Below are positions 1-64,000 of a stretch of 64,000 nucleotides of DNA, in pieces. The notes beneath the pieces were generated by a model that was not told the origin of the DNA, did not search any database, and saw only the letters and a program-made list of their open reading frames with translations. Location: NCBI GenBank assembly GCA_052327205.1, contig CM126225.1, positions 13,578,001 to 13,642,000 of the forward strand. Direction: 5' to 3'. The position numbers were made by a program, and so were the translations under genes. The first letter of the stretch is position 1. Each line of letters opens with the position of its first letter. Source of the DNA: Somniosus microcephalus (taxonomy: Eukaryota).

Positions 1-989
1 TATTGTGTGTGCCTGCAAGGAGTTTTCTACTAAAATTAGTGCGTATGGTTAAAATGGTGTCGCCATAGCCAAACTTGTGGCTAATCAGCAATTTCTATTG
101 GAGTGAATTAGTCTGCGACAGACCCAGACATGAGATGAGGCAAATCCCCAGTGGAACCATTGGTCCCAAGTCACCCGTTCCTGCCAAGCATGTTACACTT
201 ACCATATGTCATGGGTTATATAGTGAAAATTACTTGCATATTGGGAGTAATTACAGAGATGCACTGTGTGATTGTTAACTAAAACAGGTGACTGCCAATA
301 CAGGCAAAATATATAGTTCTGAAAACCATTGCAACTTTGAAAGCATTTCAAATTCATTTTCACCTCTGCCGATCCAGTACTGCTGCTCCACCAACATGAC
401 ATATCCACTTAAATCAGCTGAAACAGTCAACGAGAAACAAAGAGCTGAGACCACTACCTCAAGCACTTTGGCCAACTGCCTGTTCATTTCAGTAGCACAT
501 TAATACATCACAACCAGCTGTGGATATGATATGATATGATCCCAGACATGTAAAGCATTCCGATAAGCCAATGTTATTGCATTTGAAGCAGTACAGGAAC
601 AATTAGGCTTTGACGAAATGTCTGTTTACTGAAAAATGATTGATGTCACTATGTATTAAAAAACCTGCTTAAATTTAATACAGGGCAAGAATTAAAGTGG
701 AATCCAATACATTATTAAGTAAATGTTATTTTAACACGCAGTAGACTGCAGCGACAGCAAAGGAGATGCGGCTGAAGAGGAAATGAACTCTGATGAAGTC
801 ACTCAGAATTCTCCATTTTCATAAAAAGTTTCCAGCTTATTTCTTTAATCAGGACAGTCTGCGTTCACATATTTATGGTACCCACCCGAATTTACAATCC
901 TGTAATTACCAGCAAAAGATGCAATTAAGGACTCGCAGTTCCCATGATTACATTCAACCCCCGTGAACATATTACTTATATTTAAAACT

Positions 990-2310
990 AGTGCCCGACA
1001 CTGCTGATTGCAATATTCCATTGCACACCAACATCGATCCATCCGAACCACACAAAATTCAACCAGGTTTCCACACTATGACTGTTCCCCATTCTCCTGC
1101 CACCATTAATCCACCCTGCCTAGCCTCCGCTCTACTTCTTCCCAGGCCATCCATATCGTCTTCCAGCTCTGCTGCCCACTCTCCTCCAAATGCTGTAGCT
1201 CGAGTTCTGCTCTCTGCCTCAGTGACTTTAGGAACACCCTCTCTCCCTGGCCTCTACACTTACTTGACAATCTTTGGCCCCACATCCTGTATGAATGACA
1301 GACTACCCCCACCCATCTCCTCTTGCTGGAGTTCAGCTGCCAAGCTGCTTAGGCCTTGCACTAAGATGTCCGCTCCTACTGCCTAAATGCTGCATTTCCA
1401 CTCAGCCCAGTTTCCTTCACAGCCTGAGGTACCAACATTTTTACTCCCTTCCTGCCTCATTTCAGTTTTGTCACCTCTTCCTGGCCAAAGCCCCCCATTT
1501 CCACCCAGCTCAGAACCCGACCAAATCAAGCCCCAGTCTCTCTCCTACTAATGTTGCAGTGGCTCCCTGCACCCCCCAATGCATCAGTACTGATCGGGGT
1601 CTTGTTCCAGACCTATCACAATGGCCACAGGAAGACCATCTAGCCTGCAATAGCCCACGGTTCTGCCCTCCAACTTTGTCCCAAGCAAGGCCCAGCCCCT
1701 ATTCTTAAAGACCCCAGCCTGGCCCTCTCTTGCCTTCATCCTCCTGCTGCTTCCACACAGCCCAGCAGCACCATAGGTTATATTATATAGTCAAAAAGGA
1801 AGGTGTTGAAAATAAATGGGGAGGGTGGCCAAGTGGAGAGGTTTAGGAAGAGAATTCCAGGGTGACGCAGTCTGGTTCCTTAAGCCTCTGCCACCAGCAC
1901 TGGAACATGACAAAGTAGAAGCCAAATGTCGGAGGTGGGCACTCAAACTGATAAGAGGCGGTTGGGGCTAGGAGAGGGGATTGGCAATATAGGAGCTGTT
2001 GCAACCCACATGGATGGAAAACTGGATGACCTGGCTTGGCTCAAGGCTTGATTTTTTTTTTGCTCCACTCCAGCCGACATAAATTCAAACCCATCCAGAG
2101 GTCTGCTACTCGTACCCTACACTGTAGTGTCATGTACCTAGTCATATACTTAGCCTGCTCGTCACCAACCTTCATTGCTTCCCATCTCCCAGAACATCAA
2201 CTTCAAAAACCTAATTTTCAAATCCCACCATGGCCCCATGCTATGATGTCTCAGCAATCTTTTCCAGCCCGACAGCACAACATGCACCCTCTTCTTTCAA
2301 CTGGGCTTTA
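990..2310. mobile_element. Degraded L2-type LINE fragments
   Basis: C/T-rich old LINE-like sequence at ~990-1760, a minus-strand L2 tail-like piece (ggagaggtttaggaagagaattccag, ~1835-1900) and a plus-strand L2 3' piece at ~2080-2310 resembling 62270-62460. Confidence 0.45.
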
Positions 2311-4092
2311 AAAAATGAGACACACAAATTAAGCAAATCAGTAAAGTATCATGCTTGACAGGCATAGAGAGAGCGACAGAGAGAAGCACCGACTAACTTA
2401 AAGAGATAGTCAAAAGAATGGCAGAGTTGGTACCAGAGATCGTGACAATAAATGTGTAAGAGCCATTAAGAGTGAAAAAGAATGGAAGGCATACAGAAAT
2501 AGAGTTACTCAAAGAATTAGTGGCACACAAGCAAAACTGATAGTGAGAAAATTAAAAAAAAATCCATGAGCCGTGTCATGGGAGATCAAGTAATATTTAT
2601 TAAAAGTTGTTACCGAAGAGGGAAGACATTGTTAGTCTCCATATAGGATGCGTCATTAATGACATCACTCACCCATAATTCTAAGGCCATGGCAACTAAG
2701 CAGATCCAAACAAGTGAGCGGAGTGCGCTTTGGCCAGAGGAAACAGAGAACGGCGAAACAGTCACGTTAAGTGGAAAATGACAAGCAATGGAATGAGAGA
2801 AAACGACTTCCCATACTGGGCTTAGTTCTCTGTTAAAGGCTAAACGCCACTGTTCATACAAACCCGATGATCATTGTATCCACATTCTGTAAGGAAAATG
2901 TGTCTACTGGGGATCTGTTTTCATCAGAGGAGGTAATATATCTAATTTTATTGATTTCCATAACATATATAAAGTTTTGGGGCAGAGTAGCTTTGAAACT
3001 TAATGAAACCCCTGTGGTCTCTGTGGATTTATAAGTTTCTCTTCCAGTCAGCACTTCCAATGGAATAGTTATGATGGATTAGTCTGCATTATTACCATTT
3101 GATTAACCCAGAGTGGTGCCTGGAAATGTTAATTTCTATATTTTTTTCTCTAAATCAGCAGAAATAGGATTTTAAATATTCCTCTGCCGTGAATAAGAAT
3201 TTCAAAAGATTTATAGAATTCTAAAAATAATATTCACAACGCTTAACAATTTAGCTCGAAACAAAATTAAAAAGTCATCCACCATTTTTTTCATAATTTA
3301 TCATTTTGCGCATAAACTTCACGTTCAATAGCATTAAAATGGACTTGGGGCTTTGGATAATCAGGAGCTGCAGAAATAGGGTGACCTATGGTCTGAATGG
3401 TCAAAAGGAGGAATTCCCTATTCACCACACATGAAGACAATACATGGGAAACTAAACTTCAATGGGAATTGGACAATAGCTATCTAGCACATTATATTTG
3501 CTAGTTAGATAAAATCTTAAGCATTTTAACAGTGTTAGTGACCCACGGTTACACGAAAGGCACATTTTATAAGCTTCTAACTGAAGTTTCAGCATCCGGA
3601 TGCTGCACATTCGTTTGACAAAAAGCTTGAATAGGACAGTTTAAAGACAAAAATTGGAATGTGCAGAATAAATACTAATTCACTAAACAAGGGAATTAGA
3701 GACATATTTAAAATCAAAGAATTACATAAAATAGATCATATATAAAACCCACAGAAAAACATATTATACAATGTAACATACTAGCAGTTTTTAAACTGCG
3801 GAGACCTGACAAAGTTAAATTCACAAGTTCTAACAGGATTTAGTTGGACATTAAATTCAGAAATAGGTTCACTGCATCCTGTGATGATGAAAGTAACTGC
3901 AAGTTGAGAGAGAATATTCACAAAAGCATATTTTGACCACAAAAATAAAAACCTACCAGCATTCCGTTTGAAAGATTTGGTAGCTAATTATAACAGACGT
4001 AAAATTCAAAATGCAAACCGTAGCTACTTAAAGGTTAACGAGAGTCCCCAGCAACAGCAGCATATGTTATTTCAGGCTGGAAACCTCACTCA

Positions 4093-4260
<168 letters not shown>

Positions 4261-5272
4261 CTATTGTGCACACAGCACATACAATGGTTTAAACAGTCAG
4301 AGATCAGCAGCACTGCGATTGCCCAGCAAACTGATAATGTACAGTAAATCCTTTGATATGACAACACAGCAGTTCTTCCCATCACTGTACACACATTTCA
4401 GAAAAGGATATCCAAAAGATAATGCATATGCACGAATTCTGCTGTTCCTTTCATATAATTACTAGAATGAATTATATCTGACCACTTTCCTCCCAGCAGA
4501 GTAGAGGGAAAAAAATGCTAATCTGCAGACTGTAGCACGGAAAACGCAACCCAGTGCAAGTAACAGACGAGGCATCTCACAAACACACCTCACTGGGGAA
4601 TGAACCAAAACCTCTGGACCAGAAATGGCTGATAAAACTCTGATTTACTACTTGCTGCCTCTAGCAATCCAGTCAAAGGAGCAATGACAGACCTTTGTCT
4701 AGAAATAACCTAGTGTTAGAGAGGAAAAAAAAGCCCTTTTATTTTAAAAGAATATACTGAACATAGAAATGAATAGGCAAGAGAAAAAATGCATCCACAA
4801 TCTTTGCTGTAGACTCAGTATCAACAAAACGACTTAAGACTAGAAACAATTTTAAAAAATCATTCTTAAAAATTGAGCTACAATAGTGCTCATAATTTTG
4901 CATTCAGCAATTTAATTAAAAGACATACAGAATATTAGTAAAATAATTGAAATCAAAACTGTGGTCACCATCATAACCATGGACTAGAGAATTGCTATTC
5001 AAACAGTTACTTAGAAGCTCACATACTGAAGTGTAGGTAACACCACTGCTGTCATGCCAGCAAAAGGATTTCCACAAAACTTGCTAGCCTTACAAGTCAA
5101 GCTGGTTCCAATTTAAATATTGGAAAGTAATTTAAAAAACACATACTATACAAGGTGCACTGGTATATATAAAATCCAATGTGAAGATGTGATTTATGCA
5201 ACAAATTGCATAGCAGGTCTATTACTGCAAGGTAAAGAAATCAAACACTCTACACTGAAGGACAAGAATGAT

Positions 5273-5940
5273 GACTCAAAAATTGCTGTCAAAATAATGG
5301 CAAGGCTAAATGCCACAGCAACTTCAGGCGAGGGGAGATATGCAATTAAACGTGGAAATCGAGAAGATGCTGTTGGAAATGCGCCGCTCCACCGATAGCT
5401 TTGCAGAAACGGCATCTCGTTGTCTGCTTCACTATTCAAATTATTTGAACAGTTTGAAGGTCTTGTACTTGCACTGTAGATACGCAGTAACCTCACCACA
5501 GAAAGTTAGGACTTATCCATTTCAGTCTAAGTACGCTTTTAATGGCATCATAAATGTTAATTACTGCAAAACATCCTCTCTGGCACTGAAAATTAACTAG
5601 TACAAGCATAGAGTCTCATTCCTTCAGCTTTCAATTGTTGTTGGAGATTTTTTTTTTTTTAAACATTTTTTTAAAAACTTTTTGTCTCTTTTTTTTCCCT
5701 CTCTTGATCCAAACTTCCTTTCCCACTTTGTACCTGATTTGCCATTGAATTCACAATTCTAAATTACACTTCCTTGCACTGTTAAATGCAATCTGATTGG
5801 TAGCTTGCCCTGTTCAAGCAGATCCCAAAACACACTTCCAGCAACTTGCAGAGCAAAATATAATGGAGATTAAACGGGCAAGGGCAAGTCTAACTAATGG
5901 CAGCCACTGCTCGTTGACCGGTTATAGGAATTTTTGGGTC
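5273..5940. mobile_element. Old non-autonomous DNA transposon (PIF/Harbinger-like), related to 28601-29464
   Basis: Imperfect TIR gactcaaaaatt...aatttttgggtc. Internal motifs (gagtctcattcct, pyrimidine tract, tgattgg/cattgg region) are colinear with the 28601-29464 element. Confidence 0.5.
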
Positions 5941-8390
5941 TATACCTCTACCATATAAAGCTGCCAAACAATGCTGTGCATTTCTCTGCATGTCCAATCC
6001 TACAAGCAAATATTTCACCAAAACCTTCCTCAGTGCCACACATTACAACAGGATCGGATTCTTCTATATTATGTTTATACTGTACGTTGTGTCTCACCTC
6101 CAAACATTACATTTTCAAACTTCCTCCATCGATTACGCAGATTGAATAATCTGATGCATGGACTGAGGCCATCACTGGTTACTTCTTGATCGGCAGACAC
6201 AAGATATTCGATTCTCTCCCTGCTATCTGAGGTGCCGCACTCAGTAACTAGCTACAAGTACTGAAACTTGCCCATTAAGAGGAATGGAATTTGAAAGTGT
6301 GATCAGTATTCTGGTTCACTGTAACTTTAAAACACGTCCCAAAACACATCCGCAAGATTCAACATCAATCTAACCAGAGGAAAATATCATTCCTAGTTTG
6401 AATAAAAGAAATGATCACTCCTCGGCAACAAACTCCCTGTGATGTACAGGAACTAAGTGGAAGGCATTGTCCCTAAAGCTCATGGACAGATGGTCAATGC
6501 TCTAACAACTTAGGATATGGGGCAGGCAGAGAGTAATTGATGACATAGTCATTACTGGTATTGTTGCAGAGTCAATGCCCAGAATGTCACTGCCGCTACA
6601 AAAATAACTTCTGACATAATTCTAAAAATTGGCACAGATATCAAGGGAGTGGCAAATGTTGCTGAGAAGAAAGGCGTCATCAACACAGCAGATACTGAGG
6701 CAGGCCAGGCCACCGCAAGCAAAAACATCAGAATAGAACTCGTTGGCAGAAGGGGGCAAATGGCAAACAGGTTTTTGTAGACAAGCTAATATTGATGTTC
6801 CTCTAAGATTCTCCTCGCACATCCAGCTATAGTGTACTACAGTATAGAGTTATTGTTCCAGAATTCACCCATGATTCTCCTATACAGAATACCTAGCAGA
6901 ATCTGTTGGTGTGCGGTTTCTACCACAAGTGAACAATCACAAATTGGTAATGCTAGTACTGAGTCGCGTAGCAACCATCACAAATGGTGCCAATATTATA
7001 TTTCACTGGAGCCTTTATGTCCAATTTATACTGCACCTTTAATTTGTTGAACTTTTTGAAGACTTGCAGAAAGGGAATGGTTTCCTGCAACTTATGGAGA
7101 TAAAAGCCTTAAAGATGAATCATCTGTGAGCTGCATATAGCTGGAGACTTAATGAACTAAGCCACTGTGGGAGCTGTCATTTTAAAATTAATATATTTTG
7201 TGTTTTAATGTACATCTCAGTGGATGCATATTCTTAGCACGTTGGTTGCAGGGCAGCTGCAACCACTGCTAGATAATTGAGTTACAAAAAAATTAATAAA
7301 AATCTTAATGACCATTTTAGGGAATAACTAATCAATTAAATTGCTCAATGTCTATTAACAGGGATCCATAGCAATTGGCACCTACTGATAAGGTCCCTAG
7401 ACAGCCTCCATCAGTAGCTCCAAACAGAGAGCACAGCACAAGAGATGGCAGTATGAGTACAACATGGTGCATGAATTGTTGTTTAAAAATTCATTCGCTG
7501 ATTTCAGTAGCCTGTTTGTATTACTAGCCAAGAAGAAAAAAACGATAGCTGAGTCACATAAATCTTCAGATCGTAACTGGGTCACATAGCAACCATGACA
7601 TTTTTTTTTCAACACTTACTTTTACTTCATTTATAATTCATGAAGACCCTGCGCCTGACCCCTGGAGTCAAGACTTTCAAAAACACATTGATATTCAGAG
7701 CTGTTCTTCTAACTTTAAAACATGCTCCAAATAAATAATTGCTGTAGTCTACAATCCACTGACAGCCTTTTAACTGACCTAATCGTTAAAAGTTCAACTT
7801 CCAAGCCAGCAAGTCTACAGTCCTATTTACATGTAGTGATATGGAATCACTGCCCATAAATCCATTGCATTCTCTCTGCCGTCACCCCCCATCAGTACAG
7901 ATCTGACCCTTTGCCTTAGTTTTGCGCACACGACATTAGGTACAAAGTGCTGGCTCCCATGGGAGTAAAGGAAAGGTGGTAATGGAAGAGAGAGATTTCT
8001 CCAGCGCTTCAGTTACTCCCTCAAGAATTTGTTTATATTTGATGCTGACTTACCTTTTCGTTAGTAAGCCATTTCTCAACATGGTAGAAAATTGTAAAAC
8101 TGTACCACAGGTACTTCAAAAAGTCTTGAAATATCAATATTGCGCACAACCTTATCTGAAAATCCTATTTGTTCCATACAGAGCATAATCTGAACCTCCA
8201 GTTTTTAAGAAAGTATTTTGTACTGTAGTTTCATTGAAGTGCTAAACGGCAACATACTGAACAAGTGGTGCAGATGCAGCAGGGATGCTGGAAATATTTA
8301 GGTTGTGCAATCTGATCTTGTTTGTGTTTCAGGTACACAACAGATTGAGGCTAGCTTCAAACTGCGAATTCTAGCAGTGGAAGAAACAAC

Positions 8391-9134
8391 GGCCCTGAAA
8401 TTGTGGTGTCTTCGACGGCATACTCTCAGAGTACGCCATCGTATTCTCTTTGGAAGGCCTGGAAAGTTCCGGATTTCCACGTGTGCTGCGCAAAATCTGG
8501 AAGTTGCGATCTGTCAAGGTTCGCCTTGACAGATCATCCAAACTGACTGAAAAATGAGTATTGCTGGCGCAGAATGTGCCCAACAACTGCCCACGCAACT
8601 CTTACGGCTGGTAAAAGCAGGCATAGGGCCAGTTTTCATCAGCACAGAGGTATATATAAAGCTTAAATAAAACATTTAAAAATCCAAAATTATGCTCACA
8701 TTTTAAACGAGTGTATGCAAATATCAGCCCAGGTTAAGATGTTTAAAATTATTTATCAAAAAATGTAATTTTTATTGAGATTGGTGCAATGAAGGGACTT
8801 AAAAATAAAATTGCAATTCAGTACATTTATAATCGTTAGAATTCTGTAAATTGTATAATTATTTGGGGATTTCATTACATATCATTAGAGGATTCACTTC
8901 CTAAATGATTGCAATGGAATCCTCCTTTGTCATTGGAAGACTAGGCCCACGTAATCCCACGGACGCTTCTGAGCCGCCTGCGTCCCTAGGACCCGTGGGC
9001 CTTTATGCTGCCGCACGCTTTGAGGCCCGAGGCCACAACTCTTCGCATCCTGGACGCCTGGAGGTAAATTCGGAAATGTTTTACGGGTCGGAGGCATACT
9101 CCGGAGGTACGCTTCCGACTGCAATTTCTGGGCC
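8391..9134. mobile_element. Non-autonomous DNA transposon (PIF/Harbinger-like MITE), copy 1
   Basis: TIR ggccctgaaattg...caatttctgggcc, GC-rich ends with subterminal hairpins and an AT-rich core. A second copy is at ~11504-12212. Confidence 0.7.
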
Positions 9135-9149
9135 AATATGTAGTTGTAC

Positions 9150-10170
9150 AAGGTTGTAGTTATAGGGGATTTTATAATTAGGGGATAGATAGTATTCTAT
9201 GCAGACAGGATCGAGAGTCCCGAAGGGTGCGCTGCCTACCCACTGCCAGGGTAAGGAACATTTCGAAATGTCTGGAAAAGAATCTGGAAAGGGAGGGGGA
9301 GGATCCAGTTGTCGTGCTCATGTCAGAACCAACGACATAGAAAATTTTGGGGAAGAGGTCCTGCTAACGGAGTACAAGTTAGGAGCTAAATGGAAAAGCA
9401 GGACCTCACGGGTCCCAAGATTATTACCCGAGCCGCGTGCAAATTGGTATAGGGATAAACAGATTAGGAAAGTCAACACATTGCTGAAGGAGTGGTGTGG
9501 AAAGGAGGGGTTCCATTTCATGGGACAATGGCATCAGTACTAGAACAGAAAGCTGTACCGTTGGGATGAGCTGCACCTGAACCGGGACCGAGGTCCGAGC
9601 GGAAAGGAGAACTAGGGCTGTAAATAAGACTTTAAACTAATAACATGGGGGAGAGAGCTAGAAATGACAGAAACCTAATAAAAGAATCAGGAAAAGAGAG
9701 TAAAGGACAAACTAATGGAAGGAATAAGGATAACACGAATGGCCAGAAATCGGATAAAGTCAGAGCATAAAGGTAAAATTTCTACTAAAAACGAGAGCAA
9801 TAATAAACAAAAGCAATTTAAACTGTTGGTACAGCAATGCACATAGTATTCAAAACAAAATGGATGAACTGGAGGCAATAATTTGTAGAGGATCTGGATA
9901 TAGCAGGGATGACTGAAACATGGCTACATAGAGAACAGGATTGGCAACTAAATATTGCAGGACATAACAGATTTAGGAAGTAAAGGGAAGAAAAGAGGGG
10001 AGGTAGACGAGCTGTACTAGTTAAAGGTAACATAATGGCAGAAGAAAAAAAATTAGCAGTAAGATAGATACAGAATCCATAGGGATTGAGTGAAAAGATA
10101 ATAAGGGACCCATCACCCTAATACGGGTATACTACAGACCACCACAAATAGTGGAAGGGAGTTGGAGGAT
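9150..10170 (+). mobile_element. CR1 LINE 5' fragment: decayed ORF1 esterase (SGNH/GDSL-like) and start of ORF2 AP endonuclease
   Basis: Frameshifted translations VVVIGD.IIRG...RRVRCLP.ARV, VNTLLKEWCGKEGFHFMGQW (ORF 9199..9543), IAGMTETWL...QDWQLNIAG and RVYYRPP. Confidence 0.85.
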
Positions 10171-11503
10171 GTGACACTGACATTGCTATGCCGTTATCAG
10201 ACCGACGTTATAGCAATTTGCGGTGCAAATACAGTGCGATGTCAATGGTGAGCATAAAAGTCTAATTAACGTCATTCGCCACCAAACACACCATTGCAGC
10301 AATTTGAGGCTCATTAACTCTCCCAATGTGGCATCTAAATTGGAAACCCCCATTATTTACACTACAATCATTCACCTTCCCAAGTATCCACCAGAACTTT
10401 CACTGAACAAAGCAGTGCGCAAGATGTTGCTTAATTCTATAGGTCATTCACCAATCTCCTCCTGCAGAACATAAAGTCAAACCTTGCGAACAACAAATCA
10501 CCTTCATGCATTTGTCTTCATTGCTACACCAATGCCCAAGTCTCAGAAAAGAAGGTCTGAATAGCTTACTGTTTTGCCTCTTTTTAAATACTTAGCATTA
10601 TTTCATTGAAGTTTGCCTGAAATCAGTTCTAAATTTACTGGAACATAAGAATGACATCAAATTTCTATTAAAAGTCATGTCAGTAAACATAAACAAAACA
10701 GTGATGACTGTAGAAAATACAGTTTTACACACAGCAAGACCTCCTGCCACTCCATCATTCTGGAAGAAAATGTGAAATGTTTAGGTTAACAGCTTTGGTA
10801 TACTACAGCAAACAATTGTTAGCTTTTTTCTTAAATTGCTTAACAGTTTATACCCCTCCCCCCGCCCCTAGTACTGTACATTTTCCACTCTCTGCCTGCC
10901 TTGAGCCGACTACAAGAACTCGGTTCTGACCCTTCCCGTTTTTTTAAGAAACATCTGGCTTCTCAACATCAGCCCAAAGACAGCCAAAATCACAAAAATT
11001 GTGGGGATCTGTAAAAACCATCACCACACAAGCAATTTGCTTTCACCCAATAAATTTCTTTCCTGTTTCTAAATAATAGACTAGTGCTACTAACCCAATT
11101 TATTAGCCTTAATAATCAAGCAGTCACTGAAGTCTGAGTGGCGTTCACACCTTACTTGATTGCAAGGCAAAAAGAATAATTATCCACAACAAAAGCCAAT
11201 GCACTTTGGAAAAGAAAACAGAACTGTTCACTTAAATGAGTACAGAGTATACACAGCACCACCTAATGGAATTTTTAAAAGATATACGACAGGCTTTTGT
11301 AAAAACAGCATTTTTCTATAAATCGCATACTGCACGAACAAATGCAAGAATAAGGAGAGCAAAAAGAGAGAACAAGAATCCACTAAGAGACTATGTCAAA
11401 GCAGATCTATGAATCATATCTATAATTTCCCCCACATCTTTTTAGTACTTCATATTGAGCCTGAATTTCAAGGAGTACAGAACGAGAGAGAGAATATTTT
11501 ACA

Positions 11504-12212
11504 AGGTACGCCCAGACAGATCTATTGAACCGACAGAGAAACCACTTTTGCTGGCGCAGAATTGGACTACTTGCCCAACTACTGCCCAGCAATTGCCCAC
11601 GAAACTCTTACGGCTTAAAAAGCAGGCATAGGGCCTGCTCTCAACAGCGCAAGGGTTGATATGAAACTTAAATTAAAAAGTAATTTTTAAAAATGATGCA
11701 CAAGCACAAATGCTCTACAGAGAGCCGACACGGACTCGGTGGACTGAATGGCCTCCTTCTGTGCTGTTATGACTATGACTTAAAAATTAGTTTATACAAA
11801 TATTGGCCCGGATTAAAATGTTTAAAATTATTTTTCAAAAAATTACATTTTTATTGTATTTGGTGTAATTAAGGGGATTTTAATTAAATTTGAAAACCAG
11901 AATATTTATATTTATTAAGAGTTGTCTAAATTGTTTCATTATTTGGGGATTCCATTGCATGTCATTAGGGGATTCCGTTCAGAAATAACTGCAATGGAAT
12001 CCTCCTTGCTCATTGGAGAACCTGGCCCATGTGATCCCAGGGATGCTTCTGAACCGCCTGCGTCCCACAGATCCGTGGGCCTTTATGCAGGCCTATGCCT
12101 GGAGGCACAGGACCCGAACAATGCGTAACTGTGGAGCCAAGAAGTTGTTCGGAAATATTTCGCCGGTCAGAGGCGTACTCTGGAGGTATGAGGTACGCCT
12201 CCGACCGCAATT
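11504..12212. mobile_element. Copy 2 of the 8391-9134 MITE family, truncated, with a short CR1 3' tail inserted at ~11712-11780
   Basis: Colinear similarity to 8516-9125 (tgctggcgcagaat, tgcaatggaatcctcctt, gcctgcgtccc). Confidence 0.8.
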
Positions 12213-12224
12213 ATTTATATAATG

Positions 12225-13323
12225 AGATTAAAGGGATTGTGGCACCGTGGATATGAAATTGGCCAAGAGGCAGAAAGCAGAGAGTAGTGGTGAACGGTTG
12301 TTTTTCAGACCAGAGGGAGGTATACAGTGGTGTCCCCCAGAGATCAGTATTAGGATCACTGCTCTTTTTGTTATACATTAATGACCTGGACTTGGATATA
12401 TAGGACATCATTTCGAAGTTTGTAGATGACACAAAACTTGGAAACATAGTAAACAGTGAGGAGGATAGTAACAGAATTCAGATGGACAGACAGATTGGTG
12501 AAATGGGCAAACACATGGCAGATGCAATTTAATGCAGAGAAGAGTGAAGTGCTGCATTTTGGTAGGAAGAATGAGGAGAGGCAATATAAACTAAATGGTA
12601 CAATTTTAAAGGGGGTGCAGGAACAGAGAGACCTGGGGGTTTATGTGTACAAATCTTTTAAGGTGGCAGGACAAGTTGAGAAGGCTGTTACCAAAGCATA
12701 CGGGATCCTTGGCTTTATAAATAGAGTACAAAATCGAATAAGTTATGCTATAACTTTACAAATCACTAGTTAGGCCCAAGCTGGAGTATTGTGGCCAATT
12801 CTGAGCACCACACTTTAGGAAGGATGTCAAGACCTTAGAGGTTGCAGAGGAGATTTACTGGAATAGTATCAGGGATGAGGGACTTCAGTTACATGGAGAG
12901 ACTAGAAAAGCTGGGGTTGTTCTCCGTAGAGCAGAAAAAGTTAAGGGAGATTTCATAGAGGTGTTCAAAATCATGAAGGGGTTTGATAGAGTAAATAAAG
13001 AAACTGCTTCCAGTGGCAGAAGGGTCAGTAACCAGAGGACACAGATTCAAGGTAATTGGCAAAAGAACCAGAGGAGAGACGAGATTTTTTTTTTTTTTAC
13101 GCAGCGAGTTATGATGATCTGGAGTGCACCACCTGCAAAGGGTGGTGGAAGCAGATTCAATAATAACTTTGAAAAGGGACTTGGATAAATACTTGAAGGG
13201 GAAAAAATTGCAGAGCTATCAGGAAAGAGCAGGGGAGTGGACTAATTGGAGAGCTCTTTCAAAGAGCCGGCACAGGCATGATGGGCTGAATGGTCTCCTT
13301 CTGTGCTGTTATCATACTATGAT
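12225..13323 (+). mobile_element. CR1 LINE 3' portion (RT C-terminus and 3' UTR)
   Basis: ORF 12456..12773 contains WQMQFNAEKSEVLHFG...EQRDLGV...KAYGILGFI, followed by a CR1-type 3' UTR ending in ctatgatt. Confidence 0.92.
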
Positions 13324-14148
13324 TGCACAACTTTTCTCAGCAGCATATAATATAATTTTATACATTTTGCTGAGAATGATCAGGGATTAGGAGAACTATA
13401 GTTAGTTGGTTTCGAAAATTTATACATTTGGATAAATATTTACAAGAGATTTACCTGTTACGCACAAGGGGGTCACAGCCAAGTTCAGCGATCCGGTTGC
13501 ACCACTTTAGGGTTTGATGTATCTGAAGAGTGCATCTATACTGCACCTATACAATAGCAGCAAAGCAGTTTCTACTTCGCTGCAACAGTGAAGTTTCATT
13601 GCAAGTCAGGAGTGGGCAGGATATACATGCACAGAATTCTCAACTGGGCAGCAAAATTGAAGTTTCAGTTAGGCTACACAAATGGGGTACCACCTGAAGG
13701 AAATGCACATTGCACGAACCAATCTCAAGACTAGCACCTAATTGCACCTGCAAAATAATTAGGTCAATCTTTACAATTTAGGCTTTCGATTAGCTGGGAC
13801 AATGGCCTTTGGAGTCGGTTTTCTGTCATTTACAAGGTACTTTTTAGCTCGATCATTGTAGAATTATTAAAAGAATGTCAGGCAGCTCACAAGTGCCTTT
13901 AGCATTGACTTTAAGCCTAACTTTGCACTGGTTACATTCTCTCCACCGTCACAATCTGCACGGGTGAAAATGCTCTGGATAATTAGCCAGCCCAAAAGAA
14001 TCATGCACTTTGTCATGTTGAGCTAAGAAAAGTTTCTATAAACATGGAGAAAGAGTACCATGAGTGAGTAAAGACTAAGATAAATTCAAGACCACCCACA
14101 ATATCAAAGTAATCCCTTGAATGCCCTTAAGGGTGGCGAGTTTTTGGG

Positions 14149-14345
14149 TCATAGAATCATAGAAATTTACAGCACAGGAGGCCATCCGGCCCATCTTGCC
14201 CGTGCCAGCCAACAAAGAGCTCGCCACCCTAATCCCACTTTCCAGCACCTGGTCCGTAGCCTTGTAGGATATGCCATTTCAAGTGCATAGCCAAGTACTT
14301 TTTAAATGTGATGAGGGTCTCTACCTCTACCATCCTTTCAGGCAG
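14149..14345 (-). mobile_element. Short CR1 3' end
   Basis: catagaatcatagaa tail followed by acagcacaggaggccatccggccc, as in the other CR1 ends. Confidence 0.75.
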
Positions 14346-14702
14346 TGTCCTGCATCTTTAATCTCTCCAGGCAATCCCCTAGACTCGATCGCTATTACAA
14401 CTACAACATTTGTCACGGGCCAAGGAAGGCTCCCCATCCCACTCCCCATTTTCATTCAATACTGCTGGAGCCTCTCCCTGTAGTCTGGGCCTGAAACAAT
14501 TAGTCTAAAAGAGGATCCAGCTGCGACATCAATCATGTACTGACATCCACTATGACATTCCTTAAACAGAAAGTTGTATTATAGCTGCAATCTATTAGAA
14601 ATATATAAAAACATGAAAATTAAAGGAGGAAAGGTTCTTTGGTCCATTACCCTCATGACATCGAATTATACTCTCAATAACCCCGAATGAAAGAGGTTTC
14701 CC

Positions 14703-15082
14703 AGGTGACTGGGTGATATAAGGGTTAGTGCATTGTCTGTTGAACTTGTGACCAGGGTTCAAATCCAGCCAGACCACTAGACAAAGGTCATCTCTCTCTG
14801 ACAGCTAGAAGCGTCCAATGTGAAATCAGTATGGCAGACTCAACCAAGTTTCTCGATCTATGTAGACTTAATTGCCTACATTTGACAGTAGTCTAAAAAC
14901 TTAGAGGCTGCAAAGAAATCAACAAATTTACAATTATGTAGTTCTGAGTTTGAGGTTAAGCATAATGTAGTCATCTATACTTGACCTGGGAACGCTTTGA
15001 TGCTGCAATTGGCTTCTCCGAGGAAGTGGGCCATTCCTTAGCACTGACATCGCTCAATTTGATCAGAATAAAAGTTCAGCAC
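14703..15082 (+). mobile_element. Ancient tRNA-derived SINE, LF-SINE-like
   Basis: Head ggtgactgggtga with B-box ggttcaaatcc. The body (ctgacagct, atgtgaaatcagt, gacctgggaacgctttgatgctg) is shared with ~49180-49619 and ~51205-51690. Confidence 0.45.
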
Positions 15083-16740
15083 AATTTGAACATAAACAAA
15101 AATGTCCTACCTAATGCTACGAGAACAGTTGCAGTTATGGTTCAATGATGCACCTACACTATTTACCACCTATGCTTATCGATACACTGTTTGATACCTA
15201 GATTTAATCTTATTTTGAAAATCGAATCATAAAGGTATATGCTAATTTTCTTCTGTCTATAACTGGCAGTCCTGGTACAAACTAGCATTTCACTGCAGTT
15301 CTGATGTCAATAACTCGTTAGCATACCAACACTATGACCGTGCTGATAATTCTGCAGTTTTTACTAAAAGGAAGATAAATTGTACAGGAACGTTTTACCT
15401 GACAGTTGGGGAAAATGCTGCCATTTAGTTTTAGTATTCTTTAACACTACATCCATTGAATAAAAATCCAAAATAATTCACTGACATCTTAACCGCAATT
15501 AACATTTCAGAATGAAGAATCGTCAAATAACTGGGTGACATTTTGGTGAATGTCATTTTTACTAATGCTATTTGCAACATCAAGTGCAACACTGCCTCAG
15601 ATAAACGTCCTCAACCTTCCCCCACCCATTCATACAGCTCTCCAGTCAAAATTCAACAAGGCACAATTTGTATACAAGTTTTAAAAAACTCTCATTACAT
15701 CTCATTCCTGCAAAAAAAAAAGCACTTTAAATTCCTGGAAGGTCACCCCAGTACTGACCAACTGTAAAATGCAAACAAAATGTCTTTGTACAAAACTGCA
15801 TACTGAAAGAAAATCAGAGTTCTGGTTATGGGTACCAAACATTTCACAAACTGGTGGAACATACTTTAGCTTTCATAAAAAGAAACGGTTTGCACTGTCC
15901 CCACAAGATTTAACCCATTCTTATGTGGACTGAAAAACAGGTTAAGTGAGGATTTTATGGTCCAGTCATCTACAAATGATTAGTGACTGTTAAATACAAA
16001 CTATTGATATCTCACAAATTGAAAGGATGAATAGATGAGATTGTGGGGAACCAAGCTTTTAATTTATTTGCATGTTCAACCCAGCTCCAATATTTAATCA
16101 ATGCACAGCATTAACAAATCAATATGGCCTGTAAAAAATGAAAGTCTTGATTATTCAGTTCAGACTTTCCAATAATTAAAATATTTCTGAAGTTCTCGTG
16201 AGGCAACTAGGTCTACACTAAAATAGGAAAAATGTTGAGCCTGCATCAAGAATTCACGAATTTAGCGCTGCACAAAAGCTACTTTGTAAACCTTAGTCAC
16301 AATGAGGAGTGGATTAGGCACGTATCCATCAGGAGCTAGCTAGACTGGGCATTCTTTTTGAAAGCCCATTCATTGTCTTGATTTCCGGTGCTATACAAAC
16401 TATTAAATAATAATCATCCCTGCACATCGTAAAACTCTCGCATTCTCTGCTCACAACAGCAGAGCACATACTTAATCACCTTGCATTTAAGCTTTCCTTC
16501 CAATCTTTCAATACAGACCATCAAATTGATTTCTTAATCAAATTACTGACCTCTAGTCTGTCTATCCTCTACAGCTACCTGTAAATAACATTTTCTGCAA
16601 GTCCAGTTGCATGCAAATTTTCCTGATCTTCTAAACCCTTCAGATTAATTTAAAGCCACTACTATCACATTTACTTTTCCTGGCCTGGCCTGTTGCATTT
16701 AGCAGGCTTGAACCATTTGATAACGGTAGTTAATAGTTCT

Positions 16741-16848
16741 GCATTACAACAGTGACTACACTCCAAAAGTACTTCATTGGCTATAAAGCACTTTGAGATG
16801 TCTGGTGGTCGTGAAAGGCGCTATATAAATGCAAGTCTTTCTTTTTTT
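16741..16848 (+). mobile_element. DeuSINE (SacSINE1-type) 3' tail fragment
   Basis: cattacaacagtgactacactccaaaagtacttcattggc...gaaaggcgctatataaatgcaagtctttcttt matches the tail of 43927-44334. Confidence 0.8.
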
Positions 16849-17049
16849 GCATCAAAGTAATTTTCAAAGTTACTTTTAATACAATGAATATCATGTTTTC
16901 GTGTTATTATACAGATCTTTAATGCGATTAGGATTCCACAAGTTTGTTTTTGCTGTTTTGATACAAAAGATATGTAGCTGATAGCTGCAGCCTTCACAAA
17001 CTCCAACGTGTCCAAACCTCTACTGCCAGCATCTTGTCCCCCTCCCTCC

Positions 17050-17397
17050 ACGAGTAGCCCCAGCTTCACTGACTTCCACTGGCTCCCTGACCCAACTTGA
17101 TTACAAATTCCTCCATAGTTTCATCCCATCCTACCTCTGCAACCTCCAGCCCCATGTCGTAGCTGTGCCTTTCATTTCTCCAACTCCCCATCCCTCCGTT
17201 CCACCACTAGTGGCAGAGCCTCCAGCCATCTTAGCCCCACTCAAACTCCCTCTCTTAACCCCTCTGCCTTGGCACTGCTCTCTCCACCTTGTTTTTGATC
17301 ATCTCTTCTAAAGCTGCTACTAATAGTTGCTATCCGTTTCAGCTCTGAAGTGTACTCAGACACTTTGTATGCTAAAGGTACTATATAAATGCAAGCA
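17050..17397 (+). mobile_element. Degraded L2 3' end
   Basis: ctgacttccactggctccc...aaaggtactatataaatgcaag is colinear with 62262-63170. Confidence 0.65.
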
Positions 17398-17660
17398 CAG
17401 TAAACTCTTGTTTAAACGGCACTTAATCATCCGGAATACTTTAATAACCGGCAAAATAGATAACCGGTAACCTTGCCGAATCCATCCAGCACTCATTTTG
17501 CCGAGTCCGAGTCTCCCGCGGTGGCCGAGTTAGTCAGTGGTTTTTATTTTAGTTTGTGTTAAAAATTGCCTTGGTAGGTATATAACCTCTGTTATCCAGA
17601 ATTTTTCATCAACCGGCACCATCCTGGTCCCGTAGGTGCCGGATAAGAAAGAGTTTACTG
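17398..17660. mobile_element. Tc1/mariner (pogo/Tigger-like) MITE
   Basis: TIR cagtaaactcttgtttaaacggcac...gtgccggataagaaagagtttactg with repeated subterminal (t)atccgg/aaccgg motifs. A TA TSD is not preserved. Confidence 0.75.
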
Positions 17661-18789
17661 TCGTAGTTATTGCTGTTGATAGTGATGCTCAGTGTTCAAA
17701 CTCAAGCCTCAATGAGATGGTCCACACTGTTTGAACAAATACAACGGTGTTTACGCACAAATGCTCATCACACACAGAGTACTAATATTATTTTGCCATT
17801 TCCCCCCTCTCCTCCCCAATTTGTCCCGTCCTGGCGTTCACAACTCATGCTGGGATAGTGTTTCACAAGCACCAGCTACGCTCTGCCATTTCGCTCAAGT
17901 GCTAATTATTGGGTGAGCCTTGACAGATTATTTGATCATGGTGGGCATTACAGATCCTAGCCTCACCCAATGTCCATAGAATCATAGATTGATACAGCAC
18001 AGAAGGAGTCTATTTGACCAATCATGCCCCTGTGCCAGTTCTTTGAAAGAGCTCTCCAATTAGTCCATTCACCTGCTCTTTCCCCATAGCCTAGTAAATG
18101 TTTTTCCTTCAAGTATTTATCGAATTCCCTTTTCAAAGTTACGACTGAATCTGCTTCCACCATCCTTTCAGGCTGTGCATGCCAGATAACAACAACACGC
18201 CACGAAAAAAAAAATCCTCATGTCGCCTCTAGTTCTTTTACCAATCACCATAATCCGCTGGTTACCAACCATTCTGTCACTGGAAACAGTTTCTCCTTAT
18301 TTACTCCATCAAAACCCTTCATGATTTTGAACGCCTCTATCAAATCTCCTCGTAACCTTCTCTGTTCTCAGGAGAACAACCCCAGCTTCTCCAGACTTAC
18401 CACATAACTGAAGTCCCTCATCCCTGGTACCATTCTAGTAAATCTCTTCTGCACCCTCTCCAAGGCCTTGACATCCTTCCTAAAGTGTGGTGCCCAGAAT
18501 TCAACACAATACTCCAGCTGAGGCCGTACCAGTGTTTTATTAAGGTTTAGCATAACTTCCTTGCTTTTGTACTTTATGCCTCTATTAATAAAAAATATGG
18601 GATCCTTTGCTTTGCTTTAACAGTCTTCTCAGCTTTTCCTGTAAACTTCAACGATTTGTGTACATATACCCCCCAGGTCTCTCTGTGCCTGCACCCCCTT
18701 TAAAATTGTACCTTTTAGTTCATATTGCCTCTCCTCAAACTTCCTACCAAAATGCATCACTTCACACTTCTCTGCGTTAAATTTCGTCT

Positions 18790-19573
18790 TTCGGGAATGG
18801 TAGTATAACGGTTATTTTACTGGACTAGTGATCCGGAGCCACGAGTTCAAATCCCACCACTGCAGCGGCGGAATATTCAGATAATTTAAATAAATCTGGA
18901 ATAAAAAGCTAGTACAGGAAACTGTGCGCTATCCGGCACCGACGGGACCGAGCTGTTGCCGTTCCCTCAAAACTGCCGGACACACCAGCGTTAATGTTGA
19001 AGCATACGGAGCTTTTCATCTCCGTATCTGACAACAAACACTGTTGCTTAGCAACAGCTTCTAAACAGTCGGCCCATGCCTTGGAAGCGTCTCTCTGAAG
19101 CTGTTGCTAAGCTACAGAGGCTTTGCAGAGCCTGACTGTTGAAAAAAAAGCCACGAGAAGAAAAAAAACCTAACAAAATGGCTCCTGATTTTTGCTGGTG
19201 GCTCGAGCTTGCCGGACATTTAGCCTCCGGATAACACAAAGTTTCCTGTATCAGTAATGGTGACCATGAAACTATCGGATTGTCGTAAATACCCATCTGG
19301 TTCACTAATGTCCTTTAGGGAAGGAAATCTACCGTGCTTATCTGCTCTGGCTTATATGTGACTCCAGACCCACAGCAATGTGGTTGACTCTTAACTGCCC
19401 TCTGAAATGGCCCAGCAAGATACTCAGTTGTACCAAACCGCTACAAAAACCACACGGACTGCAGCAGTTCAAGAAAGCGGCTCACCACCATCTTCTCAAG
19501 GGCAAGTAGGGATGGACAATAAATGCTGGCCTTGCCAGCGAAGCCCACATCCCAGGAATGAATCAACAACAAA
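18790..19573 (+). mobile_element. tRNA-derived SINE with a LINE-derived tail, inserted in CR1
   Basis: A/B-box head (tggtagtataacgg; gagttcaaatcc) and a tail shared with the LINE ends at 20060-20358 and 50842-51145. An 11-bp TSD aaatttc(g/a)tct is at 18779-18789 and 19574-19584. Confidence 0.85.
18915..19248. mobile_element. Tc1/mariner-type MITE (334 bp), TA TSD, copy A
   Basis: TA|caggaaactgtgcgctatccgg...ccggataacacaaagtttcctg|TA. It is nested in the SINE, and an opposite-orientation copy is at 44739-45090. Confidence 0.9.
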
Positions 19574-20059
19574 AAATTTCATCTGCCATGTGTCTGCCCA
19601 TTTCACCAGCTTGTCTTTGTCCTCCTGAAGTCTGCTACTATCCTCCTCATTGTTTACTACATTTCTGAGTTTTGTGTCATTTGAAATTATGTCCTGCATA
19701 CCCAAATCTAGATCATTAATATATATCAAAAAGAGCAGTGATCCTAATACCAACCCCTGGGGAACACCACTGTACACTTCCCTCCAGTCCAAAAAACACT
19801 GTTCACCACTACTCTGCTTTCTGCCCCTTAGCCAATTTCGTATCCACGCTGCCACTGTCCCTTTAATCCCATGGGCTTTAATTTTGCTTACAAGTACGAG
19901 CATTTCCAGTTGGGATCACTGGATAGCAATCAAGAACTGGAACCTTGGCCTAGTCTCCTTCAAAATCCAATGGTATGGAGACCAATTAAAGCAACCTTGC
20001 TACCACGACCTCAGCTGATATCAGCTAACTCAGCGCAGAGTAGGACCGTATGAATATGT

Positions 20060-20358
20060 CCCAAACGCGCGCCCTCCGCCACCCAGAAGGGGAAGGGCAG
20101 CAGGCGCTTGGGAATACCATCACCTCCAAGCGTCCCTTCAAGTCACACAGCATTCCAACTTAGACATATATCGCCATTCCTTCATCATCGCTGGGCCAAA
20201 ATCCGAGAACTCCTTACCTGATGGCACTGTGGGAGCACCTTCAACACACAGACTGCAGCGATTCAAGGCGGCGGCTCACCAGCCCCCTCTCGAGGGCAAT
20301 TAGGGATGAGGAATAAATGCTGGCCTTGCCAGTGACACCCACATCCCAAGAATGAAAA
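20060..20358 (+). mobile_element. 3' end of a CR1/L2-group LINE
   Basis: Reverse-complement homolog of 50842-51145, which encodes SWNSLPNSTVG...RFKKAAHHHLL. Confidence 0.75.
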
Positions 20359-20733
20359 ACAAATTGTGCACATAGAACATAAAACCACCATTTCAGCATT
20401 TATTTTTAATCAACGAATAATAGTGTTAATTTTAATGCTTAGGTGAGCACTTTTTAAGAACCCTTTTTTCCCTCCAATGGCTCAATTGAGAAATCACAAA
20501 ATCAAAATGTAATTTCTCAACTTTTACAACTGTATGTCATTTTTTTTTTTTATAAAAGAGCGACATGTAAGGTCTTACACTACAGGTCCAACATAATAGT
20601 ATTAGTACTGTTAGCTAACTCGAGAGCTAGTTTTAGCGAGTGTAATAATGAAAAATTAATTGGTGCTAATTTTCAGCATTTCCAGAAAAAATGGGTTTAA
20701 TTTCTGAATACAGAATGCGGAGATGCAACATTA

Positions 20734-21054
<321 letters not shown>

Positions 21055-22666
21055 CTATAAGGAAAGAAAATAATTTGTTATAGTCACTGTGTAATTACAA
21101 AAAGTATTTACATTTTAGTAAAGTGGGTCACCAATATAAATGGAGTGATACAAAAATCAACACTTGATTCAACCCATTCTGAATGTGGAAAACATTCCTC
21201 GCGTCAAATTAAATTAGATTTTTTTAAGTTTACAGGACTGATTGATTTTATTTTAAAAAGTAATTTTATTTAGGGGATGAATGATACCAAATGTTGCTAA
21301 AGTACATATGGCATATCTGCCAAATGATTACCTAACTAATCTGTTCTATTCTTTCCCCACCCCCATTTTCACCCTTTGTAGGCATTTCCCCTCAGCTGCG
21401 CAATGATTCTGAGTTTGGAGGGGAAGGATGAAGACTCCTCTACACAATTCTGAGACCAAGGTGGGTGGTTCGCAGCTCCTCAGATATGCAGCAAGACCTG
21501 AACAACAATGGAGGTGTTATTCAAGGTGGATGATAGCCAAAATCAGCTTTCGATATTACATGCTGCTTCCATAAGCATTCCAACTAATGATCTCGCCAAG
21601 AATTGATGAAGCTGCTCTATAGGAATATAAACACAGATTCCAAAGATAAGCAAACCTGGGACCTGAAGTCAATCACCTGTTTGTCTGTCAGGCAATCAAC
21701 TGCCAAAACTAGTGAACATGTATTTTTTCGAACTTCTTCCCATACCCATCTGTGATGGTACATGTTCAAATGGTTTAAAATCTTATACAGTACTACTGGA
21801 TATTAGTTCAAGATGATGGATTGGCACAAGACTGTAATTTGTATAATTAATCATTTTAGAGCACAGACTTCAACAGCTGAACTTGTATTAAGCGGTGGAG
21901 CAGTTTTAGAATCCTAAAGTAACTCAATATTAGGGAGGGGGTGTGGAAATACAATTTATATTTCAGAGAGAATTGTCAAGAGTGTTTTACAAGGTAGGAG
22001 AGATAATGGGAATCAAGCAGGAAGGAAAACTGATGGGAGTGACACAAACATTAGTGGGTGGGCAGATCGAAAGCAAGGATGAAGACAGGAGTTTGGAAAA
22101 GCTTTTTGAAGTGCAGGGAACAGGGAAAGTGTCAAGCCAGAGGGAACTAGGCATAAGGTTTCCAGAGGACGGCCCAGTGACTGGAATAGCATTTCTTTTC
22201 TTTTTTTAAACACATCTTCAACTTTCATCATGACAATCAGTATAAATTAACCCCTAAGTGTATTGAATTAAAGAAAATATAGGACCACATAAAAATCTAA
22301 AAAGGATAAATTTCTCAAAAGCACAACATTTTAATTTCCATAACTGATAATTTAAAAGGTTGGTGTAAAAGAATCATTTCAATTCAGGGCAAATACTTAC
22401 CCATTTTCTGACTTCCACTTATTTATTTTTCTGGAAGAGTTATAATTTGGCATCTCAACCTTGCAGAAATGTGTTTTCATTTTTTAATAAAATGAAACTT
22501 AACGTTACAAATAAGTTTGTGTCATGGGCTTATACGTTCAGTAGTATTTAATTTCAGCCCCAGCTATTTTTGGACGGCAAATATAAGGATTCCCATCTCA
22601 GACTTTTATAAGCTCAAGTCTCTGGCTTGCCTTTACTTTGAAGGGATTTGACAGTTTGCAGACAGA

Positions 22667-22680
22667 CCACTAGATGGCGG
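22667..22680 (+). promoter_or_regulatory. Candidate CTCF site
   Basis: CCACTAGATGGCGG matches the CTCF core consensus CCASYAGRKGGCRS, lies in unique sequence and has tgcag 5 nt upstream. Confidence 0.5.
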
Positions 22681-23939
22681 GGCATGCTGGGTTGAGACGT
22701 CATGAAATTCTAATATTGATTTTTGACAACCAATCCATCAATATATAAAACTGCTGAAGCAGCTGATTTAATATTGACCCACGGTGATGTACTATTCTAT
22801 CTAAATCACTGTTAACCCCCTGAATAACAAACGGTCTTAACATACAAAACATCTGTCTCTTTCAACTATCTGTACAAAGTGATTTACTCTAAATTTCAGT
22901 CTGGCCATTCCTGTTTCATAAAATCCAAATTTTGGATATCAAGCAGGAATGACTAGTACTACAAAACTAATCATGGATTTCTGAAACTAAAACATTGATT
23001 CTGCAATTTACCGAATACAATATTACTAAGGTACTAATCTAATAAAACATTTTGAAGCTACTGAAGTATAACATTTTACATTTAAAATTTTACACGGTGA
23101 ACACAGCTCTCAGCAGTCAACTGCAAAAGCAACTTAGTATGATTAAAATCTAGTTAAGCGTGTCTAAATTATTCATGACACACAAATAACAAGCTGAGGG
23201 TTATAACCTATTCTTACTGGATAGCTCAACAGCTCTAAAAGCAGTCTGAATTTTTGCCTCAACTAACTTTTAACCTCACCTTACTGACCTAGTTTCAGAG
23301 TTCTCCATCTCATATGATGCTATGCGGTTTGTTACGCCTGGCTGAAATCCTCAGGGAAACTATAAATGTCAACATAGGAGGGTTTTTTATTGAGATTTCA
23401 TGACACGTTTTTAAACTTGCATCTTAATGGATATCTTGGAGAGGAAAAAAAAGTATTTAACACCGAATGCCTAAATCTCCCTGTAATTTCAGCCAGCATC
23501 AACCCAGTGTGACGTCATGATCTGATGGCCAGTGACGATTCACAACCTCTCAAACAACTGTGAGCAGCTGGCATCAGTAAATGGAAAACACCAACTTTGA
23601 AACTTCTTGGAACCAGCAAATGAAAGGCTGCCCTTTGTATAAAATTAAAAATCATTTTTACTCTGGAGTTTCCTTTAACATATGCTCCCCTCTGTTGTGG
23701 AGTCTGGACTACAGGTGGCAAGCGTGATTTAACTTTTTAAACAGGGATGGGGGAAAAATATTTGCAGACAAGTTTTAGAATAGTGGTTTATCCTTTCCTT
23801 CATTTTACTCCCCCTCCCCTTTGAGCAAATAAACTTCTGGACTTTCTACCCCGCCCCCGCCACAGTTTGCCACTGTTTGATTAAGGTGGTGATAAATTTA
23901 ACTGCAATGGCCTTAAGTTCATATCAAGATGGTAAGCAA

Positions 23940-24320
23940 AAAAAATTGCAGATATTGGAAATCCGATATAAAAACAGCAAGTGCTAGAAACACTCAGTAG
24001 GTCAGTGCACATTTGTGGAAAGGACAAATTAATGGTTCAGGTGCGGACCCTTAGAAGGGATGTGAGGAAACATCTACACCTGAAATTTTAACTTCTTACT
24101 GGATAGCTCAGCAGCTCTAAAAGCAGACTGAATTTTTACCTCAGCTAACTTTTAACCTCGAAAGGTCATCGACCTGAAACGTTAACTGTTTCTCTCGCCA
24201 CAGATGCTGCCTGACCTGCTGAGTATTTCTAGCATTTTCTGTTTTACCTTATCTGTTCTTTCCACAGATGCAGACTGACATGCCGAGTGACTGACTGCAG
24301 CATTTACTGTTTTGTTTCAT
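23940..24320. mobile_element. Penelope-like terminal repeat fragments (inverted and direct) with a truncated hammerhead motif at 24159-24188
   Basis: gaaaggtcatcgacctgaaacgttaact...acagatgctgcctgacctgctgagtatttc is shared with 45900-46030, and an inverted degenerate copy is at 23940-24050. Confidence 0.75.
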
Positions 24321-24466
24321 ATCAAGATGGACCAGTTTTAATGAAAGCTCGAGGGGCTGAATGGCCTACTCCTGTTTCTATGTTCCTCAGGGTTTTGTGT
24401 TTTATTCAAACACAGAGAAGACAACCTCTGCAGGTTATAGCAACTGACATTGCAGTGTTAAAATTA

Positions 24467-24652
<186 letters not shown>

Positions 24653-27600
24653 TTAGTCATAATTACTTGCTCAGAGGGTCTGGTGGGTAAAGATCTTGCC
24701 TTGGAGTGCAGAGGCCAGAAAGCTAGTGAACCAAACAAAAGCCATTCTCACAGCTTAGATTTTTAACAGCACTCATTCCAGGTTTTTGTACAGTAGTGAA
24801 GATTAGATAATACGCAGGTGCAATGACTGCACACTAATCATCTTTTTACTTAAATTAAAACAATGTGAAGAATCTACTATCTTCTCATGTTATCATTTGC
24901 CATGCTAAAAACTGAAGTTGCAAATGCACTTGATGGGTTAATATTTTATAAATGTAGTGATTTTAAATGCTTGAGTGCATAATTATACAGCCTGATTTAA
25001 CTTCTTAAACAAGGTCAGGGAAAAAAATATTTGCAGACATATATTTTTAAACTGCGGATTTAGCTGATGTATTGGCCAAGGATTTATTTTGATTTTTTTT
25101 CCCTAACCAGAGACACAAATCTTTAATTGACACCATCTTAAAGTTTTCCTTTTGTTTTTTTTGAGGTGGCAGTGGAGGGGAGGGGTAAAGGAAGATGGCA
25201 AATAGGAAGAGAGTTCATAATCACAAGTTGTAGTCTTGAAGTTTTTATATAAACCTTGGCAGACCGACCCTTGGATACACATTCCTGATCTGGTATGGAT
25301 ATCTTGCATTTATTTTGTGACTCAGAAGACCACGTAACCAGCATTCACAAACAATGCAGCTCTTTTCAGGGTGTGTGCGCGCGTGTGCAGTTCCATACCA
25401 GATTGAATAGCTGTCCACAGAACAGTTTGATGTAACAAATTCATGGCTTTCAGTTTAAAATATCCTTGATGGATTAATGAAAACTGAGCATTGTGATAGA
25501 CCTATAATTGCCGTGTACACCTTATTAGGTTTCTGAATGCTATCAATAAAGATATCAAACTACAAATAGCAATGAAGGTGTTTACTTGCAATTATTTCTA
25601 ATATTTTGCACAGCGAAGGGGGGGGGAAATCACTAAAACAGCTACTAACTCAACAGAATTTCAATATAATTTTACAATCACATGGATAATATTTACAGAC
25701 CCACAAAGTTGGATGCACTAATAGAACAAATGATTGAAGCAGTGGATGACTATGGTGCTGTTCTTTCCACGAGACTATATTAGTAAGGAATCCAGACTTT
25801 GCCGAACTGGGCCTTCATAGGGTTGGAATCAATGTAATTAACAACCCTTTAAAGTGAAATTTAACAAACCATATTACAGGGTTTAATTTTTCCAGGGCGA
25901 TCGGGCGAGGAAGCAGCATTTTATCTGCCACTATTTAAGAATCAAGTTAAAGAGTAAGTTTACAAAAAGTATTCAAAGATTTGTATTTTTACTAGGTCCG
26001 ATTAAGCAGTTTCAAAACACATTTTAATCTTAATGTTGGTTACAAATAAAGTATATACAGAAATCCTATGATTAGCTATTACCGATTCCGCCACCAGAGG
26101 CTGCACTTTATACACATTTGATAAGGTTGGGCTTAGAAAGTGCTAAGTGTTTACTTCTCCCTGCATGCAGGGTTTTACGGTCAAAGTGCCTGAAAGTATT
26201 GTGCTTCCAAACCTCAGTCCCAGATATCCAAAAATTAAAATTCAGCTATCAAATTTAAAATTGAATACAAGCCACAATAGCCAATGTATAAACTGTATAA
26301 CGCAGCAACTTGCCCACCATCACTAAAATACTTTCAGGTTTTAGACCAAATACACTGATGCAGGAGTCTAAGCTGTGAAAAGGACTTTTTGCAAAGAAAA
26401 TTAAACTTTCAACAGTACTAATCAAACTATGTTTAAGAGTCATACAAATCTTTAATCCACTCAACCAGCCAAACAAAGCAAATGGGACAGCCTAGCACTT
26501 TACTACCACATATCTAAGTCAGAAGTACACACTCAGCAGCTGTTTGCCGAGCTGTGACAGAACAAACTACTTACCTTAGATGCTCAACTACTTTAGAGAA
26601 ATACAAGCTGGTTTCTAGATGGCAAAATGGTGTAATTTGAATTATAAATAAAAATTTGCAGGATTTAACCAAACAATTTACAGACACATCTCAATCAGCC
26701 TTACTGATTTTTTTTAAGGTGCAAGCCAATTTACAAAATAGCATATTGATTAGACACTGGGTGCAGACTTAATCTGTACAAGACGAATACTACAAAAACA
26801 TGGTGTGTTATAGAAGTCATTGACTTGTATAACGTATTTGGGTGCATTGTGAAGGGACTCAGACTAGGTTGCTGTACAGATTAAGAATGTAATATTCCTC
26901 ATACAATTATTAGTGAAAGATTTTATATTTATGTTTATTTGCAGTAGCAAGTGCAAGTACCCAGCAAATGGGTAAAATCAACTCTTGGACAATACTACAA
27001 ATTGATATTGAATAGATTTGAATTTTTAAGTAACACAAACAACAAAGTCTCTTCTCAGCATTGAATCCCTAATGGACAACAATTAACACTCAGGACAGAT
27101 GCATTTTAAATAATTTTACTAAGAAAAAAGGTAATGAATATCAAGCAGCAGAATGAACGCTAAACAGAGAAGGAAAATAAGCCTTTTATATTGGTGCACT
27201 GATGACAAAGAGGGATAGTAATTCAGTCTGAAAAAAAAAATTACCACTGCTAAGTTTACCATCACCACAACATCTCCAGGATCAAAATGCTGTAAAAAAG
27301 AAATACCACTTGTTAGGTGGGAACAGTGAAGAAACAAGCGTTGTTTAGCAAAAGAGGACAGCATAAGGTATTAGTGAAGACAGGGGCAGCTTCAGCTTGG
27401 CATACAGCAGGATTATGGCCCATTCCTAGCAGCTATTTTCCTGCCCCATATTTCCATTTCCTTTTCTGGCAGTATGTAGGGAGGTAATGTGGCTTTCTTT
27501 TCATCTCCTGTTTCTAAGTACACTTTCACTCCATGTTTGCTATTTGAAGGATTCAAGGTGTAAAATATACTCAAACTGAAACAGTAAACTCTAAATCCAG

Positions 27601-27863
27601 ACAGAAATACATGGCCAGATTCTTCATCAGCAACCGCTTCAGAAAAGTTTCAACTATTTTGATGAAAAGGTACCAAGAGTTATATCATGTTTGCAGCTGT
27701 CGAAATATGACACTACCGGCTTTGGACCAGATATTAGTGCTGCAGGCTTCAGCTTTGGAAGTCAACTCGGCTCTCAAGAAAACCATGGTTACCTTTTTGA
27801 TATAATCCTGTAACTATATAAAAAGAGAATGTGTCTGACCAACTATTTACACAGAATGATCCA

Positions 27864-28505
27864 ACAACAGCTTGCATTTATAATACCGCCTTTAACATAG
27901 TAAAATGCCCCAAGGCGCTTCAAAGGAGCTTTATCAAACAACATCTGACACAGTCACATAAGGAGATATTAGGGCAGATTTCAAAAGCTTGGTCAAAGAG
28001 GTAGGTTTTAAGGAGAGGTAGAGGGGTAAGGAATTCCAAAGGGACCTCGGCAGCTGAAGGCACGGCTGGCAATGGCGGAGCGATTAAAATCGAGGGTGTG
28101 CTAGAGGCCGGAATTAGAGTAAGTTACAGAGATAGGGAGAGGCAGGGCGAGGCCATGAAGGAATTTGAAAACAACCATGAGAATTTTAAAATCGAGGCGC
28201 TGCTCAACTGGGAGCCGAATGTAGGTCAGCGAGCACAGGGGTGATGGGTGAACGGGACTTGGTGAGAGTTAGAATATGGGCTGCAGAGTTTTGGATGAGC
28301 TTAAGTTTATGGAGGGTGAAAGGTGGGAGGCCGGCCAGAAGTGCGTTGGCATAGTCAAGTCTAGAGGTAACAAAGGCATGGATGAGGGTTTCAGCAGCAG
28401 TGAGTTGAGGCGGGGCAGAGTCAGACGATGTTATGTAGGTGGAAGTAGGCGGTCTTAGTGATGGTGGTCAAAAACGACACCAAGGTTGCAAACAGTCTGG
28501 TTCAA
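27864..28505 (-). mobile_element. L2 LINE 3' portion
   Basis: Starts with the caacaacagcttgcattta tail and is the reverse-complement homolog of 62262-63170 and 54881-55142. Confidence 0.8.
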
Positions 28506-28600
28506 TAACAAAAGCGGTTAAGAAATTTTTACCAAGTTGCATCTTTCTTACTTTACTTGTGGATCTCTTGTTAAAGTGATTAAGTTAGATGATACACATT

Positions 28601-29464
28601 GGCCCAGAATTTGCTGGGAAAATAGCAGCGCGCTTAATGCACGTGCTGTTATTAGTGTAAATAACCCAGCAATTTGTGAGGAAGAGATACCCCGTGATTT
28701 ACAAATCGCCACAAATTGCTGTAGGATTTGTGCCGCTCCGCCGTTAGCCTCGCGGAAACAGGAGCCTGCCGTCAACCTCCCCTGTGTTTCAAGAAATTGC
28801 TGCAATTGCGCTGTTAAAACAAATTAAACTTACCACAGAAAGGTAGGACTGGTACTTAACAATGTAAGGGCCCTTTTAATGACTAGATTTATGTTCCTGC
28901 AATGCCACTCAACCTCTCTGGCATAGAAATGGAACAACTGAAAGCGTGGAGTCTCATTCCTGCAGGTAGTAAATTTGGAGGATTTAAAAAAAAAGTTTAC
29001 TTTTCCTTTCTCTCTTCTTTCTCTCTCAATCCAGTATTTCTTCCCCACTCTATTTCTCTTTCCATATCTAATTTGACTCTAAATCACCCCATTTCCTTCT
29101 CAGCCATTCCAGTTTATTTTTTTAATCCTTAAATCTCATTGGTTAAGGACTAGACTGTTGGTGTCGTCGCTCACCAAGGTTGCAAATGTCCCCTTGACCA
29201 TTCACTTCCACCAATTTGCGGAGCAACATTTTTTCCAAGCTGAAGGGCAATGGTCCCTTGAATTTTATTTTGGATGCGCGGCCCCTTTAACTGGCTGCGC
29301 AGCACATGCGTGGTTTTTTCCTATTGTAAAGCCGGAAAGCGGCCTGCGCAGGATCGCTAGACAACTGCGCAGCCTCGCAGCTTAAAGGGAACATTGCTGA
29401 AGGGTGACCAAAAAGATCGAACAGGGCACGCCACAAGATGCCCTGCTCCAGCAAATTCTGTGCC
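28601..29464. mobile_element. Non-autonomous DNA transposon (PIF/Harbinger-like), 864 bp
   Basis: 17-bp TIR ggcccagaatttgctgg...ccagcaaattctgtgcc (1 mismatch) flanked by att/aat, so the TSD is ambiguous between AWT and AT. Confidence 0.75.
29248..29396. mobile_element. hAT MITE (149 bp) nested in the 28601-29464 element
   Basis: TIR caatggtccctt...aagggaacattg with a perfect 8-bp TSD ctgaaggg at 29240-29247 and 29397-29404. Confidence 0.9.
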
Positions 29465-32400
29465 AATATTTTATAAAAAGACAGGACAGCTACACCATGT
29501 AATGCAGTGTATTATGCTGCTAAGATGAAACTGCATTCCTTTAAAGTCCTAAAGTCTCTGTTCAGTAAACACAGCCTCAGAAAATTGCTTGGGACGGGAA
29601 CAATGGAGATGGGAAAATGCTTGTAGATTACAGGCTTCAGGTCTGAAGCACTCAGCGATTGTGTAACTGCCTTTCTTTTTTTTTAAATGATTGTCTTGCA
29701 TCTGTAAAAGCATGTCTGGCGTGTTATAGAAAAATATGCACTAGATGCAATGTTTTGTATATATGCAAATCTATGTATAAATAGATATATAAATTATATT
29801 ATATATAGAGCAAGATGCATCTTGAGCAAAAGGTAGCTATTTCCATCAATTATAGTCAGAAAATAACCAATGCTGCTAACTTTTAACGAGAGTATGCAAG
29901 GGAGTACACATAAGCAGAAGAGAGGGAATGTGAAGAATTATCTAATGCTGCTACATCTATGAACATGAAACCATCTCATTGTTCTTGACCTTCAGCCATT
30001 TTAGTTTTCTATGGTGTCGGGGGGGGGGGGGGGCGGTGTGTGGAGCAGAGAAAGGTGAAGAATAAAAGATAGATACTCAGTGACAACTTTTGCTTTTATT
30101 AGTTGTTCTTTTGCTACTCACCACTACAGATGTATGAAATATGGACATATAAAAGCAATTAACAAATGCAAACTTCTGGCAGACTAAACAAAGCAAACAC
30201 TAGACATTGTATTGAGAAAGTTAGGTGAACAATTGTCACTACGCCAATGTTGGTTTCACAATCTGACATTCAACTATGAGACATCAATACTAGGGAATAA
30301 GATTTCAGAGTTCAACATAAAGCTAAAAAAACAGTATTAATTGTGCTCCAGAGCTCAAAAAGAACCAGCAATGAAGGAAATACTGCTGTTGACTTTTCTG
30401 AATACCAATCCAAATATTATTCACATTTACACTGGAAACATATTACCATCAGCAGCACTGCTGGAGTCAAGTGCAAAAGTACACATTAAAAAATAGCTTC
30501 CCACTCTCTCCCTTTCAGATTGACTCGGTACTAAAATGGTTTTGCATTGTCCAAAAAACAAAACCCAGTTTAGATTTTGGCATCTAAAACAAACTCGATA
30601 GGTATTGTGCTTTAAAAAAATTATGCAAAACACCAGCTTTTCAGCAAATTCACCCCAAAATCTCAAGTTCTGCTATTAACAGCAGCGTTGCACAATACCT
30701 TCCACATGATGAGAGCTGAATTCAAGCAAGTTGCACAATTACAGTATCAAGGGAGAAGCTGCAACCCCTCTGGGAAGAGACAGTGCCATTACAGAGTGGC
30801 ACCATTGTGGTTCCTACGGAAAAGTTGACAGAATCTTCATAGACGGAGGTGGCAGGCTCAGACTGGCAGTATCTTGCAGCTTGCTGTGGACTTTGATTAA
30901 CTGTTGCTGTATACCTCCTTAGTCTGAGTAGCCTCACTAAGATGGTTGGCATGCTCATTGCATTTGGCAGCGTAAAAGCATTTATTGCACATTTTCATTT
31001 CAGTCTTGCATCATCCACACATTTAAACAGGTGAAACATACAGGTTGTACACAATTTCAATCAAAAGTGATATACAACACAAAGCAAGACCCAAAAATTA
31101 ATGAAACAGGACATGAGCAGTAAAAAAAAAATGAAATTCTCAATGAGCATTATGAATGCTCCAAAACTACTTCATATTCACAAAGCTGGAAATGTAAGCA
31201 ACAGTGATACACCTCCGAAAAGTGGAAAAGGCAGCTCTAGCCTTTTAGTATCAAAAAACATTGATTACAAAAAAAGTTAGAGGCTATTCATTGTAAAATG
31301 TATGCCATACAAATTACAGTTTAAATATATATTTTTTTGCTAGTACCTGTACAACATGCTGTGTAATGAATAAAACAGTGCCTTTTCCCAAAGATAACTA
31401 TTTTGAAAAAATGGTTAGTGGAATCTTCTAATGGAACCCAGTACCTGACTAAGGAACGATTAAAAATTTTGTTGTTGTATTTTTTGATTTCTGGAATATT
31501 TTCACTTGGGTCCAAAGAAAAGGACATACTAATCCAAATCTACCCATTTCCACAAGGATCCTAAATTTGATGAAGAAAAGATAGTTACGTTTGGCAAAGC
31601 ATTTAAATTATGCCTCAAGTCTTTCTTCCTTGCCCCCTCCCTTACAGCTTGTAGTCCACGAGAGAATCTTAAAAAATACTGAAATTTTTATCTCATATCC
31701 GAGTCACGAATTGCACTTGTGTGATAACTTTAAAATCCAAGTTCATTATTTTATTTGTACTTCAAGCAAACCCTGTAAATGATTCACTTTCCTAACATTT
31801 TTAAAAATAAGACTACATTACTATAGCTCTCAGAAAACTTAAATAAAATAAATCTTTCCTCAGAGTAAAGTACGTTTAAAGTTTTATTTTTATTAATTGC
31901 ATGGCAAAACATTTTGTCACTGTGGAACGATTATCCACACAAACAAGTTAATTGCCAAATTTATAGTTTTTGCCTTTTCTGTATACAAAAACACAAGCAC
32001 AATTTTTTTAATATGAAAGGCCTAGCAATAAATTATAAAGGAGTCTGAGCATGGGGAGAAATTAGCTTGATGCAGCAAAAGCAGTTTTCGATTGAGATAA
32101 ATGTCTCTTTATTGAAGGCCGCTAAACTCCAAACGGTTACTGTTATTGGTGAAGGGTTGCAATACATAAACTCTGTTTAACATAGGCCACTAATAAGAGT
32201 ATTGGTATGTTCTGGAGTTGATGTTGCGCATGTACCACTTCTGAGCCTTTAGTGATAATACAGGAATAACTGCTTTTGTCCAGCAACCCTGCCACATCAA
32301 TCTGAAATCCGACAATACTGCTCAGTTTTTCACTTTAAATCCGATTATTTATCTAATCACTTGACAAATGACACCCTTTATCATTAAGGTTATCATTCTG

Positions 32401-33899
32401 ATCAAATACAAAAGAAATGTATAGTAGAAATGTTTGGTTCTAGTACTGTAAACTCCAGTCAACAACTGTCAAATCAGACAACAGTGTGTGGAAACACACT
32501 ACAGCTTACCTGATTAACCTTTCTGCAGTTATCCCCAAAACTACACAAGTAGTCGCACTTATACACTTTAGAAGGCACCAACTTCCCATCCTCCCCAATT
32601 TACATCTTACATTGCCTTCCTTCAGGTGAATCGATGGTGCCTTTGGGCTTCATGGTCAGTGCCAATGTGGCTATATTATCATCCAATAGTAGTAATCCTT
32701 GAAGTGATGCCAGATTATCGATTTTCCTTTCCAACGGAAAAATGCTCCATTACCACCGTCAGTAAGATTCTGGTTAAAAGCAGCACTGCAACGAGTCTAG
32801 TCGAAAAGTCAGCACTGTGATGCTATTAAGCAAAGTCTATTTGTAAGTACTACATTGGTCCAGGAAGTACTCACCCAACTTTTTCAAAGCAAACCTTTGT
32901 TTAAGATAACAAATTGGAGCACTTGCATCTGCACTTTGCTGACTATCTTCATATGTAGTATTAACACAACTGCAATATTTATTCAGATATATGTTTGTGT
33001 GCATGCACGCTAGTTTTCTTTTTAAAAGCGTGGAAATGTTGCATACCAAAATTATACATACTTCTAACAGATATAACCTATTTGGGGAGAAAAGCAGAGA
33101 GCATTCACTGGTATACTTTGTTCTTTTAACGTGTGGCCAATACTAGAGTGAAAGGGTACTTAGCAGAACTGAAGATGAACAGGTTCTCAGATTTTTTTTA
33201 GCAGCACTTTACACTACAATCAATTTGGTTAAGTTTTCCAACTTGTCCTGAGTGATGCTTAAAAGGAGTTAACAGTAATAACTAGTATTACAATTCCTTT
33301 GTACATTAAATGGACCTTCCATTACACGACAGCATCTTGCCAATTCTCATACCTCCCCCACAAAGTCAAAAATTAAAATGGATAGTTTTTGTTTTAGTGA
33401 GCAGCATAGAATAAATGCATTTAAAGACATATTGAGGAACAGAGCAAAAGCAATGAATGCGTTACATTTCTATATTACACTACAAAAGCCATGTGCTTCA
33501 CCATATAAATTATTTTTGAACAATAAGTCATTATAATAAAACACTACGCTTCTTGGCTAGTCCTGAGAATATTGCAGGCACTCCCTAGACAACATAGGAA
33601 TAGAAATGTTTAAAATGATAACTAATGAACGTTAAAACAGTATCAGAAGTCACTGATTTTTTTTTTAAACAAAAAGGCACTGCCCAAGTACCAGATTTTC
33701 TAATGGACAAGGGTCCCCATTACGTGAAACGATGCCACTTGAGCACAGCCTCACTATTAATAATCAATGGTGGAACTATACTAGCATTAGATACTCTTGA
33801 CGATGCTAATCCTTTTGCGAGTGATAATTTCACAAGTTCCACCAACTGAAATCAGCAAGGGAGTTCAAGTGAAAGTTGTCCAGTACCTTCAACTTCAAC

Positions 33900-34230
33900 A
33901 GCTTAATGGGCAAATGCACGGTGATGCTGAGCCACTTAACAAGGAGGTCCAGGTACTGTGCTAAGCTAGCTGGCCAGAGCAATGGTGAGGACTTGTGTCC
34001 ACGGCTAGGGAGGAGTTCTAAAAAAAACAAAATTACCATTATCTAGTGACTCCGACTAAAAGCCTGGTACTGTCCTGTGCAGATATTGAGTGAGGACAGT
34101 ACCAGGCGCAGCTATGATGCCCCACCAATAGTTTGCTGACACTCTGTTTAGGTTTTTAAATGAAGAATGCACACTTGAGGTATCAGAGGTTTTTCAATGT
34201 CTCTGTAACTCTAGTCCACTTTATGAAGGT
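33900..34230 (+). mobile_element. Old unclassified SINE-like repeat (relatives at ~48240-48540 and ~54080-54310)
   Basis: Shared motifs among the three loci: tgaggacag/ggactggatcagg/tgaaggcaggatc, gct(a/t)tgatg and atgaag(a/c)atg. Confidence 0.45.
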
Positions 34231-36031
34231 AAAGGGAATTTTTTTTTTTTTTAAACAAAGCAGTCTAATATCTGCAGAAGCTCAACACTAGGAAGTGTAA
34301 AGTGTGGTGTAAAGGCAGCATGAGCCTTGTAATACTCAAAAGAAAATAATCAAAACTCAGTTGCACATGGATTAACCAAAGAAGGAGTGATAATTGAGAG
34401 AATGGCACTCAATCGTAGAATGGATAAATGTGCATTCAGTGTCATTGCTGGGCTGTTAGCAAGCGCAAGTCAAGGTGGCAAGCAGGGGGACTAGAATTTG
34501 CCTTGGTGCTCTTGGAGCACAGAAGGAAAGCAGAGGGGCGGGGAGAAGCTGGGGTTTACACTCCTGGCTTCTATCCAGTGACCCTGGTCAAATAACCCAT
34601 CAACCCCACCATATGTGACCAATTTAATAAGGTATTGCCAGCAGCTATGTAATTGCACCCCAATGCAAGTTAACATAATTAGGATCATACAGCGGCATGA
34701 CTCAGTACCCTCATGAAAGGAGTGGAGGAAAGGGAGGAAGAAAATGCTGGCTTTGTACAGTACGCAGCACTTCTACCCACCCGTAATAATTTGTAACAGA
34801 AAAATCATTGAAAAATCAGGCGGTTTCTATACAGTCGCCCGATCTTCAAACACTTGTTGAGACAGAGGGTCCCTGCTAAATTTATGGTTTTCAATTAATC
34901 AATTTTTAGGATAATGCCTTCAGAAGTATTAAAATCAGAGTCTATTGTGTTTGAGGTGGGCAATGTGTTGTCCAGAGAATTTAGTCGAGCAACAGGATGA
35001 TGAGATTGTGCCATCCTGCATTCTGCCCCAATTAATGTAAGATGGCAAGTCTGGTAAAAGACAAGGAGGAAGAATGAGCTGTATCTTGTTAAATGGACCA
35101 AACCAAAACACACATTATAGCAATTTGCTATTAGTGTATTTATACAGGAAGGCTCATGCCTTCAAAAGAACATAAAACATGAACACAAACATAATGGGTC
35201 AAAATATAATGCCCTTCCACTGGATAATTTGCAATTACAGATTGTACTTACAAATTATCTTTCATAATGAACTACAGCCATTGAGAGACAGTGAAATTGT
35301 ACAATTGTAATTAAACTTTATAACTGCGTGTTTACAGTACTGTATATTGAAGGCTTCCAGCATTTCTATACATTTAACTGAATTAATCTGTTAGTTCTAT
35401 TGGTTTGCCAGTAAGGCTTCAGTGTGAGCCCCGATGGATATCACCTGCCCAATTGGAACTGGTGTAAACCAGATGCACCTCAATGAATTTGTGCATACAT
35501 GAAACAAAATATGCTAAGTACACTTGGCATAACTGGGGCAGTTGCACTGACCCTCCCTCCAGACTCCCATATATGATCATGGCACCAAATGGGCACTTAA
35601 TACCTGGAACATGTACAAGTATGTCCTTTCTTGACTGGATCTGGAAACATTTCTGCCTTTGGAAAGTACCTTACCTCTACTTAATTCCATCTGCAGCCTG
35701 GCTGAAACTGAGAATTCACCGTAAGGAACCATGGACATAAATCCAACGTGTAACATTTGGAGATGGGAGTACACTGGCATGCTCATCAGCTGAGCTACCA
35801 GACCTTGGAACTACTTCACAACATTTTTGTTCACTGTTAAGGCAATTAACTATCCCAATATTTGATTTCATGCACAGAAACATCTATGACTTTTTTTTCC
35901 CATCAAGAACTTTTGAAGTAGGCCAGCTTTATACTACAAGCTCACTACAAATAGAATAAAAATTGTCCAAACTCACTAAACAGAACTGTGTAATCACAGT
36001 TAAACATAAAAACTTATTTCAAAAGATTGTT

Positions 36032-37890
36032 TGAGAGGGGGAGGGAGAAGGGGGGAAAAGGGAGGGAGAAGGGGGGAAAGGGAGGGAGAAGGGGGGAAAG
36101 GGAGGGAGAAAGGGAGGGAGAAGGGGGGGGAAGGGAGGGAGGAAAGGGGGGGAGGGGGGAGGAAGGAAGGGGGGAGGAAGGAAGGGGGGAGGGGGGGAGG
36201 AAGGAAGGGGGGAGGGGGGGAGGAAGGAAGGGGGGAGGGGGGAGGAAGGAAGGGGGGAGGGAGGAAGGGGGGAAGGAAGGAAGGGGGAGGGGGGAAGGAA
36301 GGAAGGGGGGAGGGGGGGAGGAAGGAAGGGGGGAGGGGGGGAGGAAGGAAGGGGGGAGGGGGGGAGGAAGGAAGGGGGAGGGGGGAGGAAGGAAGGGGGG
36401 AGGGGGGAGGAAGGAAGGGGGGAGGGGGGGAGGAAGGAAGGGGGGAGGGGGGGAGGAAGGAAGGGGGGAGGGGGGGAGGAAGGAAGGGGGGAGGGGGGGA
36501 GGAAGGAAGGGGGGAGGGGGGGGAGGAAGGAAGGGGGGAGGGGGGGAGGAAGGAAGGGGGGAGGGGGGGAGGAAGGAAGGGGGGAGGGGGGGGAGGAAGG
36601 AAGGGGGAGGGGGGAGGAAGGAAGGGGGAGGGGGGGAGAAGGAAGGGGGAGGGGGGAGGAAGGAGGGGGGGAGGGGGGAGAAAGGAGGGGGGGAGGGGGG
36701 AGAAAGGAGGGGGGGAGGGNNNNNNNNNNNNNNNNNNNNNNNNNNNNNNNNNNNNNNNNNNNNNNNNNNNNNNNNNNNNNNNNNNNNNNNNNNNNNNNNN
36801 NNNNNNNNNNNNNNNNNNNNNNNNNNNNNNNNNNNNNNNNNNNNNNNNNNNNNNNNNNNNNNNNNNNNNNNNNNNNNNNNNNNNNNNNNNNNNNNNNNNN
36901 NNNNNNNNNNNNNNNNNNNNNNNNNNNNNNNNNNNNNNNNNNNNNNNNNNNNNNNNNNNNNNNNNNNNNNNNNNNNNNNNNNNNNNNNNNNNNNNNNNNN
37001 NNNNNNNNNNNNNNNNNNNNNNNNNNNNNNNNNNNNNNNNNNNNNNNNNNNNNNNNNNNNNNNNNNNNNNNNNNNNNNNNNNNNNNNNNNNNNNNNNNNN
37101 NNNNNNNNNNNNNNNNNNNNNNNNNNNNNNNNNNNNNNNNNNNNNNNNNNNNNNNNNNNNNNNNNNNNNNNNNNNNNNNNNNNNNNNNNNNCGAGGGAGG
37201 GGGGAGGAAGCGAGGGAGGGGGAGGAAGCGAGGGAGGGGGAGGAAGCGAGGGAGGGGGAGGAAGCGAGGGAGAGGGAGGAAGCGAGGGAGAGGGAGGAAG
37301 AGAGGGAGAGGGAGGAAGAGGGGAGAGGAGGAAGAGAGGGAGAGGGAGGAAGAGAGGGAGAGGGAGGAAGAGAGGGAGAGGGAGGAAGAAGAGAGGGAGA
37401 GGGAGGAGAAGAGAGGGAGAGGGAGGAAGAGAGGGAGGGGAGGAAGAGAGGGAGGGGAGGAAGAGAGGGAGGGGAGGAAGAGAGGGAGGGGAGGAAGAGA
37501 GGGAGGGGAGGAAGAGAGGGAGGGGAGGAAGAGAGGGAGGGGAGGAAGAGAGGGAGGGGAGGAAGAGAGGGAGGGGAGGAAGAGAGGGAGAGGGAGGAAG
37601 AGAGGGAGAGGGAGGAAGAGAGGGAGAGGGAGGAAGAGAGGGAGAGGGAGGAAGAGAGAGAGAGGGAGGAAGAGAGAGAGAGGGAGGAAGAGGGAGAGGG
37701 AGGAAGAGAGGGAGAGGGAGGAAGAGAGGGAGAGGGAGGAAGAGAGGGAGAGGGAGGGAGAGGGAGGAAGGGAGGGAGAGGGAGGAAGGAGAGGGGGGGG
37801 AGGAGGAGGAAGAGATAACGAGAGGAGGAAGAGAGGGAGGGGGAGGAAGAGAGGGGGGGGGAGGAGGAAGAGAGAGCGAGAGAGAGAAGA
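36032..37890. repeat. Polypurine (GA-rich) tandem repeat spanning an assembly gap
   Basis: Left part has ~22-nt units (ggggggaggaaggaagggggga) and right part has 17-nt units (gagggaggggaggaaga). It is almost purely G/A on the plus strand. Confidence 0.95.
36720..37191. other. Assembly gap (472 N)
   Basis: Run of N characters. Confidence 1.
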
Positions 37891-39478
37891 GCGGTGTCAT
37901 GTGTTGCACATGGGTTTTTCACAACTCAGATCTGCCCAGCCCAGACTATTGCCCATTTCTTTTGGCTGCAAGGGTCCTACATAGAATGAGTTTGTACAGT
38001 TTCATTCCAGTTCTTTTTTAAAAATTATTCCTTCCTGGTGACATGCACCTGCCTAAAATGTGGCACGAGATTGTCAAGCTCACTCAGAGGGTAGATGATG
38101 TGGGAATACCGCACATGCTCTTGAATTTTGGGTGCTGAAGCTAATTGCTGGGGAAGAGGAGATGGAACTTTGCATCTAACCACATTGTATCTGACATGGG
38201 TTTAATTTTACAAAAAAAGCGCCTTAAATTTGCCAGAAGTTATTTTTTGGCAATAATCGTGGGTAAACTTCATTCCATCCTATTGATGCTAGATTTCAAC
38301 AGTATGAACAGTGAAACAACCAGAATACAAACTAATTGCTTCGCCCAATGTAATGTTGTGACACTTCATGTGGAAAAACCAAGCCTGCCCAAGCACATAT
38401 TGCAGGTGAAGACTCATTCAGGTACATTTTTACACACTGGCCCCCAAAGGAAATCAAAAGTTAATCAGATAAAAAATAATCAGAGAGTGAATCGAGTGGA
38501 AGAGCAAACACCACAAGCAACAATTGGAAAGGAGTCTAAACAATCATTTATACAGAGGTGTTTTAATCAAATCAGCAGGAGCGTAACAGCATGCAATTTA
38601 GGAGGGTTACTCACGGGATGCAATACGAAAAAGAGTAATGAAAATACCTTTATACCTTACCTGGGTATTTTTGCTAATATACAACAGAACCTAGGTTCTG
38701 TTCAATGCACAAATAAAATTGTCCTGAAGTAGAAGAAGTTGTGAAATTCTTAAGAACTATTGGAATGTTAATCATGATTGTTTTTCTTAAAACTACAGTG
38801 CACCCACAGCTACATGCACACAAGCCAATGTTAAAGTGTAGGGTCTCATTGCTTAAGCAGTTTTTGGATGTCCTGGTTACAAACAAAAACTGATTAAATT
38901 TAAAAATAGACACTTACCTGATTCTTACCAATAAACTACACAACAAAGCTACATTTTAGTCACCTCAAAGCACTTACCAGTACAGGTACATTTGTTGCAA
39001 TTTTCTTTCACGATTACAAAAGATAAAAAAAAAGAAGCAAGTCATTAATCTCTGGGTCTGTGGCTGTGACTCTTTCCCATTTGGCTGAAATAGGATGGGA
39101 GAAGAGCATTTGTATTATTTATGTTCTAAATCTCCCAAAAAAAGGGGTTGCTAAAAAGAGATCATTTTCCATAACAAGTATGGTTGGGCCATTCTCTACA
39201 GCTGAGACACCATTTCAGTACAAATCTTAAGGGATTTTTTTGATGGGAAAAAACAAAATTGTTGCATTTGAATTTAGGTGACACATAAAAATAAATCTTC
39301 ACCCAAGTTTTTTTTCCACAGAAAGATTTTGCACTTAAAACATTTAGTCGCGCGCACATTGACAGTAAAATTGGTGGCCTCAGAGAATGACCCAGCTATA
39401 CTGAAAATTTATGAAATCACTACATTGAGGCAGGTATAGGAAAAACAAGAGATATCACACTGATACAATAGAAAAAAA

Positions 39479-39796
39479 AAGTGGTTCTCAAACTGTCGGA
39501 CATGCCAAGGGTCCAAACTCCCCAAAGCATTGCTGCCTCTGCCCAACTCCATCCCCTAGTCTCCCCATGCAGCAGTGCCATAGTGCTGCTGAAACGAGAG
39601 AGAGAAGCAGAAGAGTGAGAAAGAGGAACAAAGGGAAAATATTGAGAAACCAGAGGGGATGGGGAGAGAGAAAGAGAGCAACTACTAATGATGACGATGT
39701 AATCTTTGAAGACTTTCTTGCAGATTTATCGGTACTAGTGTCCACAACCCAAGTTTGAGCTCGTGGGTCTATGCCCAAAAAGTTTGAGAACCATTG
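39479..39796. mobile_element. hAT (Charlie-like) MITE
   Basis: TIR (ca)gtggttctcaaact...agtttgagaaccattg. No intact 8-bp TSD is visible. Confidence 0.7.
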
Positions 39797-40600
39797 AGTG
39801 TGGTCGCCTGAGGCTGGGATTCATGTTTGTCAGAGGAAATACACCTGAAGCTCTAATTATCAATGGTCGACGTGCCATCGGTGAAGGTGGTTTGTAGAAG
39901 AGTACACCATTAACTCAAGATTCAGCGCTTTCAATTTTCTGGACATTCTCCTCCACATATTCTGGATCATGCAGTAACATTGTTACCATTCATTAAAAGC
40001 ACCCGAGGGAAATGTCAGGTCACCTCATTATCGGGCTCTCTCTTTTTGCACTTTAGTTAATGCCAGTATGCTCCCTGTTTACAGTTCCTTTCTTCTGGTT
40101 ATAATCAACTCTGATAATGCCCCATTTACTGCCAGCTGCAGCCTTGACTTCAGTTGTATGGGAAGTAAATTATGGTAATTCTACCTCTGGAGGCACAGAT
40201 TAACCTAAAGAGGTGGGTTTCACTGGTGTGGAGAGGTGTACAATAAATGTTACCGTTGAAGGCAAACTATGTGCTTGTCTGGTCATCAGTCATTGCTATT
40301 ATAGGTACCTTATCAAACCACTGATCTCAGCCAGGACAGCTTTAAGAGACACACACCCAAAAATAAAATCAGCCTGGAATCCCAATCCTACCTCTATCCA
40401 ATGACCACTGCTAGAAAATGCATGTAGACACTGAATGAGGTTAATAGTCAAGGTCTGCTGTGATGACATCCTCTGTAGAATAAGCTGGTCAACACTCTCC
40501 AATAAAGAACGAATGCCTTTAGGTGAGGAGAAAGGGAGGGGAGGGGAAGATTATGCTCTACATTAATACTATTCCATCTGAGATATGCAGAGCAAAAACG

Positions 40601-41425
40601 TACATAAGATATATGGCACAGAAACAGGCCATTCGGCCCAACCAGTCCATGCCAACGTTCATGCTCCACTCGAGCCTCCTCCCGTCTTTGTTCATCTAAC
40701 TCAGCAGCAGAACCCTCTGTTCCCGTCTCCCTCATATGCTTATCTCGCCTCCCCTTAAATGCATCTATACTATTTGCCTCAACCACTCCCTGTGGTAGCG
40801 AGTTCCACATTCTCTGGGTAAAGAAGTGTCTTCTGAATTCCCAATTTGATTTCTTGGTGACTCTCTTATATTGATGGTCTCTAGTTTTGCTCTCCCCCAC
40901 AAGTGGAAACACTCTCTCTGTATTTACTCGATCAAAACCTTTCATAATTTTAAAGACCTCTATTCAGTCCCCCCCCCCCCAAAAGAGAAAGGAGACCCAA
41001 CCTGCTCATCCTTTCCTGATGGGTATACCCTCTCATTTCTGGTATCATCCTTGTAAATCTTCTCTGCACCCTCTCCTGTGCCTCTATATCCTTTCTATAT
41101 ATATAAAAATTGCCCCACTATTTCTTTAAAATTATGGCGACCAGAATTGTACGCAGTACTCCCAAGTGTGGTCTGACTAAGGTTTGATGCAAGTTTAGCA
41201 TAACTTCACTACTTTTCAATTCTATCCCTCTAGAAATAAACCCTAGTGCTTGGTTTGCTTTTTTATGGCCCTGTTAACCTGTGTCGCTACTTTTAGTGAT
41301 TTGTGTATTTGTACTCGGATTCCTTTGCTCCTCTACCCCATTGAGACTCGCACCCTCCAAGTAATGTGATCTTCCTACCAAAATGTAATACCTCACATTG
41401 ATCTGTGTTGAAATTAATTTGCCAA
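40601..41425 (-). mobile_element. CR1 LINE 3' portion (same subfamily as 46180-46718)
   Basis: ORF 40448..40945 reads MKGFDRVNTERVFPLVGESKTR...MWNSLPQGVVEANSIDAFKG. Confidence 0.9.
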
Positions 41426-42482
41426 TGATCTCCTGAATCAAGTGGAATCTGAAAGACATCCAAGACAGGAAATTTGAGTGATGCTCAAGAATATTCTCAA
41501 ATAAAAGCAGCTTCAAGAGCTTGAAGCAATCTGCCTCTTAGCGAAAACAAAAAACTGCCATTTTTCAGGCTCCAAATGTCATATCACGGGGTCAGAAAGG
41601 TGAAGCCAAGTAAAGCCAACAACAACTTGCACTGATATCGTAGCTTTAACATGAAAAATTGCCCCACTATTTCTTTAAAATTATGTTTCACGTACTTGCT
41701 CCCAGACCATACCAACACTGCTCTGAAACTGGTCGTTAGGATGTGTTCAAGAGCAGCCATGTAGATACTTCCTCCCTCTCTGCATGAGGAGACCTGGTCT
41801 TCACTCAACACTTGCCACACAACCACAGCCAAGACTCAGAACTCAGCATATGGGAGAAATTGCAAATATGTTTCTATGAAACTGCACTGCTCAAATATAC
41901 ACCCAACCCCAGAGTACTGCCGTACAAAATAGACCGATCTTCCAACCCTTTTTCATATGCCAGACTAACCCTAGTCTCAAAGATTGGAAGCAGTAGGTGC
42001 TGCACAGCACTGCTTCCCTATTATGCTCTGAAAGTTGTGCTGAAACACAAGCATAAAACAGGGATAAGCACACACGATGCTCCTCTCTTTAGATTTGGCA
42101 GAAGAAATTACCTTTTGTTTGCTGTTTCATGTTTCCTCTATGCCACAATAGACATGTTGCCTGTGTGCTCATGAGTGCTTAACACCTCCCTCATTTAACA
42201 ACTAAATTAGTTAGATGGACAAGATTAGACACCAAAATGTTAACTGTCCATTAAATAATTTTTTGCACCTTTTAAACATTGCTTAAGCTTACCAGATGCA
42301 TACACCAGTTTAGATAAAAACCAAGAACGAGACACTATTGACTGAGAACTCGCAGCTCAAGCTGCTTGCATGCAAACATTTTCCCTTTATTGGTTCTTCC
42401 CATTTTGTTGAAATTCATTTTAAATCCACACATTATGCAAGGGGAAGACATTGGTCACCAGCAGTTATTGGGAAGGCTTCTC

Positions 42483-43887
42483 AGAACATAAGAAATAGGA
42501 GCAGGAGTCAGCCATTTGGCCCCTCGAGCCTGCTCTGCCATTCAATAAAATCATGGCTGATCTTCTACCTCCACTCCACTTTCCTGCACTATCCCCATAT
42601 CCCTTGATTCTCTTAATAGCCAAAAATCTATCGATCTCTGTCTTGAATATACTCAACGACTGAGCCTCCACAGCCCTCTGGGGTAGAGAATTTCAAAGAT
42701 TCACCACCCTCAGTGAAGAAATTTCTCATCTCAGTCCTAAATGGCTGACCCCTTATTCTGAGACTGTGACCCCTGGTTCTAGACTCCCCAACCAGGGAAA
42801 AATATCCTCCCTGCATCTACCCTGTCAAGCCCTGTAAGAATTTTCAATGAGATCACCTCTCATTCTTCTAAACTCTAGAGAATATAGTCCTAGTCTACTC
42901 AATCTCTCCTCATAGGACAATCCCCCCATCACAGGAATCAGTCTGGTGAACCTTTGTTGCACTCCCTCTATGGCAAGTATATCCTTCCTTAGGTAAGGAG
43001 ACCAAAACTGTACACAATACTCCAGGTGTGGTCTCACCAGGGATCTATAAAATTGCAGCAAGACATCTTTACTCTTATACTCAAATCCTCTTGTAATAAA
43101 GGCCAACATACCATTTGCTTTCCTAATTGCTTGCTGTACCTGCATGTTAACTTTCAGTGATTTGTGTACAAGGACACCCAGGTCCCTCTGAACACCAACA
43201 TTTCCCAATCGCTCACCATTTAAAAAATACTCTGCTTTTCTATTTTTCCTACCAAAGTGGATAACTTCACATTTCTCCACATTATATGCCATTTGCCATG
43301 TTCTTGGCCACTCACTTAGTCTGTCTATATCCCCTTGAAGCCTCTTTGCATCCTCCTCACAACTTACATTCCCACCCAGCTATGTATCAGCAGCAAACTT
43401 GGATATATTACATTTGGTCCCCTAATCCAAATCATTGACATAGATTGTGAATAGCTGAGGCCCAAGCACTGATCCTTGTGGTACCCCACTAGTTACAGCC
43501 TGCCAACCCGAAAATGATCCGTTTATTCCTACTCTCCATTTTCTGTCCATTAACCAATCCATGCTAGTATATTACCCCCAATCCCATGAGCCATAATTTT
43601 GTTTAATAACCTCGTGTGGCACCTTATCGAATGCCTTCTGAAAATCCAAATACACCACATCCACTGGTTTCCCCTTATCTATTCTGCTAGTTACCACCTC
43701 AGATCCGTCAAACACGATTTCCCTTTCATAAATCCGTGTCAACTCTGCCCAATCCTATTATTATTTTCTAAGCGCCCTGTTACCACATCCTTAATAATAG
43801 ATTCTAGCATTTTCCCTACTACTGATATCAGGCTAACTGGTCTGTAGTTCCCCATTTTCTCTCTCCCTTCTTTCTTAAATAGTGGGG
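42483..43887 (-). mobile_element. CR1 LINE 3' portion including much of the RT domain (decayed)
   Basis: ORF 42825..43292 (KCEVIHFG...LVRPHLEYCVQFWSPYLRKD...RRMRGDLIE) and ORF 43739..43978 (GNYRPVSLISVVGKMLESII). The tail is agaacataagaa. Confidence 0.93.
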
Positions 43888-43926
43888 AATCTAATGCAAA
43901 TGTTAAAAACCAGGAGTTAATATTAA

Positions 43927-44334
43927 ACAAAAAGACTTGCATTTCTATAGTGCCTTTCACAACCTCAGGACATCCCAAAGCACTTTACAGCCAATGAAGT
44001 ACTTTTGAAGTGTAGTCATCGTTGTAATGTAGGAAATGCGGCAGCCAATTTGCACACAGCAAGCTCTCGCAAACAGTAATGTGATAATCACCACATAATG
44101 ATCTTGGGATAAATATTGGCCGGGACACCGGGGATAACTCCCCTGCTCTTCTTCCAAGTAGTGCCATGGGATCTTTTATGTCCACCTGAGAGCAGACAGG
44201 GACTCAGTTTAACACCTCAGCCGAAAGACGGCACCTCCGACAGTGCAGCACTTCCTCAGCACTGCACTGGAGTGACAGCCTAATTTTTTGTTCTCAAGTC
44301 TCTGGAGTGGAACTTGAACCCACAACCTTCTGAC
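43927..44334 (-). mobile_element. DeuSINE (SacSINE1-type)
   Basis: tRNA-like B box, Deu-domain motifs (aaaagatcccatggcact, gaagagcagggg, ccggtgtcccggccaatatt) and an L2-like tail ctatagaaatgcaagtc. Confidence 0.85.
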
Positions 44335-44738
44335 AAGTGGCTAAACAAAGAAGGATTAAAATAGGAAAAAAAATCTCAATGTTGCTTACTTATAGGGATT
44401 CCTGTATTTTACAGGAAAATGTTAAGATTTGGATTCAGGAAGGAAAATAGCAAAAGCACCAGAGGTTTTGGCTTCCTCTGTTTTCTATCACATTACTAGC
44501 TGATGGTTCTAGAATCTAAAACAGCACAAGGTGTAGCATATTCTGGGCATGCAAAACATACTGTGTACATTTGTTCAAAAGCAAATTATTGTAGCTGCTG
44601 GAAATCTGAAATAAAAACAGAAAATGCTGGAAATACTCAGCAGGTCAGGCAGCATCTGTGGAGAGAGAAACACAAGTGTTAACGTTTCATGTCGATGATC
44701 TTTCACAGCAATTTACTTGCACTTCTTTCAACTTAGTA

Positions 44739-45090
44739 CAGGAAACTGTGTGTTATCCGGAGGCTAAATGTCCGGCAAGCTCGAGCCACCGGCAAAAATC
44801 AGGAGCCGTTTTGTTAGGTTTTTTTTCTTTTTGTTGCTTTTTTCTCTTTTCGTTGCTTTTTTCTCAACAGTCAAGCTCTGCAAGGTCTCGCTGAAGCTGT
44901 TGCTAAGCTACAGAGACGCTTGCAAGGTACGGCCGACTGTTTAGAAGTTGTTGCTAAGTAATAGGGTTTGTTGCCAGATACGGAGCTTAAAATCTCCGTA
45001 TGTTTCAACATTAGCGCTGGTTTGTCCGGCAGTTTTGATCTAACGGCAACAGCTCGGTCCCGTCGGTGCCGGATAGCACAAAGTTTCCTG
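44739..45090. mobile_element. Tc1/mariner-type MITE (352 bp), TA TSD, copy B
   Basis: TA|caggaaactgtgtgttatccgg...ccggatagcacaaagtttcctg|TA. It is the reverse-complement homolog of 18915-19248. Confidence 0.9.
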
Positions 45091-45895
45091 TATACTATAT
45101 TCGTTGCTCATGATGCAGTCTCCTCTACACTGGGGAGACCAAATGTAGATTGGGTAATTGCTTTGCTGAATACGTTCTTCAGTCCGCAAACAAGACATTG
45201 AGCTTCCGGTTGCTTGCCATTTTTATTTACCGTCCCACTCAGTCCTCTGCCTCCTACACTGTTCCAATGAAGCTCAAAGAACAGCACCTCATCTTTCGAT
45301 TAGGCAATTTACAATCTTCAACACTGGGTACAACAATTTCAGATCATAACCACTGCTTCCATTTTCCCAGACAACAGAGGCTGGTAATGTGAAATAAAAA
45401 CAGAAAATACTGCAAATATGCTGCCTGGCCGGCTTAGTCTTTCCAAGGTCAACGACATTCTGATTTGCGGAACACCTCCGCAAGCGTGACACCTCCGCAA
45501 GCGTGACCCTGAGTTTCCGGTCGCCTGTCACTTTAATTCTCCGCTCCACTCCCACTCTGACCTCTGTGTTCTCGGCCTCTTACACTGTTCTAACAATGCT
45601 CAACGTAAGCTCGAGGAACAGCAACTCATCTTTCTATTAGGCACTTTACAGCTTTCTGGATTCAACATCGAGTTCAGCCATTTCAGACCATAACCTCTGC
45701 CCCCATTTTTTCAGATGGCAGCTGTTGATTATTCTGCTATACCCATTTACACCTCTTCTAGACCCAACTTTTATTTCTTTACTTGTCCCATTACTGTCTC
45801 CTTTAGCTTTGTAGAATCATACCTTTTGTCATTTAATCACTCCTGCTTTCTACGCCTCTGTACTTGCTTAAAATCTGTTAAATCTCAAATTTTCC

Positions 45896-45932
45896 AGTTC
45901 TGACGAAAGGTCATCGACCTGAAACATTAACT
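45896..45932 (+). ncRNA. Minimal type I hammerhead ribozyme motif (Penelope-associated), stem III mutated
   Basis: agtt-CTGACGA-a-aggtc-atc-gacct-GAAAC-att-aact: intact CUGANGA and GAAA boxes, 5-bp stem II and agtt/aact stem I. The other copies have gaaacgtt. Confidence 0.7.
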
Positions 45933-46179
45933 CTGTTTCTCTCTCTACAGATGCTGCCTGACCTGCTGAGTATTTCCAGCATTTTCTGTTTTTATTTCAG
46001 ATTTCCAGCATCCGCAGTATTTTGCATTTGTATAGATGCTGGTAATGGTTCTGCTGTTGCCATTTACAGCTCCTCTGGAGCTATCTTTTGTTTCTTTACT
46101 TGTCCCATTACCACCCCCCACTGCCTTGCACTATCATCCTTTTTGTCAATTTATCACTCCTGCCCTCCACCCTATCACA

Positions 46180-46718
46180 CCTGGAGTACTGCGTACAGTT
46201 CTGGTCGCCATATTATAAAAAGAATAGAGAGGCACTGGAGAGGGTGCAGAGAAGATTTACAAGGATGATACCAGAAATGTGAGGGTATACATATCAGGAA
46301 AGGATGAACAGGCTGGGTCGCTGAGGGGTGACCTAATAGAGGTCTTTAAAATTATGAAAGGTTTTGATAGAGTGGATACAGAGAGAGTGTTTCCACTTGT
46401 GGGGAAGAGCATAACTAGAGGCCATCAATATAAGATATCACAAAGAAAGCCAATAGAGAATTCAGAAGAAACTTCTTCACCAGAGTGGTGAGAATGTGGA
46501 ACTCACTACCACAGGGAGTGGTTGAAGCAAATAGTATAGATGCATTTAAGGGGAGGCTAGAGAAGCATATGAGGGAGAAGGGAATAGAGGGTTCTGCTGA
46601 TAGATTTAGATGAGGAAAGACGGGAGGAGGCTCGAGTGGAGCATAATCACCGGCATGGACTGGTTGGGCCGAATGGCCTGTTTCTGTGCCGTATATCCTA
46701 TGTAATCCTATGTATGGA
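46180..46718 (+). mobile_element. 5'-truncated CR1 nested in a Penelope repeat
   Basis: HLEYCVQFWSPYYKK...LERVQRRFTRMIP, an atcctatgta tail, and a 6-bp TSD atcaca at 46174-46179 and 46719-46724. Confidence 0.9.
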
Positions 46719-46830
46719 ATCACAGACCTTCCCTTTTGTTCTTCCTTCCCCCCTCTCTCCCCACACCCCCTCCCTATTTTTCCCCTGGCTCTGTACTTGC
46801 TCATAAACGGTTAAAGCTCTAACTTATTCC

Positions 46831-46867
46831 AGTTTTGATGAAAAGTCATCGACCTGAAACGTTAACT
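46831..46867 (+). ncRNA. Second minimal hammerhead motif (C3U variant, one stem II mismatch)
   Basis: agtt-TTGATGA-a-aagtc-atc-gacct-GAAACGTT-aact. Confidence 0.6.
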
Positions 46868-47803
46868 CTTTCTCTCGCCACAGCTTTTCCAGCATTTTCT
46901 GTTTTTGCATGTGTATTTATTGTTTGGCAAGATAACCTTGCTCTTTTGAAGCATTTTTAAATCGATCGTCTCAGAATACTAAACCACAAAACACTAATAC
47001 AAGTCTAATACAGGAACAGAAATCAATTTACCAACCGTTGCATGCCAAAACAGGTTTTAAAAAATCAGTTCACTAGAAAACATGATCATAATGTAAGTCA
47101 GCAAAAACTGGAAAATTAGTGTTAATGCTCCACAATTACCAACATTACCTAAAGGGAATGCCCTAAACCAAATTCAATTTTCCACATTTGGTGAATACTT
47201 CAACTTTGTACATTAACTAATCTGATCCCACAGATCAGAACATATGGATCCAATTAAAACTAAAGGGAAGGATCAAGACAGGGTCCGAGATCCATTAAAA
47301 AAAAATCAGAATTATCAGTAGGATTATTATAGGCCAGAGAACAAAAGCCAAACAAAAAATGATCTTCTATAATCCCAAATGATGACTAAAGCAGCAGATA
47401 ACTGGAACTGAACTTGGCGTACAGTATTCCAAGTGTGGAGAACAAATCTGAAGGATTTCTCTTGCATAAGATGACAATACATTCATCTATCCACAACATT
47501 TATACCTCAGCAAAAACTGAAGGTAACTCTCTCTAGCAAGGCAGTTTTCGAAGAGGCTGTTCTGCAGCATGAAGCAGAGAGGAAAAGAAAAGAAAATCAT
47601 CTCGCCACAGATCCAAAGGAAATTCCAAACAGGGGTCTGAAGATACATATTGAATAACTCCACGATAAACGGCCAGTATGGTCAGATATAAAATGTTGGA
47701 ACAATTTGAAGGTGGTCTCCATCAGTTCCATATCCCCCCTTCAGGATGAATGCAAACCAGCCAGATTCCACGGTTAAGGACAGGCTGGACCTTTTTATAT
47801 GCT

Positions 47804-47916
47804 TTACATTTCAACAGTGACCAGATTTCAAAAGTACTTCATTGGCTGTAAAACGCTTTGGGACTTCCTGAAGTCGAGAAAGGCACCATATTAATATATG
47901 TCTTTCTTTTCTTTCT
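47804..47916 (+). mobile_element. DeuSINE 3' tail fragment
   Basis: caacagtgacc...ttcaaaagtacttcattggctgtaaaacgctttgggac. Confidence 0.7.
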
Positions 47917-49179
47917 TAAACTGGTCCTTCCTAACCCTATTGCTGGCCATCATGAATTAATAGCCAATCCAAAGTCTTCCTCTCCAAGCTCTGTTACATG
48001 TGGAATTCACCAGATTTGTTGAATAAAAAATGGACTGAGAGAGGGAGACTAATTTCTCATCAGAGGGAGGAAAAACAAAAACTTCCAATATCAGTGGAAG
48101 TGCAACCCCTATTACTGTTTGTTGTAGTGTTGTGAAGGAACTAACCCTACTCGAGGCAACAAAGAGAGTTTATTTTCAAGACTGTGTGTAGTTTTCAAAT
48201 CATTGGAAGATATGACAGATAGACCTTTCCAAATAGCTCAGTGAGTAATGGTCCCAGTTTTTACCCCTGCACTTTGGCAAGTTAAATCATTTGAAGCAAG
48301 GCGGCAATGGACATTGCAACTGGCCTCACTGTGCCCAGCCAGCCAGAGTTCACAGACCCAATCACTATGGAATGACCACTACTGGAAAATGCACGAGTGT
48401 GGACATCAGGACTGGATCAGGTTCAGCTTTGATGTCCTGTGTTATCAGTCAGCCAGTAGTCAGTGTCTAGGCTTGCACATGAAGCATGGCTGCTTGAGTA
48501 AATTATCCAAGGGCTGTCAGAACCCACAAAACTAGAACTAAGCATGATTCACCGCTGTCTGCAGAAAAGAAAGTAGACAAAATGTCCATCCATAACCTGG
48601 TACACGTGCATCAATCTCTTGTTCCACCAACTCCAAAAGTCTCGACTTTGAATTGTGTGGAGAGGGGAGAGGTCATTCTAAAGAAAACAAGGCTAAGTTG
48701 GATGACAAGCCAGCACAAGTGTCAAAGCGGCAACAGGTATTTCTCCATGCATTTACATTTATAATGCATGCTGGAAGGAGTGCGAAAGAGAAAAATCACA
48801 GTATCCAGGAAAAGCCCGAATGTGATCTGGGAGCACAGACTTGCATGCGACAGATACAACAAATTCAGATTTGAGAAAAATGTAGGAAGAAGCAATACTG
48901 CCAACCTTTCGAATGTGCAGAAAGTAAATGTGACCTACAAGGGTAGACAGAATGCCATAGAAAATTATAAAGTGGTCTTCAGTCTCACACTCAAACGTTT
49001 GCGCATGGTCCAGGGTACATGGAGAATAAATTGGAAAGTCTGTATTCAGCACTCTCAATTTGACCACATAGAAACACAAAGTTTTCACTATCATTAATAT
49101 CTTTCATTTAGCTCATAAATAAAATGAATGTGGCATATATCGTTTAGAAACATTATTTTACATCAATTCCATTTTTTAT

Positions 49180-49619
49180 GATGAATGTGTGCTCAAGTGA
49201 GCAATACCAGTGCTGGAAAATGAATTATTTTTCCACTTTGGCTATCCAGTGACAGCATCAAGCATTTCCAAGCTGGATATACTATAGAGAAGCTCAAAAT
49301 TAAGTTCCTTCCTCTTTGCTCTTAAGAGAGAAAGGGCTTCACTCCAATCTCAGAAAAGCACCCCACTGAACTGTATGCACGTTTCCATTTCCCACTTCAA
49401 CCATTATGGTGGGAGAGAGACTGCCAATATAATGCCAATTCGTGATAGGTTGTGTTTGTTATGGGACTGCTCCCAAAAAGAGGAACGATGCAACCGTTTC
49501 AAACACGATCCTCAAAACGATCAGGAAATAGAGACTTTCACCCATTACATATGGTCTCAATTCAAACCCAGCTCCGAGAGCTGAAGTGTTAGTGTGCTCA
49601 CTGCATCACCCAGTCCCCT
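49180..49619 (-). mobile_element. Ancient LF-SINE-like element
   Basis: Minus-strand head ggggactgggtgatgcagtgag and end cttggaaatgcttgatgctg...cagcactggtattgctcacttgagcacacattcat, shared with 14703-15082. Confidence 0.4.
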
Positions 49620-49961
49620 ACAATTTTTATTTTTTAAATAATTCCTTTCTATGAGATAACTACTTATACAATTTTTTCCCCAGTCTACACAGGTCAACAG
49701 TCACATCCGTTTTAATTAATGAAATGGATTAAAATACTTACACCCAAGAATAAAGGAAAATAAAAGTGCCAACGCATTAACCATACTTATCTGTCAAATA
49801 GAGACAATGCCTCAGGAAAGCTCCTGATATATTCCGTATCGTTGACTCACAGATTAACAGGAGCCCTGTTCTTGCACAAACTTGTTATGAAGCAAGTTTT
49901 GCCCCACACAGATAATTTGCTACATTTTGCTTACAAACAGGGTATCGGAAAGAAATCTCAT

Positions 49962-50414
49962 CCTTGGATTAGTGGTAGCACTCGCACCTCTGAGTTAGAT
50001 GGGCATGGGTTCCAGCCCACACCAGAGACCTGAGCACATGATCTCGGCTGACACATCAGTGCAGTGCTGAGAGATTGCTGCACTGTCGGAGGTGCCATTT
50101 TCAATGAAATGTTAAACCGAGGCCCCATCTGCCCTCTCGGGTGGGCATTTAAAAGCCCATTGGCACTATAGGAAGAGCAGGTAGTTTCTTCAATGTGCTG
50201 GCCAACATTTAGCCCTCAACCAATATTACTAAAACAGATTATCTAGTCATTTATCTCATGGTGTTTGTGGAACCTTACTGTCTGCAAACTAGCTGCCACA
50301 TTTGCCTACATTATAATAGCGACTACACTTTGAAAACAATCATTGGCATGAAGCACTTTGGGATGTCCTGAGGTTGTGAATGGTGCTATATAAATGCAAG
50401 TTCTTTCTTTCTTT
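49962..50414 (+). mobile_element. DeuSINE (SacSINE1-type), near full length
   Basis: tRNA-like head agtggtagcactcgcacctctgagt, Deu motifs gttaaaccgaggccccatctgcc and tail gctatataaatgcaagttctttctttc. It is an inverted homolog of 43927-44334. Confidence 0.85.
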
Positions 50415-50841
50415 AAACCTGCAACAGATGGAAGTGGGATGGGCCACTGCTCTCGCTGTGGGTGGGGAACTCTTATGCAAGCTATTGGGCTCAAAGAAGT
50501 CTGGATAGAGTCCCAGTTTGCAAAAGAATTCTCAGACATAAATAGCTGCATACTCTGCAAGCATTGCAATTATCAAGTGAATTATGCCAAGACTTTCTTC
50601 CTCCAAAAGTAGAGTTCAAAGGTGTTCAATAACCTTTGTCTTAGCTGCGAACAGATTCAGATCTAGCAGTGGACGGGGTATGGCCTGAATAAATATGGCC
50701 ATTAATAGTATAATCCATCAAAGCAGATGTGATGCATTGGTTCTGCTACACATGTTGCAAGATCATGCAAAGCTGCTAAATAAATTTTCAAGACATCCTC
50801 ATTCGGTAGCCTGTCTCAATTCTTTGTTAACTTTTTAAAAA

Positions 50842-51145
50842 ATTCATTCATGGGATGTGGGCAAGGCCAGCATTTTATTGCCCATCCCTAATTGCTCTAG
50901 AGAAGGTGGTGGTGAGCCGCTTTCTTGAACCGCTGCAGTCTGTGAGGTGAAGGTGCTCCCACAGTGCTGTTAGGGAGGGAGTTCCAGGATTTTGACCCAG
51001 CGATGATGAAGGAATGGTGATATATTTCCAAGTCAGGATAGTGTGTTTGACTTGGAGGGGAACTTGGAGGTGATGGTGTTCCCATTCACCTGCTGCACTT
51101 GTCCTTCTAAGTGGTAGAAGTGGGTTCGGGAGGTGCTGTCAAAGA
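50842..51145 (-). mobile_element. 3' end of a CR1/L2-group LINE
   Basis: ORF 50897..51085 reads GSKSWNSLPNSTVGAPSPHRLQRFKKAAHHHLL, and the tail is atgaatgaat. Confidence 0.78.
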
Positions 51146-51204
51146 AACTGGTGCCAAGTCAACAGGTGAGTATTGAGAGAGGTCAGAGTAAAGAAACAAG
51201 GTCC

Positions 51205-51690
51205 TGGGGATCTGGGTAGCGCATTGAACTATAACAGTAGGTTTGAATCCCACACTGCTCATTGGAAAGAAAATCTGTTTTCTGATGGCTGTAAGGTTTA
51301 TACATTAAATTAATTTATTCTATTCCCCAGCATTAACATCCCCCATTTCAATGAGAATAAAATTAAAAGTTCTTTTAAAAAAAAAAAAATTTTAAAAAAA
51401 TAGCTTGGACAGTTTCAAGTTAATGACCATCGGTCCACAATACAGTTACTCTTAATCTTTATATTTCAGAGGGACGCTCAAGGACAGCTGGTGTATTTAA
51501 CAGAGAATATCACATTATTATGGTACCAAGTCATCTTCTGAGATCGGGTTTAACAAACATTGTTGAGGCTTTACTGTAGCTGGGTATCTATACCTGATGT
51601 GGGATTGTTTGCTGACATCAGGAGATGCTTGAAGCATTCTCTTACTCAGGGCTGCCATCCCTTACTTTGATAAGCACATAAATTCACTAA
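51205..51690 (+). mobile_element. Ancient LF-SINE-like element
   Basis: B-box ggtttgaatcc, body motif tctgatggctgt and 3' end agcacataaattcact. Confidence 0.4.
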
Positions 51691-52720
51691 AACTGTGTCA
51701 ATCTTGAGTTCTTCTACTTCTGCTTGAGCAGGATACAGAAGCCAGCAGCTACAATATCAGACATGGCCGATGAACACACAGTAGTCAAGGTGTTCCTTGA
51801 ATCCAACACCAGTTAGCTTCAAGTTTTAGAACAAGAGCTGGAGAAGCGTACATGAGTTCTGGAGGACTCGCATGCTTCACTTTTGGTCCATGCTTACAAA
51901 TGACCTGTATTCATTCCTCCATTGGACTTTACAATGCAGCTGTGGATTCGGAGGCCTCACTGATGTGTAGTACATCAAATGATGAGAAATAATGAACACT
52001 CAGAAGAAAGGATTCAGAGTCGTGGGCTGTTTTCCAGTATGTTTGAATACAAATAAGGCCATTAGGACTGATCATTAGCACCTTGGATTTACTAAAATCT
52101 TGCGTACTAACTCCAGGAATTTCCCTCTGAGAAACTGAACAGCTCAAATAAGTGACCAGGCTGAAATCAGACCCAATCAAATAGGAAAGGATAGTCACAA
52201 TATACCAAATACTTTACAAGTATATCAACCAAATATAAAATACAGTTTTTTTTAATGATGATCCCAATCTTTCAAGCTCAGCATATCAGTTTCCAATGTG
52301 TGATAGATGGGGAAGAGGTCAGAAAGTTAAGTTCTTCCTTTTTAAGAAATGCCAGTTTTTTTGAATCCTCATTCATTACACAATACTAGAATATGTATCT
52401 AATTACAAGTACTGCATGTCAAAGAAGATTGTTTAAACTAATGTAAAAGAAATCACTAGGGTCTCAAATTCCCTTAAGTGTAAGTTTAGAGCCAAATTCA
52501 CCACCCAGAGAACAGAAAAAAAAGAGGAAAAAAATAGAAACACAGCGAGAATGAGCTAAAATTAAAAGCAGGTTTCTACCTACAGACAGTATGATACAAA
52601 TATCCATTGTTTCCATATTAAACTTTAGAGGGAAACAAACTATAAAAACTATGCACATTTTTATTGTACTTGGACATGTTCTCAAAAACAACATTTTTCA
52701 TAAGTTAAAAAGGTGTTTCA

Positions 52721-52891
<171 letters not shown>

Positions 52892-54880
52892 TTATGTACA
52901 ATGGATAAACATGCAAGAAGTTGCTAATGGGAATGGGGTAGATGGACATCCTAAGGAAACACAATGTCATAAACTGCTCACACAATTTGGGATTATTTTC
53001 TGATGGTGTGCTGTGCATCTTCAGTGCATAACACTTAAATAATAAAAAAAAAGCTGGGTAAAAGGAATGTAAAACAAAGAACTGAAATCAGTAAAACTGA
53101 TAAAACCAAGCTCTTTTTAAAACCATATCCGTCACCTTGACAGCACCAATTTGCAACAGACAACTAAACTTTTATTTTTTAATTTGGTTATGTTGCGTGT
53201 CAGGCTTTTTGTCTACAGATTATTTTAAGTGCAAAATCTGCCCCACCACTAGAAACCAAACACGATCATAGCAAAATCCAGGCTAGACTTGATTGGGTTT
53301 ATAACCAGCATGCAGCCATTATTAACTAAAAATGAAACAGTGAAGTTAGTAAATTTACAAAATGAGCACAAGCACAGATTGTGATGCACTTCATGTGTAA
53401 GGTAACAAAAATGCTGAAAATTAGAATGGAACAGGCCTAGCAACAGGTTTAATAGCAAGAACCATTAGTGCATGTAAGGGGGAGAAGCAGCAAGCATAAT
53501 GTCTCATCTTCCTTACCACTGTGAGTGGTTAACTAGCTACGAACATATACAGTGCTGAATTTCAAGAACTTTGTTCCAATCTTACAAGGAGCAGGATCAC
53601 TAGGGTTGGAGCAAATCTTGCAAGATCTGGCAATAAAAAGGAAATTTTGACCTTAGAAGTGCAATGTTTTGCTTTGTTAATTCAAATGATCTCCCTGGAG
53701 TCGGTATTTTTGTATGCTACGAGTCAACATTCATTCTCCTTGGCCAAAAAGTACAAAAATATACATGGCATTACTGAAGTCACTTCTGAAACAAACTTTG
53801 TTCGGTAAACATTTAAGAGCTTAAAAATAAGCACCCTGCAAAGATTATATGTAGACTCAAAATTCAATGAAGGTTTGTCCTACTGCTAATTAATCACCAT
53901 GTACTGTATAGTCTTCGCAGCCCGAGAGTGGGTTCATATGTGAATGTGAAACTCCATTAGTTATTTAACGAAAAGTCACATCTTGCGAGTTGCTACACTG
54001 TAGTCAAACAAACCTTTTATGATATATTTGGGGGTTAGGTTTATGATAGTGTGTGCTGGAGCTAAACTTCCTCACAGTATACTAATAGGCAAATGGCCCA
54101 TACTGTGTGCCGTATGCACCAAGAGTGCCCAGTATGGTCTGAGTTAGACAATTTCAGGTGGGGCTGTAATAGGATTAAGTGTTCCTGACATTCGGGAAGA
54201 GGACGTTAAAAAAAGATCCATTGATCCCAGTTCTGACCGCTATCCTCCGATGATTCCCACTGAAAAAAATGAGTATGTGGATCTCAGGTGAAGGCAGGAT
54301 CAAGCTTGATCAAGAGGATAAAAGGTAGTAAGTGGAATGTTTTGAAGTTAGTTTCTTTTAACAAAAGAAATAAGGTATAGAAAAGATGGATCAAGTAAAA
54401 TTAAGAAAAAAGTAAAACTGAAGTTGAAAAAATAGCACACAATGGGGCAGGTGAAGAGAAGAATGACACGGCGGGCAGTGTTTAAAGTTTGTTTCCTATT
54501 AAAACTGCACTTTTGTAGCTTAGATTTTATAATTCTAATAGTTACTGCTGACATTAAGTAGTTCCAGCATTTTAACAATGTGTGTTTCCATGTCATAGTG
54601 TGCCAGTGGAAAATTAAATAAAAAAGTCTGCCTGGCCCACGAAAAGACATTTCCCTGGACCTGGCAGCAGTCTTGGACAAGCTCGACACAAAAGAGACTG
54701 CTGGGCAAAGCAGCAATCTTATCCTACGCACGCCATTTTGTTTTGGTATTTGCATCGTGACTTTTCCACCCTTTTCAGGGATGGAGGGCCAAGCACAGAA
54801 GTTGTATGTACACTGCAGCTGAACAGATATCTGCTAACTGAGTGTTAAACAACTAACGCTGGCTAAAACATTTCTTAAAT

Positions 54881-55142
54881 AACAACAACTACTTGTATTT
54901 ATATAGCGCCTTTAACGTAGTAAAACGTCCCAAGGTGCTTCACAGGAGTATTATAAAACAAAATATTTGACACCGAGCCACAGAAGGAGAAATTAGGGCA
55001 GGTGACCAAAAGTTTGGTCAGAGGTAGGTTTTAAGGAGCATCTTAAGAGGAAAGCGAGGTAGAGAGGCCGAGAGGTTTAGGCAGGGAATTCCAGAGCGTA
55101 GGGCCGAGGCAACAGAAGGCACAGCCACCAATGGTTGAGCGA
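54881..55142 (-). mobile_element. L2 3' end
   Basis: aacaacaactacttgtatttatatagcgcctttaacgtagtaaaacgtcccaagg, and ORF 55043..55267 ends LGPTLWNSLPKPL. Confidence 0.85.
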
Positions 55143-58100
55143 CAGTAGTTGACCTTAAAGGTCATAAAAATCTCGTGCCAGCACATCACAGCACTCCAGA
55201 AATGTTGCTGTAATGCAGTACTATGAATCCACTGCAATGGATGGAGAGCCAAGCACAAAACTTGCAAACAAATTTACCAAAGGTGAAAAATACATGGTTT
55301 GTAATTTGTTTTATTGCTGTGTCAGGTTACAGTCTCACTAAAAAATATCTTTAATCTGCAATTACCACAGAGATGTGGAACACAGATAACAGCAGCTGGT
55401 TTAGAGAGCTGAATACAACCATGCTACATAGGTTGGATTTTTAGTACATAACATGCTTAACCAGGATTTATGTATGACAATGTTAAGTACGGAGGTCAAA
55501 AAAGCCAACAGTGTTAAAATGCAGAGTCTCAAGCTGTCATATTTTCCAATCAAAAAATCCTACAGCATTAAATTTACTGCTCATCAAAAGGTGATTATAA
55601 AACAAAAGAGATTTGGGTTTCCTCTAGAGGTCATTTAAAAAAAATATATACATTTCAATTAAATTAGGGAATTACAGCTGGTCCCACCTCCTTGTAATGT
55701 AGCTGGAGTGACAGACATGCTGGTGAGCTTACCGCATCTCTCAGTGCCACACACAATCTTAGAAAAGAGAAAAGGAGCCAGGCTGCAGCAGTAGCCTCTC
55801 TACCCACCTTCAAAGCGGTTGCTCTGGCAGATTAGGAAAATATATTATATATATTTTTTTTTTTTTTTTTTAAACAGACATTTTCACATGTAGTTGTTGG
55901 CAGAATTGCAATAGTGGTGATTTACCAGCAATAATAATGCTACAGTAAAACCAATTTTTTAAATAAGATAATGCTTACTCCTACTGGGAGATCAAATGAA
56001 TGAGATTGCAGTGATACCGGCTCCCTTCCTCAATTGGGCAAAGGAAAGCAAAGTAACGAAAACATCTGTCCTGACAAAGCCTTTATCTCAATACACACAC
56101 TCAGTGGTCATTCTCTAAATTTTGTATTAATTTGAAGAGGTCTTTTTTGAAAAATTATAATTTACATAGTTCACCAAATAATCAGAAAATATATCTAGGG
56201 AGGAGGTAGATCCTAATCACTTGTCACTAGGTATGGCCATCAAACTTTTACTGTACTTGGGTAGAAGGACATTAATTATGCTTCTGGAATTTAAGAGATT
56301 TAAGAGAGAAGCAAAATCAACCCGATGGACTCAAGCTTGTAAACAGCAAAAACCTACATCATTCCAAAATGTAATGAAAGTACGGGTTATAATTGCTGTA
56401 CTTTTTCTTGACGCAGTTCTGTTGAATTTCAAGCTTCAGATCTGTCGGTTATGCATTTCATTGCAGTGAAATCAAATAGCAAATTTAAAATCTGAACCTG
56501 GTGCTACAAAAATTAATCTGGAAAACAAAATTTAAATACTACTGAAAATAATTTCATCCCAACACTGGCCATATAACGAACATTTCAGTTATCAAAAAGT
56601 CAAATTCAAGGAGAAAGCTGTTCATGTCAGTTACAGGAGGGGGAAAAATGAAATCTGGCTAATTGGGAATTTTTCCATTTAGGTCTGAGCTGTAAACCTC
56701 ATATCTATAATTTTAAACTTTACATGGGTCATAAAAGAGGCTTTATTCCCCTTCATCTTCTTGGTGGAGAACATTTGCTTTTTTTCTTTCAACACATGAA
56801 AATACAAATTAACCTTCTTAAACCCGATCTCTGAAGCCTCAATTAAATATTAAAACCACATTATGAAGCTTTCAGGGAAGAAGGAAGTGAGACATTACCC
56901 TGACTGCAATATTAATTAATGCATTAAAAAAATAAACAGACAGATGAAGCAATAGGCTATTTCAAAGCAGTGCAAGTGGAGTGAAAGCATTTCCATACGA
57001 ACCTGGCTTTAAAAACTGGGCTGTCAAAAGAACAGTTAAATGTAACACAAAGTAAGAAACTGTCCAAACACTAATGGTCTGCTTCTGTTCAATTCACTGC
57101 TTGCAAGTAATGTCGACATTAGGTAATAGTGAAAGCACAATGTAAATCCACGATTCAAGACCAGCTAGCTGTAAGTCAGTGCAGTGTGCCATGATGACAC
57201 AATGGAGAAAAGAAAACAAACAAAATATATATTTTTTATATGCATATAAAATATATATATTATATATGTGTGTGTGTGTGTATGAGGATATATCAGGAAA
57301 GTGTGAAAGAAAGGCGGGCAACTACTTTGCCGTTACATGCAAGAGCACTTTAGAACGGTTCCCAAAACAAACCTTATACTTAACTACAGATGACACACGA
57401 TGATGGCTAGGAAGGCCAAATGGTAATGCTACACCATACAGCTACAAGACATGAAATATTTATAGTGCAGGGAACATGCGGCTACTGTTAAATGTCAAAT
57501 CAGCAGCCATATTGACATAACCTGTGTCTGTTTAGGAGTCCACAGATCTTGTGTATGCACAAAATGACAAAGCACAATCTGACTATTGTAAATAATATGC
57601 ACTAGTGCTGCACCAAACTAAACCAGTGAATAGAAAGGGACCAAACATTCTCAGGCTAGGTTGAATAGCCCTTGGAGCACTATACTGTTTCCCCTAATAT
57701 TGGATAATTAGGCTCAAGTCATTTTATAATCTTTTAAAACTGAACTGAGAAAGGGATCAACAAGATTAACAATGAAACTAGTACAACATTCTCTCTTTTT
57801 TTTTAAACTTTGCACATTCAGAATGTCCAGGATGGATCATGAATTGAAAAAGCTTAATTAAAACTAGGGTCAACACCTTAAATACTAGGCATTTCTGAAG
57901 GGGAATTAAGAATCTGCTTTTGCTGCATTTAACAAATTAGTCATTAGAATCCAGAAGGAATATTTTTTTCAGGTTTTAAAAGGTGCAACTTACATTAAGC
58001 AGAGTTGGAAGAATATTACATGTTAAAATTTCCAAGTTGGTTCACCTACGCTATTTGCGTACACACAATCCTAGCGCTAATACTCCAAAAAAAATTCAAG

Positions 58101-58781
58101 CGTGTTAAGCACAGACTGTAATGCACATTTGGAATTTGAGTATAATATTCAGACTCTGGAGCAAATCCAAAACATTTTGTTTCCTAAAATAGATTCTTTC
58201 AGCTTTTAGGTGTTTCTGTATTCTAACAGTTTAATATTTATTTTTGAAGTGCTCACTGAATAGTGCTTATGAAAGTTAGTAAGAAAGGAGTCATCCTCGA
58301 AAGGCACTGTTTGGAATACGTAAATTTAATGGCCACTGATATTGGAAAAATCAGCTCTGCAGCCAACTGAGATTCTGATCCAATGAAACCTAAACTTGTA
58401 CATCATTCTTCTATTTATTTTTCTTTCCATAGCTACAGTCAAAATGTCAAAACACAAAAAGATGAACCTTATCACATGCATTACAGATATGCTGTACTAA
58501 TCTCATTATACAGAACGGTTATCCTGTGTGCACCAGCTGTTGAGTAATATCAGATAAACTAATTATCTGCATACAGAATCACCTCAAAATCTGTGGACTC
58601 TCTAATGCAGCCAAGCTTGCTGTTTGCACTGCCTGAACACTGTAGCATAGCATTTAGCACATCTCAAGAGACAATGCTGCAGGACAACATGTGTATTTAG
58701 AATGTATGGAAGTAATTTGCTAGCTGTTGAAAAAATTCTCTTTGCTTTTTCACGTTAAAGCTTTTGATGGAATGGCTTCTC

Positions 58782-58784
<3 letters not shown>

Positions 58785-58814
<30 letters not shown>
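58785..58814. repeat. (AC)15 microsatellite, reading (GU)15 in the pre-mRNA
   Basis: Read directly from the sequence. Confidence 0.95.
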
Positions 58815-58816
<2 letters not shown>

Positions 58817-61703
58817 AGAACAGAGACTTCACCTCCATAATTCCCACTGGGTAAGTAAGACATTGCTTCATTGGAGGGAAGAGGAATAAAATGTGAGCAA
58901 GTTACCCTGGGTCACTTTCATGACCGTCTAAACTACTGCATATAGAGAGCTAGTGGTGTCTGGGAGCGACTCTCTTGCCCACTACCTCAGCTAAGTAATG
59001 GAAGTATTTTTTCGGGGGGGGGGGGGGGCGGTAGGAGAAGGAAGAGAAATTAAAAGAGGGTCAAAAATTGTTCATGGAAAAGTGTATATTATAACTAGTA
59101 TTCTAAAAATAAAAGTTTTGGTGGTGATTAAGTGGAAAAAAAATTGGGATTTTAGTAAGATTACAATAGATGAGTGCATTAATTTATACAGCCATCCACC
59201 TTCACTCAATTCCCATTTTTCTCAAGTTTAACTCCTGGAATGCAATAGCAGTCAATCAATTGGATAAAAAAAAAGATTATTGGCTAAATCTCAGTCAAAA
59301 TTGGGTAAAATCAAATTTAAATTACTCATGTATGTTCTTCCAAGCTTTTTTTTGGGCGGGGGCGGAGGAAAGAGGAGCTCGTCTTTGAGAGGACACAAAA
59401 GAATTGTTACGGGTGTATAAAAGAATGTTAGAGGAACTTTGATTTACAGAGCAGACAGATGGCACATCTACTTTTTACCCCCATTTTCTGAATTTCCAGT
59501 GATTTGTTGCAATAAAGTAAACATTGAAATACATCAACTTGTTCACTGAACTGCAAGTTTTGTAAATGAAGATTGTTTTGTTTCAGTGTTTTACTGTTCA
59601 ATTAGAATGAAAAGTTTTGGCCAGCTATTGTGTTGGTCAACTAAAAATGGAGGACTCAAAAGTGGCACAAAAGAAATATCACATGCCCAAGTGAAAATAA
59701 AGGAAAGCAAACAAAAAAGCAGGAGGTAAAATGTTCAGGCATCTCATTGTTAAAGGGAAGCAAAACAACAAACTCAAAATTAGTTAGGTATGGTGGTATT
59801 AATGTTACTGGTCACTCAATTGAAAACTTATCCTGCAGTATTATCAACATGCGTCATCAGCTATTGCCATTCCATAGACAAGCATCATGCCAGCAAAGTT
59901 TCACAGTAGGTATTTTGCTGTATTGGAAGGACAGGATAAGGAACCAGGAAACCCTAAACAAAAATAGCAGAGCGTGCAATACAAACCAGTTCATGGCTGC
60001 TTAGCAATTATGGCCCAACTGCTGCAGAAGAGAAATGGTGGACACCCCAAGTTGTGTGCATTATTTGTTACATGGAAACGTAGGCACATCTTCCATGAGA
60101 TCAGAAATATCTACTGATCCCCTAAATTTCTTACATTTTAGGCACACTGGATGGGAATTTGCACACACTTTAAACATAGCAAACTAGTTCTAACCATCCA
60201 CTCTTTGCCTCCACCAGTACGTATTCTTGTTAATGCAATGTATACTAAAAAGTACTTCAACTGATTCTGGCCAAAAAAACATAACTTGATGTTGGCAAAA
60301 ATGTTTACTCAACCAAGTTCATGTAAACTGAACATAGCTGCCTGTGTACCTCATGTGTATAATAAATTGTTATGACTCTTTATAATTTAGGCCATCACTG
60401 GCAGCCAAACAACGGGATTGATTCTTTTCTGCCCCCCAAACCCTTGTTTTGAATTGGAAGTTTGTACACTGTCCAAATCACTCGAGCATATTCACTGCTC
60501 AAGAGCTTGTTTACAGTCTGGAACAGAATAATGAATAGTTGTACTGTACAAGAAATTAGTAGCAAACAAGTTAACCAGCCAATTGATTTCTGGTAACTTT
60601 TTTGGGATGGGAGCTGTTTACTTGTAACTAACTACCTGTGTGCTAGTGACTTGAGATGATCAATGACATGCAGCAGTACACTTTCATTTAGTGTTGGAGA
60701 AGTTGCATAAAATTAGTCACTTAAATAGAAATCAATGGTGTGATTAATCTGCTGCAGTATTTTTTTTTTTATAAATTAGCCTTTTCATACCCACAAAAAT
60801 ATCTTTACCTTCACCCACAAAGTTCTGGTCATTATATGAAATCACATAGATTTAAGGAAGTGCAGCAAGATGGTGGTTCAAGACAGTGAGCACTTTCAAG
60901 ACCCAAATGGTTTCATGTTCAAATCCTTGGTTGGCCTAGCATTTGCCTTCACTGGGGAAAGGCGTGGTTTCCTCTATTCTTAGCTTGGTCCTTGGAAGGT
61001 CAATTTTAAGCAGTGCCAATACTGGGTATGAGTTGGACTAAAGTCAAATCACTTTTGTGCACCACAACACAAATCGATCTCGAGTATAACCAATAAAATG
61101 TGTGCAAAGTATCCAGGAGCTGAAGGGGATCAGCGTATATTTCCAGTCCTTTTACACATCCATTCATTCCACTCATCCTACATTGTGCATGAAATTTCAT
61201 CCTTTACCGTTATGAGTGCAATGACAATTACTACACACAAAGACAAATGCTGAAAAACCAAAGCACTGGATTAACTCATGTAATGTAAAGGCTAACTGAA
61301 TTAGAACTACTTAAAAGTTTAACATATTACAAAGGAGACTTCTATAAAGGTGGGATTATTTACTAAGCATTTTACGGAAAGCAGCAATGAAGCACGTGTA
61401 CTAGTTATCCATGAAGTACAAACAAAATGTTGATTTACCTTAAGATGCATTTTTCATGTCCTGTATATATAGTAGCAGCACAGCATTAATAAACGTTATA
61501 TTACAAAAACCTGAAAAACTTAAAATTAAAATAAAGGTGTACACTAATCACTATATCGTAGTTTGGACCAACTATGTAATTTTCACTGCTAGAAACTTTC
61601 TGGACTAGTTATTCAAAACTGCACTACCTTCTCCCTCCCTTGGGAGCACCTAATCATTCAACTTTACATCAAATCAGTTCTCAATCAAAATTCAAATCCT
61701 TAC

Positions 61704-61778
61704 CGATTCTATGGGCTTGTCCAAGGATGCCTGTTCGATCTCCAGGTGTCCTTCTTCATATTGATCAAAGTGATTCCC
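61704..61778 (-). CDS. GPATCH8: GPATCH8 coding exon 2 (75 nt, phase 0/0): GNHFDQYEEGHLEIEQASLDKPIES
   Basis: Minus strand reads ttgactttttag|GGG AAT CAC...ATA GAA TCG|gtaagg. The peptide matches the vertebrate GPATCH8 N-terminus as recalled and joins in frame to the next exon. Confidence 0.96.
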
Positions 61779-62261
61779 CTAAAAAGTCAATGGAGAATGG
61801 TAAAGACATACTCTGAAAAACAAACTATTTATTTAGGCTCGCTGTGGAAAAAAAGGTTTGAAATACGATAATGCAGGCAAATAAATGGAATCAATATAGA
61901 TTTGAAGAGCGGCAACACATCAGAGGCAGTGAATATCTAACAATATCCCGTTCAGTGTCTGATTTTCATATTATTTATAGGGTTGAAAGGTTAAACTTGT
62001 ATTACAGAAATTTAATAGGATGTATGCTGCAAGGGTCAACATGAAGATTTAAATTACAGCAATGTAGACACATTAATAGTTCACACTGAAATAGTAAGTG
62101 AACAATTACTATTCAGGGATCCAGGGGCAAATTTGATTCACGAGGATATATCTTATCTGCAGTAATAAGCATTTGCACCATTTATTAAGTATTACCATAC
62201 CTCCAAAGTCATGGTCAAACTCTGAATATAGGCATATACTTATACGACTTAACAATGGGAT

Positions 62262-63170
62262 AAAGTCCCATTAACCTATCACCCCTGAGCTCGCTGACCT
62301 ACATTGGCTCCCAATCCGGCAATGCCTCGATTTTAAAATTCTCATCCTTGTGTTCAAATCCCTCCATGGCCTCACCCCTCCCTATATCTGTAAACTCTGT
62401 CGGCCTTACAACCCTCCGAGTTCTCTGCGCTCCTCCAATTCTGGCCTCTTGTACAGCCTTGATTTTAATCGCTGGGTGAGGCGGCGGCAGCAGAGGAGTG
62501 ACTGTAAAAGTGTCGGCAAGGCTCAGGTAGGCCCCACAGCGGCGGCGGACCTGGGTGAGGCGGCGGCGGCAGAGGAGCAAATGTAAAAGCAGAACCGTGC
62601 CTTCAGCTGCCCTAAGCTCTGGAATTCCCTCCCTACAGCTCACTATAGAAACATAGAAACTAGGAGCAGGAGTAGGCCATTTGGCCCTTCGAGCCTGCTC
62701 CGCCATTCACCAAGATCATGGCTGATCATCCAAACCCTAGCACCCGGTCCCTACACCGACAGCCATCCCAGCCAAGCCCTATCCCCGTAACCCCACATAT
62801 TTAATCCCCCCCAACACTAAGGGCCAATTTTTATCATGGCCAATCAACCTAACCCGCACATCTTTGGACTGTGGGAGGAAACCGGAGCACCCGGAGGAAA
62901 CCCACGCAAACACGGGGAGAATGTGCAAACTCCACACAGTCACCCGAGGCCGGATTTGAACCCGGGTCCCTGGCGCTGTGAGGCAACAGTGCTAACCACT
63001 ATGCCACCGTGCTGCCCTATCTCTTTCTCCTCCTTTAAGACGCTCCTTAAAGCCTACCTCTTTGACCAACATTGCGTGGTTCGGTGCCAAATTTTGTTTG
63101 ACAATGCTCCTGTGAAGCGCCTTGGGACGTTTTACTACTTTAAAGGCGCTATATAAATGCAAGTTGTTGC
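62262..63170 (+). mobile_element. L2 LINE 3' portion, interrupted by a GC-rich insert and an HE1 SINE
   Basis: PITPELADLHWLP...FKILILVFKSLHGLTPPYI, with tail aaaggcgctatataaatgcaagttgttg. Confidence 0.85.
62646..63017 (-). mobile_element. HE1-type V-SINE with CR1-derived tail
   Basis: Minus-strand head gggcagcacggtggcatagtggttagcactg, V-domain tgtgtggagtttgcacattctccccgtg...ctccggtttcctcccacagtccaaagatgtg, and a tail matching the CR1 end at 42483-42560. Confidence 0.9.
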
Positions 63171-64000
63171 TGAAAAGCACTATGAACTTAGAGGTTTCAC
63201 CTTTGGCTTCATCTGTGTCGATTCCTAATTAATTTGCATTTTTAAGTTCTCTCCACATTTTCCCTCCATGCAGAACCTCCTACAATGCAAGACCAAATGC
63301 ACACAGTGGGCATCGTAGAATTTAAGAGAATGAAATCAGGCATGAAACAATAGTAAAAATTAAACCCAAACAACATTGCCCAAATGGAATGGATTGCCCA
63401 GTGAGGCAGATAATATGGAAAGTTTAAGGGAGAATTGGATGAAGAATTGTGTAGATACTTGAGCAAGTGGGCAAGTGAGGTGCATTAGCTTTTGGAACTG
63501 GCCAGACAGACTGCATTGTTCTTTTCCAGTACATTTGTAATGTATGAAAAGTAAACTTTATATTACATAAATGATAATGTACTTAGATTACCAGCCTGGC
63601 CAAAGGTTAGTTCATAATAGCTAAGTAAATACAAATCAGTTATAAAAATTGCCCAACATTATTTTGGGCCGCAAGGCAAATCCATTCTTTTACCATTAAA
63701 AGATTCTCTATAAATTCAAGGAGTACAACAGTAAAGTGAAAATGATTATCCACAGAATTTCAAAGCAGTTGCATTCATATCAAATTGGCAGTCAACCACC
63801 TTCATAGAAGGAAACTGCTAAGTTCCACACTTGAACTCCGATCGGCAAATATATTCCCACATCAGTGTTCTGGAAATTTTTAATTTTTGATGTTCGCGTT
63901 CTGTATAAAATACTGCACTGGACAAACACTGAAGACAGAAACAGACAGATAAAGAATCAAAAACAGGCTACCTCATATAATTGTTACCATATGATATGCT

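Follow-up and report, generated by a model that had tools for sequence, protein, structure and literature searches.

Short frame-breaking exons in introns 2 and 3 of Somniosus microcephalus GPATCH8, in part conserved with land vertebrates, as likely regulators of GPATCH8 dose

In mouse Gpatch8, RBFOX sites flank two cassette exons of the poison type (PMC6811834), and a table in the supplement of PMC8652244 includes the gene, at gene level, among those sensitive to NMD. In blood cancers with mutant SF3B1, part of the mis-splicing is put right when GPATCH8 is lowered (PMC11874996), and depletion of GPATCH8 raises exon skipping in GPATCH8-bound RNAs (bioRxiv 10.64898/2026.06.30.735655), which is the direction needed for feedback through exon inclusion; in the text of the latter, the words 'poison' and 'autoregul' have 0 occurrences.

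We analyzed a window of 64,000 nucleotides from S. microcephalus (contig CM126225.1, positions 13,578,001 to 13,642,000 of the forward strand), in which profile and protein comparisons identified a minus-strand gene as GPATCH8. An earlier note on this DNA had listed seven candidate poison exons in the early introns. Our main reading, to which we assign a probability of about 0.7, is that at least five short exons in introns 2 and 3 break the frame and likely tune GPATCH8 dose; conservation of three of these extends to land vertebrates. One of the seven cassettes (56899-57020) is among the conserved exons, together with four that the note had not named, while its six others stay candidates.

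Conserved frame-breaking exons in introns 2 and 3

The coding exons that frame these introns, the conserved exons (A-E) and the candidates of the earlier note are listed in Table 1. A retrocopy as carrier of the exons was rejected, exon 2 giving one match only in its own genome. By a local self-BLAST proxy over 164 kb that uses no TE library, repeats cover 2.9% of intron 2 vs 10.7-27% of the other introns (21-27% of introns 1, 3 and 5).

Table 1. Features of the GPATCH8 locus discussed in the text, in window coordinates
Feature	Positions	Strand	Description	Support
Coding exon 2	61704..61778	-	75 nt, phase 0-0	single DNA match in own genome
Exon D	61439..61460	-	22 nt, DMKNAS then stop after exon 2, stop codon 47	cartilaginous-fish protein starts
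Conserved non-coding block around exon A	59833..60068	-	two GCATG (RBFOX-type) words kept downstream	blastn vs L012
Exon A	59987..60021	-	35 nt, QLGHNC then stop, stop codon 47; tandem acceptor, weak donor	isoform tails and L012
Exon B	58583..58676	-	~94 nt, stop codon 65; acceptor supported, donor inferred	one database model
Micro-exon C	57003..57020	-	18 nt, PSF then stop, stop codon 44; core of first cassette 56899-57020	
122-nt version of C	56899..57020	-	candidate distal donor	AG..GT present
Candidate 2	55733..55757	-	strong pyrimidine tract	fold z -1.88, 11/200 shuffles as good
Candidate 3	53517..53626	-		AG..GT cassette
Conserved intron end	52817..53047	-	5' of exon 3 acceptor, core ~52834-52872	X11 contig and ORF comparisons
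Coding exon 3	52744..52816	-	73 nt, first half of G-patch	PF01585 positions 2-26, E 5.8e-6
Exon E	48906..48934	-	29 nt, intron 3, frameshifting, stop in exon 6	one model
Candidate 4	38661..38723	-	TGCATG on both sides; further strong donors at 38978 and 38918	
Candidate 5	26575..26614	-	perfect 9/9 donor	
Candidate 6 (25399-25501) with stem	25288..25501	-	weak acceptor; donor 25392-25403 pairs 12 bp with 25288-25299	
Coding exon 4	24542..24609	-	second half of G-patch, four in-frame Met codons 79-86	
Candidate 7	22401..22430	-		fold z -1.49, 15/200 shuffles as good
Coding exon 5	20968..21054	-		

Database isoforms and the vertebrate contig L012 point to five conserved exons, with A, B, C and D in intron 2 and E in intron 3; three of the four stop-carrying exons of intron 2 (A, B and C) recur in land vertebrates. 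The pig tail P0016 fits exon A with 3 base changes in 48, the next best site requiring 16, the stingray model P0110 joins A to C, and amniote-like L012 holds a 35-nt counterpart that is identical at 31/35 positions and has the same splice sites. We rest exon A on these three; the short tails P0056 and P0059, for which the plus strand has an equally good or better hit, are not significant alone. Human K7EQK8 and chimp isoforms end in QLAHIS at this exon, and a cobra isoform ends in QLVQIS. The surrounding block aligns with L012 over 260 columns at 73% identity (blastn E 1e-38; 8e-20 for coding exon 2), and its core is identical at 89/102 positions (87%), compared with 73/82 in coding exon 2. 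For reference, ultraconserved elements are defined by perfect identity of human, mouse and rat over 200 nt.

The tail of micro-exon C recurs in isoform 3 of chimp and orangutan (UniRef n=6, Amniota) and in pig, and a frog has PCF followed by a stop. The Xenopus residues PVFKARFV require 0 base changes in 24. C is spliced to exon 3 after 18 nt in the horn shark (P0125/P0129) and stingray (P0110) models, and, since the Xenopus model P0020 reads beyond the 18-nt donor, a longer form may also exist. For exon B, the proposed site scores highest with the cat tail P0057 among 8371 AG-anchored sites (32 vs 19), with 6 base changes in 36 and 11 at the next best. By sequence comparison, at the DNA level for A and by back-translation for B and C, A and C are conserved across sharks, frogs and amniotes, and B is shared with one mammalian model.

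Conservation of exons D and E was seen among cartilaginous fishes. Exon D carries an ATG 8 nt before its stop and in frame with exon 3 (MHLK-DNIGH), such that a restart codon overlaps the stop; this start is found in 17 proteins from 16 of the 23 cartilaginous-fish species, the window contains this motif a single time, and D was looked for in L012 and not found there. Exon E matches the sawshark residues SHLLSAHSK (P0138) at 9/9 positions and requires 0 base changes in 27; in the model, these residues immediately precede exon 4. Exons B and E come from one predicted database model each. No match above the opposite-strand control was obtained for the tails P0005, P0007, P0008, P0010, P0014, P0015, P0019, P0023, P0058 and P0184, or for a chimaera intron-3 exon (P0116/P0120).

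None of the stops that result from A-E lies beyond exon 6; since exons 7 and 8 still follow, over 50 nt separate each stop from the last exon junction. Like the poison exons of AS-NMD, A-E have a splicing-regulator host and a cassette that leads to a stop; conservation is deep for A, B and C, and for D and E it was seen among cartilaginous fishes.

Cassette density and RNA structure

All seven cassettes of the earlier note are present as minus-strand AG..GT pairs, all introduce a premature stop into the GPATCH8 frame, and all are separated by 360-1878 nt from the closest repeat found by local self-BLAST, in agreement with the TE-poor setting described there. Frame-breaking is nevertheless uninformative, because cassette density equals that of shuffled sequence and 50 of the 59 cassettes found in introns 2-4 by a loose rule are poison anyway. 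These 59 sense cassettes compare with 46 on the antisense strand and 59.9±7.6 in shuffles; under a strict rule, the same introns gave 10 sense and 3 antisense cassettes vs 8.4±2.9 in shuffles, with 30/100 shuffles reaching 10. In the comparison with shuffled background that the note itself had suggested, cassette density is at chance, as judged by a simple consensus count in place of MaxEntScan or SpliceAI scores. The words GTAAG, GTAAGT and GTRAG were not enriched over shuffles either. As for the donors, leniently described as consensus or near-consensus, that of candidate 5 is perfect and four of the seven score 6/9 against MAG/GTRAGT. The pyrimidine tract of candidate 6 is poor (7/16), and no database isoform matched candidates 2 and 3.

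Three of the cassettes had been said to overlap inverted repeats. At six of the candidates, perfect stems reached 7-8 bp at most, which is background (median 8 in 75 random windows), and what stands is the 12-bp stem over the donor of candidate 6, matched or exceeded in 3/75 random windows; its helix appears in both the MFE and the centroid structure (window z +0.69 and -1.00). Long inverted repeats were rejected as gating structures, being TE pairs or low-complexity sequence. Across 32 splice-site windows, none reached z -2. The 150-nt splice-site windows of the five conserved exons had fold z from -0.15 to +2.17, and for the 291 nt surrounding the conserved cassette, 179/200 shuffles folded better (z +1.23). 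By this measure, the splice sites of the conserved exons and the windows of candidate 6 show no excess folding, and the idea of a structure-gated sensor is not borne out.

The full model of the earlier note, in which seven hairpin-gated cassettes sense splicing fidelity, could draw on the perfect helix that buries the donor of 25399-25501, on candidates 2 and 7 folding slightly better than shuffles (Table 1), and on the competition of GPATCH8 with SUGP1 for DHX15 (PMC11874996). With cassettes at chance density, conserved exons that show no excess folding, and conservation seen only at 56899-57020 among the seven, we regard it as very improbable. For most of the other six candidates, an ordinary pseudo-exon is the probable answer, although intron 3 may hold one or two genuine exons among them.

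Possible fates of the transcripts

Under dose tuning, the reading that we prefer, A-E would be included in transcripts of this species, and inclusion would divert these transcripts from the full-length protein, by NMD or by plain loss of product. Hairpins would not be the means of control; this would fall to RNA-binding proteins at conserved flanking words, such as the GCATG words of RBFOX type that lie downstream of A. GPATCH8-DHX15 itself could exert negative feedback, and splicing-fidelity sensing with autoregulation may be part of the system. Models starting at Met79 exist for 19/23 cartilaginous-fish species, 14 of them with at least three transcript accessions, and are consistent with several frame-breaking splice forms upstream.

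NMD is often weak for start-proximal stops (PMC12776119), and all four intron-2 stops, 130-193 nt after the start codon, fall inside that zone. If such early stops escaped NMD and ribosomes restarted, the exons would act as an isoform switch and not as an off-switch: a restart at the exon D ATG would keep the G-patch and lose the first 40 residues, whereas a restart at Met79-86 after A, B or C would yield a G-patch-less protein, unable to activate DHX15 and similar to the paralogues ZNF804A/B. The position of the stops at codons 44-65 suits this possibility, as do the in-frame ATG of exon D that overlaps its stop (MHLK being identical in 16 species), the G at -3 and +4 of Met79, the existence of a paralogue, ZNF804A, without a G-patch (PMC6811834), and the finding that start-proximal stops can evade NMD, with boundaries from 21 to ~100 codons (PMC12776119). 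However, an out-of-frame ATG in strong context precedes Met79 in exon 3, and in LMNA NMD is robust from codon 25, reinitiation not accounting for the boundary (PMC12776119). Moreover, the MHLK identity is not discriminating, since poison exons are highly conserved anyway, and the Met79 and D starts are no evidence of translation given that annotation pipelines choose the longest ORF. We consider a switch of this kind unlikely. The same low odds apply to its broadest form, in which the cluster, which we take to be 450 million years old, is an N-terminal switch between full-length, D-restart and Met79-restart proteins that is set by GPATCH8-DHX15 activity.

RNA reads of this species were mapped to 47001-53200, which, of the exons discussed here, covers exon 3 and exon E. 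This region was swamped by SINE-like reads: the joints listed (15 of 114) were all at SINE-like repeats, and none of these, nor of the 24 loose ends listed from 1655, fell at a splice site. A contig from run X11, which may hold DNA, crosses the boundary between intron 2 and exon 3 with 12 differences in 260 to positions 52788-53047, and genomic ORFs P0004 and P0044 need 2/30 and 6/39 base changes, respectively, in this intron end. Reads of run X20 cover intron 3 to a depth of 3-20, and those of X19, of a library type that may differ, do not cover the intron. Such intronic RNA would be expected if the conserved blocks were decoy splice sites or splicing enhancers that retain intron 2 or steer exon 3, with inclusion of the exons a minor by-product. 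That conservation extends ~150 nt past exon A and ~230 nt upstream of exon 3, and that horse, donkey and several sharks have annotated forms without exon 3 or exon 4, would also agree with such a role. Intronic coverage is normal in a total-RNA library, however, and A, C and D are spliced cassettes in annotated models, themselves predictions, from many other species, so that we find this explanation quite unlikely.

Comparison with known systems

The new elements here are the deep conservation, the number of exons and the exon D stop that overlaps an in-frame restart codon; poison exons of the mouse gene are already published. Yan et al. (2015) reportedly may also list Gpatch8 NMD exons. Our surprise is moderate, because the class is well known and the mouse exons are in print. 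If these off-switch exons have been kept since the split of sharks and tetrapods, GPATCH8 dose would be under old selection. Exons A and C are ones whose inclusion could be forced with splice-switching oligonucleotides to reduce GPATCH8, and the cluster is a small system for deciding if poison exons near the start codon eliminate the mRNA or shift the point at which the protein begins. A search of the accessible literature, outside which most subscription papers lie, for accounts of these exons in sharks or of autoregulation by GPATCH8 listed only PMC6811834 and the review citing it.

The closest system is mouse Gpatch8 (PMC6811834), with the same gene, the same early introns and, as around shark exon A, flanking RBFOX-type words; two exons are named there, whereas the shark has at least five, of which D and E have to date turned up only among cartilaginous fishes. 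Primate GPATCH8 isoforms (K7EQK8; isoform 3, PNI17712.1) share the tails of A and C, of QLAHIS type and PSF. With the AS-NMD poison exons of SR and hnRNP genes, as described in PMC6811834 and PMC8652244, the locus shares a splicing-regulator host, a stop cassette and conserved flanking intron. Unlike those single exons, GPATCH8 has several very small exons, 18-35 nt long, one after another, with A chained to C in two species, its stops lie less than 200 nt from the start codon, and its feedback is putative.

GPATCH8 introns and the cassettes first proposed in them

The gene is identified by a minus-strand G-patch match (52742-52816) together with exact matches to shark GPATCH8 proteins. Exon 1 lies upstream of the window (L003, adjoining DNA) and exons 6 to 8 lie downstream (L008-L009), and introns 2, 3 and 4 are in phases 0, 1 and 0. 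The source genome is 6.4 Gb in size, and repeats cover a strikingly low 2.9% of intron 2, compared with 27, 21, 11 and 25% in parts of introns 1, 3, 4 and 5. Intron 3 holds a block with LINE fragments and inverted SINE pairs, including one of 105 nt with 90% complementarity, as well as a purine/pyrimidine simple repeat of about 2 kb that is open in every frame and broken by N at 36720-37191.

Features of the GPATCH8 region (window coordinates)
Feature	Position	Strand
Exon 2	61704-61778	minus
Exon D	61439-61460	minus
Exon A	59987-60021	minus
Exon B	acceptor 58676	minus
Exon C	57003-57020	minus
Candidate 1	56899-57020	minus
Candidate 2	55733-55757	minus
Candidate 3	53517-53626	minus
Element before exon 3	52817-52872	minus
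Exon 3	52744-52816	minus
Exon E	48906-48934	minus
Inverted SINE pair	44568-44672 / 45934-46038	
LINE/SINE block	40600-46900	
Candidate 4	38661-38723	minus
Simple repeat	35994-38021	
Candidate 5	26575-26614	minus
Candidate 6	25399-25501	minus
Exon 4	24542-24609	minus
Candidate 7	22401-22430	minus
Exon 5	20968-21054	minus
Intron-5 alternative exon	4138-4260	minus

The earlier note had proposed an array of at least seven candidate poison cassettes in TE-poor sequence of introns 2-4. The seven that it named all carry AG and GT, create an early stop and lie away from local repeats; taken alone, presence and an early stop mean little. Using a simple consensus rule in strict and loose forms, with block-wise dinucleotide shuffles as control and the simple-repeat and N region 35991-38000 left out, we found no excess of such cassettes: the strict rule gave 10 in sense, 3 in antisense and 8.4±2.9 in shuffles (10 being reached in 30 of 100), and the loose rule gave 59, 46 and 59.9±7.6, with the frame broken by 50 of the 59 sense cassettes. 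Donor words were likewise not enriched in introns 2-4. Strong minus-strand donors at 38978 and 38918, near candidate 4, lie in repeat-free sequence with TGCATG at 38818 and 38595, and of the unproven sites, those in the 38900-39100 region are the best placed to mark a poison exon in intron 3.

Conserved frame-breaking exons

Real exons were sought through database protein isoforms, including members of protein clusters, whose tails or starts derive from alternative exons and were mapped back to the introns. Exon C follows exon 2 as the tail PSF in pig and in chimpanzee/orangutan isoform 3 (UniRef n=6, Amniota) and as PCF in frog; AG-anchored PSF* has its sole site at 57020 among 8380 sites on both strands, and PVFKARFV of Xenopus model P0020 fits with 0/24 base changes. 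In horn shark (P0125/P0129) and stingray (P0110) models this sequence joins exon 3 after 18 nt, which defines the exon's extent, and the donor of the 122-nt form (candidate 1) is a candidate only. The earlier note was correct about the locus and about one exon, at candidate 1. Its remaining six are unproven: none matched a mapped isoform, but this approach can pick up an exon only if it terminates a short protein or provides a start, and the lack of a match does not disprove them.

Exon A corresponds to the tails QLAHIS in human K7EQK8 and chimpanzee isoforms and QLVQIS in cobra, its acceptor region differs from pig P0016 by 3/48 changes (next site 16, control strand 15), and A-to-C splicing occurs in Xenopus and stingray models. 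When the window was compared with L012, an amniote-like contig and the one vertebrate contig out of 342 pattern hits in a metagenome scan, the top match was the non-coding block around exon A (260 columns, 73%, E 1e-38), with coding exon 2 behind it at E 8e-20. In both sequences exon A measures 35 nt, with 31/35 identity and shared acceptor and donor; the core is identical at 89/102 positions, and two GCATG words are retained downstream. At 8564-8619, L012 also has an alternative acceptor, 56 nt upstream of exon A, that matches pig P0016; the aligned position in the shark lacks an AG.

The exon D start MHLK-DNIGH, which has one mapping site in the window, occurs in 17 proteins from 16/23 cartilaginous-fish species seen; in the exon-2 frame the exon reads DMKNAS*, and an ATG in frame with exon 3 lies 8 nt before this stop. 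A search for it in L012 found nothing. The exon B acceptor matches one cat model (score 32, next 19, among 8371 sites; 6/36 base changes, next best 11), and we infer its donor at 58583. Exon E matches one sawshark model with 0/27 base changes, and in a related-species contig its region differs at 7/385 positions, versus 105/3092 in four neighbouring contigs, a weak hint. Models starting at Met79 are present in 19/23 cartilaginous-fish species, 14 of them with at least three transcript accessions, implying that more frame-breaking forms exist than could be read. The exon cluster is ancient and real and probably regulatory, of a known kind, and already known for this gene in mammals.

Between the likely branch region and the acceptor of exon 3 lies an element conserved in several vertebrates; genomic ORFs from other vertebrates fit it with 2/30 and 6/39 changes. 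A contig from the distant sequencing run X11 spans 52788-53047 with 12 differences, X11 depth being absent over most unique intron-3 bins. Horse and donkey have annotated variants that skip exon 3 (P0011, P0054), and several sharks and rays have ones that skip exon 4 or exons 4-5. Intron 5 carries, directly before the zinc-finger exon, an in-frame 123-nt alternative exon (41 residues; weak acceptor) that is 95% identical to bamboo shark P0175 and found too in skate and catshark models. Chimaera models P0116, P0120 and P0082 include an intron-3 exon without a match in Somniosus microcephalus, which suggests lineage-specific turnover of such exons, and P0095, annotated in the chimaera, is a diverged copy, 100 residues long, of exons 3-5 of GPATCH8, possibly a partial duplicate.

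RNA structure and RNA reads

The earlier note had further raised the possibility that structure gates its cassettes, three of which it described as overlapping inverted repeats; for the conserved exons the folds and stem lengths do not support this. Of the 32 windows of 150 nt at splice sites, none had a z-score as low as -2; the windows at the five conserved exons ranged from -0.15 to +2.17, and the 291-nt region around exon C gave +1.23. The longest perfect stems, 7-8 bp, equalled background. The exception is candidate 6: its donor forms a 12-bp perfect stem with sequence lying some 90 nt further downstream, a length attained in 3/75 random windows. This helix appears in both MFE and centroid structures, its windows nonetheless scoring +0.69 and -1.00, and gating there is at best a possibility. 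With 20 shuffles, z was -2.2 for candidate 2 and -2.6 for candidate 7; 200 shuffles gave -1.88 and -1.49.

RNA reads were compared over the intron 3 region. Run X20 read intron 3 from the minus strand at depth 3-20 in unique bins, and run X19 was near zero. Among the 15 of 114 joints listed for intron-3 reads there was no splice junction, the joint and loose-end tables being full of SINE-like reads. Splicing of these exons in Somniosus microcephalus is thus a prediction.

Predicted consequences of inclusion and the mouse poison exons

Unproductive splicing that lowers full-length GPATCH8 is the most likely reading (probability roughly 0.7). Inclusion would introduce an early stop and preclude full-length protein, with or without NMD. 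Exons D, A, C and B place their stops at codons 47, 47, 44 and 65, ahead of the G-patch or inside it, and the several junctions downstream fit NMD under the 50-nt rule. All four also lie less than 200 nt from the start, where NMD is reported to be frequently weak, the limit differing between genes from about 21 to 100 codons (PMC12776119). Translation might instead, though improbably, resume at the ATG overlapping the stop in exon D or within the Met79-86 cluster; the presence of these start codons favours such a restart, and the bias of annotation towards the longest ORF and an ATG out of frame in exon 3 speak against it.

If unproductive splicing operates, GPATCH8 may feed back on its own exons, as its class and a preprint reporting more exon skipping upon GPATCH8 loss would suggest (bioRxiv 10.64898/2026.06.30.735655); its DHX15/SUGP1 role is summarised in PMC11874996. 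Literature searches under GPATCH8 or KIAA0553 listed no paper describing the shark exons or autoregulation of GPATCH8.

Mouse Gpatch8 is described as having two ultraconserved poison cassette exons that flank the G-patch exon and are themselves bordered by RBFOX sites (Chapman et al. 2019, PMC6811834); PMC8652244 restates these exons and places the gene in its NMD-sensitive list. RNA-binding proteins are more likely than hairpins to control the shark exons, given the RBFOX sites beside the mouse exons and the GCATG retained downstream of A. The mouse pair may have counterparts among shark exons A-E.
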